Positions 1-64,000 of a stretch of DNA of 64,000 nt are shown in pieces (position 1 is the first letter of the stretch; each line of letters begins with the position of its first letter). A program made the position numbers and the translations under genes. The notes beneath the pieces are model-generated. The model had not been told where the DNA came from and searched no databases. It was given only the letters and a program-made list of their open reading frames with translations. This DNA is from a plasmid. Location of the stretch: the sequence record NZ_CP041047.1. One strand, given 5' to 3'.

Positions 1-550
1 GGCAAGCTTCAATCTGTTCAATATTCTCGTATACGTCACTTTCGTCGTGGTAATCAGGATTGAACCAGTCTCCAGCTGACTCTATAAATGACTCGCCTTT
101 CTTTGTCGCTTCACTCCTGATCTCCACATCACTGAACTGCGACAGCAAACGTTCCTGCGCTTGTTCAGCGTAAAAAAGATGCGGGTTAAGCACCCACGGT
201 CGGTCAATTGCCGCAAAGAAAAAGATGTTCCATCTCGGGTCGATAATTTCTTTTTCAGCATCAACAGCTGGCGCTGATACACTGCGGTTTGATTGTTTTT
301 TTCTACCCATACCACTATCCAAATTAAAAACAGACGAAAAAAAACCGTCCAGCTGGACGGTTAATATCAAAATATCCTTCAGAAGTCTGACACGGGTCAG
401 GCGCTAACCCGGGCAGTCGCTACTCACTAATTAAACCCCGCATAGGGGAAAACAATATTTTGATACTCCGACAACGCACCCCGCGATGGGGGAAGGTATG
501 TCAGGCCAGTCTAACAAACCCAAAGCTCGTTGCAACCGCCAATCAGTGAC

Positions 551-925
551 TTAATCCTGGCAATCCTGATCATCAGTTTCAGTTCCGCAACTTAAGTAAT
601 CCATATTTAAAAACATTTTGTTCCCCGAGCCTGCCAATGCAGACAGACCTGAGATTTTACAGATCACGACAATCGACGGTACGCGTTTATAAATCTCGAT
701 TTCGCTTTCCCAACTTGACGCAAGATACCTTTCAAGCTGAAGTTCAGGGGTTACATCAACAGGTTGAATTCTGACCACAAAACCGTCTTTTCGCCCCTCA
801 TTGCGAAGAGATGTTAGCTGTTTTATCTCTGCATCGTTGAGTGTGGAAAATTTACGGCCATTAAGAATATGAGAGCAAAAATTGAAGCCAGTGATATGAG
901 ATGAGCCACCAGTTATCGATTCCAA
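551..925 (-). CDS. hypothetical protein (124 aa)
   Basis: ORF track only; no recognisable motif; lies just outside the IS21 end. Confidence 0.3.
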   Translation of the reverse strand: MESITGGSSHITGFNFCSHILNGRKFSTLNDAEIKQLTSLRNEGRKDGFVVRIQPVDVTPELQLERYLASSWESEIEIYKRVPSIVVICKISGLSALAGSGNKMFLNMDYLSCGTETDDQDCQD

Positions 926-1130
926 AATGCTTGCATATTAGCTATCTGGGGGTTAGGCTCGCCTGTTTGCGGAGTGGATTCACATAATTCAAGGAGTCTT
1001 TCCAATTCCGATTTGGAATCACCCATACCCAATTCATTGCAAGGAAAAACATTGTGATTATTATTCATGAAAACTTGTCAACGCCAAGATTTATGGCCGT
1101 TTTTCGCCATTTTTAATGTCCGCTATTTGA

Positions 1131-3100
<1,970 letters not shown>

Positions 3101-3226
3101 GTCGATGTCCTTTCTGGTGTGAGAACCTCAAGGAAACAACATGTTGGGTGGAGCGGACAATTCAAATGGTGAATTACCGTCTTATATCATTGGCGCTAAC
3201 AAACTCCGTAGCATTAGATTTGAAGG

Positions 3227-3625
3227 CTAGTTTTCAACACTATGGGATCCCGAAATAAGTTCTCCCCCCCGCTCCCGGTAAGCTTTCGTTAATACCGCAT
3301 AACTTTCTGAATTAACATGCTCATCAACCCCCGAACAAATCAGCCGGTTCGTCGGTGCTTCAAAAGCGTGGCGTTCGTATTTTTCGACCACGCGACAATC
3401 TTCCGACCATCTCTTGCCGAGCAACAAATCATTTGTGGTAATTGATGGAAACATCATCAATGCAAAAATTCCCCCAAGACAGCCTATTGGCACGAGCCAC
3501 ATGCAAACGATCTTGTTTTCGGAGCGTACAAATTTCAACCCGATGGTAGCGCCTATGATAGTCACGACAAATACCACCAGCAGAATTTTTAAGGGTAAAA
3601 TCAGATCTGCGGCATAAATTAGCAT
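3227..3625 (-). CDS. hypothetical membrane protein (132 aa)
   Basis: two hydrophobic N-terminal segments; ORF track. Confidence 0.4.
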   Translation of the reverse strand: MLIYAADLILPLKILLVVFVVTIIGATIGLKFVRSENKIVCMWLVPIGCLGGIFALMMFPSITTNDLLLGKRWSEDCRVVEKYERHAFEAPTNRLICSGVDEHVNSESYAVLTKAYRERGGELISGSHSVEN

Positions 3626-3646
3626 TAATCATATCTCCTTAACTTT

Positions 3647-3964
3647 TCAATATTTGGTTCCTTCAAAAAGCCATCCATACTTTCCTTCATCTGGATGATC
3701 TGTCTTGTAGTTTATCTGGCAAGTGGTGAACTGACGCATCCATTCTCGTGACCTAAAAAATTTCCCACGAGGAAGTTTATCGCCAGGTAAGCATTGTTCA
3801 GCCCATTCGACAAAAGCAGGACAAACCCCCTTAAAGTGAGGAATAACAACTTGCGTGGCTTCTTTACGCATTACTGCTGACTGAATGGTTTTGGGATCAA
3901 TCGTCATGGCTTCACAGGCTAACCCGACTTCACAAACATTTCTATTCTGCTGATGTTCTGTCAT
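3647..3964 (-). CDS. hypothetical protein (105 aa)
   Basis: ORF track; tightly spaced with neighbouring genes on the same strand. Confidence 0.35.
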   Translation of the reverse strand: MTEHQQNRNVCEVGLACEAMTIDPKTIQSAVMRKEATQVVIPHFKGVCPAFVEWAEQCLPGDKLPRGKFFRSREWMRQFTTCQINYKTDHPDEGKYGWLFEGTKY

Positions 3965-4051
3965 AGCGCCTTCCAGTTGAAGTTAAGTAGGGTCAGTTTG
4001 GATTTGAAAATTGTTGTACGGTAAGCCTGTTCTTGAACCTGCTTCGTGATC

Positions 4052-4537
4052 TTATGCCCGTTTGATGGCCACGGACTGACGCAAAAGTGCAAGAACGTCA
4101 CTGACACTCATATCCCACGCATCCGCCTGCCGTTTCAGAATAAATGCCCCTACTTCCATTCTTTGGGCATGGTTCAACATATGCGTCAGCATATCCCCAC
4201 CATGAGAAAAGTTTATCCCGCAGCCGGATGCACCATTGTTGATGAGCGTAAAACCTTTGTTTTTATCGGTTCCGTGAAAGTTTGCCCTCATCTCCTTTTC
4301 CAGCCCGAACAATACCGCGCAACATTGAGTTAATTCATAGCGATTCAGCTGGATGACGCGCTTAAGCTCCCATTGGGCTTCTTTTGCGCCATCAGCAATC
4401 GGAGCCATAGTGATGTTCACCGTGGGAAACGCATCCTTACCAGGCGAAACCACATATTGAAAATCAAGAGCAGTACGTTTTGCGCCCGTTTGCCGGTCTG
4501 CATAAAGCTTCAGCTGCTTACCAAATGTCGAAGTCAT
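4052..4537 (-). CDS. hypothetical protein (161 aa)
   Basis: ORF track; codon usage consistent with neighbours. Confidence 0.4.
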   Translation of the reverse strand: MTSTFGKQLKLYADRQTGAKRTALDFQYVVSPGKDAFPTVNITMAPIADGAKEAQWELKRVIQLNRYELTQCCAVLFGLEKEMRANFHGTDKNKGFTLINNGASGCGINFSHGGDMLTHMLNHAQRMEVGAFILKRQADAWDMSVSDVLALLRQSVAIKRA

Positions 4538-4609
4538 AACTATCCTCCAGAACTTAATTTACCCTGGTCATTCCAGCCGACAAAAGATTGTCGGGTTGTT
4601 TTCTACAGG

Positions 4610-4670
4610 CCTTCCCTCTCAATCCCACCGGGTATATTTTCCCCTTCCCTCTCGTTCCCACCGGCGATAA
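4610..4670. repeat. iteron-like direct repeats CCTTCCCTCTC(N)CCCACCGG, two copies (a related inverted copy lies near 4885)
   Basis: the ~22-bp unit is repeated here and again at 6140-6250, flanking the rep paralog on both sides. Confidence 0.45.
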
Positions 4671-4947
4671 AAACTGTGCAGATTAAAAAAGTATCTTTTT
4701 GGGATTAGGCGAACAGCAGTAATTATAAAGAGGAGTGTTATTTTCTTTATTTTTCATGGTAATACAAGTTGTATTCAATAGAGGCCTGACGCGCCCCATC
4801 AGCTTTTCAGATGTAAATGGGACTATTTATCCTTTAGCGACTACAAAATCACGGGTGGGTTTGAGAGGGAAACGTCAACTTAGTGTTTTTGACCGGTGGG
4901 AATGAGACAGCACATTCCCGGAACCGGGCAAAAAGACGTTTCAAACA

Positions 4948-5814
4948 TCAGGAACCTGTTAGTTTGGGATTCCGATCCGTGATCTGAATGGTGGGTACGC
5001 TGGTGTCCACCAGGTAGTAAAATTTCAGGTAACCGATGCTGGCAAGCACATCGAGAGCAGTTCGCATTTTCCGGTTCTGTTCGGCAATGCGCCCATTGAG
5101 CAGTAAACGCTGTCGAAGTCTGTCAAAGGTGATCGGGGCTGGATGTTGAGGTAGCGCTTCAAAAAATGTATAGAGCGCCTGAGCCGTTTCATTCCTGGTA
5201 AGTAGCTCCAGGGGTTTCTTCCGCAACAGAGTAAGATGATCTGAACGGTACAAATCCCAGAGTCGTTCGTCGGCTTCCAGGATGATGTAATCACTTTCAC
5301 CATCAAATTCCGCCTCTTTCAGCAACCCGGCTACTTTGAACTTGGTGATCCCCGGGTTCTTCTCAAACCGAATGCTTTTTGAGCGAATCTTCGTCAACGA
5401 ATCGGCTATCTCATTGCGCAGTTTCGTGCTGTAGCGTTTTGATGGGTAGCCGCAGAGTTTGGCAAATTCACTAAAGGGCATTTTAATCCGGTTACCTTTC
5501 AGCGCATCAGGCGATACGCTGAAGGAATGGACGATTGCTGTCCAGCACCGGAAGTCCTGGAAATAATTCAGCATCGGGCCGGTGATCTTTATGTCCGTGT
5601 ACCCTTCCTGTTTTGCAATTTCCAGACTGGATAGCGCTTCCGTCACGTTTAGCGTGACCGTTGCCTCTGTTCGGCAACTGGGAGTAAAAACGCCCAGGCG
5701 GAGCAGTGATACAGGTTGTACTGATGAATTTTTTGTCACCGTCAGCTTTCCAGTCGACGGCTGATTGAAGTCGGGAATAGCGTCCTTGAAAAGAAGAACT
5801 TCATTCGAGTTCAT
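4948..5814 (-). CDS. RepFIB-family replication initiator paralog (288 aa)
   Basis: Shares conserved blocks with the RepA at 7561-8679 (LLRLGVFTPS vs ALMRLGLFVPSP; AQALYTFFEALP...ASIGYL vs AQALYTFIESLP...ASIGYLQY). Flanked by its own CCCACCG-type repeats. Confidence 0.7.
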   Translation of the reverse strand: MNSNEVLLFKDAIPDFNQPSTGKLTVTKNSSVQPVSLLRLGVFTPSCRTEATVTLNVTEALSSLEIAKQEGYTDIKITGPMLNYFQDFRCWTAIVHSFSVSPDALKGNRIKMPFSEFAKLCGYPSKRYSTKLRNEIADSLTKIRSKSIRFEKNPGITKFKVAGLLKEAEFDGESDYIILEADERLWDLYRSDHLTLLRKKPLELLTRNETAQALYTFFEALPQHPAPITFDRLRQRLLLNGRIAEQNRKMRTALDVLASIGYLKFYYLVDTSVPTIQITDRNPKLTGS

Positions 5815-6139
5815 CGTGTGGATCCCCCAGTTTTATTGTTATTTTCCGGGTATCTTGGAATGCCCAGTCCGGGCGAATGTATCACGGTGATTTTTATTGA
5901 TCATGAGAAATAGGGGTCATTTAGTCCCCATTTATCGGGTATTGGTTTTTATTTGTACTAAATCAATACGTTATTTCAGAGATGAATCGGATAAATGTCG
6001 TTGACATCAAATTTTTGATCTGCTGCCAGTGTGGACAAAAAATGAATACCGATCACCTATTTTTGAGATTTGTTACGTATGATTATGTTTTTATTTGATG
6101 TTTTCATTAGCACAGCAGATGTTGATAATTAAGTTCCTT

Positions 6140-6250
6140 TCCCCTTCCAATCCCACCGTTATTCCCTTTGAACACCACCAGCTACCAGGCTAACCCCACC
6201 GACAGCCCTTCAGAGCTCACTTTTTTCCCTCTCAACCCCACCGGGGCAGG
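6140..6250. repeat. iteron-like repeats (CCCACCG family) upstream of the rep paralog
   Basis: ccttccaatcccaccg and ttttttccctctcaaccccaccgg are related to the repeats at 4610-4670. Confidence 0.45.
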
Positions 6251-6386
6251 TCTTCAGAGCTTACCAGCTGCGGGTTTGCGGGAGCGGGGATCTTTTTGGT
6301 TCTATTTGGTCTTAATCTGGATCGATCTGTTGATCTACCCGGTGGATATGTGGATTAGTTGAGTCACGTCCTTGTTACTCGGTTGC

Positions 6387-6636
6387 TTAAATTTGGCCAC
6401 TACGAACTGTCTCAATACCACTCTGAACAACATCCCAGTTGATACCGATATCACCATCGTGAGTTCGGTCTATCAACGCTAAGGTCGACTCAGCTTCGCT
6501 AGCTGAAACCTGCGGCATGTTTCGGTCTATTGCTAACTCCTGAACATCAGACTTGTACCAGACACGGACTAGCACCTTTTCGTCAGGGTTCATTTTTTGC
6601 AGCTTTGCGATAATTTCTTTTGCAGTTGCGTACATG
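6387..6636 (-). CDS. small hypothetical protein (about 82 aa, start at internal Met MYATAKEII)
   Basis: The ORF track gives 6387-6764. The internal ATG at 6636 lies 53 bp below the conserved GTGACGAAG motif, as for the other backbone genes. Confidence 0.35.
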
Positions 6637-6688
6637 TGAGTGCCTCTTATCGTTTTGTTTACACAATCAGTAAAGCACCGAGTCAGTA

Positions 6689-6697
6689 GCTGACGAA
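6689..6697 (+). promoter_or_regulatory. conserved motif CTGACGAAG (backbone promoter-associated motif, copy 1)
   Basis: same motif and spacing as 14 other copies (see findings). Confidence 0.45.
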
Positions 6698-6718
6698 GGC
6701 AAAAAAGATACTTTTCCA

Positions 6719-7350
6719 CAGGACAGTTCCAATAAAGAGATCCCAAAGGTGCAACGGAGTACAAAAGAGATCCCTGTACGCTGCAAGCCGCATGGTTACT
6801 GGGCTCAAGGGCATTTTATGACAATGGTAATGACTTTTTTGACATTGGTAATGATTAAAATGACATTGGTAGTGACTATTTCGACGTTAGTAGTGAGTAT
6901 TTGTGACAATGGTAGTGAGTTTTATTGTGTGATCTGAAGGTATAACTCTTAAAGAGTTTTGAGTATATTTCTATTATAATTCATATAGATACCATCTATC
7001 ACCTGTATGATGAAACAAAATTATTAAAATCTTATCCACTGTTTTCTATACGCATTTTCCTTTCATGCCCGTACATATTTTCGACAATTTAGCTATTCGA
7101 TGTTGATTTAACTCGAAGAGAGAATTTATCCCCATTTTCCACAAGGTAGTTCCAATAATTAGTACCTTACGAGTTCCCATAGATCACAAGAGATCCCCGC
7201 AGCTCGGAAGCCAGACGGCACAAGGCCTGGAAGCCAATCGGTGACAACGGTAGTGATTATTTTGACATTGGTAGTGAGTTTTTTAACGGTAGTAGTGAGT
7301 TTTTTGACAACGGTAGTGATTGCGGCGACAATGGTAGTGATTTTTTAAAG
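6719..7350. repeat. RepFIB-type origin region upstream of repA: two ~215-bp duplicated blocks (6719-6935 and 7139-7350), each ending in 4-5 direct iterons of type TGACAATGGTAGTGA
   Basis: direct repeats tgacaatggtaatgac / gacattggtagtgac / gacgttagtagtgag and so on; block-level duplication beginning ttccaca(a)gg(a/t)agttccaataa. Confidence 0.65.
7032..7040 (+). promoter_or_regulatory. DnaA-box-like sequence TTATCCACT (8/9 match to TTATCCACA)
   Basis: sequence match in the AT-rich stretch between the iteron blocks. Confidence 0.3.
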
Positions 7351-7560
7351 GATCTTTTTCACCGGAATTGATCCTTTGTTGATAAACTACGTATGTATTT
7401 GTTTTTATGTGAATTTCAGAGTTTTATATTTAGTCGTGGCGTTTTTTTAGCCTGGACTTATGCACAATCTGAGATCGTCGCAGAGATCCCTTAAGTGACA
7501 CTGAGGGCTTTGGGCGATAGTATTCAATAATCTGTTGATTAATACAGTCGATAAACCACT

Positions 7561-8679
7561 ATGACCAATGAGAAAGATTCTGAGCAGCAAGGCCAGATGG
7601 TTACCAGGGCTTTCTCTGTAACAGAGAGAGAGACAGGTAAAGAAATTATTTTACGTCCTAATAGCAGCAGGACGGTTCAGTCTATCGCGCTCATGCGCCT
7701 TGGGTTGTTTGTGCCATCACCAAAAAGCGTTGGCCGTCAGAGTCGTGAATACAAAACTGTTGGCTTTGATGCCACGAAAGAACTACAGACACTTTCTTTG
7801 ATGGAGAGCGAGGGTTTCACCAATATCTCGATCGTGGGTCAGCGCCTCGATATGTCTGTTGACTTCAAAACGTGGATGGGAATCATCCGAACGCTAGCTA
7901 ACCATCCGATTGATAACGATAAGATCAGCCTCAAATTTACTGAGTTTCTGAAGCTCTGTAACCCTGAAAATTATCGTTCCTCTACCGCATCCCGTAAGCG
8001 TATCGACGCGTCGTTACGCAGGCTGGCATCCGTGATGTTGTCCTTCACCAGCACCCACTCGTCAAAGGTGTATACGACGCACCTGGTGCAGTCTGCCTTG
8101 CTTGACCCGGACTCTGATCAGGTAGAGCTACAGATAGACCCTAAGATATTCGAGTTGTATCAGTACGACCACAAGGTTTTGATGCAGCTGAAGGCTATCA
8201 AGGAACTGGCGAAAAAAGAGAGCGCACAGGCGCTTTACACGTTCATTGAGTCACTTCCACCAAATCCAATCCCGATCTCCTTAACGAGACTTAAGAACCG
8301 ATTAAATCTTAAGACCCGTGCCAACAGCCAGAACGCCACAGTACGTAAGGCATTGGAGGAGCTGGCATCCATTGGTTACCTTCAGTACACCGAAGTAAAA
8401 AAAGATGGGAAGGTTTATTTCCAGATCCACAAACGCGATCCTGATTTGAATCTGAACAATATCCAACCACCACCTGATGGTGATGGCGAGGGTGATGCTG
8501 ATGAGGAGAACAATGGCACGTCGGGTAAAAATAATGGTGAGCCACTGGAAGGTGAATTGTGCCCACCAGATGAGCCCATTGATGGGGATGAAACGTTAAC
8601 CATCCATGACTTAACAGCTGAAGAACTTCACTACATTCGCAGCCTTAGAAGCCAGAAAAAGAACAATCCCGCCAGCTAG
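7561..8679 (+). CDS. repA: RepFIB-type replication initiator RepA (372 aa) with acidic C-terminal tail
   Basis: Iteron arrays on both sides; recalled similarity to the RepFIB/P307-type RepA family; Asp/Glu-rich C-terminus. Confidence 0.8.
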   Translation: MTNEKDSEQQGQMVTRAFSVTERETGKEIILRPNSSRTVQSIALMRLGLFVPSPKSVGRQSREYKTVGFDATKELQTLSLMESEGFTNISIVGQRLDMSVDFKTWMGIIRTLANHPIDNDKISLKFTEFLKLCNPENYRSSTASRKRIDASLRRLASVMLSFTSTHSSKVYTTHLVQSALLDPDSDQVELQIDPKIFELYQYDHKVLMQLKAIKELAKKESAQALYTFIESLPPNPIPISLTRLKNRLNLKTRANSQNATVRKALEELASIGYLQYTEVKKDGKVYFQIHKRDPDLNLNNIQPPPDGDGEGDADEENNGTSGKNNGEPLEGELCPPDEPIDGDETLTIHDLTAEELHYIRSLRSQKKNNPAS

Positions 8680-8749
8680 CATTCCCTCCGGGCTGTCAGA
8701 TGACGGCCTGGAACCCTCCCTCCCTGCACATCGTCAGAGAATCCTGTTT

Positions 8750-10210
8750 AGCTTAATGACAACGGTATTGAGTGACGCGGTCACTACTGTTGTCATTGCG
8801 GGGTGACCACTCATGACAATGGTAATGAGACTAGATAGCTCACTACTGTTGTCATCATCGACATCTCTCCAGACCAGCTTCTCAGGGAAGGTCTTACACC
8901 GCTCACTACCATTGTCGGAATCGCCGGTACAGACAAATCGCTGATACCCATGACACCATGACATCGGCAATGAGTCTTGGCAGCTCACTGCTGTTGTCAT
9001 CATCGACAACTCTCCAGAGCAGCTTCTCGGAGAAGACCTCATACCGCTCACTACCATTGTCGGCATCGTCAGTACGGATTTATCGCTGATTCCCATGACA
9101 CAATGACAACGGTAATGAGTGATTTGACTCACTACCGCTGTCATTTGCTCCCGGCGCATTTGAATGACCACTGTATTGACTAAGAATACTCACTACCGTT
9201 GTCATTCATGATTCAGACCAAGTTCTTACTGCTCCACCAGCACAATGACAACGGAAATGAGTTCTGTTGGTCATTACCGTTGTCATATGCATTCCAGGTT
9301 AATCAGGCCTTTCAGGTAGCTATGGTAAGGATTCACTCGCCGTACTGTCTGCTCGTACTTGAGGGGCGGGATGAATGACCGTGGTAGTGACCGCGTCACT
9401 CCCTGTCGTTGTCGTTGTATGAATACATGGCCTGTCGGTGACAATGGAAATGAGTCCAACCGCTGTCGTAGCTAACCTGATTGGTCAATGACAATGGATG
9501 TGATTTTTTCAAGTCTCTACCATTGTCATCGTTTCCAAGTACATTTCAGTGGGGTCGTTCCGGCGATGACGAATCAAGTGAGTGCGGGATCACAACCATT
9601 GTCGAGGCACAACTTGCCGGTTGTAGCCATACCGAACGCTGCGACAACGATAGTGATCTCGATCACTCATTACCGTTGTCACCAGGCGGATGGTGAAGCA
9701 CCAGAATCACTACTGTTGTCATCTAACATTCTGCTACCCATGCAACCAATGACGATGGTAGTGAGCAACGCCGTCTACTTGCTGTATATAGGGATAGTAT
9801 GATGAGCCATAACAATGGTAATGACTCACTACCATTGTCATAGTTCCTGTACTTGATTGCCGGTAACCAGACAAGGGTTAACCATTAAGTCACTACCGTT
9901 GTCATTACAGAAAGGTACTTTCCTTAATTGTCATTACCGTTGTCGACCATGCACCCTCTTACCAGTAGTAACGGTTCGTTAATTATGTGAAGGTGATCAT
10001 TACCATTGTCACTGGTTACACTCCCGGCAGATTCAAAAATCGAGTGACAATGGATGTGAGTTCGATGCGCAGGACGGCATCTCAGTGCCGATGGCAATAG
10101 TTATGAGCTGACCAGACTGGTGACAACGATAATGAGCCAAGCATTGAAGCCCGTTTGCTACGACAACGGTAATGATTAGGCCTCACTACCGTTGTCAGAC
10201 ACGATGCTTA
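8750..10210. repeat. Extended iteron field downstream of repA: about 30 copies of GACAA(C/T)GGTA(A/G)TGAG in both orientations, spaced roughly every 30-60 bp
   Basis: The repeated motif is visible throughout (for example 8756, 8812, 9097, 9241, 9440, 9488, 9640, 9810, 10035, 10160 forward; 8783, 8840, 8902, 9045, 9128, 9190, 9270, 9668, 9705, 9888, 9928, 10180 reverse). ORFs called here are spurious. Confidence 0.75.
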
Positions 10211-10927
10211 CTTCGGCCAGGTAAGTTCATCCCACCGGGATTTTAACCAGGCAGGGTTTACAGGTTTTCTTGTCGGTAATATTGGCCGAGCTTCATACGC
10301 GATGAGATCGTCATCCTTAGCCAGGATAGTGGGGTGGAAATGGATTGTCAGGGTGCTGGGATTAATCACACACAGGCCGTTGTCGTATAACCGATGTATG
10401 TCTGCCCGAAGCCACAGGCCATTACTCCAGTGGTCAGAGCCCGCTTTATGATGCTCAATCAGATGTGCTGCTTCTCCCCTGCATTTTGTCTTCACACCGG
10501 TGACGACACACCGCTCCATGCAGTTGAAGTATACCCTGTCGCTGAATTTCTTCTGATCAGGACGGGACATCGCACCGTACCGGCGATATCCAAAGCGTTT
10601 TGGTGAGACTTTCTCATCCAGGTCATCGTCAAATGAATCCTGACTCTCAGGCCGGAAGGTCTTCAGACGAACTTCCCAGCGAATGCCGTCACGTGCAAAT
10701 TGCTGCCCTACGCGTGGGTCATCATCAGGCCAGATAGCTATTCCCTTAGCTTTAACAGCCAGCCGGAACTGGCGGGCATCAGCAGGGGTTCCCGTGCGGG
10801 TTAGTGTCATAAATTCATGGACACTCCGGTACTCCACTGGTTCTCCTGATGAGCCAGCAGGCCTGGCGAGAACCTTGTCTTTAATATCGCGGGCGAGTTT
10901 ATCGGTTTGATTTTTATCTGAAGCCAT
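10208..10927 (-). CDS. HNH endonuclease-domain protein (239 aa)
   Basis: HNH core CVVTG...AAHLIEH...NGLWLRADIHRLYDNGL; paralogous to the ORF at 49728-50570. Confidence 0.6.
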   Translation of the reverse strand: MASDKNQTDKLARDIKDKVLARPAGSSGEPVEYRSVHEFMTLTRTGTPADARQFRLAVKAKGIAIWPDDDPRVGQQFARDGIRWEVRLKTFRPESQDSFDDDLDEKVSPKRFGYRRYGAMSRPDQKKFSDRVYFNCMERCVVTGVKTKCRGEAAHLIEHHKAGSDHWSNGLWLRADIHRLYDNGLCVINPSTLTIHFHPTILAKDDDLIAYEARPILPTRKPVNPAWLKSRWDELTWPK

Positions 10928-10984
10928 GTGAGCTATGCCATACCGGAAGAGGGAGGCATGAATAATGGGCTGTTTTCCGAGGAT

Positions 10985-11040
10985 AAGCCATAGATACTCA
11001 CTACTGTTGTCATTCTTGTCGATGACAACAGTAGTGAGTC
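10985..11040. repeat. inverted pair of repA-type iterons (ctcactactgttgtcat ... atgacaacagtagtgag)
   Basis: near-perfect palindrome built from the iteron sequence. Confidence 0.55.
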
Positions 11041-11080
11041 TGGTTGGTATGCATCATGTCGAAATCGGAGCACCGGTGAC

Positions 11081-11506
11081 TTATCGAATAGTCTGAACTG
11101 ACTTGTAATGCGCTTGTGCAGGGTGGCCATAAGCCGTATTCGAGCGTGGAACTTCGAGGTGACCCGGCATCCATCCGGTCGTTTTTGCAACCCAGAAACA
11201 GCGTTCCTCACCGTCATCGGTAGTGACTCTAACACGACAACCTTCAAGCCCAATTAGTTGGGGGGAAAGATTACCGGGGCAGCATTTCCGGGAAGCGTTA
11301 GCATATACCTGCCCGCGCCGCATGAGTTCTGCACATTGTTCAAAATGTTCTTCTGTACCCAGTGCAGCTACTGGTGCTTCAACGTCCATCCAGTCAGCTA
11401 CGGCGGTTGCTTTTGTATGCAGGAGATCAAATCCGTAGCTTGATAGAATAGAGCCACATTTAAGAACATAGAGCTGCTGCTCTTTGTTAATGTTTTCGAG
11501 TTTCAT
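11081..11506 (-). CDS. hypothetical protein (141 aa)
   Basis: ORF track. Confidence 0.4.
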   Translation of the reverse strand: MKLENINKEQQLYVLKCGSILSSYGFDLLHTKATAVADWMDVEAPVAALGTEEHFEQCAELMRRGQVYANASRKCCPGNLSPQLIGLEGCRVRVTTDDGEERCFWVAKTTGWMPGHLEVPRSNTAYGHPAQAHYKSVQTIR

Positions 11507-11617
11507 AGCCGCTCCTGTTAGATTATCGTTGCCTGTTATTTAAAACATGGCTTTTCAGTAAATAAATAACCACACCTGCATGACGATTGGGACGCGATAA
11601 TAAATAACGAGTATCTA

Positions 11618-11920
11618 TTAGCTTTGAGTGCCGAAAAAACCACAATCCATAAGTTGCTCACCAACGGTATTGTCGAATAACATATCGTCTACTGAAACTT
11701 CATAGCTATTCTCTGATGAAAAATATCCAGCGTTATCATAGTCGACTTCTAAAGCGTCACCATCAATAACCACAACCTCAGTATTAACGAAAAGATCATC
11801 AAGGTCTGAAATAACCTCAATATCTTCACTCTGTTCATCGGTAATGACAATGACAACCATATCATCTTCAAACTCGGAAGCTGATACTTCATCATATCTT
11901 GCTGCAATTAAATCTGACAT
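11618..11920 (-). CDS. highly acidic small protein (100 aa; D+E over 30%), candidate DNA-mimic/anti-restriction-like
   Basis: composition only; the GTGACGAAG motif lies 57 bp upstream. Confidence 0.45.
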   Translation of the reverse strand: MSDLIAARYDEVSASEFEDDMVVIVITDEQSEDIEVISDLDDLFVNTEVVVIDGDALEVDYDNAGYFSSENSYEVSVDDMLFDNTVGEQLMDCGFFGTQS

Positions 11921-11976
11921 ATTAGCCTCCAGTTGAATGTGATTGCCTATATGTCTATATTACCACCCACATGCTT

Positions 11977-11985
11977 GTGACGAAG
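11977..11985 (+). promoter_or_regulatory. conserved motif GTGACGAAG (copy 2)
   Basis: 57 bp upstream of the 11920 start; followed on the coding strand by a TAATAT -10-like element. Confidence 0.45.
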
Positions 11986-12010
11986 TGATTTGGCTTATTT
12001 TTAATCGTTT

Positions 12011-12048
12011 AAAACAAAAAAGCCACCCCGGTTATTTCCTTGGTGGCT
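12011..12048 (-). terminator. intrinsic terminator (hairpin gccacc...ggtggc plus T-run on the minus strand)
   Basis: lies 9 bp past the stop of the 12057-12602 gene. Confidence 0.6.
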
Positions 12049-12056
12049 AATTGATA

Positions 12057-12602
12057 TTATCCCTCGGCTAGTTCCAGCGCTTCCTTCTGGGAAGTGGCTT
12101 CACCGAACCAGACCAGATCATAATGCGTGAAGTCAGTAGATAACATGCTCCTGACCCGTTGTTCCTCTGTTGCCACAGTGCGGCTATAGACAGCTACACA
12201 GCGCTCTCTCTTCCCGCCCCGCAATGATGAAGGGCTGTTGAAAATCGCAAAACACATCGTTTCCGGCTTAACGTTAACCCCGCCCATTTTTTCAATGACG
12301 TAATCATAGGCAATTTTTTCAATGTCATAAAATGAGCCGTCAGATGACACCATTGAATATTTCAGAACAGTACCCCCCAGAGCTCGCTTAATCTGGTGCT
12401 CCCTTTGCTGCTCGTTGTTCCAGCGAAAGGTTTGACGGCTGCTGGGGTGTCCTACTTTCTGTTCCGCTTTTGCACGTGGGCTATAGCCGTCAGCAATGAG
12501 TGAATCCATAAATTCACGCATTGATAAAATCTTACCGTTATGACGAATTTGTTTGGCTAGGAAGTTTTCAATACGTTTTTCGTTGGCTTTTTGAAGTGTC
12601 AT
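12057..12602 (-). CDS. hypothetical protein (181 aa)
   Basis: ORF track; motif 56 bp upstream. Confidence 0.45.
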   Translation of the reverse strand: MTLQKANEKRIENFLAKQIRHNGKILSMREFMDSLIADGYSPRAKAEQKVGHPSSRQTFRWNNEQQREHQIKRALGGTVLKYSMVSSDGSFYDIEKIAYDYVIEKMGGVNVKPETMCFAIFNSPSSLRGGKRERCVAVYSRTVATEEQRVRSMLSTDFTHYDLVWFGEATSQKEALELAEG

Positions 12603-12657
12603 TTTTTCTGGCCTATGGTTCGTTGTCGTTATATTCAGTAAACCATAGGTCGTTCAT

Positions 12658-12666
12658 GTGACGAAA
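12658..12666 (+). promoter_or_regulatory. conserved motif GTGACGAAA (copy 3)
   Basis: 56 bp upstream of the 12602 start. Confidence 0.4.
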
Positions 12667-12689
12667 CGTGTATTTATTCAACCCTATCT

Positions 12690-12963
12690 TCAATTATTTC
12701 GGTCATTAGAAAACGCAAATGATGATTATCGCCATCAGGATTGATTTTGTTTTTGTGATAATCCATTACGCTTACATTTCTTGCTTGTTTGAAGTGGTAA
12801 TTATCCATCGCGTTTACAGTTTTCTCATAGTAAGCTTCAGCTGAATAATCCAATAAACTTCGATAATAGGCAGCGACAACATCCCATCGACGATTTTCCG
12901 ATGCTTTACATAACTCTTCGTCGTCACCTATTGCCGCTATGATATAACCATATATATAGCCAA
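12690..12963 (-). pseudogene. 5'-truncated ORF remnant (reads ...AAYYRSLLDYSAEAYYEKTVNAMDNYHFKQARN...) cut by IS1
   Basis: open minus-strand frame runs without a start codon straight into the IS1 left end at 12964. Confidence 0.4.
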
Positions 12964-13212
12964 GGTGATGCTGCCAACTTACTGATTTAGTGTATGATGG
13001 TGTTTTTGAGGTGCTCCAGTGGCTTCTGTTTCTATCAGCTGTCCCTCCTGTTCAGCTACTGACGGGGTGGTGCGTAACGGCAAAAGCACTGCCGGACATC
13101 AGCGCTATCTCTGCTCTCACTGCCGTAAAACATGGCAACTGCAGTTCACTTACACCGCTTCTCAACCCGGTACGCACCAGAAAATCATTGATATGGCCAT
13201 GAATGGCGTTGG

Positions 13213-14197
<985 letters not shown>

Positions 14198-14262
14198 GAA
14201 ATTAATGTCGGATACGGCGCGAGCGCCTTATCCGACCAACTTATCAGGACGGAATGTTAAAA

Positions 14263-14402
14263 ATGAACATGTCGATGACAGAAAAAATAAAAGCAGGCAA
14301 GCTATTTACCGATATGTGCGAAGGCTTACCTGAAAAAAGACTTCGTGGGAAAACATTAATGTATGAGTTCAATCACTCGCATCCATCAGAAGTTGAAAAA
14401 AG
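14263..14402 (+). pseudogene. lacA: lacA 5' fragment (first 46 codons of thiogalactoside transacetylase)
   Basis: MNMSMTEKIKAGKLFTDMCEGLPEKRLRGKTLMYEFNHSHPSEVEKR, then cut by the inverted IS1. Confidence 0.8.
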
Positions 14403-15167
14403 GGTAATGACTCCAACTTATTGATAGTGTTTTATGTTCAGATAATGCCCGATGACTTTGTCATGCAGCTCCACCGATTTTGTGAGCGACAGCGACTTCC
14501 GTCCCAGCCGTGCCAGGTGCTGCCTCAGATTCAGGTTATGCCGCTCAATTCGCTGCGTATATCGCTTGCTGATTACGTGCAGCTTTCCCTTCAGGCGGGA
14601 TTCATACAGCGGCCAGCCATCCGTCATCCATATCACCACGTCAAAGGGTGACAGCAGGCTCATAAGACGCCCCAGCGTCGCCATAGTGCGTTCACCGAAT
14701 ACGTGCGCAAACCGTCTTCCGGAGCCTGTCATACGCGTAAAACAGCCAGCGCTGGCGCGATTTAGCCCCGACGTATCCCCACTGTTCGTCCATTTCCGCG
14801 CAGACGATGACGTCACTGCCCGGCTGTATGCGCGAGGTTACCGACTGCGGCCTGAGTTTTTTAAGTGACGTAAAATCGTGTTGAGGCCAACGCCCATAAT
14901 GCGGGCGGTTGCCCGGCATCCAACGCCATTCATGGCCATATCAATGATTTTCTGGTGCGTACCGGGTTGAGAAGCGGTGTAAGTGAACTGCAGTTGCCAT
15001 GTTTTACGGCAGTGAGAGCAGAGATAGCGCTGATGTCCGGCGGTGCTTTTGCCGTTACGCACCACCCCGTCAGTAGCTGAACAGGAGGGACAGCTGATAG
15101 AAACAGAAGCCACTGGAGCACCTCAAAAACACCATCATACACTAAATCAGTAAGTTGGCAGCATCAC
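14403..15167 (-). mobile_element. IS1 copy B (inverted; insB carries a 2-bp deletion frameshift)
   Basis: IS1 ends present. Copy B reads gcgcaaaccgtc where copy A has gcgcaacaaccgtc. The insB frame is split into 14692-14919 and 14418-14816 pieces. No matching 9-bp direct repeats at the outer edges of the IS1 pair. Confidence 0.85.
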
Positions 15168-15253
15168 CTGATGTGCCAAAGTCGATTACCTGTTGCATGG
15201 TTCACCTGTTTATTTATTCGTTTTGTATATTTATTTAAACACGGGCGTACCAG

Positions 15254-15262
15254 CTGACGAAT
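15254..15262 (+). promoter_or_regulatory. conserved motif CTGACGAAT (copy 4, orphan: the downstream gene is replaced by IS1)
   Basis: motif is present but the minus-strand gene it should serve is occupied by IS1 copy B. Confidence 0.35.
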
Positions 15263-15287
15263 AAGGCCAGCGGTATTATTTAATGAT

Positions 15288-15653
15288 TTATTTAGTAATC
15301 GGGGATGGAAATAATTGATCAAGACAACTCATTGGTTTGCCAATGGCATTTGTGAGCTTTAGAATTTCTCCCGGCGTAACTGCCTTAAGCATTTCAGAGC
15401 GCCCTTCACGGATATATTCATCTACAGACATATTCCGCCATCCTGCTTTTGGTCGATTACTGCAACCTTGCCAGTTTGAATCAGCATTATCCCGACGAAG
15501 AACATATACATCGATAGAGCGAGTTAACCCTGCACCGAACGCAGCCTGAGCAGTAATTTTCACTTCAGATCCATCCTTGCGTTTAATGACCTGCGATATA
15601 CGCGTGATTAACTCTTCAGGTGCGGATGCGTTGTTCTGAGTTTCATTTGTCAT
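15288..15653 (-). CDS. hypothetical protein (121 aa)
   Basis: ORF track; motif 58 bp upstream, followed by TTTAAT/TAATAA -10-like elements. Confidence 0.45.
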   Translation of the reverse strand: MTNETQNNASAPEELITRISQVIKRKDGSEVKITAQAAFGAGLTRSIDVYVLRRDNADSNWQGCSNRPKAGWRNMSVDEYIREGRSEMLKAVTPGEILKLTNAIGKPMSCLDQLFPSPITK

Positions 15654-15710
15654 AAAACACCTCGTGAATATTGTCCGGTTTGTTTACTTATTAAATCACG
15701 AGGCATTCGG

Positions 15711-15719
15711 GTGACGAAG
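15711..15719 (+). promoter_or_regulatory. conserved motif GTGACGAAG (copy 5)
   Basis: 58 bp upstream of the 15653 start. Confidence 0.45.
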
Positions 15720-15779
15720 TGATGTTCAGAAAGATACTTTTCTTTGCTGGAGCAGGCTTAACCGTTGGTTGTCTGGATG

Positions 15780-15980
15780 CTACCATTCATAAGAAATGAC
15801 GGTTAGCGTATCACTCACCTGTTCTTTGGTGATCTTTGGTTTTACCGGTTCGGGTAAAATTGTAATCGAAATTTGAATAGTTGCCGTTGCCTGTTGCTTT
15901 TTATCACCACTATTTCCCTCATCCTGTGCCAGTGCATTCCATGAAACAACGAATAATAAAGCTGAGAGTATCGTTTTCAT
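15780..15980 (-). CDS. small secreted protein (66 aa, N-terminal signal peptide)
   Basis: MKTILSALLFVVSWNALAQ is signal-peptide-like. Confidence 0.35.
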   Translation of the reverse strand: MKTILSALLFVVSWNALAQDEGNSGDKKQQATATIQISITILPEPVKPKITKEQVSDTLTVISYEW

Positions 15981-16102
15981 TTTACACCTATATAAAAGAT
16001 TGCTGTCCGTAGAACCATTATCTATCGGGCCAATCAGCTGGCGAAATTAAACAGTCGAAAACCTTTAATTAAATATCAGGATAAGGTCAGTAGCTTTTAT
16101 GG

Positions 16103-17518
16103 TCAGTCGTCATCATGATACTCAGGGCCACCATAATTATCAAATCGAGACCATTGACCATTAAATGTGAGACGTACTGTCCCTATAGGCCCGTTGCGCT
16201 GTTTACCTATGATAATTTCGGCTATACCTTTCATATCGCTATTTTCGTGATAGACCTCATCACGGTAAATAAACATGATCAGGTCAGCATCCTGCTCAAT
16301 GGAGCCTGACTCTCGCAAATCTGAGTTTACCGGACGTTTATCGGCACGTTGTTCAAGCGAGCGGTTTAGTTGCGATAAAGCGATTACCGGTACATTCAGC
16401 TCTTTTGCCAGTGCTTTCAGAGATCGGGAGATTTCAGCAATTTCCAGAGTTCTGTTGTCAGATAACGACGGTACACGCATCAACTGAAGGTAGTCGATCA
16501 TAATGAGGCTAAGCCCACCGTGTTCGCGGGACAATCGACGCGCCCGGGAGCGAACGTCCATAGGTGTTAGGCCAGAGCTGTCATCAATGTAAATGTTCTT
16601 TTTTTCCAGCAGCAGTCCCATTGTGCCGGATAACCGGGCCCAGTCCTCGTCATCGAGCTGTCCGGTTCGGATGCTGGTCTGGTTGACGCGTGATAGCGAT
16701 GCCAGTGAGCGCATCATGAGCTGTTCCGTAGGCATTTCCAGGCTGAAAATCATGACGGGCTTATCGTTTGTCAGCGATACATTCTCGCAGATGTTCATTG
16801 CAAACGTAGTTTTCCCCATTGAGGGTCTGGCAGCGATAATAATCAAATCCGAGGGCTGTAGACCGGCTGTCTTCTTGTTCACGTCCACGTAGCCGGTATC
16901 AACTCCAGTGACCCCGTCATGGGGACGCTGGAACAAGGCTTCAATCTTGGTAACGGTTCTGTCCAGAATGCTGCTGATATTTTCCGGCCCACCGCTTTTA
17001 TTTCCCCTTTGCTCTGCAATCTGGAAAATCCGGCTTTCTGCAAGATCAAGCAATTCGTCACTTGTCCTACCTTCCGGGTTGTAACCGGCCTCGGTTATTT
17101 CGTTGGCAACTTTTATCATTTCCCTGATTACGGCACGTTCCCTGACGATCTGCGCGTAGGCAATTATATTTGCCGCACTGGGCGTATTTTTTGACAGTTC
17201 TGCCAGATAGGCGAAACCGCCGAGACTATCCAGCTTACCTTCTCCCTCGTTTTCGATGTGCTCAGCGAGGGTTATCAAATCAATCGGGAATTGATTCGCA
17301 ACGAGCGATCTCATTGCAGAGAAAATTGAGCGATGCGGTCGAGAACTAAAATCCTGCTCACTAACGATTTCTGCCACATCATCCCATCTCTGGTTTTCAA
17401 GCATTAACCCGCCCAGCACGGACTGTTCCGCTTCTATCGATTGCGGAGGGGTTTTTAAGCTGTATTCAGCTGTTTGCTTTGTCTCACCTGTTTCGGTAAA
17501 CGAGATGTCCGCCATAGT
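16103..17518 (-). CDS. DnaB-family replicative helicase (about 470 aa; ORF track start 17575, likely start MTMADISF)
   Basis: DnaB N-terminal block PPQSIEAEQSVLGGLMLENQRWDDV; Walker A ARPSMGKTTFAMN; IMIDYLQLM; RecA-like C-terminus. Confidence 0.8.
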   Translation of the reverse strand, partial: TMADISFTETGETKQTAEYSLKTPPQSIEAEQSVLGGLMLENQRWDDVAEIVSEQDFSSRPHRSIFSAMRSLVANQFPIDLITLAEHIENEGEGKLDSLGGFAYLAELSKNTPSAANIIAYAQIVRERAVIREMIKVANEITEAGYNPEGRTSDELLDLAESRIFQIAEQRGNKSGGPENISSILDRTVTKIEALFQRPHDGVTGVDTGYVDVNKKTAGLQPSDLIIIAARPSMGKTTFAMNICENVSLTNDKPVMIFSLEMPTEQLMMRSLASLSRVNQTSIRTGQLDDEDWARLSGTMGLLLEKKNIYIDDSSGLTPMDVRSRARRLSREHGGLSLIMIDYLQLMRVPSLSDNRTLEIAEISRSLKALAKELNVPVIALSQLNRSLEQRADKRPVNSDLRESGSIEQDADLIMFIYRDEVYHENSDMKGIAEIIIGKQRNGPIGTVRLTFNGQWSRFDNYGGPEYHDDD

Positions 17519-17529
17519 CATAAGTGGCC

Positions 17530-17898
17530 TCAGAGGTTCTGGAATAGCTTTTGTTTTTGTAATTGTCGTGCGCATTCCGATACCAACTCCGGGTAACTGG
17601 ATGCTATTGCCTTTAGAATTGCTTCAGAGAGCTCATTCGCTTCATCAGAGCGGCCCACCAGCCTCAGCTCGGCTACTGTACCGGGGTCGCAGTTTGTCAG
17701 GTTGGCGCGGGCGTAATTGACTTTCAGCCGCGCCAGAAATTCCACCCCGGGCTTGCGCTTCACCGCGTGGACAGAAAGTGTTTTTCGGCAAAATCGACCA
17801 GCTGTACGGCGTTCGTGATGCTCCAGAGCTTTTGCTTCCAGCTCCTGCCCGGCGATAACGGTCACATAGAGGCTACTAATCAACGCCGATACATTCAT
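17530..17898 (-). CDS. hypothetical protein (122 aa), in operon with the helicase
   Basis: stop lies just upstream of the helicase start; start overlaps the upstream gene (ATGA-type overlap). Confidence 0.4.
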   Translation of the reverse strand: MNVSALISSLYVTVIAGQELEAKALEHHERRTAGRFCRKTLSVHAVKRKPGVEFLARLKVNYARANLTNCDPGTVAELRLVGRSDEANELSEAILKAIASSYPELVSECARQLQKQKLFQNL

Positions 17899-18470
17899 GC
17901 AGCAATCCCCCGCTTATTAGCCAGCGCAACGGTATCCAGAAGTACGAAGTCATCAAGCAGGTTCAGTCCTGCGGGCGTCTTCTGATCACGCCATAGCGCA
18001 TCCAGTACATCGGTGTCTGGCATTCCCGTTGGGATTAGGCTTAGAAGTTCGGATAACGTATCTACCTGTAGCATGTGGCAGATAGAAGCCAGCATTATTC
18101 CCTCTGACGCTTTATCCATAAGACCACCGATCAGAATCTGAATTTCCGGGGTCATAACAAAATGCTCATAATTGGATTTATTGAATCGGCACTGAATGAG
18201 TTTATAACCCTTGAACTCAGTAATTAACTCCTGAAGGAATACATGCAGCATATCTGGTTTTGTTTTTCTAATAGCCGCTACCTGCATTGCAATTTTTAAA
18301 ATGCCATCATCAACTCTTTCGTGCGGGCATCCTGCGGAGGAATAAATACTTTTTGCCTTTTCGAGCCAATTTTGCAGCTCGATATAATTAGTCTGAATAT
18401 TCAACGCGACCCCCATTGCTATCCAAAAAAGTCTATAACCCTGATATTTTAATGCGCTCCTGTCTATCAT
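17895..18470 (-). CDS. hypothetical protein (191 aa), first gene of the helicase operon
   Basis: ORF track; the upstream 120 bp are interrupted by the IS5 composite element. Confidence 0.4.
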   Translation of the reverse strand: MIDRSALKYQGYRLFWIAMGVALNIQTNYIELQNWLEKAKSIYSSAGCPHERVDDGILKIAMQVAAIRKTKPDMLHVFLQELITEFKGYKLIQCRFNKSNYEHFVMTPEIQILIGGLMDKASEGIMLASICHMLQVDTLSELLSLIPTGMPDTDVLDALWRDQKTPAGLNLLDDFVLLDTVALANKRGIAA

Positions 18471-18593
18471 CGAAAAATTTAAGACAGCAAAATGCGGCCA
18501 TTTATATGTGCAAAAATATGAGCCGGTTTATCCGGCCCATCAGAATGAAAAGGAATTTTATGCAGGTCTGTTAAAGACCTGCTGGGAGGTTAG

Positions 18594-19788
<1,195 letters not shown>

Positions 19789-20086
19789 CTATTTGTGCGA
19801 TTACATCGCTATTTTGGGAAATATTCCACTAAAGCCCCCAAAACATGCAAAACTATTTCGCCTTATTTTGAACCGCCTTACTGCAAATCGGGCTGCATGC
19901 CCTTTCGCCACAGGTACTGTCTCTTTATTCACAACTCAAATAGAAATGTGACATAGTGCAAATTCACAATCGTCAGATCCGGACATAACTTGCAATAATT
20001 CGGAATTTATCCGACTTTATTTATATTAATTACGAAGCGCAAAAAAAATCGTTTTTCCCCTATGTCCTCACAGCGAAGTGATAACT

Positions 20087-22792
20087 ATGTTGATTCCGTC
20101 TAAATTAAGTCGCCCGGTACGCCTCGACCATACTGTCGTTCGTGAGCGTCTGCTGGCTAAACTTTCCGGCGCGAACAATTTTCGGCTTGCGCTGATCACT
20201 AGCCCGGCAGGGTACGGAAAAACAACGCTCATTTCTCAATGGGCTTCCGGTAAAAATGACGTCGGCTGGTTTTCGCTGGATGAAGGCGACAACCAACAGG
20301 AACGTTTTGCCAGCTATTTCATTGCGGCCATTCAGCAAGCCACCGGTGGGCATTGCGTCAGCAGTGAGGTGATGGCGCAAAAACGCCAGTACGCCAGCCT
20401 CTCCTCCCTCTTTGCCCAGTTATTTATTGAACTGGCAGAGTGGCAACGCGCGCTCTATCTGGTGATTGATGACTACCACCTCATCACCAACCCGGTAATT
20501 CATGAAGCCATGCGCTTCTTCTTGCGCCATCAGCCAGAAAACCTGACGCTGATTGTGCTGTCGCGCAATTTACCGCAGTTAGGCATCGCCAACCTGCGCG
20601 TACGTGAACAGCTGCTGGAGATCGGCAGCCATCAACTGGCCTTTAATCATCAGGAAGCGAAGCAATTTTTCGATTGCCGCCTGACCTCGCCCATCGAAGC
20701 GGCAGAGAGCAGCCGCCTGTGTGATGACGTTGCCGGCTGGGCCACTGCGCTACAACTCATTGCCCTTTCCGTACGCCAGAATCACAGCGCCGCGCAGCAA
20801 TCCGCTCGCCGTCTGGCGGGGATCAACGCCAGCCACCTGTCCGACTATCTTGTGGATGAGGTGCTGGATAATGTGGATGCCAGTACGCGCCTGTTCTTAC
20901 TGAAAAGCTCATTATTGCGCTCTATGAACGATGCGCTGATTGTCCGTGTCACTGGCGAAGAAAATGGTCAGATGCGGCTGGAAGAAATTGAGCGCCAGGG
21001 GCTATTCCTGCAGCGCATGGATGACTCCGGCGAGTGGTTCAGCTACCACCCGCTGTTCGGCAATTTCCTGCGCCAGCGCTGCCAGTGGGAACTGGCGACT
21101 GAACTACCGGAAATTCATCGCTCGGCAGCAGAAAGCTGGATGGCGCAGGGTTTCCCCAGCGAAGCCATTCATCACGCACTGGCCGCGGGCGACGGTATCA
21201 TGTTACGGGATATTCTGTTGCATCACGCCTGGGGGTTGTTCAATCACAGCGAACTCAGCCTGCTGGAAGCATCGCTGAAAGCGCTGCCGTGGGAAAGCCT
21301 GCTGGAAAACCCTCGCCTGGTTCTGCTACAGGCCTGGCTGATGCAAAGCCAGCATCGCTACAGTGAAGTGAATACCTTGCTGGCCCGTGCCGAGCAGGAG
21401 ATGACCACCCGAATGGATGCCTCCCTGCATGGTGATTTCAACGCGTTACGCGCGCAGGTCGCGATCAATGATGGTGACGCCGTCGAAGCGGAACGTCTGG
21501 CCATGGTCGCTCTCGACGAACTGCCGCTCGCCAATTACTACAGCCGTATTGTCGCCACATCGGTACATGGCGAAGTGCTGCACTGCAAAGGGCAACTCAC
21601 CAACTCCCTGGCGTTAATGCAGCAAACCGAACAGATGGCGCGCCGCCACGACGTGTGGCACTACGCCTTATGGAGCCTGATTCAGCAAAGCGAAATTCTT
21701 TTTGCGCAAGGCTTCCTGCAGGCCGCCTGGGAGACCCAGGAAAAAGGGTTTGTCCTGGTGCGCGAACAGCATCTTGAACAACTGCCGATGCACGAATTCT
21801 TACTGCGCATTCGTTCGCAGTTGCTCTGGGCCTGGGCACGCCTTGACGAATCTGAGGCCGCCGCCCGCCAGGGGATGGAGGTTCTCGCCTCCTTCCAGCC
21901 GCAGCAACAGTTACAGTGTCTGGCGCTGGTGATTCAAAACTCGCTGGCAAGAGGCGATTTGGATAACGCGCGCGCGCATTTGCATCGTCTGGAAAACTTG
22001 CTGGGTAACGGTCAGTATCACAGCGATTGGGTATCGAACGCCGATAAGGTTCGGGTGATTTACTGGAACATGACAGGGGATCGCAAATCCGCAGCACAGT
22101 GGCTTCGCCAGACGCCTAAACCGGAGTTCGCTAATAACCATTTCCTGCAAGGGCAGTGGCGTAATATCGCCAGAGCGCAAATTCTGCTCGGTGATTTCGA
22201 TCCAGCCGAAATGGTCCTCGAAGAGCTTAACGAGAACGCCCGCAGTCTGCGCCTGATGAGTGATTTGAATCGCAACCTGCTGTTACTGAATCAGCTGTAC
22301 TGGCAGTCCGGACGCAAAAACGACGCACAGCGTGTGCTACTTGAGGCGCTGCAGCTTGCCAACCGCACCGGGTTTATCAGCCACTTTGTCATAGAGGGCG
22401 AGGCGATGGCGCAGCAATTGCGTCAGCTTATTCAACTCAACACATTGCCGGAGCTGGACCAGCACCGCGCGCAGCGTATTCTGCGCGACATCAACCAACA
22501 TCACCGGCATAAGTTCGCCCATTTTGACGAGAACTTCGTTGAACGTTTACTGAACCATCCGGAAGTGCCGGAACTTATCCGTACCAGTCCGTTAACCCAG
22601 CGAGAGTGGCAGGTTTTGGGGCTTATTTACTCAGGCTATAGTAATGAGCAGATCGCCGGTGAGCTCGCCGTAGCGGCGACCACCATTAAAACGCATATCC
22701 GTAATTTGTATCAGAAGCTGGGGGTTGCTCACCGTCAGGATGCCGTGTTGCATGCCCAGCGGCTGCTGAAAATGATGGGCTATGGCGTCTGA
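20087..22792 (+). CDS. malT: MalT, maltose regulon transcriptional activator (901 aa; ORF track start 20078)
   Basis: [52 protein letters not shown]...; LuxR-type C-terminal HTH; about 90% identity to E. coli MalT as recalled. Confidence 0.9.
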
Positions 22793-22832
22793 GTTCAGGT
22801 CGGGCTGGCGCAACGCCGCCCGACACTATCTC

Positions 22833-23591
22833 TCAGCATAACTCTAACTGGATGTTATTACTGGTGATCACCTGCATGACGCCCGCAGGTGGCATAGTAT
22901 CGGTGTACACTGCATTCACCATGCTGATACTGCCCATATTAACCATCGCGTTACGTCCAAACTTCGAGTGATCCACCACCAACATCGCATGGCGGGAGTT
23001 TTCAATGATCGCCCGTTTGGTGCGGACTTCATGATAGTCAAACTCAAGCAGCGAACCATCAGCGTCAATGCCACTGATACCAAGAATGCCAAAGTCCAGA
23101 CGGAACTGAGAGATAAAGTCCAGCGTAGCTTCGCCGACAATGCCGCCGTCACGGCTACGCAATTCGCCGCCCGCGAGGATGACGCGGAAATCTTCTTTTT
23201 TCAGCAGCGTATTTGCCACATTGAGATTGTTAGTCACCACGCGTAAATCGCTATGATCGAGCAGCGCGTGCGCCACGGCTTCCGGGGTAGTTCCAATATC
23301 AATAAACAACGTTGCGCCGTTCGGGATCTGGCTGGCCACTTTACGGGCAATCCGTTCTTTCTCCGCCGTTTGCGTTGCCTTACGGTCATGCCAGGAGGTG
23401 TTGACGGAGCTGGAAGGTAGCGCAGCCCCCCCGTGGTGGCGCAGGATTTTGTTTTGATCAGCCAGATCGTTCAGATCGCGGCGAATCGTCTGCGGACTTA
23501 CCGAGAATTGCTCTACCAGTTCTTCCGTGCTGACATATCCCTGCAGTTTAACCAGTTCAATGATCGCGTCATGACGTTGTGTTTGTTTCAT
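22833..23591 (-). CDS. glpR: GlpR, DeoR-family repressor of the glycerol-3-phosphate regulon (252 aa)
   Basis: DeoR-family HTH N-terminus; glpEGR synteny. Confidence 0.9.
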   Translation of the reverse strand: MKQTQRHDAIIELVKLQGYVSTEELVEQFSVSPQTIRRDLNDLADQNKILRHHGGAALPSSSVNTSWHDRKATQTAEKERIARKVASQIPNGATLFIDIGTTPEAVAHALLDHSDLRVVTNNLNVANTLLKKEDFRVILAGGELRSRDGGIVGEATLDFISQFRLDFGILGISGIDADGSLLEFDYHEVRTKRAIIENSRHAMLVVDHSKFGRNAMVNMGSISMVNAVYTDTMPPAGVMQVITSNNIQLELC

Positions 23592-23608
23592 GAAATGTCT
23601 CTGGATAA

Positions 23609-24439
23609 TTATGTTCGTTTTCGCGCATTCAATGTATCTACCAGCGCCATCGCAAGGCCAATCACCAGCCCGCCGGTGTGGGCGCCGATAGCCGTATCCA
23701 CTGCTGAGATGCCAAACCAGTCAGCAACCAGTAACACGACCGTAAAAATAACCAGTCCACGGGGCAGCCAGACCGGGCGTTCCGGGTCTCGCTCACCCCG
23801 TAGCCACACATAACCAATCAATGCATAGACCACACCTGACAGACCACCAAACCAGGGGCCCGTCAGTTTGTACTGTAAAAAGCCGCTCAGTAACGCGCTG
23901 ATAAGCGTGATCACCACCAGCTTGCCGCTTCCCAGACGTTTTTCAACGGCTCCGCCAAGATACCACCACCAGAACAGGTTAAAGATGATATGAACCAGCG
24001 AAAAGTGCATTAGCGCATGGCTAAAGTAGCGCCAGGCTTCAAATTTCAGCGAGGCGTCATAGGGCCAGGCAAGCCAGACCATCACGGTCTGATCGTCAGA
24101 CATACTCATCAGGATAAAGACCAGCACGCAAGCCGCGAAGACAGAGAGGGTAATCGGCCCACCGCGCTCCCGTAGCGCCGTGCGCAGAGAAAATCCACGG
24201 TAGTGCAAACCGCTGCCTGTCTCTCCGGATTGCCAGCTTGCGGCGAGATAACGTGGATCGGTGGGATTTTCCAGAAAACGCGCCAGTTCAGCTTTCACGC
24301 GCTCAGCCTGGCTTTCGTCCGCCAGCCAGATATCGCTTTGCGAGTGGTGTTGAATCGTAAGAATGACGCCCTGTGTTTGCATGTAATCGACAAACGCCTG
24401 GGCGACGCGCGGGTTGGTAAATGATGTAATCATCAACAT
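23609..24439 (-). CDS. glpG: GlpG rhomboid intramembrane serine protease (276 aa)
   Basis: rhomboid core motifs (GxSG, catalytic His); synteny. Confidence 0.9.
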
Positions 24440-24498
24440 GGCTGGCGGTCGCTTTGTCTCCGGAAAAGAGCACAGTATAGCGGCAGATTCATCACTCT

Positions 24499-24828
24499 CT
24501 AAAGGGATCCCTGCGTGACTTCCGCTGGAAAGTGACGGTGCCAGGCATCAAAGCCACCATCGACGCTGAATACCGAATCATAGCCTTGCTGGAGCAGGTA
24601 TTGTGCCGCACCTTTACTGCTATTGCCGTGGTAGCACATCACCATGACCGGGGTATCGAAGTCGGTTTCACGCATAAACGCCCCGAGCGTATCGTTTGTT
24701 AAATGAAAAGCGCCCGGCGTATGGCCAATCGCATAGCTTTGCGGGTCACGAATATCGACCAGAACCGCCTGCTTAAGCTGCAGTTTCTGGTGGGCCTCTT
24801 CAACATTAATACAGACAAAATGATCCAT
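24499..24828 (-). CDS. glpE: GlpE thiosulfate sulfurtransferase (rhodanese, 109 aa)
   Basis: rhodanese active-site CYHGNSS; synteny. Confidence 0.9.
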
Positions 24829-25069
24829 TCTGATCTCTTTTCTTTTACGTATGACAGGTGGTACGCCTGCTTCTTCCCGTATACATCAGGGCGGAAAAAG
24901 CAGGCTGCATAAGTTTACCGCTTAGTGTACGTCCTCCAGGTGGAGAAACACCATTATGTTATGTATATCACTCTAAATTGTTTTTCTGATGTTACCAAAA
25001 GCGCGATCTTTTGCTATTATGAGCGATATCGAACATTTGTGAGCTTTAACGAAAGCGCGTGAGGGCAGC

Positions 25070-26575
25070 ATGGAAACCAAAGATCTTATCGTTATTGGCG
25101 GGGGCATCAACGGTGCCGGTATTGCGGCGGACGCCGCCGGGCGAGGTTTATCCGTGCTGATGCTGGAAGCCCAGGACTTAGCTTGCGCGACCTCCAGCGC
25201 CAGCTCAAAATTAATTCACGGTGGCCTGCGCTACCTTGAACACTATGAATTTCGTCTGGTTAGCGAGGCGCTGGCCGAGCGTGAAGTGCTGCTGAAAATG
25301 GCACCGCACATTGCCTTCCCGATGCGCTTCCGCTTGCCGCATCGCCCCCATTTACGTCCGGCGTGGATGATCCGCATAGGTCTTTTTATGTACGATAATC
25401 TGGGGAAACGCACCAGTTTACCCGGATCGCAAAGTTTGCGTTTTGGCTCAGAATCGGTCCTCAAACCTGAAATCGTGCGCGGTTTCGAATATTCTGACTG
25501 CTGGGTCGATGATGCCCGTCTGGTACTGGCGAATGCGCAGATGGTTGTCAAAAAAGGCGGTGAAGTGCGCACCCGCACCCGCGCCATCTCAGCAAAACGT
25601 GAAAACGGACTGTGGATTGTTGAAGCGGAAGATATCGACACCGGGGAAAAATTTAGCTGGCAAGCACGCGGTCTGGTCAATGCCACCGGCCCATGGGTTA
25701 AGCAGTTCTTTGATGACGGGATGCATTTGCCGTCTCCGTATGGTATTCGCCTGATTAAAGGCAGCCATATCGTGGTACCGCGCGTTCATTCACAAAAGCA
25801 GGCGTATATTCTGCAAAACGAAGATAAACGTATCGTCTTCGTGATTCCGTGGATGGATGAGTTTTCTATCATCGGCACCACCGATGTGGAATATAAAGGC
25901 GACCCGAAAAACGTCGAAATCGACGAAAGTGAAGTGAATTACCTGTTGAAGGTCTATAACGCGCACTTTAAAAAGCAACTGACGCGCAATGACATTGTCT
26001 GGACTTACTCCGGTGTGCGCCCGCTGTGTGACGATGAGTCGGATTCTCCGCAGGCAATCACCCGCGACTACACGCTGGATATTCACGATCAGGACGGCAA
26101 AGCGCCGCTGCTTTCCGTCTTTGGTGGCAAACTCACGACCTACCGTAAGCTGGCTGAACATGCGATGGAAAAACTGGCCTCCTATTATGAAGGTATCGGC
26201 CCCGCATGGACCAAAAACTGTGTGTTACCCGGCGGTGAACTGGCGGGCTATCGTGATGATTACGCTGCAAAACTGCGTCGCCGTTACCCGTTCATTAGCG
26301 AATCGCTGGCTCGCCATTACGCACGGACCTATGGCAGCAATACCGAGTTGATTCTGGCCGGAGCCAGTAGCATCGAGGACCTGGGTGAAAACTTCGGGCA
26401 CGAGCTGTACGAAGCCGAGCTGCGCTACCTGGTTGAGCATGAGTGGGTGCGCCGTCTGGATGATGCCATCTGGCGTCGTACCAAACTGGGCATGTGGCTC
26501 AATGCCGACGAGCAGTCCCGCGTAGCCCAGTGGCTGGCTCGCCACAGCAAAGCAGAACTCTCGCTGGCCTCGTAA
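25070..26575 (+). CDS. glpD: GlpD aerobic glycerol-3-phosphate dehydrogenase (501 aa)
   Basis: FAD-binding GGGINGAGIA; length and sequence match GlpD. Confidence 0.95.
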   Translation: METKDLIVIGGGINGAGIAADAAGRGLSVLMLEAQDLACATSSASSKLIHGGLRYLEHYEFRLVSEALAEREVLLKMAPHIAFPMRFRLPHRPHLRPAWMIRIGLFMYDNLGKRTSLPGSQSLRFGSESVLKPEIVRGFEYSDCWVDDARLVLANAQMVVKKGGEVRTRTRAISAKRENGLWIVEAEDIDTGEKFSWQARGLVNATGPWVKQFFDDGMHLPSPYGIRLIKGSHIVVPRVHSQKQAYILQNEDKRIVFVIPWMDEFSIIGTTDVEYKGDPKNVEIDESEVNYLLKVYNAHFKKQLTRNDIVWTYSGVRPLCDDESDSPQAITRDYTLDIHDQDGKAPLLSVFGGKLTTYRKLAEHAMEKLASYYEGIGPAWTKNCVLPGGELAGYRDDYAAKLRRRYPFISESLARHYARTYGSNTELILAGASSIEDLGENFGHELYEAELRYLVEHEWVRRLDDAIWRRTKLGMWLNADEQSRVAQWLARHSKAELSLAS

Positions 26576-26580
26576 TCGTG

Positions 26581-26613
26581 CCCCCGCTGAGAGATGCTCA
26601 GCGGGGGTTTTAT
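26581..26613 (+). terminator. glpD intrinsic terminator (cccccgctgagagatgctcagcggggg plus T-run)
   Basis: perfect hairpin 6 bp after the glpD stop. Confidence 0.7.
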
Positions 26614-26762
26614 GACGCGGCAGCGGGGGCTTACAATGAAAGCCCACAGTGCCTCAACATAAACAGTCTTCCCCTCATCCGCACCTATCCCCTGCCGCCT
26701 TATCCTTGTTTGTCGACTCACTACAGAGACCAGACAGGAGGGTTTATCCCTTTCATCTTCTG

Positions 26763-26788
26763 AAAAAAAACGGAGCCCTGAGGCTCCG
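26763..26788 (-). terminator. glgP intrinsic terminator (cggagcc(ctga)ggctccg plus T-run on the minus strand)
   Basis: hairpin 30 bp after the glgP stop. Confidence 0.65.
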
Positions 26789-26818
26789 TGCGGTATTTAT
26801 GTCAAAAGCAAAAGTGAC

Positions 26819-30719
<3,901 letters not shown>

Positions 30720-30810
30720 TATCGCTCCTGTCAAAACCGCTAACACTTAGCGGGCGCTAGCGGGAAAAACAGCGCGCGGACCCCTTCCGCGCAAGGTTAT
30801 CTCGATGCTG

Positions 30811-32097
30811 TTACTCTTGTTGCAACTTACGCAGCATTTCGCGCGTCACCAGTACAATCCCCTCTTCGGAGCGGTAGAACCGACGGGCGTCTTCTTCGGC
30901 ATTTTCACCAATGATCGTCCCTTCCGGGATGACACAGGCCCGGTCAATAACGCAACGCCGCAAGCGACAGGAGCGTCCGACCCAGACCTCCGGTAAAAGA
31001 ACCGCAGAGTCGATATTGCAGAACGAGTTCACACGCACCCGTGAGAACAATACCGATTGCACCACTACCGATCCGGATATCACACATCCACCGGAAACCA
31101 GTGAGTTCAGCGTCATACCGTGACTTCCCGATCTGTCCTGAACAAATTTCGCCGGTGGTAAAGATTCATTATAGGTACGTATTGGCCAGTTACGGTCATA
31201 CATGTCCAGTTCAGGTACAACTGATGCGAGATCGAGGTTTGCTTTCCAGTACGCTTCGAGGGTTCCTACGTCACGCCAGTAGGGTTCTGATTCAGGGTCC
31301 GAATGCACACAGGACAGTGGGAAGGGATGTGCATAAGCCATGCCAGACTTGGTTATCAGCGGGATGATATCTTTGCCGAAATCGTGACTGGAATTTTCAT
31401 TCTTGTCGTCTTCTTCGAGCAACTCATAAAGGTACTCAGCGTCGAAAACATAAATTCCCATGCTGGCGAGCGATTTTGTGCTGTCATTCGGCATTGAAGG
31501 CGGGTTGGCGGGTTTTTCGACAAACTCAATAACTTTGTCGTTTTCATCCACCGCCATGACGCCAAACGCACTTGCCTCTTCAATGGGCACCGGCAGACAA
31601 GCCACGGTGCAACGCGCACCTTTTTCGACATGATCGATAAGCATGCGTGAATAGTCCTGCTTATAGATATGGTCGCCGGCCAGAATGACGATGTACTCCG
31701 CACCATAACGGCGAATGATGTCGAGGTTTTGCGTAACCGCATCGGCAGTGCCGCGATACCAGCTCTCGCCATGCACACGCTGCTGAGCAGGCAACAGATC
31801 GACAAATTCGTTCATCTCTTCGTTGAAGAAGGACCAGCCACGCTGAATATGCTGCACCAGCGTGTGGGATTGATACTGCGTGATCACACCAATACGACGA
31901 ATACCGGAGTTAATGCAGTTGGATAATGCGAAATCGATAATACGGAACTTACCGCCGAAGTGAACCGCGGGTTTGGCGCGTTTTTTTGTCAAATCTTTAA
32001 GGCGGGTCCCGCGCCCTCCCGCAAGTATCAGGGCTACAGATTTTAATGGCAGCTGGCGCGCTAACATTAAGGGATCGTTCTTATCTAATCTAACCAT
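30811..32097 (-). CDS. glgC: GlgC glucose-1-phosphate adenylyltransferase (428 aa)
   Basis: [13 protein letters not shown] nucleotidyltransferase motif; synteny. Confidence 0.95.
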
Positions 32098-32111
32098 GAC
32101 TAACTCCTTTT

Positions 32112-34091
32112 TTATGACCTTTCAAAGACGCACACTCCGTGCGCGGGCCCATGCCAGACAGCCATCACTACCGGATTATCCTCACCGGCAAACGGAGGAA
32201 CAGCACGCCATTCCCCTTCTGGTAGCGCAATCTCTGCAACTTCATGCGTGCCGTTAATCGCCAGCAGTACACGATCGGACAGCAGAATTTGCAGACGGTG
32301 GACACCGCTTTGCCACTCCGCAACACTGAGAGGCTGCGCTTCCTTATTAAGCCAACGCACGTTGCCATCCCCCTCTTCCCACCATGCACCCCGGGTTAAT
32401 GCGGGAATACGCTGGCGGAGGTGAATCAACGCGGCGGTAAATGCCATCAGCCCACTGTTAGCGTGTTGCCAGTCAAGCCAGGTCAACGCGTTGTCCTGAC
32501 AGTAAGCGTTGTTATTACCGTGCTGGCTATGACCATGCTCGTCACCGGCCAGCAACATTGGTGTTCCCTGGGACAATAGCAGTGTTGTTAACAGGGCATG
32601 GACGCTTGCTCGCCTCCTTTCTGTTACATCAAAACTGCTACTTAGCCCTTCTATACCATGATTATTACTGTGGTTGTTGTTAGTACCGTCGCGATTTTCC
32701 TCACCATTCGCTTCGTTATGCTTATGGTTGAAACTCACGCAATCACGCAATGTAAACCCGTCATGCGCCGTCACCAGATTGACCGACGCATGGGGCAGAC
32801 GCCCTTCGCGACGGAACATATCGCTGGATGCGGCAAAGCGCCCGGCAAACTCCCCAGGCGAGAGTGACTGCTCCAGCCAGAAACGGCGCGTTGCATCACG
32901 AAAATGATCATTCCATTCGGCAAACAACGGCGGAAAATTCCCCACCTGGTAACCGCCCCAGCCGATATCCCAAGGCTCAGCGATAAGCTTCACCTGGGAG
33001 AGCAACGGACAGTTTTTGATTGCCTCAAACAACGGCGCCTGCTGGCTGAATGCCGGCGTGCGGCCCATAATCGTAGCCAAATCAAAACGAAAGCCGTCGA
33101 TATGGAAAGTCTCTACCCAATATTTCAGGCAAGCATATGCATAAGCCACGCCGCCTGGATGACTCAGGTTTAACGTATTGCCGCAACCGGTCCAGTTTTC
33201 GTAATCGCCGTCATCCCTGATCCAATAATAGCTACGGTTATCAATTCCGCGCAGGGAGAGGGTTGGCCCATCAAGGTCAATTTCAGCGCTGTGGTTCAGC
33301 ACGATATCAAGGATGACCTCAATACCGTTTTGATGCAGTGACTTAACCGCATCACGCAACTCATTGATGGCCGACTCGGGAGAGGTGGCATAACGCGGGT
33401 CAAGCGCAAAGAGCGCCAGCGGGTTATAGCCCCAGTAGTTACTTAAACCCAGACGTTGCAGGCGCGGCTCACTGATAAAATGCGCCACCGGCATCAGCTC
33501 AAGCGCGGTGATACCCAGCGTTTTGAAGTAGTTGATCATTACCGGATGACCAAGGGCTTTATAGGTACCGCGAATCTCAGCGGGCAAATCCGGGTGCAGA
33601 TACGTCAACCCTTTGACATGCGCTTCATAGATGACTGTATTACCCCATGGCGTGCGTGGCGCGGCATCATTCTCCCAGTCAAACGTGTCATCCACGACCA
33701 CGCTTTTTGGCGCGATGGCCGCGCTGTCATGTGGATCAGGAGAATCATAGCCGCCGTGCAACAATGGGCTGTCTTTCACATCACCTTCGACACGGCGCGC
33801 ACAGGGATCGAGAAGTAGCTTCGCCGGGTTAAAGCGATGCCCCTGACCAGGTTCCCACGGGCCGTGTACACGGTAGCCATAACGCGTACCGGGCAACGCA
33901 TTCGCCAGGAAACCGTGCCAGACATCGCCGCTACGGGCGGGTAAGTCAAAACGCTGTTCGTTGCCTTCGTCATCAAAAATGCACAGCTCCACTCGCTCCG
34001 CATGTGCCGAAAATAGCGTGAAATTCACGCCATTTTCCTCCACATGGGCTCCCAGTGGCGTCGCGTTGCCTGCGGTCAGCCTGGTCATCAC
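32112..34091 (-). CDS. glgX: GlgX glycogen debranching enzyme (659 aa)
   Basis: GH13 catalytic regions; overlaps the glgB stop as in enterobacterial glg operons. Confidence 0.95.
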
Positions 34092-36271
34092 CCCTCCCGC
34101 ACAAACCAGACGGTTGCCAGCGGCGGAATCGTCACCGAGAGAGATTGCGCCCTGCCGTTCATCGGGATTTCATCACTGTGCACGCCACCGCCATTGCCGG
34201 TATTGCTGCCGTGATAGTGCATCGAATCCGTATTTAATTCTTCACGCCAGCGCCCCGGCTGGTTGATACCAAAGCGGTAGTTATGGCGCGGTACGGGGGT
34301 GAAATTGCTGACAACAATAATTTCGTTCCCGGCTTTATCGCGACGCACAAAGACAAACACCGAGTTTTCATGGTCATCCACCACCAGCCATTCAAAGCCA
34401 TACGGGTCAAAATCCAGCTCATGCAACGCTTTGTGATGACGGTAGACGTGGTTCATATCCCGCACCAGACGCTGCACGCCGTGGTGCCAGTTATCGCCCC
34501 CTTCAAGCAGATGCCAGTCGAGGCTACTGTCATGGTTCCACTCACGCCCCTGCGCAAATTCGTTACCCATAAACAGCAGTTTTTTACCAGGGAAAGCCCA
34601 CATCCAGGCGTAGTAAGCACGCAGGTTGGCAAACTTCTGCCACGCATCGCCGGGCATACGGTCAAGAATAGATTTCTTGCCATGCACCACTTCGTCATGG
34701 GACAGCGGCAACACGAAATTTTCCGTGTAGTTGTAGAGCATGCCAAAGGTGAGTTTGTCGTGATGATGTTTGCGATAGACCGGATCGAGCTTCATGTAAT
34801 CCAGGGTGTCGTGCATCCAGCCGAGGTTCCACTTGTACCAGAAGCCCAGGCCGCCCAGCGAAGGCGGACGCGAGACGCCGGCAAAGTCGGTGGACTCTTC
34901 CGCCATACTCACCGCGCCAGGAACCTGCTCGCCAAGAATGCGGTTGGTGCTACGCAAAAACTCGATGGCTTCGAGATTTTCCCGCCCACCAAATTCGTTG
35001 GGGATCCACTCGCCTTGTTTACGGCTGTAATCGCGGTAAATCATCGAGGCGACGGCATCCACGCGCAGGGCATCAATACCAAAACGCTCAACCCAGTAGA
35101 GCGCATTGCCCACCAGATAGTTGCTGACTTCACGGCGACCATAGTTATAAATCAGGGTATTCCAGTCCTGATGGTAACCTTCACGCGGATCGCTGTGTTC
35201 ATAGAGCGCGGTGCCGTCAAATTCGGCCAGAGCAAAGTCATCGGACGGGAAATGACCTGGTACCCAGTCCAGAATCACATTCAACCCAGCGGCATGAGCC
35301 GCTTTGATAAAGTAGATAAAATCATCACGCGTGCCAAAACGGCGCGTCGGGGCATAGAGGCCCGTTGGCTGATAACCCCAGCTTCCGTCAAACGGATGCT
35401 CATTAACGGGCAGCAACTCCAGATGGGTGAAGCCCATCCATTTTGCATACGGCACCAGTTGGTCCGCCAGCTCACGGTAGCTCAGCCAGAAATTATTGTC
35501 CGTGTGACGACGCCATGACCCCAGATGGACCTCGTAGATGGAGATGGGCGCATCAAATTCGTTGGCCTTTTTACGCTCTTGCGTCTGCGCTATCTTTTCC
35601 GGCAGATCGCAAATCATGGATGCTGTTTCCGGGCGCATCTGCGCTTCAAAAGCGTAAGGGTCAGATTTGATCCGCAGCTTGCCGTGCGCATCAATCATCT
35701 CAAATTTATAGAGCTGCCCATTGTGCGCACCCGGAATGAAAAGTTCCCAGATACCGCTTTCACGGCGCAGGCGCATGGGATGGCGGCGACCATCCCAGTA
35801 GTTAAATTGCCCGACGACGGAAACCCGGCGGGCATTTGGCGCCCACACAGAGAAGCGGGTCCCGGTCACGCCGTCCATTGTATCTGCGTGCGCGCCCAGC
35901 GTTTCGTAAGGTCTCAGGTGGGTGCCTTCGGAAAGCAGCCAGGCGTCCATATCCTGAATCAATGGACCAAAGCGGTAAGGATCGTCGATAAGGTTCTGCT
36001 GCCCATGCCAGATAACGGCCAACTGGTAGCGAAAGGGGTTTTTGCGTCGCGGCAGAACGCCACTAAAGAAACCGCGTGAATCAAGGCAATCAAGATTGCC
36101 TACTTTGCGCCCGGTTTTGGGTTCAATAACCCAGACCTCGGTCGCGTCAGGTAATAATGCGCGGACTTCCAGCCCGGCTTCCGTCTGGTGCATGCCGAGG
36201 ACGGAAAAGGGGTCTGCAAAATGGCCTTCAATGAGCGCATTAATCACGTCTCTATCTACAAAAACAGACAT
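34088..36271 (-). CDS. glgB: GlgB 1,4-alpha-glucan branching enzyme (727 aa)
   Basis: GH13 branching-enzyme sequence; about 92% identical to E. coli GlgB as recalled. Confidence 0.95.
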
Positions 36272-36490
36272 GGTTTAATCCTTGTTATTTATGTCACACC
36301 TTTCCCGGCAAGGTTATACGCCCAGCTGTGACATTTTTTTTGACCTGAACGGCGCAGCACATAATGTGCATCCTCTCTGCTCCGTCCTACCTTCAGGCAG
36401 AATGCGTAAACACCCCACTTAAAGCATAGCCAACGCTTTATCTGACTCCCGAGAAAAATATCAACATCTGCGTACACTCCGTTAATACGC

Positions 36491-36520
36491 AAAAAAAAGG
36501 GGTGACAAGCACCCCTTTTT
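36491..36520. terminator. bidirectional intrinsic terminator between asd and glgB (aaaaaaaaggggtgacaagcaccccttttt)
   Basis: perfect hairpin flanked by an A-run and a T-run. Confidence 0.7.
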
Positions 36521-36533
36521 AAACAAATTAAGA

Positions 36534-37640
36534 TTATGCGAGCTGGCGTAATACGCGGCGTAGCGGCTCCGCTGCGCCCCACAGGAGCTGGTCCCCTACG
36601 GTAAATGCAGAGAGGAAGTCCGACCCCATATTCAGCTTACGCAGACGCCCTACAGGGGTGGTCAGCGTGCCTGTTACGGCAGTTGGCGTCAGTTCACGCA
36701 TGGTGATTTCACGGTCATTCGGCACCACTTTCGCCCATGGGTTATGGGCCGCCAGCAGCTCTTCGATGGTCGGAATAGACACATCTTTTTTCAATTTAAT
36801 GGTAAATGCCTGGCTGTGGCAGCGCAGCGCACCGACGCGAACACACAAGCCATCAACCGGAATTGTGGTGGTTGTCGCGAGAATTTTGTTGGTTTCAGCC
36901 TGGCCTTTCCACTCTTCACGGCTTTGACCGTTATCCAGCTGTTTGTCGATCCAGGGGATCAGGCTACCAGCCAGCGGCACGCCGAAGTTATCGACGGGCA
37001 GTTCGCCGCTGCGAGAGAGCTGGGTAACTTTACGTTCGATATCGAGGATGGCAGAAGCCGGGTCTGCCAGCTCAGCCGCCACGTGACCATGCAGTTGCCC
37101 CATTTGCGCTAGCAATTCACGCATATGACGCGCACCGCCGCCGGAAGCAGCCTGATAAGTCGCCACAGAAACCCATTCCACCAGATCGTTGGCGAACAGA
37201 CCGCCCAGTGACATCAGCATCAGGCTGACAGTACAGTTGCCGCCCACGAAGGTTTTGATGCCTTTGTTCAGGCCGTCGGTAATCACCGCCTGGTTCACCG
37301 GGTCAAGAATAATGATGGCGTCATCTTTCATACGCAGGGAAGAAGCAGCATCGATCCAGTAACCCTGCCAACCGCTTTCACGAAGCTTTGGATAAATTTC
37401 GTTGGTATAATCGCCGCCCTGGCAGGTGACAATGATGTCGAGGGCCTTCAGTGCTTCCAGATCGAATGCGTCCTGCAACGTACCGGTAGACTTACCGCCG
37501 AACGTCGGGGCTGCCTGACCAAGCTGGGAAGTAGAGAAGAAGACCGGGCGAATGGCGTCGAAGTCGCGCTCTTCTACCATGCGTTGCATGAGTACGGAGC
37601 CGACCATTCCGCGCCAACCGATAAAACCAACATTTTTCAT
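36534..37640 (-). CDS. asd: Asd aspartate-semialdehyde dehydrogenase (368 aa; the ORF track extends upstream to 37865 into the IS5 end)
   Basis: [21 protein letters not shown]...; active-site Cys region; about 93% identical to E. coli Asd. Confidence 0.95.
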
Positions 37641-37699
37641 AGCGTATTTCCTGCGAAGGTGTGTGCTGTTAGTGCGAGCCAGTATCCAACTGGCGCTAA

Positions 37700-38895
<1,196 letters not shown>

Positions 38896-40071
38896 TTAGT
38901 ACACCGGGTGCAGCTGAGTCTCTTCAGTTTCACCATTCTGCTGGTTAGCGCCATCGGTATCGGCATCAGTCGCATCGTCAGCACCGCCGTTGTTTTCAGC
39001 ACTATCACCGTCGTTGTCACCATTAGCTTCAGCATCTTCTGCCTGTTTTGCTGATTCCAGTTCAGCCAGGGTAGCCATCAGAGTACGGGCCATTTCAGGA
39101 GTCAGGCGTAAGACGACTTCTTCCGGCACGGTTTCCGTAATTTCGATCTGATTTTCATGCTCACCTTCCGGCTGCGGCGGGATCTGGTCGCGCAGCTGGC
39201 TCAGGGTTGGCAACAGGCTGTCGAAGGTTTTACGGATAACTTTCGGTTTCAGGCCAGTCTTTTTCTTGGAACTCACGAATTTGGCAGTGACGCGGGTTTT
39301 CCCAGCTCCTTCTGCCTTTTTCAGGGATTCCATCAGGACTTCATACGGGTCGCGGTCAGTACCCTGACATTCGTTAATAACGTCAACGGCAACGTCACCA
39401 GATACCTTATCTTCTTTCACCAGCATCTTGATGCTGAAGTCAGCGTTTGCCAGCACGATACTGCGGCGAACGGTGACCAGAGAGACACCCAGACGCTGAG
39501 CAATCGACTCAATGGTGTGACCCCAGCCAATCAGGCGCTTGAAGCCTTCAGCGCGTTCCACCATCTTCAACTGAAGGGAGTTGGCGCTCTCGATCATGTT
39601 GTAGACTTCTTCGTCCTTGCCGCCTTCAAATTCCTCGACGGTGATTTTCTGGAAGCTCGCGCCCTCAGCAATCGCCATCATCAGGCCAGCAAAACGGTGG
39701 TGGCCATCAATGATTTTCAGGCGGGTTACGCCTTCCACTACTACTGGTTTAACGCGGATGACAGGCACTGACTGAGGACGTTCCAGATAAGCGTGTTTGA
39801 ACATTACCGCACGGTCATAATTTACGTCGCGGAGGTTCAGTCCCTCTTCCACAAACAACCAGTACGGGCTCACCGCAAAGACGTTGTTACGCCCGATATC
39901 GGCTTCTTCGAACTGTTCCGTATTGCCGCTTTTACGCGCTTTGGTTACGAAATCGCTCAGTGCTCGGAGTGATGATGGCGCTTTGTCTAAGCTGCGCATC
40001 AGTACCGCAGCGCCTTCCAGATTTTCCAGGGTACGGCTTTGTTCGAAGATAGCTTTAACGTCGGTGTTCAT
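38896..40071 (-). CDS. ParB-like nuclease-domain protein (391 aa) with acidic low-complexity C-terminal tail
   Basis: ParB/Srx N-domain IIDGHHRF. The stop codon TAA overlaps the TTAG target duplication of the IS5 composite element. Conserved motif 77 bp upstream. Confidence 0.6.
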   Translation of the reverse strand: MNTDVKAIFEQSRTLENLEGAAVLMRSLDKAPSSLRALSDFVTKARKSGNTEQFEEADIGRNNVFAVSPYWLFVEEGLNLRDVNYDRAVMFKHAYLERPQSVPVIRVKPVVVEGVTRLKIIDGHHRFAGLMMAIAEGASFQKITVEEFEGGKDEEVYNMIESANSLQLKMVERAEGFKRLIGWGHTIESIAQRLGVSLVTVRRSIVLANADFSIKMLVKEDKVSGDVAVDVINECQGTDRDPYEVLMESLKKAEGAGKTRVTAKFVSSKKKTGLKPKVIRKTFDSLLPTLSQLRDQIPPQPEGEHENQIEITETVPEEVVLRLTPEMARTLMATLAELESAKQAEDAEANGDNDGDSAENNGGADDATDADTDGANQQNGETEETQLHPVY

Positions 40072-40147
40072 GGTGTTTCTCCGCTTTAGTTATTGTGTCG
40101 CGAGGTTCGTTGCTTGCTGTAAATCCAGTTAAACACACACCAAACAG

Positions 40148-40156
40148 GTGACGAAG
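40148..40156 (+). promoter_or_regulatory. conserved motif GTGACGAAG (copy 6)
   Basis: 77 bp upstream of the 40071 start. Confidence 0.4.
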
Positions 40157-40229
40157 CGTATTTGGGGACAAAATGTCTCTTTTTTTTCGGGTACATAAAA
40201 AAGCCCTGTAATCCAGTGATTACAAGGCC

Positions 40230-40916
40230 TTAGCTCGTAATGATGACATCAAGATGGCGACGTTTTTCGATTTTGACCGCATTTTTCATCAAAATTGTCA
40301 TCACTTCATTTAGTTTTGAACTCTCCCCTTCCTCATATGAACCCCAAGGTAGGAATGGAGTAGGACTATTGATATTGAATGCAACGCCCGTAGGGCATCG
40401 CCATGCAGTTGGCTTCTTTGAGTCAGGTTCCCATTTCACCAGGAGTATTGGCGCGTTACAGTCGATGTCATCGATGGCTGGTATAGCCTCATATAAAAAC
40501 ACTCCCGCATCATCCCCACTGAAGAAAGCTAGATGCTTATACGCGCTGGCAAAAGAGACTACGCCCGCGAAAAGGCCCACAACGATGAGGTTAAGGTTCG
40601 ATGTTTTGTGACGGATACGTTTTTGCTTCAGGCGAACCATTGTCAGGGCTGACAAGAAGATAGCCACCAGCCCCCCGGCTCCTGCGAACCAAACGGAATT
40701 GATTTGCAGGAAGGAAATCAAATCACGATGCTCTCTCTGGTTTTCTTCAAGCATCAACGACACAAAAGTTGTTGTTACTGGCATTGATATCAGGAATATC
40801 GTGATCATCACTATTGCAAAAGTCTGTATGGAATAGCGGTCTCTATTTTCCTCTATAACAGAATTAAAGGATAACAGATAAACAAATGTAAATAATAAAA
40901 TGGAAAGAAGGTACAT
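40230..40916 (-). CDS. hypothetical polytopic membrane protein (228 aa), AT-rich gene
   Basis: 4-5 hydrophobic segments; low GC compared with neighbours. Confidence 0.45.
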   Translation of the reverse strand: MYLLSILLFTFVYLLSFNSVIEENRDRYSIQTFAIVMITIFLISMPVTTTFVSLMLEENQREHRDLISFLQINSVWFAGAGGLVAIFLSALTMVRLKQKRIRHKTSNLNLIVVGLFAGVVSFASAYKHLAFFSGDDAGVFLYEAIPAIDDIDCNAPILLVKWEPDSKKPTAWRCPTGVAFNINSPTPFLPWGSYEEGESSKLNEVMTILMKNAVKIEKRRHLDVIITS

Positions 40917-40936
40917 TGGTTATGCCTTTTTTTGGG

Positions 40937-41698
40937 TTATCGCTGAATTCTTTTATTTAATTCTGTTCTGAAAAATGCATACAAGAACTGCCACCCATCA
41001 CCATGAGCCGTTCTGAAATCTTTTTCAGGGAGTACCGGAAAACCAAATTTAAAATTATCTTTTCCAGTGTGGCGCTGGCAAAAGTGCGCAAGCTCATGTG
41101 CCACTACGCCTTTGATATGATCCAGTTGATTGATTGAATAAAATGCTCCGATGTCCTTACGCTGCTCTATATGTGCGTACTCATGGTAGCGATAGCGCGG
41201 TGTATCACTGTCAGGATAAATGGACGATGGTGAAATAGTGATTGAGCTCCTGCCGCCCCATGAATGTTTGGCACTCCAGTTGACCCGAACTTCAGGCGCA
41301 GGGCCGGTGAAACCATATGCCTGTCTATAGAGGTGCAGAAGATACCCTGAATACAGAAAAACAACTTTCTCCGCCGTCATAACGCGAGAAACGCCATAGC
41401 GAGCAACTGCCCTATCTCTGGCTGTCAGAACGGGGGTTTTTACCCGTGGGGAGAATAATTTTGTTGGGCTGAATAGCCAGACTTCTGAATCGTCATCAGG
41501 CATATCCAGTATCACCTGAATTTCTTCAGGCGACCCAACTCGTTGATGCCACCTTTCAAGATTATCGCCCACTTCATTCAGGCTGATTAAATCATCGGCA
41601 TTCTCGTAGAATAACCAGATCAGCGTTCCTCGTGGGAGTGCTTTCTCAGCTGTAATATGTGAGAGGATAATTTGACGTGGTGTCATCTTATTCGCCAC
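40937..41698 (-). CDS. putative zinc metallopeptidase (253 aa), HExxH motif (VAHELAHFCQRH), SprT-like
   Basis: HELAH motif followed by Cys/His residues. Confidence 0.45.
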   Translation of the reverse strand: MANKMTPRQIILSHITAEKALPRGTLIWLFYENADDLISLNEVGDNLERWHQRVGSPEEIQVILDMPDDDSEVWLFSPTKLFSPRVKTPVLTARDRAVARYGVSRVMTAEKVVFLYSGYLLHLYRQAYGFTGPAPEVRVNWSAKHSWGGRSSITISPSSIYPDSDTPRYRYHEYAHIEQRKDIGAFYSINQLDHIKGVVAHELAHFCQRHTGKDNFKFGFPVLPEKDFRTAHGDGWQFLYAFFRTELNKRIQR

Positions 41699-42005
41699 AG
41701 TTCCCGGATGCTTCTATCAGTTTTATTTTTGTTGCTTCTGCCGCCTGCATTTTTTGTTTCATCTTCTCAATGCTAGCGGTCACACGGCGGGCGCACCATT
41801 GATACGCTGCCTGACGTGATTCGAAAAACTCATAATCCGCGTGCAGGTAAACTGATGTGCCGTAGGAGACGGACATACGGTAACCCTTCGGCGTTTCATT
41901 GATGACTTCCCGTTCTTCTACACAGTTTTCAAACTCAGGGACATAATCCACGAATCGACGACGCAGAATGCAAAACAGCACCTTTATTTGGTTTTCATCA
42001 GTCAT
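41688..42005 (-). CDS. hypothetical protein (105 aa)
   Basis: ORF track; 11-nt overlap with the downstream gene. Confidence 0.4.
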   Translation of the reverse strand: MTDENQIKVLFCILRRRFVDYVPEFENCVEEREVINETPKGYRMSVSYGTSVYLHADYEFFESRQAAYQWCARRVTASIEKMKQKMQAAEATKIKLIEASGNCGE

Positions 42006-42046
42006 TTGTTATCCTCGTTATTCTTCTTATTTATCATCAACCTTTC

Positions 42047-42229
42047 TTAATTGTCGATGCTGAATACGGCGGAGCGGATTTCACGCTTGGCCTGCTGACG
42101 GGCGCGGTGTTTGCTTACACGAAGAGATCTATCGTATGCATTGTTTTTACGATAGCCACGCGAGCGGCACAGTGAACAAGTGCAGCCTTCTACTGAATAG
42201 AAAATCCCAAACGGTTTCATAAGTATCAC
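42047..42229 (-). CDS. small Cys-containing basic protein (60 aa)
   Basis: CTCSLC motif; conserved motif 45 bp upstream. Confidence 0.35.
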   Translation of the reverse strand: MILMKPFGIFYSVEGCTCSLCRSRGYRKNNAYDRSLRVSKHRARQQAKREIRSAVFSIDN

Positions 42230-42273
42230 CTTTAAGCTTGATAATAATGTTTATCATAGCTGGAGTTATTCAG

Positions 42274-42282
42274 GTGACGAAT
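42274..42282 (+). promoter_or_regulatory. conserved motif GTGACGAAT (copy 7)
   Basis: 45 bp upstream of the 42229 start. Confidence 0.4.
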
Positions 42283-42284
42283 AG

Positions 42285-42518
42285 TTAAGGGGCGCGTTTT
42301 GCTTGGGTTTTTACACTATCGTTTATTGAGTCGATGAGGTCGGAAATAGAAAGGAGTTTTCTGCCAAAGAATAGTTTTCGTCTGGCTTCTATTTCGTAGC
42401 GGAAGGGTTCAATAATTTCATCTTCATGCATGATTACGAAACGATAGCCGTTATTAAGGAGTTTATGCAGCTTGTTTGTTTTTTTTCTTATGGGACTTAG
42501 CTTAAACATTGTTATCAA
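42285..42518 (-). CDS. hypothetical protein (77 aa)
   Basis: ORF track. Confidence 0.35.
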   Translation of the reverse strand: MITMFKLSPIRKKTNKLHKLLNNGYRFVIMHEDEIIEPFRYEIEARRKLFFGRKLLSISDLIDSINDSVKTQAKRAP

Positions 42519-42646
42519 CTTCTCATCATGATCACCTGAATTGTTATAACACAGTTATTTCCGACACGCTGCTGCTTTTGCTGAAGAACTCGGATTGCTT
42601 TGGGCTGGGCCAGCAGGTTGTATGCCGGGCGAACCCGGCATCGTTA

Positions 42647-44347
42647 TCACAGGGCTTTTTCTTTTCCCTTTCGTTCTATCCCACGAAACATCGCGCATTT
42701 CCGCACAATATCCAGTGTCGGGATGCTACCACTCCCCTGCTCTTTCACGCTCATTCGCAACGTGAGCCGTAGCAACATCTTGATGTCACGTGGTGGAAGT
42801 TCTGGGTAAGTGTTTACAAGTGATCTGACCAGTTCATCAGGAATGTTCACGCCAAAGTTCTCACCCATAATCTTCCAGATCTTTTGGGCATCTGATTTCT
42901 CCGGCACATCATAGTGAATGATTGCAGCGCATCTTGGTATGATAGCCTCATCGATGTCACTACCCCGGTTGCTTGTCATGAACATCAACCCATCGAAATA
43001 CTCCAGTGTACGGAGGAACTCCGCAACGATGGCATTTTGAGTCAGTGATGCTCCACGCTGCATGACAAACACATCGGCTTCGTCCAGAAGCAGGACACAG
43101 TTCCAGCGTTTAGCCCGGGTCAGAATCGTCCGCAGATTTTTCTCAATGTCATCGGCGTTGGTTCCCAGTGCGCCAGCATGAATTGAGTACAGGGGCCGTT
43201 CAATGACCTCTGCATACACTTCAGCAGTTAATGTCTTCCCAAGTCCGGGTGAGCCCACGCACATGATGATGTTACCCGCGCTTTTCCCTTCAACAATATC
43301 GCTGGTGAAAGCGCTGATATCCGTGGTCAGTATATCGAGTAAATCACGGTGGTCTTCCGGCAAAACCATCTTTTTTGGCAGTTCTTTATCATACTTGTAT
43401 GGTTCTACGTTATTGGCATGTATCCAGATAAAGTCTTGCAGCGAGAGATCAAAATAACGCTGCACAGGAATTTCGGGTAAAAGGCCAAACTGGTCATCTT
43501 CAAAAAGAGGCGACTCCACTTCTGCACCGTAGGCATCGCACTCACTATCAGGCAAATCGTGTATCAGTTTATGCCCTGCTATTTCCAGATTCCGGTCGCT
43601 GTAGCTATACGATTCCATTCTGACAGCCCTGCCGGTTGCTTTAAACTGATTGCCAAATTGCCCGTCGACCACTTCCTTAAACCGCGTTAGTTGTTCCAGG
43701 TACTCTTGTTTCAGCTCATGCGTTTCATGGTAGATATCACGGTCGGCCAGTGTCTTAGCGACACTGCGCCGCGCCACCTCATTAGGCTCGAAATTCAGGG
43801 CGGTAAGCTGGGTTCCGTAAACCTTTTTGGAGTGCGAATATTCGCCGAACCCATACCAGCTGATTTGTAACAATAGTGATGGGGGACGGTCAGAGTTTTT
43901 TTCTGATTTTACTTCTTTTATTGCTGTAACAAGACCGGGGTACAGGTTGCCGTCATGACCGCGTCGGTATATCCAGCCATCAATTCGATTTGACTTCAGA
44001 TACTGTAGTAACACACGACCGAATGCCGGAAAACTGCTCACAGGCTTATCGAAATCACCTTCCAGTGCAGTGATGATCGATTCAAGAGCTCGTCGATTTT
44101 TTGACTCTCCATCACCACGACATGCCTGTAAAAGTTCATTCAGATCATCCCGAGATAAACATAGCGGATCGACGGCAATCTCATCGTCAGAACTACGGTG
44201 GCTATAACGATTACGTAAAGCCTCAAATGTTGGGCTTGTGGTAGCTTTTAGTGTTTCTGTTTTTATCGTGAGTGCCATAGCCGTCCTCGTCAGTAATTTA
44301 CTTTGATATGCCTTAAGTTCACATGGAAGGGGCAACTTCGAACGCAT
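42647..44347 (-). CDS. AAA+ ATPase (566 aa): unknown ~330-aa N-terminal domain plus C-terminal classic-clade AAA module
   Basis: Walker A GSPGLGKTL, Walker B VLLLDEAD, and second region of homology FMTSNRGSDIDEAIIPRC. Start overlaps the upstream small gene by 29 nt. Confidence 0.7.
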   Translation of the reverse strand: MRSKLPLPCELKAYQSKLLTRTAMALTIKTETLKATTSPTFEALRNRYSHRSSDDEIAVDPLCLSRDDLNELLQACRGDGESKNRRALESIITALEGDFDKPVSSFPAFGRVLLQYLKSNRIDGWIYRRGHDGNLYPGLVTAIKEVKSEKNSDRPPSLLLQISWYGFGEYSHSKKVYGTQLTALNFEPNEVARRSVAKTLADRDIYHETHELKQEYLEQLTRFKEVVDGQFGNQFKATGRAVRMESYSYSDRNLEIAGHKLIHDLPDSECDAYGAEVESPLFEDDQFGLLPEIPVQRYFDLSLQDFIWIHANNVEPYKYDKELPKKMVLPEDHRDLLDILTTDISAFTSDIVEGKSAGNIIMCVGSPGLGKTLTAEVYAEVIERPLYSIHAGALGTNADDIEKNLRTILTRAKRWNCVLLLDEADVFVMQRGASLTQNAIVAEFLRTLEYFDGLMFMTSNRGSDIDEAIIPRCAAIIHYDVPEKSDAQKIWKIMGENFGVNIPDELVRSLVNTYPELPPRDIKMLLRLTLRMSVKEQGSGSIPTLDIVRKCAMFRGIERKGKEKAL

Positions 44348-44720
44348 TAGGAACTCTGATCCGCGAGCCTATTTCCAGTTTAATGGTTGCCTTTACGTAT
44401 TCACCCTCCTTCAGATAGGTGATGTCTTGGTTATGAAATGTTGACTTTTCATGTGTAGCCCACCATTCCATAGAGCTTGGGATTTTTAACGTTAGCCCAA
44501 GATGTTCAGTGAGATAGCATACTCCCATGTTTGAGTAGGTCTTAACGGGGTTCGGGTAGAATTGAAAGTTACCCTCTACGAGACAATCAGTACGAGGATC
44601 GATGAACGAAAGGAAAACGCTAAAAGTACCCTGACGTTTTAGCTCGGCGTAAGCCTCAAGAATCGTGAAACGCTTTAATGCGTCATTTGAAAACAGGGTT
44701 ACAATTTTTTCCGAAAGCAT
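44319..44720 (-). CDS. hypothetical protein (133 aa from Met at 44720 with RBS GAGGTGG; ORF track start 44804), partner of the AAA ATPase
   Basis: Strong RBS before the internal ATG. The 44804 ATG would sit inside the promoter motif/terminator region. Confidence 0.5.
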   Translation of the reverse strand: MLSEKIVTLFSNDALKRFTILEAYAELKRQGTFSVFLSFIDPRTDCLVEGNFQFYPNPVKTYSNMGVCYLTEHLGLTLKIPSSMEWWATHEKSTFHNQDITYLKEGEYVKATIKLEIGSRIRVPNAFEVAPSM

Positions 44721-44768
44721 AGCCACCTCATGAGCTGTTTTTTTCCTATTATCAACCGGTGTCTCCTC

Positions 44769-44777
44769 CTGACGAAT
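44769..44777 (+). promoter_or_regulatory. conserved motif CTGACGAAT (copy 8)
   Basis: 49 bp upstream of the 44720 start. Confidence 0.4.
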
Positions 44778-44789
44778 AGGTTTGCGGCC

Positions 44790-44816
44790 AAAAAAAAACT
44801 GCACCAGGAGGTGCAG
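44790..44816 (-). terminator. intrinsic terminator of the parAB operon (ctgcacc(tcc)tggtgcag plus T9 on the minus strand)
   Basis: perfect hairpin plus T-run about 30 bp after the parB stop. Confidence 0.7.
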
Positions 44817-44843
44817 TTTCGATAATCAAGCAATGGCGAATTG

Positions 44844-45848
44844 TTATTTTTCGCTACTCAGTTTATCCGTAATAAATGCTTCAATTTCTGCCATGAGCTC
44901 GGTACTCATTCGGTTAAATTCAAAGCGAACTTTACGGCCTGATGCATTTTTGCTGATACGGGCGTATTTGTCCTTATTAGCAAAATTAGCCAGATCACGG
45001 GTTTCCCAACTTTTTGCAGGTGGCTTTTGATCGAGTAATTCAACCGCCTTTGTGATCTGCGCCATGACAATTTTCTGCGCTTCCGGGATGTCACTGATGT
45101 CCAGATTAGCAATTTCTTCTTTCACCCTATCAACTACATCTGCAAGAATGAAAAGGTTGCTCTCTACGTATTTCTGAAGTTTGGACAACCGGCTGTAGAA
45201 GGAGTTTGGTATACCTTCATAATCCGGGAACAGAGCTATCAACGAACCGTCAATACGCGCCGCCTGAATACGTTTAAAGACTGACACATGGCTTATGCCA
45301 AGAAAGAGGGCAAGCTCTTCATTTTTGGTGAATCCTTTTTCCTGCATTAGTTCCAGATACTGAAGCCCAACCTCTCGGTATGAGAATCGGCGTGATGTTT
45401 GTGCAGCGGTAATAATCGCCTTGATGTCCTCAGCTGATAGATCATCTGGTAGCACCCATAAAGGCAGATCTTTTTGAGCCGCAATACAGCAAAAACGTCT
45501 GCGGCTACCTTCAATAAGCAGGTACACGCCATCACGTTTAACGGCAACACCTTCAGTATCAACACCCCTTGACTCAATTTGTTGCAGGATATCTCGTACT
45601 GCGTTTGTGGTAAGCGCTTCCTGATTTCGCGGGTTCATTGGGTGAACGGCGGTCTCAGTAGCGACATTTTCAGCTGCTACAGTGACGTGCTCAGCTTCAA
45701 GTTTTCGCCCGTTATGAAGGGTAAAGAGTTTCTTAATGCGAGGGGGACTCTTAAGGTTAGCTAACCCGGAACGGTGGCCTACATCGGTTCGCTTTGGCGT
45801 ATTTAGATAACGCGATTTATCGTTTCCGATATGCTGTTCATCACTCAT
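44844..45848 (-). CDS. parB: ParB, type Ia (P1-like) centromere-binding protein (334 aa)
   Basis: ParB box LLIEGSRRRF; overall resemblance to P1/P7 ParB; overlaps the parA stop. Confidence 0.8.
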   Translation of the reverse strand: MSDEQHIGNDKSRYLNTPKRTDVGHRSGLANLKSPPRIKKLFTLHNGRKLEAEHVTVAAENVATETAVHPMNPRNQEALTTNAVRDILQQIESRGVDTEGVAVKRDGVYLLIEGSRRRFCCIAAQKDLPLWVLPDDLSAEDIKAIITAAQTSRRFSYREVGLQYLELMQEKGFTKNEELALFLGISHVSVFKRIQAARIDGSLIALFPDYEGIPNSFYSRLSKLQKYVESNLFILADVVDRVKEEIANLDISDIPEAQKIVMAQITKAVELLDQKPPAKSWETRDLANFANKDKYARISKNASGRKVRFEFNRMSTELMAEIEAFITDKLSSEK

Positions 45849-47107
45849 GCGTTAACTCCTTCCTTCGCTGAAAAACTCTTTATCTCATTAATAAACTGTT
45901 GATATACGGACATTACGGATTCTTCGGCAATATCCAGCTGCTTTGGTGAACATAACTCTTCAGATTTCTTAATATCGAGAACCGACCTACCCCGTGACGC
46001 AGCTGCTTTGAATGCTTCAGAGTTTTTGATATTGGTTGCCATAAACAGGTCTTGAACGGTTCGAATTAACTTATCGAGGACTATTTTTTCGTATGGGCTT
46101 TTATCATCGACGTTAACGGCCAGTACTTTAAACCATTTAATATTTTCACCTTTATTGGGAGACTGACGGAATCGCTCACTGATCGTCAGCATAAAATCAG
46201 TTGTGGATGCATAGTCGTATTCTCGCGGAGAAACTGCGACAAGAATACCGTCAGCGGCCTCATCAGCGGCCCAGATAATTGGCGAGTCTTCTGGAGGGGT
46301 ATCGAAGATAATAAGGTCATACTTAGCTTTCAGGACTGGCATTATCACTTCTTTGAATCGTAGCAACAACTGAGTGCGCTCTTCTTTACTGCACTGCCAG
46401 TATTTATCTTTGAATCTCGCATCGGTTGGGAACGCAGTAATTACATCAAGATTTGGCAGATGGGTTGAGAACGGCATATTCTCAATGATTTCAGCCTCAG
46501 AGTAACCCATGTCGAGGTATTTTTTATATTCAGAACCTTCTTCATACACGCCCAGGATTGCGTCGATTGCAGTCAGGAATACGTCGTCTTCAGATACGCT
46601 TTGAATCATACCGCTACCAATAGAGCCTTGCGGATCCCATTCAATTACTAAAACTCTGGCATTCAACTGGAGATCAAGTGCTGCTGCTACAGCCAGAGCC
46701 ACTGAGGTCGTGCTTTTTCCTGTCCCACCTTTATGATTCTGAACAATGATTGTTCGGCTCTGGTAGTAATCTCTATAGCGCGGATAACCCAGGGCATCCA
46801 TAATATTCTGGACATCCCAGCGGGTATAAAGGTGGTTTTTGTTCTGATAAATAGGTTGACCCACCAGCCTTTTTTCTTCGAGATCAGCGAGAATTTTATT
46901 GAAGGTAACTCGAGATTTTCCAAAGAAGTCGGAGAGATTTTTTTTATTCAGGCAGTGGTTATAGATAAGGCGATCTACCCCCTCCACACTGTCATCTGAT
47001 ACAGATACCCGGGAAGAAGCCAGTAACGATTCTTTCAATGAAATTTGTTCGGACTTCATGCGTTGCCCGACAAGGGCAATTTTATCTATTAGATTCATTC
47101 TCGTCAT
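45845..47107 (-). CDS. parA: ParA, type Ia partition ATPase with N-terminal HTH extension (420 aa)
   Basis: deviant Walker A KGGTGKST; N-terminal ~100-aa extension typical of P1 ParA/SopA-type. Confidence 0.85.
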   Translation of the reverse strand: MTRMNLIDKIALVGQRMKSEQISLKESLLASSRVSVSDDSVEGVDRLIYNHCLNKKNLSDFFGKSRVTFNKILADLEEKRLVGQPIYQNKNHLYTRWDVQNIMDALGYPRYRDYYQSRTIIVQNHKGGTGKSTTSVALAVAAALDLQLNARVLVIEWDPQGSIGSGMIQSVSEDDVFLTAIDAILGVYEEGSEYKKYLDMGYSEAEIIENMPFSTHLPNLDVITAFPTDARFKDKYWQCSKEERTQLLLRFKEVIMPVLKAKYDLIIFDTPPEDSPIIWAADEAADGILVAVSPREYDYASTTDFMLTISERFRQSPNKGENIKWFKVLAVNVDDKSPYEKIVLDKLIRTVQDLFMATNIKNSEAFKAAASRGRSVLDIKKSEELCSPKQLDIAEESVMSVYQQFINEIKSFSAKEGVNA

Positions 47108-47119
47108 ACCCTCAAACCT

Positions 47120-47210
47120 GAATTATGAATTTAAACGCATATGCGTATACTTTACGTATAATGCGTAAAATGACGCTCTATGCGTATAATTGTAACGGCA
47201 ATCAGATTGA
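47120..47210. promoter_or_regulatory. putative parA promoter/operator with repeated ATGCGTATA half-sites
   Basis: gcatatgcgtatactttacgtataatgcgtaaaatgacgctctatgcgtataattg forms inverted/direct repeats overlapping TATAAT-like elements. Confidence 0.5.
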
Positions 47211-47288
47211 GACGCTAACATTCTATTTTGTTTTTTCTTCATTTTGCGATCTCGAAATGCAGTTCAATGACACATCATCTTTCTCTTC

Positions 47289-47660
47289 TGGCGATTAAGG
47301 GGGTTAAGTAATCCACGGGGCGGGCAGAACCCGGAGAGACTGACTGGCGATTAAGGGGGTTAAGTAACCCACGGGTCGGGCAGAACCCGGAGATGCTGGC
47401 TGGCGATTAAGGGGGTTAAGTGACCCACTGTACGGGCAGAAACCGGAGAGGCTGGCTGGCGATTAAGGGGGTTAAGTGACCCACTGTACGGGCAGAAACC
47501 GGAGAGGCTGGCTGGCGATTAAGGGGGTTAAGTGACCCACGGTACGGGCAGAACCCGGAGAGGCTGACTGGCGATTAAGGGTGTTAAGTAATCCACGGGT
47601 CGGGCAGAACCCGGGGATGCTGGCTGGCGATTAAGGGGGTTAAGTGACTTAGCGCTGGAG
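47289..47660. repeat. tandem array of 6 full plus 1 partial ~57-bp repeats (CTGGCGATTAAGGGGGTTAAGTGACCCACNGTACGGGCAGAAMCCGGAGAGGCTGG); candidate centromere/incompatibility array
   Basis: contiguous head-to-tail repeats, so not CRISPR-like; each contains TCGCCA, which is P1 parS boxB-like. Confidence 0.7.
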
Positions 47661-47716
47661 GATACGCCCTGCAACTATTGGTAAATGAATGACAAGGTTT
47701 CCCGTAAGACCCATCA

Positions 47717-47744
47717 AATAAAAAAGCCTCTGAAGTAGAGGCTC
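47717..47744 (-). terminator. intrinsic terminator (agcctct(gaagt)agaggct plus T-run on the minus strand)
   Basis: just after the stop of the 47762-48031 gene. Confidence 0.55.
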
Positions 47745-47761
47745 TTGGGTATTCGATATAG

Positions 47762-48031
47762 TTAGGCTAATTCGTCCGGGTCGTTGATGGCACTAACGAA
47801 GAACTCCGTGCGGTAATCATTCCCCCATCCCAACCAGACAGAAGGTGAACCCTCCTTTGCCAACGAACGGTCACCCGTCATGCTGTCCGCTTGGACAGGA
47901 ACTGTCACGCATTCTTTAATAGTATCGGCCTCGGCAACCAGTCCAGTACTCTGGGTTTCAAATCCGGCAATTACGACAACAGCATCAGGGTCGTGTAGCT
48001 GAAGCTGGGCGATAAGCTCTTTAACTTTCAT
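47762..48031 (-). CDS. hypothetical protein (89 aa)
   Basis: ORF track. Confidence 0.4.
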   Translation of the reverse strand: MKVKELIAQLQLHDPDAVVVIAGFETQSTGLVAEADTIKECVTVPVQADSMTGDRSLAKEGSPSVWLGWGNDYRTEFFVSAINDPDELA

Positions 48032-48077
48032 AGTGATCCTCTGCGCTAGAATTATCCAATTCTACCACGCTTGATGG

Positions 48078-48599
48078 TCAGGCGTATAAGTGCTTACTGT
48101 ACAGCTCGAAAGCTTCATCATGTTCCAAATCGTCCAGGATAACGATATCAGGGCCATGTTCTTTTTTGATTTGTGCGATGTATGAAGCGTATTGAGCCTG
48201 GCTTTTGTAGCCCACTGTCCAAAGTCTACCTTCGCGTAAGACGCAGATTTTCTTGCGGTAAACCTTCTTGAAACTTGATTTAGTTTTCCGGTTACGCTCC
48301 TCGTCACTGACAAGCTGGTCGATTACTTCAATCAGGTTTGAGTCTATGAGAAATGGCTTGCCATTGTGTTCGCCAAGGCAGATTGGCAGAAGACCCTTCG
48401 CATATGATTCGGCCTGGCGGAACAGCTCTTTTTTTCCTGGTTCGAACAGTACGCGAGTTTCGCCACCATGCCCATCATTATCAGCTGTACCTATGCTCAG
48501 CCCGTCGAAGAGGACAGTAGCGTTAAAGCAGACTGTTTCCTGGCTCATGCCAGTATAGATTTTGAGGCCTTTCAATTTGATTCTTGTCTGAGTGTTCAT
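48078..48599 (-). CDS. hypothetical protein (173 aa from MNTQTRIKL with RBS GGGGAA; ORF track start 48638)
   Basis: conserved motif 54 bp upstream of the 48599 start. Confidence 0.45.
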   Translation of the reverse strand: MNTQTRIKLKGLKIYTGMSQETVCFNATVLFDGLSIGTADNDGHGGETRVLFEPGKKELFRQAESYAKGLLPICLGEHNGKPFLIDSNLIEVIDQLVSDEERNRKTKSSFKKVYRKKICVLREGRLWTVGYKSQAQYASYIAQIKKEHGPDIVILDDLEHDEAFELYSKHLYA

Positions 48600-48652
48600 T
48601 GTGTGTTCCCCGCTTTCTAATTGTGATTCTATTTTCAATCACCTTGAGCAGG

Positions 48653-48661
48653 TGACGAAGT
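48653..48661 (+). promoter_or_regulatory. conserved motif GTGACGAAG (copy 9)
   Basis: 54 bp upstream of the 48599 start. Confidence 0.45.
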
Positions 48662-49054
48662 GATACGGAGAAATAATTGTTGGGTCGCCTGATAGCCGGG
48701 CTGGTGGCAGCCGCAACCCTTAGTCAGTACTTCGGGATCGTAGTTCCGAAAAGCCACAACAGTCTCCACAGCGTTTTGGGGGTGTTAACCCCCATACGCT
48801 TTGAGACTTTGCCCTAGCGGGCCGCGAATTCGCCTAATCGCCCCGTGAGGGCTCTATTCGAATTTACATGTCGTGCCTGCTTCGCTTGAGAGCGAAGCTT
48901 TTGGACGGCGATTGCCCGCGTGGCGGGCAGACATTTTTACGTGCGCATTGCGCACGATTTTCTTCGGTTACATTACAGGGCTGGCTGGGGATTGGCTTAT
49001 TGCAATATTCTACAACGAAGCTGGGAACGGCTGGCTGGAACGCGAAGATTTAAA

Positions 49055-49321
49055 TCATACTCTATATCGACTGATATCAACGACGGTATCAGCGGGGTCT
49101 GTTGCCAGCTTACAGGTCACTTGACCTTCCTGATCCAGCATCAGTGTCGCGGTTAACGGTTCATTTTGAGCATCGATTACAGTGACATTCACGCGTAACC
49201 GTGTTGGAAGCATCATCAGAATTCGCGTAGGGCTCTCTGATAATGACACGTTTCTGGCTTGCAGAACCGCTAAAACACTCTTCATTAACTCTGCTTGGTC
49301 GATCATATAGTCACATGCCAC
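49055..49321 (-). CDS. hypothetical protein (88 aa)
   Basis: ORF track. Confidence 0.35.
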   Translation of the reverse strand: MACDYMIDQAELMKSVLAVLQARNVSLSESPTRILMMLPTRLRVNVTVIDAQNEPLTATLMLDQEGQVTCKLATDPADTVVDISRYRV

Positions 49322-49727
49322 TGGATGTATTGGGATGAAATCGTGCCTACCGCAGGGCTACACGAAAGATATAAATCAGTATGACATGCGGGCCGGACTC
49401 AAACCATCAATTACTGGAACCAGTCCGAAGATAGCGCTCTGGTTTTTATGCTGTTGAATTTACATAGTTGTTATTTAGTGAATTATTCGTACCTTATCAT
49501 TCACTGATATCACTTAAATTCAAAGTGAACAGGAGAGGATTGGATTAAAAGTCCATAAAATGTGAATTAAAAGTGCGCTAGGAAATGCGATAAACTGATT
49601 GATTTGTTTTGATATGGTTTTTATGTGAATTATCGGTGAGTTACTTGTGTGCTACTTATCTCCATGCTGCTATGCCTTTCCAATAAATAGATTGGATAGG
49701 GCAGGGAGATGGAAGAGGGGAGAGGGC

Positions 49728-50570
49728 TTACTCCGCAGGTGATTTCACTTTAAATTCAAGCCATCTTGCCCCGAGCCTGTTTTTATCCAGATTGTAGAAC
49801 AACGGTTTTATACAGACCCCTTCATACTCAGGGAACTCTATACCGCTGGCGAAGTGAATCTGTAGTGTATCAGGATCAATACCCATCATGTTTGTGTCAA
49901 ACAGCCTGTGGAATGTTGGTGATAGCAAAATGCCGTTACTGGCGTTATAGCAGCCTGCTACGGATGTTGGTTCAATATGTGCTGCCTCCAGCACACCGTT
50001 GAGGTGTTTGCCCGATACCGCGCACAGGCTTCCGAAATTCTTATCCACCAACTCACGGAACTGAGACTGGACATGCACATCGCGAACGCTAACCTCTCGG
50101 CGGAAGCTCGGGGAGCGCATACGGATATCTGCATGGGGGAGGTGACCGCGTGGTAATGGCAATACAGCCGGTTGCTCATCCATTACTGGATTCTGCTCCT
50201 CGCAGTAGGTGTCCACGGACTCAATCAAACGGGATGTGTCATTACCAAATCGGCGAGTGAACCAGAGCCTGAAGTGAGCCAACCGTGATGCCGGAATTTT
50301 GTTACGTGCGTACTCCTGAGCATTCTCCTTTTCGATTTCAGTATTTAGTAAAGCCAGACGGGCCTGAGAAGCACGAATTTCTTCCTGGACTCTGAGATAT
50401 CCTGCCAGTAGACAAACTTTGGATTCCTGATGTTCAGGCCGTCGCGGATAACCAGATCCTGTTTCAACCACGCCAAAGGCTTTGTACCGGAACATTCGGG
50501 GAAAAAGCGTTAATGCCACCCGGTTGTTACGACGAACGAGGGAACGAATCAGATTGGTTATCTTCCTCAT
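49728..50570 (-). CDS. HNH endonuclease-domain protein (280 aa), paralog of the 10208-10927 ORF
   Basis: CAVSGKHLNGVLEAAHIEP...NGILLSPTFHRLFD HNH core; N-terminal region also related to the other copy. Confidence 0.6.
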   Translation of the reverse strand: MRKITNLIRSLVRRNNRVALTLFPRMFRYKAFGVVETGSGYPRRPEHQESKVCLLAGYLRVQEEIRASQARLALLNTEIEKENAQEYARNKIPASRLAHFRLWFTRRFGNDTSRLIESVDTYCEEQNPVMDEQPAVLPLPRGHLPHADIRMRSPSFRREVSVRDVHVQSQFRELVDKNFGSLCAVSGKHLNGVLEAAHIEPTSVAGCYNASNGILLSPTFHRLFDTNMMGIDPDTLQIHFASGIEFPEYEGVCIKPLFYNLDKNRLGARWLEFKVKSPAE

Positions 50571-50952
50571 GTTCTGAATAGTGCGGGGAGAAAAGAACGC
50601 GGCGTATTACCTCTGCTCTATCTATTCCCGACATTATCCCTCTGCGAATGACACCACGGAGGTGAGCATTATGTCTTGCCCCGCTTACTAGGCCGAACTC
50701 ACGGGACAAACTGACATACTCTTTCAGGAGGTGATGCTTAGGGTCGGTAAACGCCTCTGGAGGAATCACCTGATATGCAACTGACGAAAGTATACGGAAA
50801 GTCAGTTCAGATGCTGTCCAGCCCTCACGCCGAAGCCGAATAATTGTTATAACGAGATCATCGATACCAGGCATATCCGGTTCGATATATAGGGACATCA
50901 GAGTGTCGTTCATTCCGGGAGGAAGGCTAGCAGAGTGTGACGGGTTGCTCAT
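50527..50952 (-). CDS. hypothetical protein (141 aa)
   Basis: ORF track; overlaps the start of the HNH gene. Confidence 0.4.
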   Translation of the reverse strand: MSNPSHSASLPPGMNDTLMSLYIEPDMPGIDDLVITIIRLRREGWTASELTFRILSSVAYQVIPPEAFTDPKHHLLKEYVSLSREFGLVSGARHNAHLRGVIRRGIMSGIDRAEVIRRVLFSPHYSEHEEDNQSDSFPRSS

Positions 50953-51137
50953 AGGGTAAGGTACTGATCGGACGTAGAAGAAGCGCTTATGTTACGGAAT
51001 TCGCTCTGGTGGGTTTTAGCTCCAGTGGCGAACGCTGGAACTACGGGTAAAAAAATCCCCGGTTTACCGGGGAAGTTAACAACTACCTCCAGAAGGGTTG
51101 GAGGCAAAGCCGGTTGGGCGACCGGCCACAGGGAATG

Positions 51138-51302
51138 CTACGGCTTAATGCCGAGTACTACACCGCCATAGACCAGGTACATCACGATGGCGAACAGCAT
51201 GAAGAAATGGGTTACCGGGTGCGCCAGCGCGGCTGCTGCCGCATTGCTTGCGCTGAGCTTCAGTGAGCCAAAAGAGTGATTACGAACAGCTTGTGCTTTC
51301 AT
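51138..51302 (-). CDS. small membrane protein (54 aa from MKAQAVRNH with RBS AGGAG; C-terminal transmembrane segment)
   Basis: the internal start is the one with an RBS; conserved motif 66 bp upstream. Confidence 0.4.
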   Translation of the reverse strand: MKAQAVRNHSFGSLKLSASNAAAAALAHPVTHFFMLFAIVMYLVYGGVVLGIKP

Positions 51303-51367
51303 GGGTCGCTCCTGATAACGGGTTACATGTTGTGGCTTCTGTATCCAGTATCTGGTGAGTGACTCAG

Positions 51368-51376
51368 GTGACGAAG
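51368..51376 (+). promoter_or_regulatory. conserved motif GTGACGAAG (copy 10)
   Basis: 66 bp upstream of the 51302 start. Confidence 0.4.
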
Positions 51377-51454
51377 AAAACCAGGGCATAAAAAGCCCTG
51401 TATTTTCAGAAAGATAATATCGGTTTCGTTTTGTGTTGTGCTTGCTATTCCGGG

Positions 51455-51490
51455 CATAAAAAAACCGCCTGGTGAACCAGACGGCTTTGG
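51455..51490 (-). terminator. probable intrinsic terminator (ccgtctgg(ttcac)ccaggcgg plus T7 on the minus strand)
   Basis: about 100 bp after the stop of the 51589-52032 gene; one stem mismatch. Confidence 0.45.
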
Positions 51491-51528
51491 GATAAACAGG
51501 CTTTACACAGACAGGTCAGTGGATCATT

Positions 51529-51556
51529 TAAGTCACTTAACCCCCTTAATCGCCAG
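51529..51556 (-). repeat. solitary inverted copy of the 47289-47660 repeat core (revcomp reads CTGGCGATTAAGGGGGTTAAGTGACTTA)
   Basis: 28/28 match to the terminal partial repeat at 47631-47658, in inverted orientation 3.9 kb away. Confidence 0.7.
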
Positions 51557-51588
51557 TGTATTGCCACCAGCAGTACGTGGTCTAACGC

Positions 51589-52032
51589 TTAAATATCGTA
51601 GCGACCTTCTTTGATTTGCTGGAGCTGTTCAGCCAGCACCTTCGCCAGTGGTTCGGCTTCTTCTTCATCATCAAGATTGTCGATGAGCGTCAGATTCGAC
51701 TCACCCGCACGGCGGGCATAAACCCCATACGCTCGCTGGCCGGAGATATCGGTGACCGAAGTCTGAGAGTGATCGCAGATGATATTGCCGTGACGGTCTA
51801 CCGGCCCGAAGCTGATGGCTTCATAATCCGCATCGTGGCCCAATGGTAAATCGCGCAAAACAAACAGGCGTAATGGGAGAACGTCGTACTCAGCACCACA
51901 TTTTGCTGCCACATCCAGATCGTTAATTTCACGGAGAAAATCTTTCGCTACCACCGAGTCAGAATGCATCCGGTAAATGGTCGATGCGGCCCAGATTGCA
52001 CCAGCATAAAATTGTGATTCTTCTTTTGTCAT
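51589..52032 (-). CDS. hypothetical protein (147 aa)
   Basis: last gene of the LRR operon. Confidence 0.4.
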   Translation of the reverse strand: MTKEESQFYAGAIWAASTIYRMHSDSVVAKDFLREINDLDVAAKCGAEYDVLPLRLFVLRDLPLGHDADYEAISFGPVDRHGNIICDHSQTSVTDISGQRAYGVYARRAGESNLTLIDNLDDEEEAEPLAKVLAEQLQQIKEGRYDI

Positions 52033-52091
52033 TTAGCACCTGCTCTTATTGTCATGGGTATGCCGGTCGAACGGTATCCCCGTGCAGACCG

Positions 52092-52463
52092 TCAGTAAAC
52101 GGTTATTTCCTTTGCGCAGCAGTCGCATTGGTATTCGTTGATACCACCAGTTGCGACCCAGTTTATTGCGCCGCAGCGGCAACTCAACAGCTGGCGCATA
52201 CCAGGAGCAAGTGCCCGCTCTGAAAACGACTCAACCGGGACTTCGCCCGGGTAGTAGTAACCTTTTATCAGCTTGCTGCGTGAATGCCCGTCAGTGTCGG
52301 TGTAATGCAGATACACCTTCCGGGTATAAATCATACCCGAGTCAGTGCCGAACTGCGTTTTCAGAAGCATACATATCCTCCAGACGCTGAATACATTGTT
52401 GTGCGGCCTTATCAAGTAGTTCAGCCGTGGGTTCATCATAGATGCCACGTACCAGCAGACCAA
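52092..52463 (-). CDS. Cys-rich (zinc-ribbon-like) protein (123 aa by ORF track; may start at internal Met MLLKTQ, 52367)
   Basis: C-terminal CRCG...QCDCC pattern; overlaps the 3' end of the LRR gene. Confidence 0.4.
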   Translation of the reverse strand: MVCWYVASMMNPRLNYLIRPHNNVFSVWRICMLLKTQFGTDSGMIYTRKVYLHYTDTDGHSRSKLIKGYYYPGEVPVESFSERALAPGMRQLLSCRCGAINWVATGGINEYQCDCCAKEITVY

Positions 52464-53184
52464 ATATTTCCGGGTCTACAGACAAATCGTACATGCATAC
52501 GCGAACGCCAAGCGCTGTACGTAGCGCATAGACATGGCGGTTAGGCTTTCCGCCGATACCGGTGACTGACGCGACATTTTCAAAATTACCAGGGTTAACC
52601 AGGTTAATCACGGGGCACGATATACACTCAGGGATCCGCTTCAGAGCCACAGCATCCAGATACAGGCTGTGGCCCACTTTCAGGTTTTTTGGCAACGCTT
52701 GCAACGGCATGGCTTCGAGGGCCAGATTTTCTTCAAGATGCAGGTTATCCGGCAAAGTGGTAATACGGGTGTTTGACAGCATCATACTGCCAGCTACTTT
52801 CAGCGTATCCGGCAGATAGGCGATATCAGTACACATGATGTCCAGAACGCGGCCCACCGTCAGATTTTCCGGCAGATACTTAAGACGTGAAGAATTCGCC
52901 ATGAGCGTACCGGTAATGGTCAGGTTGTCAGGGAGAGATTCCAGCTCAGAGTAGCTGATAAACAGATTGCGGGCCACCAGCCCGGCAGGGATGCTATGAA
53001 TGCCCGACAGAATGGTCAGGGTGTTCGTCACGGTCAGATTCGCGGGAATATAGTCGCAGGGAATTGCCGGATCTTCTGGCTCAAGCGTAAACCCGACACG
53101 AAGATCGCCTTCAACGATGATTCGTCCGTCCTGAAGGGTAAAGGCCACACCATTCGCTGCCAGTTTATCAATGAAGTCTGTCAT
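52342..53184 (-). CDS. leucine-rich-repeat protein (280 aa)
   Basis: at least 7 tandem ~21-aa repeats of the form LP(D/E)NLT(V/I)xGxLxLxxxxIxx (LPDNLTITGTLMANSSRLKY / LPENLTVGRVLDIMCTDIAY / LPDTLKVAGSMMLSNTRITT / LPDNLHLEENLALEAMPLQA / LPKNLKVGHSLYLDAVALKR). Confidence 0.6.
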   Translation of the reverse strand: MTDFIDKLAANGVAFTLQDGRIIVEGDLRVGFTLEPEDPAIPCDYIPANLTVTNTLTILSGIHSIPAGLVARNLFISYSELESLPDNLTITGTLMANSSRLKYLPENLTVGRVLDIMCTDIAYLPDTLKVAGSMMLSNTRITTLPDNLHLEENLALEAMPLQALPKNLKVGHSLYLDAVALKRIPECISCPVINLVNPGNFENVASVTGIGGKPNRHVYALRTALGVRVCMYDLSVDPEIFGLLVRGIYDEPTAELLDKAAQQCIQRLEDMYASENAVRH

Positions 53185-53225
53185 ATCGGTTTCCTTTTAA
53201 TGGCCCGACGAGCCGGGCCGGAGGT

Positions 53226-53543
53226 TCAGAGTTTGCTGACAAAGTTCTGCTGCGTGAACAGGTACATATCGCCCTGCTCATTGAACATGCACAGATTTTC
53301 GAGGATGCGCTTTTCAATCCAGACGACCGGCTTTTCACGCATATCCTTCGCGAGCGAAAAGGTGTTTCGCAGCCGGGTAATGCGGTGCTGATCATTGATT
53401 GCCTGGTGAATTGCGGCCTTTGACGCTGCCGCCTGCTTTTTTACGTTGTTGCGGGCACACCATAATTCGCCACTAGCGGCTGATGCCCGCGCTGCTGGCT
53501 GACGTGAGGAGTCCAGTTGGTCATAACGTAAGAGATTCGGCAT
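53226..53543 (-). CDS. hypothetical protein (105 aa from MPNLLRYDQ; ORF track start 53558), first gene of the LRR operon
   Basis: conserved motif 57 bp upstream of 53543. Confidence 0.4.
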   Translation of the reverse strand: MPNLLRYDQLDSSRQPAARASAASGELWCARNNVKKQAAASKAAIHQAINDQHRITRLRNTFSLAKDMREKPVVWIEKRILENLCMFNEQGDMYLFTQQNFVSKL

Positions 53544-53599
53544 GATGCCCCCTGTCATAGTTTTGTCGTTATTGACCTATTATCTGGCAGGTGGGGCTG

Positions 53600-53608
53600 G
53601 TGACGAAG
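53600..53608 (+). promoter_or_regulatory. conserved motif GTGACGAAG (copy 11)
   Basis: 57 bp upstream of the 53543 start. Confidence 0.4.
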
Positions 53609-53691
53609 GGCGCTGAGGTTGTCTGATGGTTAAAAGATTGCCGTTAGTGTTCCATATGGTATAATTGAATTACCAAATGGGAGGGCTAGTT

Positions 53692-54138
53692 ATGACGATG
53701 AAAGTTTTTTCTCCAGACGTTACCAAAACGAATCAGCACTGCTTATGGCAGGTTGCTGGGCTGGATAATGACGGTATCGCGCTGATGGATAAAATCAATC
53801 ACGGTCTCGATGGCACAGTAGCTAAGCACATTTCTGAATGGGCTAACATCACGCCGTCTGAGCTGCGCAAAATGTCGGGTATACCTAATACGACGTTTAA
53901 TCGTAGCATCAAAGACCGTTTCACTGCCGATCAGAGCGAACGTCTGGTGCGCATTATCCGCGTAATTGAACGCGCTGTAGAGCTGTTTGAAGGTGACAAA
54001 GAAGCGGCGCACAAATGGCTGAACGAAGCGAACCGTGGTCTGAGCTGGAAATCACCGGCAGAGCTTGTTTCTTCTGAGACAGGTGCGCTTGAAGTGATGC
54101 GCCTGATTACGCGTATTGAGCACGGGGTATACTCGTGA
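53692..54138 (+). CDS. Xre-family antitoxin with DUF2384-like C-terminal domain (148 aa; start at ATG after RBS GGAGGG; ORF track 53665)
   Basis: C-terminal KWLNEANRGLSWKSPAELVSSETGALEVMRLITRIEHGVY is typical of Res-Xre/ParS-type antitoxins; 4-bp overlap with the downstream RES gene. Confidence 0.7.
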   Translation: MTMKVFSPDVTKTNQHCLWQVAGLDNDGIALMDKINHGLDGTVAKHISEWANITPSELRKMSGIPNTTFNRSIKDRFTADQSERLVRIIRVIERAVELFEGDKEAAHKWLNEANRGLSWKSPAELVSSETGALEVMRLITRIEHGVYS

Positions 54139-54593
54139 TCCTTTACCGACTGACCAAGACCCGTTATCTGATGACTGCGTGGTCTGGTCTGGGTGCGAAA
54201 GAAGCGGGGGGCCGCTGGAACAGCGTAGGCACTGCAATGGTCTACCTGTCTGAAACGGCCAGCCTTACCATGCTTGAAACGCTGGTACACATTCACGCGC
54301 CGCAGTTACTGGACGACTTTACACTGCTGAGTCTTGATGTACCGGATGATCAGATCCAGACCTTCGACATGAGCCGTCTCCCTGATAACTGGGCGAGTGA
54401 GGATGCTCCTGCTGAGCTGGCGCTCTACGGTGATAACTGGGCTGAAAGCGGTTCTTCTATCGCGCTGCGTATTCCAAGTGCGTTGTCTCCGGTTGAATTT
54501 AACTACTTGCTGAATCCGGCACACCCTGAACTCTTTGACCTGATGGCTACGGTTAAGAAAATTCCGTTCCGGTTTGATTCCCGCCTGAAATAA
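54135..54593 (+). CDS. RES-domain toxin (152 aa)
   Basis: RES-domain residues: R in LYRLTKTRY, GGRWNSVGTAMVYLSETASLTMLETLVH; gene organisation ATGA-coupled to the xre antitoxin. Confidence 0.7.
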   Translation: MILYRLTKTRYLMTAWSGLGAKEAGGRWNSVGTAMVYLSETASLTMLETLVHIHAPQLLDDFTLLSLDVPDDQIQTFDMSRLPDNWASEDAPAELALYGDNWAESGSSIALRIPSALSPVEFNYLLNPAHPELFDLMATVKKIPFRFDSRLK

Positions 54594-54627
54594 CACACAG
54601 GCAACTCCCCGGCATTGACGAACTGAG

Positions 54628-54867
54628 GTGTCTCTGATGATTCAGAAAGCGAAAGTCGCTAAAGCGTTTATCTCTGTAATTGCCTTGTTCGCCTTTGTCT
54701 ACTGGGGACTTGATCCCGATTCAATTTGTCAGGCAGTTGGTGACGCATCTCAAACCTGCGGTTACTCCGGCAAGAATGGCGATGCGAGTCTGGTTGGTTC
54801 CGTGTTTGCTCTGATGCTGACGGTGTTGGCGGGTGCGATGCTTTGGGCGTGGGTCAGGAAAGGCTAA
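54628..54867 (+). CDS. small membrane protein (79 aa, two TM segments)
   Basis: hydrophobic stretches VIALFAFVYWGL and VGSVFALMLTVLAGAMLWAWV. Confidence 0.4.
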   Translation: MSLMIQKAKVAKAFISVIALFAFVYWGLDPDSICQAVGDASQTCGYSGKNGDASLVGSVFALMLTVLAGAMLWAWVRKG

Positions 54868-54934
54868 TCAGAACTCTTGCAACTCCCTCCGTGATGCCGG
54901 GTGACGCTCCTCACTGAGCGCCACCAGTCAGTCA

Positions 54935-55207
54935 TTACAAACGGGTTGATGATTCAATCGCGGGCGGAAGGCTACTATTCAGCGCGTCGAACCCGCCAAA
55001 TGCCCGGCCCTCTTTTGTCAGCACCAGATGCATCGGCGTTTCGTTGATATTACGGGCGATGTAATCGTTGATGAATGCCCGCGCCTGATCGGCATTTTTA
55101 ACCTCTGCTGTTTCCGGCATGGAGTTATGGGAACGATTAAAGACGACAGAGACATAATTCCCTTCAATTCTTACCGGGCGAGTCGATACGGTGAGTTTCA
55201 TGGTCAT
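54935..55207 (-). CDS. hypothetical protein (90 aa)
   Basis: ORF track. Confidence 0.4.
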   Translation of the reverse strand: MTMKLTVSTRPVRIEGNYVSVVFNRSHNSMPETAEVKNADQARAFINDYIARNINETPMHLVLTKEGRAFGGFDALNSSLPPAIESSTRL

Positions 55208-55250
55208 TTTCCTGTAGTGAGTGTTGTGTGTATTGGTGTTCTGCCACTAT

Positions 55251-55805
55251 CTACTGCAACGTTGCGGCCACAGGGCGAAGAATTGCTATCGCCTTTGATA
55301 ACGCCTGCCGCTCACCACCATCAAGGATTCTGACTGCTTCTACGCAAGCCGCTTCTGCTGTATCAGCACGTTCTACCAACGTCCTGACGGTATTTTCATA
55401 TGATCCGCAATCAGGCTCCTGATTGCTGTCTTCGCTCAGCGTGTTCCATGACTCAGTGAGGTTAACTGCAACAGCGACCAATTGGTCAGTGCTGATATCA
55501 CCTTTTACGCAACGGCAGGCCACTTCAGCGCCCAGACGTTCAGCAATGTCGTAGTACCAGACTCCCGGTTCTTCAGATGCCTGATACGCAGGTTCGCAGG
55601 CTTTACAGATCTGCTCTGCGGCATCCAACATCCAGTGAGCACATTCAATTTCGCCACCAGCCAGCGTTTCACAGATCATTGTCTGTACGCTGTCACAGTT
55701 GAAGGTGAGGGGGATAGGATTAGCCACTGATAATGCGGTCAGACGGGAGACTTCATGCTGGAAGCCCTGAAACATGAACATGGCGCAGATAGCTGGATTT
55801 AACAT
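55251..55805 (-). CDS. hypothetical Cys-rich protein (184 aa)
   Basis: ORF track; conserved motif 69 bp upstream. Confidence 0.4.
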   Translation of the reverse strand: MLNPAICAMFMFQGFQHEVSRLTALSVANPIPLTFNCDSVQTMICETLAGGEIECAHWMLDAAEQICKACEPAYQASEEPGVWYYDIAERLGAEVACRCVKGDISTDQLVAVAVNLTESWNTLSEDSNQEPDCGSYENTVRTLVERADTAEAACVEAVRILDGGERQALSKAIAILRPVAATLQ

Positions 55806-55873
55806 GGTAGACCCCTGTAGTTATGTGTGTTGTTCGTTTTGTTTACATAACCAGTTAACCACGCTCCCCGCAG

Positions 55874-55882
55874 GTGACGAAG
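55874..55882 (+). promoter_or_regulatory. conserved motif GTGACGAAG (copy 12)
   Basis: 69 bp upstream of the 55805 start. Confidence 0.4.
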
Positions 55883-55963
55883 GCTTTCGGGGCAGAAAAT
55901 TCACAAAAAAAACCGACCATTAAGGCCGGTTATGATCTGGAGTATATGGGGCTGAAAACCGCG

Positions 55964-56305
55964 TTATGCCTTCACTTTCGCCATAAACAGCTGCATGGTT
56001 TCTTCAGCAAGCGGAGTGCCAACCTGCTCAAGAACATACTCCGCGACATGCGGGGTGAGAATGAAGTCGATAAACTCCGGCAAGGACATGCTGTTCAGGC
56101 TCGGTAGCTGTCTGGACAGTGCATTCTGGTAATTTTCCACTTCACCCAGTTTGCGCTCGGGCCAGCCCACCAGCTCAGGGTGCTTTTCCTTAAGTGCGAG
56201 GCCGCGCTCCGGGAAACTGTTACTGATGGGGTGTCTGGCGAGGGTGGGGATCAGGAGATTCGCCAGAAAATCCACTTTCTCGTAATCAAGACAGACAGAA
56301 TTCAT
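55964..56305 (-). CDS. hypothetical protein (113 aa)
   Basis: ORF track. Confidence 0.4.
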   Translation of the reverse strand: MNSVCLDYEKVDFLANLLIPTLARHPISNSFPERGLALKEKHPELVGWPERKLGEVENYQNALSRQLPSLNSMSLPEFIDFILTPHVAEYVLEQVGTPLAEETMQLFMAKVKA

Positions 56306-56423
56306 ATAGGTTTACCTCTTGCCACTGGCTATGATGTTCGCTTGCTATCTGGAAAACTCTACCAAAGCGGCTGGCGATATCTCATTGAAAACGCCAGCAG
56401 AATGCGGTCATTTCCAGCAGGAG

Positions 56424-56867
56424 TTACCCCATCTGATAACTGTCATAAGATGCCCCGCAGGCTTCCACCAGCGCATCCAGATCACCGGTAAACTCTCTGG
56501 CCCGCTTCATCAATGCACGGTGTAATTCCGCTGGTGGAATGTCATCGCTACTCTTCGCCGGGTATTCAACACTGAACGCGATGGTAAACGCATGGCTATA
56601 CCACGGCCCGGCATTCTGGTTTTCAAAGCGGGCCATCAGCTGGCTTTCGGTTGTATCGGTAGCAAATGTATCGAGGTGGACGACATCGACCGGCACGTTG
56701 AGTGCCCCGGCAGTGGTTGATGCCAGCTGCCGGGCTTCGTCTCCTCGCTCTGGTGGTGCGCAGTAGAGACATTTCCCGTTCAGTACCACCAGCGTCTGAC
56801 CGTAGGTCGTACTGACGATACTCACGGTGTTAGCCGGTTGCGGGTGTGTGGTTGCAGTGTGCTGCAT
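56424..56867 (-). CDS. hypothetical protein (147 aa from MQHTATTHP with RBS GGAGAA; ORF track start 56891)
   Basis: conserved motif 55 bp upstream of 56867. Confidence 0.4.
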   Translation of the reverse strand: MQHTATTHPQPANTVSIVSTTYGQTLVVLNGKCLYCAPPERGDEARQLASTTAGALNVPVDVVHLDTFATDTTESQLMARFENQNAGPWYSHAFTIAFSVEYPAKSSDDIPPAELHRALMKRAREFTGDLDALVEACGASYDSYQMG

Positions 56868-56921
56868 GGTGTTCTCCATTAGGTCACTCACATGGCAACC
56901 AGCTTACCCGGCACAATTCAG

Positions 56922-56930
56922 CTGACGAAA
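56922..56930 (+). promoter_or_regulatory. conserved motif CTGACGAAA (copy 13)
   Basis: 55 bp upstream of the 56867 start. Confidence 0.35.
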
Positions 56931-57104
56931 TCAGGACGGACTGGTGTATATCGTTCGCAAAATAAAGATATTTTTTATCATCAGCACCGGTAGTTACGGG
57001 GCAAATTGCAGGTATCCGGTACAATGGTGATATGAAGGGCATTACATGCAGAATCGTGTGGCCCGGCAGACGGATACCGAATATCAGCAGAAGGAACCAG
57101 GACA

Positions 57105-57443
57105 ATGCAGGAACTCGACTTTGACCATATCCAGATAAACCTGAACCCGCGAGCGTGTGCTGTCACACCTATCCCGGAAGACCTGAAAAGGGAGCTGGCT
57201 TATCTGGGCGCTATCGCAGAGAGAAAGAAATTCGCGGCAAGCCTGATTGTTAATCTCTACAACCCGGACGTTTGCGGGGCGAATATGTACAAACTCACGG
57301 CCTATTGCCGTAACGAGTCATGCGATACCCTTCGCGATGGCATGATGACCCTGATACAGCTTTGTGCATACATGGAGTCACATGAGATCTATGGCGAGAC
57401 GTTTGTCAAAAAGCTGATTAAACAATGGGAGTTTCGTAAGTAG
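57105..57443 (+). CDS. hypothetical protein (112 aa)
   Basis: ORF track; one of the few plus-strand genes in this region. Confidence 0.4.
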   Translation: MQELDFDHIQINLNPRACAVTPIPEDLKRELAYLGAIAERKKFAASLIVNLYNPDVCGANMYKLTAYCRNESCDTLRDGMMTLIQLCAYMESHEIYGETFVKKLIKQWEFRK

Positions 57444-57805
57444 TCTGCTGCTTCAAAATACCTTTCTGACAGGGCGCTATGTGCGCCCTTTTATTTTAAA
57501 AAAACGGGAAGGTCTTGCCCGGGTATTACCTGCTATTTTCAACTACCAAACCACAACGGCAGAAGAAAATTGACCAGTCGAAGCAATTCGACCAGGAGTT
57601 CGACATACAGGAAATGGAAGTCTTTCATAACAGTCTCTTCATATAATTGGCTCGACAAAATCGTTGCATCACGACGATCGCAGGTGTGAGGTTTGTTTTC
57701 TTCGTGGGGGTTGTCAGCTATCACGACATTGAGGCAGGCAAGCGCAGGTGTCACAGTTTCGGGTATATTTTATGCTGGTGGGGTGACCACCAGCTGCGGG
57801 TATAG

Positions 57806-58186
57806 TTACTTAATGGTTTTCAGGAGGGTGAACTTGGTTTTGCACCGGGTGCATTGCGCTTTCAGAGACCCGGAGCGCACCTGTTTCAGTTTCCCGGCGC
57901 ACTGGGTACAGGCTACGTCCTTCACACGTTGTGCCATTCGCTCATCCACAGCGAGTGTTTTGGTCGGGTTATGCTTACGCTTGGGAGCCTTCAAAAGCCC
58001 CAGCGCCCGCAACGTGGCTTTGTACTCCCGGGTGATCCATTGACCGTCGCGCTCATAGTGCAGGCCATCCCCCATCATATCGCCAAGCTGTATCAGCCGC
58101 TGATGCAGCACTTTTTCTTCTTCAGGACTCATATACCGTGCTCTCTTTAAATTATTGAGACGGAACCGAGCCGATTGATACCTCAT
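57806..58186 (-). CDS. small protein with C-terminal zinc-ribbon (CTQC...CTRC), 126 aa by ORF track (possible start MSPEEEKV at 58132)
   Basis: Cys pairs CTQCAGK...QCTRCKTKF. Confidence 0.4.
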   Translation of the reverse strand: MRYQSARFRLNNLKRARYMSPEEEKVLHQRLIQLGDMMGDGLHYERDGQWITREYKATLRALGLLKAPKRKHNPTKTLAVDERMAQRVKDVACTQCAGKLKQVRSGSLKAQCTRCKTKFTLLKTIK

Positions 58187-58215
58187 ATGAGGCCACCAGC
58201 GTCTTTACTGGCGTT

Positions 58216-58614
58216 TCAACGAAGCTGACGCTCTGCTGAGTAGAGTCGAATGAGAATCGCGTCCAGCGCCCCACAGAGCGCGATCCTGAAGCTTTCGCTA
58301 TGACCGTCCCGTTCGCGCATCTCCAGAAGGGCATCCAGCTCGTTATCGTCAATCGGCAGTGGCCCGGAACAGAAGGTTTTCACCATGTCAGAGGTGTCAG
58401 GGTTTATACCTGCAATGCGCAGGATATCGGGAACCTCAGACCGGTAGATCACCGGTCGGCCTGATGGCGGTGTCCACGTTATCGGCTCTATCTTCAGTTG
58501 CGGTAAGCCAGCACCGGCGAGGGCGTTATTCAGATCGTCTATAAGCACGACATCCGCTCCTGAAGGAGGATGTACGCCGAGGGCCGCAGGGATTTCGACA
58601 GAGATATTGTGCAT
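58216..58614 (-). CDS. hypothetical protein (about 132 aa from MHNISVEIP; ORF track extends to 58722)
   Basis: the internal start avoids overlap with the upstream glutaredoxin-like gene. Confidence 0.35.
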   Translation of the reverse strand: MHNISVEIPAALGVHPPSGADVVLIDDLNNALAGAGLPQLKIEPITWTPPSGRPVIYRSEVPDILRIAGINPDTSDMVKTFCSGPLPIDDNELDALLEMRERDGHSESFRIALCGALDAILIRLYSAERQLR

Positions 58615-58624
58615 GGCGTTTACC

Positions 58625-58912
58625 TCAGTGAAGGACGTGATTAACCAGCGACGGGGGGATATCGAGTGACCCGACACTCCAGCCATTGGCAGTTGTCGCA
58701 ATAAGATCTGGCCGGAACCCACCCCAACCCGTCACACGGCCCGAATCGTTGACCACCACCACCAGCGGCGCACCGGTATTTTGTGTCAGGCGAACGAGAT
58801 CTGCGTTGTCCACCAGCGGGATCTCATTCACGTCCACCCCAGCCAGAGAAAAGCGGGTAAGCGTCATGCGACATTTCGGACAATCAGGGGCAGTAAACAC
58901 AGTAATTTTCAT
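58625..58912 (-). CDS. glutaredoxin/NrdH-like thioredoxin-fold protein (95 aa from MKITVFTAPDCPKC)
   Basis: CPKC redox motif immediately after a beta-strand start, typical of NrdH/glutaredoxin; conserved motif 52 bp upstream. Confidence 0.55.
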   Translation of the reverse strand: MKITVFTAPDCPKCRMTLTRFSLAGVDVNEIPLVDNADLVRLTQNTGAPLVVVVNDSGRVTGWGGFRPDLIATTANGWSVGSLDIPPSLVNHVLH

Positions 58913-58963
58913 TGGGATAGCCTGGTGTATACGGGATATATTCATTATCCCAGCTTTCCGCTT

Positions 58964-58972
58964 CTGACGAAG
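58964..58972 (+). promoter_or_regulatory. conserved motif CTGACGAAG (copy 14)
   Basis: 52 bp upstream of the 58912 start. Confidence 0.4.
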
Positions 58973-59052
58973 CGTTGCGCGGGTAATCAGAGCGTAAGCA
59001 GGTAAGATATTGTTGGGGCCATCCTGCAACATCAGTTGCGCCAGTTGCCTGG

Positions 59053-59171
59053 CTATTCGTCGCTCTCTCCATTAGAGAAAATAAACCAAATAAGCAGAAC
59101 GCCTCCGACCCACATTCCAACAAAGAGGCAAATACCGATCAGGTCATAGACGTATTGTGGGATTTCATTCA
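59053..59171 (-). CDS. possible small hydrophobic peptide (38 aa; MNEIPQYVYDLIGICLFVGMWVGGVLLIWFIFSNGESDE)
   Basis: not in the ORF track (under 60 aa); a single TM helix followed by an acidic tail; weak. Confidence 0.25.
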
Positions 59172-59213
59172 TAACGCATCCTCATTAATAATTTGTATTC
59201 AGCCTTAAACCGG

Positions 59214-59684
59214 TCATTTCATTAACCGAATCCGGTCTATCAAAGCGCTACCCTGCGTTGCATTCAGCCCCTCGTGCCGGTGAGTCAGGAACAGGGCAGG
59301 GCAGTCAGTTGGAAAGAGTCGAGCGGTATCGTCCACGAAGGTGTAATGCTGTAGGCCGAACCGTTTAACGACCGCCATGCATTCGTGATAACGCACGTGG
59401 TTATTCACCAGCCCATCCAGATCGGGATTGAGTCCAGCAATCCGATCGCGTATACCCGCAGGGAAATGACTCAGCACCATCTCCCGGGGTACGCCGGTAC
59501 GCCAGTTTGTGGAAAGGATAATTCCCGTCTGCGGGCATTGCGTCAGCACGTGATCCAGCACAGGCATAAACTCCAGTGACCCGTTTTCCGCCCGGTGGAG
59601 TACACCGTCGATGTCCAGGAAAATCCAGTGACGACGGGCATCTATTTCCAGCCAGAACTCGCCCGCAGAGCGCCGGGTCGACAT
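59214..59684 (-). CDS. HAD-superfamily hydrolase-like protein (about 156 aa from MSTRRSAGEF; ORF track start 59828)
   Basis: HAD motif I FLDIDGVL near the N-terminus of the shorter form. Confidence 0.5.
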   Translation of the reverse strand: MSTRRSAGEFWLEIDARRHWIFLDIDGVLHRAENGSLEFMPVLDHVLTQCPQTGIILSTNWRTGVPREMVLSHFPAGIRDRIAGLNPDLDGLVNNHVRYHECMAVVKRFGLQHYTFVDDTARLFPTDCPALFLTHRHEGLNATQGSALIDRIRLMK

Positions 59685-60049
59685 ACAATCTATATCGTCC
59701 TGACAGGTAAACCTGACTAACCACTTCTGTAATAATCGGAACATAGAGGCCTCTCGCGGTAGTTGACTATATGCAGAACCGGCAACCATCAAAATCATAC
59801 GGATTCTGTTGCCATGAAATACGGCCACACCCGGGGCAATTCCAGCGAGTCAGCCCCTTTGACTGTCGGCGATTTTGGCGTTTCAGCCAGGCAGGCATCA
59901 GCAGACCGGCCCCCTGCGTCATTTTACGGCGGTCTACCAACGGTGTCACGCAAGCTGACCAGATAAAAACGGTCTTTCATGAAACACTCCAGAGGATGAT
60001 GGCAGGAAAATAGCCCGGCGCGGCGGATACCGACACCGGGGAGGAGGGG

Positions 60050-60604
60050 TTAGCTTTCGATTTTGCTGACGTTTACGGTGTCATCGTCGTTACGCTTTAC
60101 ACCCAGCATGGTATCGCCATCGACTTCGATAATGCCGTCAAAGTAGTCGGTCATTTCGTCATAGCTGACTTCATCAAGGTCATCCAGCCGGTAGGAAGAG
60201 CCATCCGGCAGAACAAACTGACCATCCAGCGTGGCAAGGTCATACGCCAGCGGGGTAACCGTGAAGTAATACTCATCGGTGAACCAGACCGCGCCAACCA
60301 CCAGTGGGTGAGAAATGTGGAATTCGACGGTGTTATAGCCCTGCGCTGCGATTGCATCCAGCAAATCAATGAAGCCGGGCATCGTATCGCCATCCCAGCC
60401 ATCAGCCGATAAGGAAGGCTTGAGGTTATCCCAGTCGCTCAGACTGAAAAACACTGTGCCCTCACCGTCATCGCTGATATGGGATGAAATGTACGTCGCG
60501 CTTGCTTTTGAAGCCATTGCAAACAGGAAGTCCTCATCGAGCACGTGTTTGAGGGAGGTTTTAAAAACCTTGTCAGTGCCTGCTGCCGGGATAATCGCTA
60601 ACAT
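60050..60604 (-). CDS. acidic protein (184 aa from MLAIIPAAG with RBS GAGGTG), candidate DNA-mimic/anti-restriction-like
   Basis: Asp/Glu-rich throughout (DDLDEVSYDEMTDYFDGIIEVDGD); conserved motif 54 bp upstream. Confidence 0.4.
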   Translation of the reverse strand: MLAIIPAAGTDKVFKTSLKHVLDEDFLFAMASKASATYISSHISDDGEGTVFFSLSDWDNLKPSLSADGWDGDTMPGFIDLLDAIAAQGYNTVEFHISHPLVVGAVWFTDEYYFTVTPLAYDLATLDGQFVLPDGSSYRLDDLDEVSYDEMTDYFDGIIEVDGDTMLGVKRNDDDTVNVSKIES

Positions 60605-60657
60605 GAAACACCTCAGTGGTTGTGTTGGTCTGTTTTTATTATCGAACGACTGAGTCT

Positions 60658-60666
60658 GCTGACGAA
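60658..60666 (+). promoter_or_regulatory. conserved motif CTGACGAAG (copy 15)
   Basis: 54 bp upstream of the 60604 start. Confidence 0.4.
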
Positions 60667-60937
60667 GGAAAAAAGGGGACAAAAAGAGGCTGTTTTCTCA
60701 ATAAAATCAGAAAGATTGTGACGGCCCGAATTCAGATGAAACGGGCGCAGACGGGGGGTTATTTGCTGGCGGATTCGGCTTCGTAAATGACTTCGTCGGC
60801 CCAGTCTCGATCAAATCCCGGCATCACCGGTAATGCTGCAACGACATCGGTAGGGAGGGCATCAATATAATCGCGCATGGCTTTTGCCACTTCCAGCAGT
60901 TCATTTTGCTTCATCATTTTCTCGCTCATTATCTCTG

Positions 60938-61246
60938 TCAGAAACCATCCAGCAGGAAGTCCACCGCACTTTTGATAGTGTGCCGGAACGGAGATGCGTC
61001 CATGACCGCCTGACCGAGCTGCTTCACGCGGACTGAAGCCATTTCATGCGTCATCAGGATAACGTCATTCCCTTCCACCTGTATGACCGGAGTTAATCGC
61101 GCAACCGGGGCCGAGGCTCCTTTTTTAAGCCGATGAAGGGGGATCACCAGGCGGGTATTTAACTCGCCAATGATGTCGCTCTGTATATCCAGCAGGTAAG
61201 GGTATGCCTGGCTGTTGCCGGGATTGCGGTAAACGGTATATTGCAT
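60938..61246 (-). CDS. ccdB: CcdB-family gyrase toxin (102 aa)
   Basis: MQYTVYRNPGNSQAYPYLLDIQSDIIG...VIPL...MTHEMASVRV parallels F-plasmid CcdB ([26 protein letters not shown]...MTTDMASVPV). Confidence 0.8.
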   Translation of the reverse strand: MQYTVYRNPGNSQAYPYLLDIQSDIIGELNTRLVIPLHRLKKGASAPVARLTPVIQVEGNDVILMTHEMASVRVKQLGQAVMDASPFRHTIKSAVDFLLDGF

Positions 61247-61248
61247 TA

Positions 61249-61488
61249 TCAGAACGTCCTGTATTCGTCAGACAGTAACCCATGCTCTTCAGTGATGCGG
61301 TTCAACTCCTGAATACCAGCACGATTCTGTCGTTTCCATTCTTCCGCTGCACTGGCCTTCAGTTTGCTCTGAAGCGCTTCTGCCAGCGTGGCGGACAAGT
61401 TAATCCCAGCGTCTTTTGCCTGCTGTACGAGCATTGGCTCAAGGGTGACACTGACGGTTTTTTTCTGGCGAGCAGCTGTAGCCTGCAT
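61249..61488 (-). CDS. ccdA: CcdA-family antitoxin (79 aa)
   Basis: small protein immediately upstream of and coupled to ccdB; TVSVTLEP...AEEWKRQNRAGIQELNRITEEHG resembles CcdA. Confidence 0.7.
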   Translation of the reverse strand: MQATAARQKKTVSVTLEPMLVQQAKDAGINLSATLAEALQSKLKASAAEEWKRQNRAGIQELNRITEEHGLLSDEYRTF

Positions 61489-61626
61489 GTGTCCTCCAAT
61501 AAAAAAGCACGTGTCGATTACACGTGCTTTAAGTATGCGCCCATTTTATCCCACCAGCAAATTTGTTTGCCTCCGAGAGAGTCTACTGCGTCAGTTCAGC
61601 AGGTCAGATGGCCTAGACCGCAGAGG

Positions 61627-62091
61627 CTACGTTTTTCCAATCATGATAAGCAACACACGCCTGTTTGGCAGGTTGGCTGCAACTTTAGCTGCTTTATCAA
61701 TGCTTTGTGCTGTATACACTACCCCTCTTTCTTTCAGGTTCTCCGCGTTCTGACGCAGCGTTTCCTCTGAAAAGCTGGACGACTCATCAATGCCAACTGG
61801 GCCGGGCTTTGCACCGCGCAAACTGAATGGCACAGGGCCATGCCAATCATTCTTTACCAGTAACAGTCGGGCATCAATGATCCGTCCTGGTAGCTTTCTT
61901 TCGATGAGGTAACTTTTTCCGGTTCCAGTGCTGCCAATCAGGCAAACGGTGTAACCGAAACGCAATGCCCATCGAATGATTAGAGCCCAATACCGCGCCC
62001 GGAACGCGGAAATGACAGGCATTTCACCTGGTCTAAATACCGCTGCGAAAAGACATGAATAGCTATATTTCTCAGCGTTACAATCTTTCAT
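61627..62091 (-). CDS. small P-loop NTPase-like protein (154 aa; Walker A GSTGTGKS)
   Basis: Walker A only; no clear Walker B; last gene of the five-gene cassette. Confidence 0.4.
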   Translation of the reverse strand: MKDCNAEKYSYSCLFAAVFRPGEMPVISAFRARYWALIIRWALRFGYTVCLIGSTGTGKSYLIERKLPGRIIDARLLLVKNDWHGPVPFSLRGAKPGPVGIDESSSFSEETLRQNAENLKERGVVYTAQSIDKAAKVAANLPNRRVLLIMIGKT

Positions 62092-62765
62092 AAAACTTTA
62101 TCCAGTGATGTGTTTTTGGGGAATTTTCTGCCCGCCCAGCAGGTAGCTGGTGTATCTGAAGTACATAACATCTTGTAGTTGCCTCTGACTATCTCTCTGG
62201 ATATAGACTTATCAAATTCATTTCTATCCATATCAAATAGCCAGTAGAACCCATCAGCATAGATAATTGTGGTTCGATTGGGATCCGAAGCTACGACGCG
62301 AGCATCCGTAATCAAATTCTCCTCATAGCGCAAAGGCGAAGCGGAGAAAAAGAATATTATTAATACGAACCAACTCCCTATGAAACACGGTAAAACATGT
62401 TTTTTGCAATCCTTTAAACCATCTTTGTTGCCTTTCATTTTGTAGTCATAAAGACCAAGCAAAAAAAGTAAGAAAGAAAAAGCAAACCCCAGAAAAACGT
62501 GAGTATAAAACTGATGGATGCCGTCACTCCATGTAATACTGATACTTCCAGCATTTGTTCTTTTTGTTGTTATTTCTAATACGGAAATGAAAATGGCTGT
62601 TAACTGACTAAAACAAAATATTTTTATGCTTAATTCAGACTTAAACGCTTTGTTATATACTAATACAATCACAAAAAGTATTACGATTACAAAAGCTGTA
62701 ATCATAAACTCACTCATCATCATGAGCACACTGTTATTAATACTGTAATTTATGTTCATCATCAC
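62088..62765 (-). CDS. polytopic membrane protein (225 aa), very AT-rich gene
   Basis: at least 4 hydrophobic helices; codon usage and GC atypical for the neighbourhood. Confidence 0.45.
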   Translation of the reverse strand: MMMNINYSINNSVLMMMSEFMITAFVIVILFVIVLVYNKAFKSELSIKIFCFSQLTAIFISVLEITTKRTNAGSISITWSDGIHQFYTHVFLGFAFSFLLFLLGLYDYKMKGNKDGLKDCKKHVLPCFIGSWFVLIIFFFSASPLRYEENLITDARVVASDPNRTTIIYADGFYWLFDMDRNEFDKSISREIVRGNYKMLCTSDTPATCWAGRKFPKNTSLDKVL

Positions 62766-62812
62766 TCCTTAATTTCACAACTTTTCATCATTTTATTTGA
62801 GAATTGACAGGC

Positions 62813-63223
62813 TTATCGAGTAGGGGGTTTAGCGTCCTTGAATATGTTCGCTCGTGTGGCGCTCACTAGACACCAGATAACAGAAGAAAGCAGAGCAAGC
62901 ATTGCGTAAACCATTCGGAAGTTTGAATCCCACTTCGCGGTTACTATTGATTCATCGACCGCCTCGCGAACGCAGGGAGATTCGATAAGTGTCGGGGGAG
63001 TCGTGGATTGTGGCTCTTCGGTACATACCATTAGTTTGCCGACCGGAGCACCATCAATGACAGCCCTGGCTGCACTAACCAGATGCGCTGAAGGTGAACC
63101 TGAATAGTTCATGCAGATGAACGTGATAAATAAAGCAATCGCCGGGCCGGAGACCAGAGTGAAGAATGCGAAGCTGCGGCAGGCCGTAGTATGGCGATGC
63201 AAATTAGCGAGAAATGTCATCAT
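62813..63223 (-). CDS. membrane protein (136 aa, 2-3 TM segments)
   Basis: hydrophobic segments; ATGA overlap with the upstream gene. Confidence 0.45.
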   Translation of the reverse strand: MMTFLANLHRHTTACRSFAFFTLVSGPAIALFITFICMNYSGSPSAHLVSAARAVIDGAPVGKLMVCTEEPQSTTPPTLIESPCVREAVDESIVTAKWDSNFRMVYAMLALLSSVIWCLVSATRANIFKDAKPPTR

Positions 63224-63861
63224 GATTTGTCACTCTGGGTTTTAGTCGTATCCGACTCGGTGTCACATCGCTGGAAAGCTACTTGAGGAGGAATTTGATC
63301 AACCCCGGTAAAGCAATATTTCAGGGATAGTTGCTTTTTTCCCTCATCCAGTCCAACAAAAAAGATATCGACCGGATCTTCATGAAGTAGCTCTTTTGAG
63401 AGCCGGTTGTAGGCCATCCAGCTCCCAACCATATCGACCATTGGCTTAAATTTATCAGTTGCGTTATCTGTAGGTTTAAATGGAATTACACGGAAAACAT
63501 TCCATCGTGAGCAACGAACCAGCAATTGAGCATCACTCTGAAAGACGTCCAGATCAGTGTTATTTGTCAGGACTTTACACAGCGACTTGAGATCGTTACC
63601 CCTGACCTCCAGTTGGCTGAAGCTTCTATAATACTTTTCACATCCAGTTAAGTGCTGAGCGTAGCACTGCTTCAACAGTGTTGTGTCGTTACTGGCCTGC
63701 AATTGAGTATCTTTCGCCACATAGGCATCACTGATAAGAAAATCGGGATAGAGGTGTCCCTCCCATAGCAGTTTCTCGGCGATAGCGCCCCCCAGCACCA
63801 CCACCAATAAGATAAAAAAAATTGGGAACGTCTTACCCAGAGGTATTTTCATAAATCTCAC
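63220..63861 (-). CDS. N-terminally anchored/secreted protein (213 aa)
   Basis: signal-anchor FPIFFILLVVVLGGAIA; several Cys in the periplasmic part. Confidence 0.45.
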   Translation of the reverse strand: MRFMKIPLGKTFPIFFILLVVVLGGAIAEKLLWEGHLYPDFLISDAYVAKDTQLQASNDTTLLKQCYAQHLTGCEKYYRSFSQLEVRGNDLKSLCKVLTNNTDLDVFQSDAQLLVRCSRWNVFRVIPFKPTDNATDKFKPMVDMVGSWMAYNRLSKELLHEDPVDIFFVGLDEGKKQLSLKYCFTGVDQIPPQVAFQRCDTESDTTKTQSDKS

Positions 63862-63867
63862 CAGTCG

Positions 63868-64000
63868 TTAATTTGAGGTAAATTTGCTTTCCAGATTCAG
63901 AATGCATTTTTCATGTGCATACATGACGGCGGAATCATGGCCGTAATAGAGTTCGCCATTTTCACGCTGCCACTCACGCGCTTTTCGGGTACGGAATGCT
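63868..64000 (-). CDS. 3' end of an upstream gene (partial, runs off the window); C-terminus ...NGELYYGHDSAVMYAHEKCILNLESKFTSN*
   Basis: open minus-strand frame to the window edge, with a stop 6 bp before the next start. Confidence 0.35.
   Translation of the reverse strand, partial: AFRTRKAREWQRENGELYYGHDSAVMYAHEKCILNLESKFTSN

Follow-up and report, generated by a model that had tools for sequence, protein, structure and literature searches.

Short sequence words that recur over the promoters of one replicon are familiar from several systems. In the IncP-1 plasmid RK2, the KorA and KorB operators place a short motif over backbone promoters and make up the global regulon of a large conjugative plasmid; in phage T4, middle promoters pair a MotA box with an AsiA-remodelled σ70; and in the phage-plasmid P1, asymmetric C1 operators are embedded in many promoters over a large extrachromosomal replicon. 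The CUP elements and the ArdK regulator of the IncN plasmids pKM101 and R46 go back to Delver and Belogurov (1997), as cited in PMC6289460, and the IncC motif TTTCACATGTGAAA is the parS site of a ParB/KorB-like protein (PMC10954446).

The DNA analysed here, a 64,000-nucleotide stretch of plasmid record NZ_CP041047.1 (the window), is from a pKPC_CAV1321-type MOBH plasmid, a relative of the IncT plasmid Rts1. More than 100 near-identical backbones are present in PLSDB. Plasmids of this type bear carbapenemase genes in Citrobacter, Klebsiella and Enterobacter; the function of most of their backbone genes is not known and their regulation is unstudied. Using the complete plasmid pKPC_CAV1321-244 as the reference, we find that one promoter signature marks approximately 40 putatively co-regulated units of a large Citrobacter resistance plasmid, among them dnaN, ssb, a ParB-like gene, a PerC-family gene and many small genes lacking an annotated function.

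Distribution of the motif over backbone and accessory DNA

A first-pass annotation of the window had listed 15 plus-strand copies of the word TGACGAA and proposed them to be a backbone regulon signature. All 15 are present, on that strand and where they had been placed. The window holds 30 copies against 9.3 ± 3.2 in shuffled sequence, with none of 100 shuffles reaching 30, and 23 of the 30 are on the + strand. In the orientation of transcription the motif reads TTCGTCA(c/g)CtG. The signal resides in the heptamer and its fixed partner elements; the TGAT that was said usually to follow accompanies just three of the 15 copies, and the 11-mer AGGTGACGAAG, allowing up to two mismatches, occurs 23 times against 13.6 expected, which is not significant alone.

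A position matrix of 40 columns was derived from 31 copies that stand in promoter context on the reference plasmid. At 12 bits or above it matched the window 17 times, against 0.4 matches (at most 2) in random sequence matched for first-order composition, a count that is partly circular because the training copies include the window's own sites; the 17 comprise the 15 sites noted before, one at 16045 (−) and a weak one at 12920 (+). Leave-one-out scores for the 31 training sites ranged from 8.8 to 35.9 bits, with a median of 23.9. The reference plasmid returned 41 matches at 14 bits or above against 1.2 in random sequence; all lie in the backbone, 37 of them intergenic, and none in the 66-kb accessory region, the distribution of a regulon operator that is repeated at backbone promoters and absent from accessory DNA. 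Of the 75 backbone copies of TTCGTCA, 41 are intergenic, where 17.7% would be expected (p = 6e-13).

Matrix matches are absent from parAB, ccdAB, res-xre, the IS copies and the ISKpn26-flanked block, as the annotation had it. Five bare TGACGAA words do occur in the ISKpn26-flanked block, each within long ORFs. The transcription units that lack the motif either have their own regulators (parAB, ccdAB, RES-Xre and rep) or are transfer operons. Restriction to the backbone, and there to intergenic and co-oriented sites, supports the proposed regulon signature, as does its retention ahead of orthologous genes in plasmids that share just 47–66% protein identity.

Promoter anatomy and individual sites

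In an anchored alignment of the 31 reference-plasmid sites, a TATAAT-like hexamer begins at +23 from the first T of the motif in 23 sites and at +22 in seven; the −10-like hexamers noticed earlier downstream of the motif do follow at the distance then given, across a fixed 16/17-nt spacer. The best hexamer matches TATAAT in at least four of six positions at 27/31 sites and ends in T at 26/31. When the best hexamer is picked per site, TG stands one base upstream of it in 11/31; by alignment column (G21 in 22/31, T20 in 16/31), TG is enriched, not general. An A seven nt past the hexamer, at the expected +1, is found in 23/31 sites, and the co-oriented start codon follows the motif at a median of 64 nt. 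As had been claimed, all 15 listed copies lie upstream of minus-strand genes, with 56–84 nt from the first T of TTCGTCA to the start codon; this agrees with the 45–80 bp given before, a distance counted from the motif's gene-proximal end.

Likeness of the element to TTGACA is 4/6 for TCGTCA at a 16-nt spacer and 2/6 for TTCGTC at 17 nt, and the second −35 position, where T is the most conserved σ70 base, is C in every copy. A generic σ70 scan calls TCGTCA-16-GATAAT on its own at three sites, and the same scan places terminators directly upstream of four motif sites. The spacer columns are nearly information-free while the heptamer is invariant; the alignment possesses neither dyad symmetry nor a tandem repeat, and a shared leader, GTAAACAAAACGAA, is found in about 10 of the 31 promoters. 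The fixed spacer to the TATAAT-like hexamer and the conserved A at the predicted start support the earlier placement of the motif at a −35 element or at an operator overlapping it. Combined with the co-oriented start codons and the upstream terminators, the fixed −10 spacing argues for the motif as the predicted −35 element in a family of σ70-type promoters.

The minus-strand core at 6669..6697 (TTCGTCAGCTA as the −35 region, then TTTACT; 25.9 bits; reference-plasmid site 242827) precedes an 82-aa ORF (6387-6635) by 62 nt, counted from the first T. Two further minus-strand cores, at 11956..11984 (TTCGTCACAAG, then TAATAT; 21.2 bits) and 12637..12665 (TTCGTCACATG, then TTTACT; 33.6 bits), stand 64 nt from a 100-aa ORF (11618-11920) and 63 nt from a 181-aa ORF (12057-12602), respectively. 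The core at 15233..15261 (−; TTCGTCAGCTG, then TTAAAT; 34.7 bits) is orphaned, confirming what had been concluded for the copy at 15254: compared with pKPC_CAV1321-244, window positions 12965-15167 are an insertion replacing 10.7 kb of backbone, and of this core's gene, which encodes an 811-aa protein of the PAPS-reductase family, the first 31 nt are left. At 15690..15718 (−), TTCGTCACCCG followed by TTTAAT and the leader GTAAACAAAC (38.4 bits) serves a 121-aa ORF (15288-15653) at 65 nt. The extra copy at 16017..16045 (−; variant TTCGCCAGCTG, then GATAAT; 22.1 bits; reference-plasmid site 224963), not listed previously, lies ahead of a 66-aa ORF (15780-15980), also by 65 nt. A weak and doubtful plus-strand copy at 12920..12948 (GTCGTCACCTA, then GATATA; 15.1 bits) lies, on the reference plasmid, inside an annotated CDS of the opposite strand, 422 nt from the nearest co-oriented gene.

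The word TTCGTCACCTG recurs in minus-strand cores of the remaining backbone. Followed by (TG)tTTAACT at 40127..40155 (36.5 bits), it lies 84 nt from the stand-alone ParB-like gene (38896-40071), with a terminator (40200-40231) directly upstream; followed by TATGAT at 42253..42281 (27.4 bits; TCGTCA-16-TATGAT in the σ70 scan), it precedes a 57-aa ORF (42047-42220) and the genes after it. It is joined to GAAAAT at 48631..48659 (31.8 bits), 60 nt from a 173-aa ORF (48078-48599); to GATACT at 51347..51375 (30.2 bits), 73 nt from a 54-aa ORF (51138-51302) and beside a terminator at 51382-51400; and to TTAACT with the leader GTAAACAAAACGAAC at 55853..55881 (31.3 bits), 76 nt from a 184-aa ORF (55251-55805) and with a terminator at 55911-55931. 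The core at 44748..44776 (−; TTCGTCAGGAG, then GATAAT; 21.1 bits) falls within the annotated 5′ end of ORF 44319-44804, which probably begins in fact at 44720, an in-frame ATG 56 nt further on. Other minus-strand cores are those at 53579..53607 (TTCGTCACCAG, then GATAAT; 30.4 bits; TCGTCA-16-GATAAT in the σ70 scan), 64 nt from a 105-aa ORF (53226-53543); 56901..56929 (TTCGTCAGCTG, then TAAGCT; 21.5 bits), 62 nt from a 147-aa ORF (56424-56867); 58943..58971 (TTCGTCAGAAG, then GATAAT; 16.9 bits), 59 nt from a 95-aa ORF (58625-58912) with a weak glutaredoxin-like match; and 60638..60666 (TTCGTCAGCAG, then GATAAT; 29.8 bits), 62 nt from a 184-aa ORF (60050-60604).

Lineage variants and the putative reader

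Counted as copies in promoter context, all at one and the same promoter position, the motif is TTCGTCA in CAV1321 (28 copies) and in Moellerella/Providencia (14), TTCGACC in Rts1 (20, plus four TTCGTCA copies found solely within a duplicated 12-50 kb module) and TTCGGCC in pECTOK-001_1 (6); IncC, pT82A and p15793A have zero copies in that context. The promoters of the ParB-like orthologues from Citrobacter, Moellerella and Rts1 can be aligned, with the element and the −10 kept and the spacer diverged. An operon with FlhDC-like activators has the element upstream in Rts1 and not in CAV1321. Uniformity within a lineage and difference between lineages point to a plasmid-encoded reader that co-evolves with the element, and away from σ70 acting by itself, and the variants of one element thereby lend indirect support to a dedicated backbone-encoded regulator. 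The two variants in Rts1 would imply one reader tolerant of both, or two readers.

A Pfam/PHROG scan of about 45 of the 224 backbone proteins, regulon members included, gave almost no assignments, no candidate repressor and no MotA- or AsiA-like match. The annotations of CAV1321-244 and Rts1 list no σ factor, and that of CAV1321-244 has no MotA, AsiA or σ-like protein. The 'unusual sigma' raised as an option in the first-pass annotation is unlikely, since the −10 is σ70-type and neither complete plasmid has an annotated σ factor; nor do these promoters have the marks of an alternative or ECF sigma class, their −10 not being distinct from TATAAT and no cognate σ gene being annotated. As candidates for a universal reader, a ParR-like and a small winged-helix protein were considered and set aside. 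Four plasmids from three lineages, namely CAV1321, Moellerella, Providencia and pECTOK, have a PerC-family activator gene (PF06069, E = 2.5e-10) preceded by a motif promoter, which in pECTOK has that plasmid's own variant TTCGGCT. PerC was rejected as the general reader because no homologue was found in Rts1, which has at least 20 such promoters.

The reading that we tentatively prefer is that the ~40 σ70-type promoters are read by a lineage-specific plasmid protein, a global repressor, with its asymmetric operator within the −35 hexamer. Each unit of the non-transfer backbone would comprise a terminator, the promoter, a leader of ~15-50 nt and then the gene or genes. The heptamer may play a double role, as an imperfect σ70 −35 and as a putative protein-binding site, as suggested by non-consensus bases that are the same within a lineage and different across lineages. 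Upon entry of the plasmid into a repressor-free cell, the ~40 units would be on, to be turned down once the repressor builds up. What the sequences themselves show is the position, the orientation, the −10 spacing, the confinement to intergenic parts of the backbone and the persistence of the element in plasmids that have diverged. Repression is favoured by promoters that look able to act by themselves (a TATAAT-like −10, often an upstream TG, and a 4/6 −35), by the confinement of motif-less units to those with their own regulators or to transfer operons, and by the nearest documented precedent, the IncN CUP sites, whose binding by ArdK is described as repressive in PMC6289460. Several points speak against it: i) the scan of about 45 proteins yielded no candidate repressor, ii) one asymmetric 7-11-mer that lacks both dyad symmetry and a tandem repeat is unusual for repressors, iii) C in place of T at the second −35 position throughout is typical of activator-dependent promoters, iv) two variants exist side by side in Rts1, and v) the FlhDC-like activator operon has the element in Rts1, not in CAV1321.

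The same element could serve a plasmid-encoded activator in whose absence the backbone units would be silent, either a class-II-type factor touching σ70 region 4 or a −35-replacing factor like T4 MotA/AsiA; we consider this possible, if somewhat doubtful. The element is asymmetric, locked in orientation and spans −35 to −25, with the σ70-type −10 at a set distance, which is how T4 middle promoters are built; the invariant C at the most conserved −35 position fits as well, but no MotA, AsiA or σ-like protein is annotated, and a −10 with an upstream TG and a 4/6 −35 should yield basal activity unaided. A PerC-family product would gain positive feedback from the motif promoter ahead of its gene; however, the Rts1 promoters do without a homologue, and PerC/Pch proteins bind AT-rich DNA to relieve H-NS silencing, with no defined motif (PMC4764244). 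That no dedicated factor exists is unlikely: the element would then be a weak σ70 −35 with flanks, common to these promoters because recombination had spread copies of a single ancestral terminator-promoter cassette, and concerted evolution among copies would account for the differences between lineages. TCGTCA, TCGACC/A and TTGTCA are all TTGACA-like at a 16-nt spacer, the terminator-promoter layout repeated between small genes of no known function recalls the promoter-stem-loop cassettes of T4-type phages, and the leader common to a third or so of the promoters hints at common descent. Spacer and upstream sequences are nevertheless unrelated between copies while seven bases are invariant, so that gene conversion would implausibly have to be confined to 7 bp; the information in the element is well above that of ordinary −35 hexamers; and σ70, being the same in all hosts, cannot explain lineage-specific non-consensus bases at positions 5 and 7.

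It is highly improbable that the motif is no promoter element at all and is instead a dispersed centromere (parS), a replication iteron or a recombination site. Related IncC plasmids do have the dispersed intergenic TTTCACATGTGAAA, and the present plasmid encodes a ParAB pair as well as the stand-alone ParB-like protein, but our motif is not palindromic, unlike a ParB/KorB-type dispersed parS, nor is it tandem, and it always points the same way as the gene that follows, in a locked position relative to the −10 hexamer. The iterons, 21-bp repeats (TGACAATGGTAGTGA...) at 6814-7346 and 8812-9120, are unrelated to it in sequence, as is the array upstream of parA (56-bp × 6.4 at 47288-47645). More daring, and rather improbable, is the thought that a plasmid protein takes over or redirects the −35 recognition of host RNA polymerase, a counterpart of phage σ appropriation. 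If it held, reader and promoters would have co-evolved into TTCGTCA, TTCGACC and TTCGGCC specificities, so that every IncT-like lineage would have a transcription channel to itself and the chimeric Rts1 would have two.

The motif offers an entry point to the establishment and maintenance programme across the IncT-like group, and nature already supplies specificity mutants of it, with T, A or G at position 5 and A or C at position 7. It is also useful for re-annotating start codons and tells backbone apart from acquired DNA.

Comparison with described systems

No description of the motif was found in the published literature; the signature resembles known plasmid backbone regulon signatures such as IncN CUP/ArdK. 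Like the element here, T4 middle promoters have an asymmetric 9-11 bp sequence where a canonical −35 would stand; its distance to a good σ70 −10 is fixed, and this −10 often has TG upstream, as at 11 of the 31 sites here. They differ in that MotA/AsiA are not annotated here, the element is still 4/6 −35-like and activation is hypothetical. The P1 C1 operators likewise control accessory DNA-metabolism genes (dnaB-, ssb-, dam- and umuD-like), but they are 17-bp operators that overlap −10-like sequence, have a known repressor, C1, and share no sequence similarity with the motif.

The RK2 KorA/KorB operators and the IncC parS sites (for IncC, PMC10954446) are also short words scattered over backbone promoters, and IncC belongs to the same MOBH superfamily as the window plasmid. 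These sites are dimer-bound palindromes at variable positions relative to the promoter, whereas the motif is asymmetric and −35-locked; IncC is without it. The CUP/ArdK system comes nearest: as outlined in PMC6289460, a conserved sequence is repeated upstream of several backbone and leading-region genes, overlaps promoters and is the binding site of a single plasmid-encoded regulator, through which establishment genes are coordinated. In that account, CUP has a different sequence with a ~13-nt consensus, and three ArdK-binding sites are named against the ~40 copies here. ArdK is its known regulator, whereas the reader here is putative and its candidate site is a single asymmetric word coinciding with the −35 hexamer.

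Plasmid context of the window

At ≥99% identity, positions 40000–60000 of the window are shared with more than 100 plasmids, mostly from Citrobacter, among them pKPC_CAV1321-244 (hereafter CAV1321-244; NZ_CP011611, 243.7 kb, MOBH relaxase). Examined as a whole plasmid, CAV1321-244 encodes MobI(A/C), an AcaB-family regulator, an FlhC/FlhD-like pair and an F-type transfer system, a gene set that places it in the IncA/C-IncT-SXT superfamily. It shares its gene order with Rts1, the IncT prototype, in which homologues were found for 110 of 224 backbone proteins. The window is reversed in orientation relative to CAV1321-244 and differs from it at four places: an insertion (1076–3200), an insertion in place of 10.7 kb of backbone (12965–15167), an ISKpn26-flanked block (18590–38899), and a 400-bp deletion near 59934. 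The 18-kb block of higher G+C content (0.52–0.56), with two ISKpn26 copies at its ends, is inserted just downstream of the gene for a ParB-like protein; CAV1321-244 does not have it, and it resembles a composite transposon. An array of 6.4 copies of a 56-bp unit, 92% identical, lies just upstream of parA (47288–47645); it likely serves the ParAB system as centromere and operator. RepB-family genes are flanked by 21-bp repeats (TGACAATGGTAGTGAyTTTTT) and a 145-bp repeat of 2.1 copies (6814–6925, 7242–7346, 8812–9120), which are probably the iterons of the replication origin. Rfam, queried at gathering thresholds, gave no match in the window.

The heptamer and its promoter setting

The first-pass annotation listed 15 copies of TGACGAA upstream of minus-strand genes; all are present in the window, which holds 30 copies against 9.3 ± 3.2 expected, with 23 on the plus strand. 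A following TGAT, described there as usual, is found at just three of the 15. Read in the direction of transcription as TTCGTCA, the word occurs 75 times in the 177.7-kb backbone of CAV1321-244, and 41 of these copies are intergenic, although intergenic sequence makes up only 17.7% of the backbone (p = 6e-13). Thirty-one copies precede an annotated start codon in the same orientation by 50–131 nt, and from these sites a 40-column matrix was built. At ≥14 bits, the matrix yielded 41 matches on CAV1321-244 versus 1.2 (maximum 4) in random sequence; all lie in the backbone, 37 of them between genes, and the 66-kb accessory region has none. Within the window, it recovered the 15 reported sites, a variant at 16045 (TTCGCCAGCTG) that had been missed, and a doubtful site at 12920 (plus strand).

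With the first T of the heptamer as position 0 and the sequence read as transcribed (on the window's minus strand), the sites begin with a T-rich stretch from −18 to −13, which is in part the U-tract of an upstream terminator. The invariant TTCGTCA (positions 0–6) is followed by c/g, C, t, G (7–10), an interval with next to no information (11–18), G-t-G (19–21), and T-A-w-A-m-T (23–28); position 35 is A in 23 of the 31 sites, and the leader beyond it is A-rich. The start of the best TATAAT-like hexamer falls at +23 in 23 of the CAV1321-244 sites and at +22 in seven; TATAAT is matched at four or more of six positions in 27, and an upstream TG is present in 11. This spacing puts the element exactly where a −35 hexamer belongs, bearing out the placement proposed in the first-pass annotation. 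The element agrees with TTGACA at only four of six positions, and the second position, normally the best conserved, is always C. A generic σ70 scan returned TCGTCA-16-GATAAT or TCGTCA-16-TATGAT at three motif sites. The median distance of 64 nt to the start codon implies leaders of ~15–50 nt. Taken together, position, orientation, spacing and conservation make it highly probable that the motif is a promoter element. The motif promoter of the ORF at 44319–44804 is located downstream of the annotated start; translation more likely begins at an in-frame ATG at 44720, after GAGGTG, with a predicted product of 133 aa.

About 10 of the 31 motif promoters have in common a leader element, GTAAACAAAACGAA, whose distance from the −35 element ranges over 33–38 nt; because of this limited occurrence and variable offset, we rejected the idea of an inverted repeat between the TTCGT of the −35 element and the ACGAA of the leader element. 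As GTAAACAAAACGAA(C), the sequence lies at or right after the predicted transcription start (window 55840–55853, 15675–15690 and 6655–6669). It is present on CAV1321-244 at 183252, 187575, 188626, 205470 and 242864, is found too in Moellerella, Morganella and Providencia plasmids, and stands upstream of the −10 at the Tus-gene promoter (plasmid position 78219). Its role may lie in the leader or in translation, or it may serve as a second operator.

Promoter dialects among lineages

Plasmids of Moellerella, Morganella and Providencia, whose ParB-like protein is 66% identical, retain TTCGTCA with (c/g)(c/t)GG flanks and, occasionally, have TTTGTCA or TTCGTCG; the motif precedes orthologous genes there (ParB-like, PAPS-reductase, a 3.4-kb ORF and PerC-family). 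Rts1 carries gCTATTCGACC(cc) in at least 20 promoters at an unchanged distance to the −10, and E. coli pECTOK-001_1 has the variant cTaTTCGGC(C/T). No such promoters were found in the IncC, pT82A and p15793A segments. Aligned across three lineages, the orthologous ParB-like promoters show 77% column identity, and their differences lie inside the heptamer (TCA versus ACC) and in the spacer. The core common to the lineages is TTCG-N-C-N; its positions 5 and 7 do not vary inside a lineage and set the lineages apart from one another. An annotation-free search for k-mers enriched upstream of −10-like hexamers recovered TTCGAC in Rts1; the top k-mers of CAV1321 and pT82A in the same search were unrelated words found in both records, which we attribute to the IS26 copies common to the two.

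In Rts1 the DNA-metabolism module is present a second time, at 12–50 kb; this copy is the best match to the CAV1321 genes and has TTCGTCA promoters instead, before dnaN, a DUF4942 gene and others; TTCGACC promoters lie outside it. The paralogous modules at 12–50 kb and 69–105 kb include Tus, ssb, Dam, RdgC, DUF1064, DUF2726, DUF4942 and others. This arrangement suggests a chimeric origin of Rts1 from two lineages that differ in promoter dialect.

Candidate readers, possible mode of control and known systems

No candidate for a universal reader of the motif survived. The stand-alone ParB-like protein is the sole DNA-binding candidate within the window, and its predicted recognition helix, read by eye, is slightly different in Rts1; it was set aside, as ParB proteins bind palindromes and the helix difference is too weak as evidence. 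Genome contigs searched with this protein returned only two close relatives. A PerC-family (PF06069) gene lies behind a motif promoter, with the local motif variant in each case, in four plasmids (CAV1321, Moellerella, Providencia and pECTOK); loci are at 87324–88066 in CAV1321-244 and at 5872–6282, 19871–20273 and 19852–20270 in the related plasmid records L019, L020 and L021, respectively. The protein is conserved at 38–47% identity and has a homologue in ~150 PLSDB plasmids. It accompanies the motif in three lineages, yet Rts1 has no homologue, and we retain it as a lead only; PerC-family proteins are described as anti-silencers for which no motif is defined (PMC4764244). Pfam and PHROG searches with ~45 proteins gave almost nothing useful, leaving nearly all genes behind motif promoters without an assignment.

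Rts1 Orf249 is a reported negative regulator of conjugation, deletion of which raised conjugation 400-fold in a study confined to conjugation regulators (PMC10838148). Orf249 and CAV1321-244 c176827 each have, as read by eye, a ribbon-helix-helix (RHH) N-terminus and a long low-complexity tail, directly follow a ParM-like gene, and have short repeat arrays upstream (GAATGA ~12 times in Rts1; GTTTCTGGRGAA in CAV1321); for these reasons we interpret the two proteins as ParR-like partition adaptors and the arrays as parC-like repeats, and do not regard either protein as the reader. The succession of a ParM/StbA-like and an RHH-like gene (CAV1321-244 176827–178394 and 178400–179580, outside the window; Rts1 186278–188300) looks like a ParMRC-type partition locus, with Orf249 as its ParR-like protein in Rts1. 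This string of genes also includes those for the FlhDC-like activators. A small, divergently transcribed protein (c95090–95437, 115 aa) with a weak SarA/Rot-like match is preceded by the palindrome AATCATAT-N3-ATATGATT, which is kept in CAV1321-244 (95090–95570, outside the window) and both Rts1 copies (33438–33800 and 85164–85560) and is probably its own operator; we thus consider it a local regulator and rejected it as the reader.

A plasmid-encoded reader that co-evolved with its sites is a probable source of the dialects, judging from sequence comparison, since uniformity within lineages and difference between them cannot come from σ70, which is one protein across these hosts. That no dedicated reader exists is unlikely: the identical σ70 cannot give lineage-specific bases, and conversion among copies is improbable because the adjoining spacer is not homogenised. 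We tentatively favour, at somewhat under even odds, a reader that would repress the motif promoters, because these look self-sufficient, because a unit lacking the motif either has a regulator of its own or is a transfer operon, and because known plasmid global regulators such as CUP/ArdK are repressive (PMC6289460). An activator is a more doubtful proposition, for which the single, asymmetric site and the avoidance of the consensus T in every copy would speak. A function of the motif outside promoters is very improbable, given that the 21-bp iterons near rep and the 56-bp array upstream of parA are distinct sequences and that the motif is non-palindromic, unlike IncC parS TTTCACATGTGAAA (PMC10954446).

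Literature on the motif, pKPC_CAV1321, Rts1/IncT promoters and AcaB yielded no description of the motif. The motif is well supported and opens a direct way into experiments on a plasmid group that is of clinical relevance and poorly understood. IncC pM216_AC2 is without TTCG-N-C-N promoters and has a dispersed palindrome, ACTTTCACATGTGAAAGT, near several start codons (3880, 4370, 13000 and 24060); this palindrome is the parS site of IncC ParB (PMC10954446). IncN CUP/ArdK and IncP KorA/KorB resemble the motif in function, as dispersed, promoter-embedded operators of plasmid global regulons, as do the asymmetric C1 operators of P1, and T4 middle promoters are alike in architecture; the sequence differs in every case. 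Because of this difference, because the search produced no regulator, and because ParB/KorB sites are palindromes and the motif is not, it is not assignable to the CUP/ArdK, KorA/KorB, C1 or T4 systems. The kind of system is familiar and the lineage-specific variation of the element unusual; the mechanism is put forward as a proposal.

Follow-up and report, generated by a model that had tools for sequence, protein, structure and literature searches.

The window analysed here, a 64,000-nucleotide stretch of sequence record NZ_CP041047.1, derives from a Citrobacter/Klebsiella megaplasmid of the pKPC_CAV1321 type and carries on its minus strand a parA/parB pair, an array of short repeats and a block of small genes, beyond which lies one further, inverted copy of the repeat. 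The locus displays the following features:

44844..45848, minus strand: parB, 334 aa, with an arginine patch (LIEGSRRR), a helix-turn-helix and a P1-type C-terminal ParB domain (PF08775)
45845..47107, minus strand: parA, partition ATPase of the Walker type (420 aa) whose P-loop domain is preceded by an N-terminal extension of some 115 aa, as in type Ia
47134..47190, between array and parA: operator-like region with the palindrome ACGCATATGCGT and ATGCGTA motifs at a spacing of about 20 bp
47288..47651, minus strand (the parA strand): centromere-like array, seven copies of a 19-20-nt core TTAACCCCCTTAATCGCCA(G) at a spacing of exactly 56 bp
47289-47307, 47345-47363, 47401-47419 and 47457-47475, minus strand: core copies 1-4 of the array
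47513-47531, 47569-47587 (1 mismatch) and 47625-47643, minus strand: core copies 5-7 of the array
47722..47746, minus strand: intrinsic-terminator-like hairpin, ending the minus-strand gene block just before the array
47762..48031, minus strand: small ORF of 89 aa, no family match, adjoining the array
48078..51389, all minus strand: remainder of the block between the repeats, with small hypothetical ORFs and a gene for an HNH_2 endonuclease (Pfam) at 49728-50570
51382..51495, minus strand: two terminator-like hairpins (51382-51400 and about 51460-51495), just downstream, on this strand, of the lone copy
51529..51556 (core 51537-51555), plus strand: solitary inverted copy, complementary at 28/28 positions to the distal array copy (47624-47651)

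The HNH gene and the parA/parB pair named in an earlier note on this DNA are borne out by these annotations. ParB matches PF08775 with an E-value of 5e-12 (Pfam) and aligns over residues 150-326 with the helix-turn-helix and dimer domain of P1 ParB 142-333 (PDB 1ZX4; also 2NTZ), with an E-value of 1e-14. The operator-like region has a counterpart in plasmids R27 and pHCM1, where a 20-bp repeat (2.3 copies, TRF) is found between array and parA, directly upstream of the latter, and by analogy with the autoregulation of type Ia ParA proteins it may act as an operator. A ParM/ParR pair is encoded elsewhere on the pKPC_CAV1321-type plasmid, a likeness to the IncHI plasmids, which also possess double partition systems.

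A single array was found by TRF (47288-47645, period 56, 6.4 copies, 92% matches). The repeats described in the earlier note as six full copies and one partial copy of a unit of about 57 bp are real, but their seven cores lie exactly 56 bp apart, so that the unit is 56 bp long. When the 24-nt core TGGCGATTAAGGGGGTTAAGTGAC was searched with at most three mismatches, eight matches were obtained in the 64-kb window (expected by chance: 0, from 100 shuffles), seven in the array on one strand and one at 51532-51555 on the opposite strand. The hexamer TCGCCA (TGGCGA on the plus strand), reported earlier for each unit, is present in 8/8 copies. Internal copies of the array read GTGACCCAC, GTAACCCAC or GTAATCCAC, and the two boundary copies share the variant GTGACTTA, including three nucleotides (TTA) that are missing from the internal copies; this variant, which had been pointed out before, is real in this lineage. 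What the relatives have in common is (T)TTAACCCCCTTAATCGCCA(G), or (C)TGGCGATTAAGGGGGTTAA(A) when read on the plus strand of the window, and the motif GTGAC, previously counted as part of the core, turned out to belong to a lineage-specific spacer outside it. The array is composed of head-to-tail repeats with one candidate partition-protein site per unit.

The perfect inverted pair formed by the distal array copy and the lone copy (47624-47651 and 51529-51556) is identical at 28/28 positions, with 3877 nt separating the arms; the inverted repeats and the right arm had been described correctly, and the left arm had been placed 7 nt off, at 47631-47658. The lone copy is located between the stop codon of ORF 51589-52032 (minus strand) and the minus-strand terminator hairpins, and is the sole core outside the array in a complete 178.8-kb plasmid of the family. 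The Y19 plasmid (88% identical) carries it at the same place and in the same orientation, with the core conserved and the GTGACTTA flank not conserved, because of which the identity between the arms drops from 28 nt in the window to 21 nt in Y19. Across the 200-nt intergenic region, where the background identity between Y19 and the window is 85%, the longest perfect run (23 nt) coincides with the lone core and adjoins the most diverged stretch (10/23 mismatches); the chance of such a run at a given place is P ~0.02, and the conservation of the lone copy is seen in a single diverged lineage. We have no explanation for the inverted orientation of the lone copy.

Comparison with other plasmids places the array in a known family. 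ParA of the window is 89.7% identical to that of R27 over 417 aa and ParB 72.8% over 331 aa (tblastn), with the same values for pHCM1. Arrays with an identical 19-nt core (TTAACCCCCTTAATCGCCA) lie upstream of parA in Par1 of R27 and pHCM1, in IncHI2 (R478-type; plasmid pJMA2), in Enterobacter MGH14 and at 13 GTDB loci, the ParBs of the latter being 70-78% identical to that of the window, and all these arrays, including that of the window, are co-oriented with parA. Lawley and Taylor reportedly showed in 2003 that the repeats of R27 Par1 are its cis-acting site. The number of cores varies, with 7 in the window (at 56 bp), 25 in R27 (copies 21 + 5 at 52-54 bp), 8 in pHCM1 and 3-12 in IncHI2 and others (about 10 at about 249 bp in IncHI2); the periods among relatives are 43, 52-56 or about 249 bp, with unrelated spacers from one family to the next. 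[quoted passage not shown]

The genes parA and parB are the only ones that accompany the arrays, save for the small ORF 47762-48031, which is found beside them in R27, pHCM1 and Y19 only. No other gene of the 3.9-kb block has a homologue by the R27 and pHCM1 arrays; that of the small ORF (74% and 73%) separates the main array there from a sub-array distal to it. In R27 this sub-array is direct and lies 0.8 kb off, whereas the window has one inverted copy, at 3.9 kb, as its distal site. The locus of the window also differs from R27 and IncHI in not being embedded in the Tra2 transfer region, and in its replicon, which is of the RepB family and typed 'pKPC-CAV1321'.

The core changes together with the ParB protein. 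Next to a Providencia ParB (53% identity) solitary sites AACAACCCCCTTGTTCGCCA are found on both sides of parAB, and next to a Klebsiella ParB (47%) the sequence AACAACCCCGTTGTTCGCAG is present in 23 arrayed copies and one solitary copy; both cores have altered letters and the same layout as the core of the window. Wherever the core is identical, the recognition helix has the stretch G(I/T)SHVSVxKRxQAA without variation; the two divergent ParBs both differ in it, and the C-terminal motif GRKxRFEFNR is kept together with CGCCA and reads GQKVSFEFKR where the box is CGCAG. At the level of sequence, the core varies in step with the recognition helix and the C-terminal motif of ParB.

The architecture of the core resembles that of the P1 and P7 parS sites, in which an inverted pair of A-boxes is directly followed by the B-box TCGCCA (geometry of A2-A3-B2). 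The parS boxes of P1 annotated in AF234172 (ATTTCAAGGTGAAATCGCCA) align with TTTAACCCCCTTAATCGCCA, with the same inverted-repeat centre and the last 8 nt (AATCGCCA, which includes the B-box) identical. The description of the hexamer as P1 boxB-like in the earlier note is upheld by this shared 8-mer and by the P1-type C-terminal domain of ParB. The proteins are alike as well, ParB combining a helix-turn-helix with a C-terminal dimer/B-box domain and ParA having the long type Ia form. The arms differ (TTAA/TTAA here, ATTTCA/TGAAAT in P1), ParB is only about 28% identical to P1-type plasmid ParBs, and P1 parS is a single bipartite site downstream of parB with an IHF bend, whereas here a seven-unit array lies upstream of parA. 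The classical type Ia systems of P1 and F have their centromere downstream of parB, which counts against a centromere at the array; a search of the region downstream of parB for the core at up to four mismatches found none.

Sites of the F plasmid provide a second comparison. The sopC centromere lies downstream of sopB, and its binding site is a 16-bp symmetric inverted repeat. It shares the logic predicted for the array of the window, in which short, identical protein sites repeated at fixed intervals nucleate the partition complex, and copy number varies; its repeats (43 bp, one SopB site each) have the same period as the array of a Buttiauxella relative. In contrast, the site found here is asymmetric (arms plus B-box) and its array lies upstream of parA, and the SopA model stays far below its cut-off (28 bits, cut-off 725). 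IncC plasmids possess 16 dispersed parS sites, some of them away from the par operon (PMC10954446), and by analogy such sites set a precedent for the lone copy as a true binding site, with the difference that here one outlying, inverted site is found within 4 kb and that IncC ParB and its site are unrelated in sequence.

The orthologous parAB-linked arrays, the co-variation of core and ParB and the likeness to P1 parS together argue that the array is almost certainly the ParB-binding centromere, of the type found in IncHI plasmids such as R27, as had been proposed for the adjacent ParB; it has the core, place and orientation of R27-type loci. As such, it is an ordinary further case of a known type Ia partition locus, with no new mechanism. 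In the overall reading that we consider very likely, the array is the centromere of a type Ia ParABS system of the IncHI Par1 type and the lone copy most likely an auxiliary ParB site and not a mobile end. That ParB binds the cores, that the array works as a centromere and that the lone copy has a role are here predictions from the sequence. No published description of a par site in pKPC_CAV1321-type plasmids was found in the literature. Each unit would present a single ParB site of 20 bp, (T)TTAACCCCCTTAATCGCCA(G), with the construction of the A2-A3-B2 half of P1 parS. The ParB helix-turn-helix would read a C-tract enclosed by two short inverted arms (TTAA...TTAA), and the C-terminal dimer domain the hexamer TCGCCA that follows the arms. 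A large ParB complex, nucleated by the seven sites, would form immediately upstream of the operator and promoter of parA, to be positioned by ParA; the 36-nt spacers would have a spacing role only, and the eighth, inverted site 3.9 kb off may extend or bridge the partition complex.

Alternative explanations concern either the lone copy or the array itself. Under one of them the array is the centromere and the lone copy a functionless relic, left from a distal sub-array or from an old rearrangement and perhaps binding ParB incidentally. The presence in R27 and pHCM1 of a distal sub-array on the far side of the ORF 47762-48031 homologue indicates that a second block of sites is ancestral in the clade and could have decayed to one copy; an inverted copy of the core is present in no other relative (none within 10 kb on either side of the locus), and the statistics for selection on the lone core are modest. 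However, when 100 nt on each side of the lone copy were aligned locally to the array, no spacer remnants or further units were found (scores matched by 17/500 and 130/500 shuffles), and a relic under no selection should have diverged as much as its flank, whereas the lone core is perfect in both diverged lineages beside 23 nt with 10 mismatches, which counts against a relic. We regard this explanation as rather unlikely and the lone copy as probably an eighth, auxiliary ParB loading site; the suggestion of a second ParB site made in the earlier note is plausible, given that it is the only other core on the plasmid, that its core is kept in Y19 and that solitary sites exist in relatives. A bipartite centromere, in which ParB would bridge the array and the inverted copy into a 3.9-kb loop around the transcription unit, appears improbable; ParB bound at the two ends would then face inward, with the B-boxes on the outer side and the arms on the inner side, an arrangement like that across the IHF bend of P1 parS.

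The earlier note had also suggested that the pair of repeats marks an invertible or mobile segment. The 28/28 inverted identity around 3.9 kb, the TTA shared by the boundary copies and missing from the internal ones, and the HNH nuclease gene inside the block would suit the ends of an invertible switch or mobile element. Against this, the block is always present, and in one orientation, in 109/109 family plasmids, of which one differs by an ISEc36 insertion only and the other 108 are colinear over 47250-51800; the same arrangement is found in Y19, where the arm identity is down to 21 nt. No recombinase, invertase or transposase was found among the block ORFs scanned (Pfam, NCBIfam), the unscanned small RefSeq ORFs being annotated as hypothetical, no direct duplication lies outside the arms (flanks ATGCTGG and TGTATTG), and the complete 178.8-kb plasmid carries no further copies. 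The left 'end' is, moreover, a unit of a centromere array that also occurs in plasmids without the block. This explanation is thus hardly credible. It is very unlikely, too, that the array consists of iterons or serves another protein, such as ParA or a second ParB-like protein (38896-40071). Tandem repeats near maintenance genes can be iterons, and the second ParB/KorB-like gene lies 7 kb away, weak homologues of its product (24%) being encoded at other places in the first 50 kb of R27; however, around the arrays at other loci no homologue of this protein is present within 8-10 kb, a separate operator-like element lies between array and parA, and the core tracks changes in ParB. The same core accompanies parAB in differing replicons (IncHI1, IncHI2, IncHI1B), and the RepB-family initiator gene (7561-8679), which has 21-bp iterons of its own (6814-7346 and 8812-9120), is 40 kb off, on which ground the array was rejected as a replication origin.

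With the array as the probable centromere, the candidate site of the pKPC_CAV1321-type plasmids is placed at 47288-47651, and its predicted 20-bp site is common letter for letter to IncHI1 and IncHI2 and linked to A2-A3-B2 of P1 parS; the comparison also yields predictions of the ParB residues that read each half of it. If the loop existed, it would enclose, and perhaps silence or insulate, the unit with the HNH endonuclease and ORF 47762-48031, and this ORF, located between site blocks in R27 too, could be an unrecognised accessory of IncHI-type partition. In Citrobacter, Klebsiella and Enterobacter, genes for carbapenemases and for fosfomycin resistance are found on megaplasmids of the pKPC_CAV1321 type (PMC11378647, PMC12363196), and the array would offer a defined target for plasmid curing or labelling. 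Since the core is identical in IncHI1, IncHI2 and pKPC_CAV1321-type plasmids, cross-recognition of centromeres and partition-mediated incompatibility would be expected between these distinct replicons.

The window region matches 108 plasmids (180-450 kb, most of them found in Citrobacter) at 99.5-100% identity, and one further relative at 88%; family plasmids are typed 'IncpKPC-CAV1321' in the literature (PMC12363196, PMC11378647). A literature search found no paper describing the partition site of this family, and the phage collection held no near match to the region. The partition locus and its neighbourhood comprise:

44844-45848, − strand: parB, following parA; 334 aa, with Pfam PF08775 'ParB family', the P1-type C-terminal domain, and an arginine patch, LIEGSRRR
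45845-47107, − strand: parA; 420 aa, with the array 180 bp upstream
47134-47190: operator-like region between array and parA, with a 12-bp palindrome ACGCATATGCGT and ATGCGTA motifs ~20 bp apart
47288-47651, − strand: array, seven copies of the core
47762-48031, − strand: ORF of 89 aa, no family match
51529-51556, + strand: lone inverted copy of the core

Tandem Repeats Finder reported one array at 47288-47645 (period 56, 6.4 copies, 92% matches), and since the start-to-start distance given by the repeat finder is exactly 56 bp, the unit measures 56 bp and not the ~57 bp of the earlier note, which had correctly recognised tandem copies with an inverted outlier. The 24-nt sequence TGGCGATTAAGGGGGTTAAGTGAC matches the 64-kb window eight times at ≤3 mismatches; seven of these matches are in the array and one is on the opposite strand at 51532-51555, while no match is expected in shuffled sequence. 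The longest inverted pair joins 47624-47651 to 51529-51556 (28 of 28 positions complementary, 3877 nt between the arms), so the terminal array copy had been placed 7 nt off, at 47631-47658; the TTA extension common to both boundary copies is present, and GTGAC, formerly assigned to the core, proved on locus comparison to be lineage-specific spacer. The spacer also contains a GC-rich mini-palindrome, CGGGCAGAACCCG, kept within the pKPC_CAV1321-type family only, to which no function is assigned because the spacers of other families lack it. Three near-identical plasmids (AP018570.2, NZ_PP626393.1 and NZ_AP022499.1) have an array that is shorter by 168 or 224 bp, corresponding to 3 or 4 units fewer; copy number of the putative centromere is therefore polymorphic within the family, a variation in length that is typical of tandem repeats.

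A translated search identified the ParBs of IncHI plasmids as the nearest relatives outside the family, with 72-77% identity in IncHI1, IncHI2 and an IncHI1B/IncP Enterobacter plasmid, followed by a Providencia plasmid (53%), Klebsiella IncFIB/IncHI1B plasmids (47%) and P1/FIB-type ParBs (~28% at most). These loci were compared together with 13 more from species-representative genomes. Every compared locus with a ParB 70-78% identical carries a tandem array just upstream of parA, with the identical core TTAACCCCCTTAATCGCCA in parA orientation.

Arrays in the compared loci (copies; period)
R27 (IncHI1): 21.6 + 5.6 copies; 52-54 bp
pHCM1 (IncHI1): 6 + 3 copies; about 54 bp
IncHI2 (pJMA2 type): about 10 copies; 249 bp
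Enterobacter MGH14, Pantoea, Pseudocitrobacter: 7-11 copies; 54 bp
Lelliottia, Scandinavium, Phytobacter: 3-6 copies; 55 bp
Buttiauxella: 10 copies; 43 bp

A locus-weighted profile displayed 20-21 near-invariant positions, (T)TTAACCCCCTTAATCGCCA(G), flanked by unconserved sequence, and the spacers are uniform inside one array and unrelated across families. The only genes that the window has in common with these loci are those for ParA (83-90% identical) and ParB, plus ORF 47762-48031, which is common only to the window, R27, pHCM1 and the plasmid of C. amalonaticus Y19. A core travelling together with parAB is, as judged from the sequences, the signature of a protein-binding site. A scan of viral contigs for the core gave one isolated match, in coding context and without ParAB, which was taken as chance. 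Two further features were seen in the arrays. In the IncHI2-type loci (L003, at 3592, and L011-L017), a directly oriented copy carrying a single change (TTAACCCCCTTTATCGCCA) lies apart from the array, ~460 bp past its first 249-bp unit. In Y19 (L024, CP011133; ~380-805), one array unit is split by a ~430-bp element starting with TGTG and ending with CACA, with repeated ACAATAAAG(T/A)TTG(C/T)CCG motifs at both ends and a 5-bp duplication, CGATT, on its flanks; its appearance is that of a miniature Tn7-like element inserted in a putative ParB site.

The homologues of ORF 47762-48031 in R27 (L029 27331-27065(−), 74% identical; missing from the R27 gene table) and pHCM1 (L019 4199-4465, 73%) have the main array on one side and the distal sub-array on the other, and no homologue was found near the arrays of IncHI2 or other relatives. 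At the position of the operator-like region, R27 (L029 25381-25426) and pHCM1 (L019 6663-6708) possess a 20-bp repeat in 2.3 copies, TATGCGTAAACTTTACGCAT; the repeats and palindrome between array and parA are likely the ParA operator. A consensus promoter scan for the parA promoter gave nothing convincing, with fewer matches than in shuffled sequence. Downstream of parB lie a 161-aa ORF without match (44319-44804(−), directly adjacent) and a 566-aa AAA ATPase (42647-44347(−)) with a sub-threshold match to the model for the anti-phage ATPase IteA (42 bits, cut-off 510); both are conserved in Y19, and the IncHI par loci have neither.

ParB residues 150-326 align with the crystallised P1 ParB fragment (1ZX4, 2NTZ; E 1e-14). 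For the site itself, an 83-nt P1 parS sequence, 100% identical to P1, was used with the A-boxes, B-boxes and IHF site of the AF234172 annotation. Its right half, A2-A3-B2 (ATTTCAAGGTGAAATCGCCA), has the same inverted-arm centre as the window core TTTAACCCCCTTAATCGCCA, and the last eight bases, AATCGCCA, including the B-box TCGCCA, are identical, so the likeness to the P1 B-box remarked on before is well founded. The array unit thus resembles the P1 'small parS' site, whereas its deployment, in many tandem copies upstream of parA, is sopC-like and differs from P1 parS, a single IHF-bent site downstream of parB.

More distant relatives retain the layout of inverted arms around a C-tract followed by a (T)CGC-type box. 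The Providencia plasmid is without array; a solitary site, AACAACCCCCTTGTTCGCCA, stands upstream of parA and another downstream of parB. The Klebsiella plasmid has 23 copies of AACAACCCCGTTGTTCGCAG arrayed every 66 bp, and a further one by itself downstream of parB. In K. pneumoniae pKP137-4 (L005) the array of 66-bp units spans 2 kb upstream of parA (3935-5899; ~30 copies, 23 recognisable sites), with an (AGGGC)x10 run just before parA (6404-6454), the solitary site at 9196 and several genes for Ig-like domains around the locus. In the ParB alignment, the HTH stretch G(I/T)SHVSVxKR(I/V)QAA is invariant in all ParBs with TTAA...TTAA arms and altered in both ParBs whose sites carry AACAA...TTGTT arms; the Providencia ParB, whose site keeps the box CGCCA, retains the C-terminal motif GRKxRFEFNR, which is altered to GQKVSFEFKR in the Klebsiella ParB, whose site has CGCAG. 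In P1, the HTH reads the A-boxes and the dimer domain the B-boxes, a division of labour that the co-variation of arms with HTH and of box with C-terminal motif would fit.

The earlier note had also proposed that the lone copy might be a second ParB-binding site, or that the inverted pair could mark an invertible or mobile segment. That the lone copy ends a mobile or invertible element is very unlikely, and this reading was rejected: 108 of the 109 family plasmids are colinear over 47250-51800, the remaining one differing only by an ISEc36 insertion, none of the scanned ORFs of the block has a recombinase or transposase match, the outer flanks of the inverted pair are without duplication, and the left 'end' is a unit of the array that is also present in plasmids without the block. 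In the complete 178.8-kb family plasmid CP056246, the core at ≤4 mismatches has no more than eight occurrences, seven in the array plus the lone copy, and no further 'termini' exist.

On one side of the lone copy is the stop codon of ORF 51589-52032, and on the other are terminator-like hairpins of the − strand; the array lies just past the terminator of the block's last gene. The two sites therefore enclose one transcription unit, or a few that run in the same direction. In Y19, the single diverged relative (88% nucleotide identity, ParB 94%), the arrangement is unchanged; the lone copy keeps its position and orientation, and only its core is conserved: across the 200-nt intergenic region (background identity 85%) the longest perfect run, 23 nt, coincides with the core and adjoins the most diverged stretch (10 of 23 mismatched). 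As the GTGACTTA flank is unconserved, the Y19 arms share 21 nt rather than 28. The perfect match over 28 nt is thus specific to one lineage and due to gene conversion or chance; the core itself looks to be under selection. This conservation argues against the lone copy being a relic, the less likely alternative, in favour of which the inverted outlier is unique to the pKPC_CAV1321-type family among the compared loci. A search for eroded repeat units was not significant and the flanks hold no trace of further units, so the copy is not demonstrable as the stump of a larger sub-array. Solitary sites also occur in the Providencia and Klebsiella relatives and R27 has sites on both sides of its ORF 47762-48031 homologue; it is thus normal in the clade for additional sites to occur outside the main array. 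Most likely, by a modest preference, the lone copy would be an auxiliary ParB site.

A role of the array as iterons of a replication origin was rejected, because a RepB-family initiator with its own 21-bp iterons sits 40 kb away:

7561-8679, + strand: ORF of 372 aa, RepB-family replication initiator (RefSeq annotation)
6814-6925, 7242-7346 and 8812-9120: 21-bp-period repeats (TGACAATGGTAGTGA...) in three blocks flanking this ORF

Together, repeats and gene probably form the pKPC_CAV1321 replicon's iteron-controlled origin. A second ParB/RepB/Spo0J-like gene (38896-40071(−), 391 aa), with a dnaB-like helicase gene downstream of it, has weak (24%) homologues in R27.

The array is predicted with high confidence to act as centromere for a type Ia partition system of the IncHI Par1 type; its service to the adjacent ParB, suggested before, is supported by the sharing of core, position and orientation among close ParB relatives. 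It belongs to an already known sort of centromere and not to a new one. The R27 repeats were reportedly identified by experiment as the Par1 cis site, and a literature search for descriptions of an IncHI centromere found none. Reviews and citing papers confirm only that R27 has two partition systems, the major one of type I and the minor one of type II. A ParM/ParR-like type II pair lies far from parAB in the same plasmid family (NZ_CP056246.1 30998-32408, L020), and together with parAB is reminiscent of IncHI plasmids, which have double partition systems. IncHI1, IncHI2 and pKPC_CAV1321-type plasmids are predicted to share a centromere sequence, and may disturb one another's partition.
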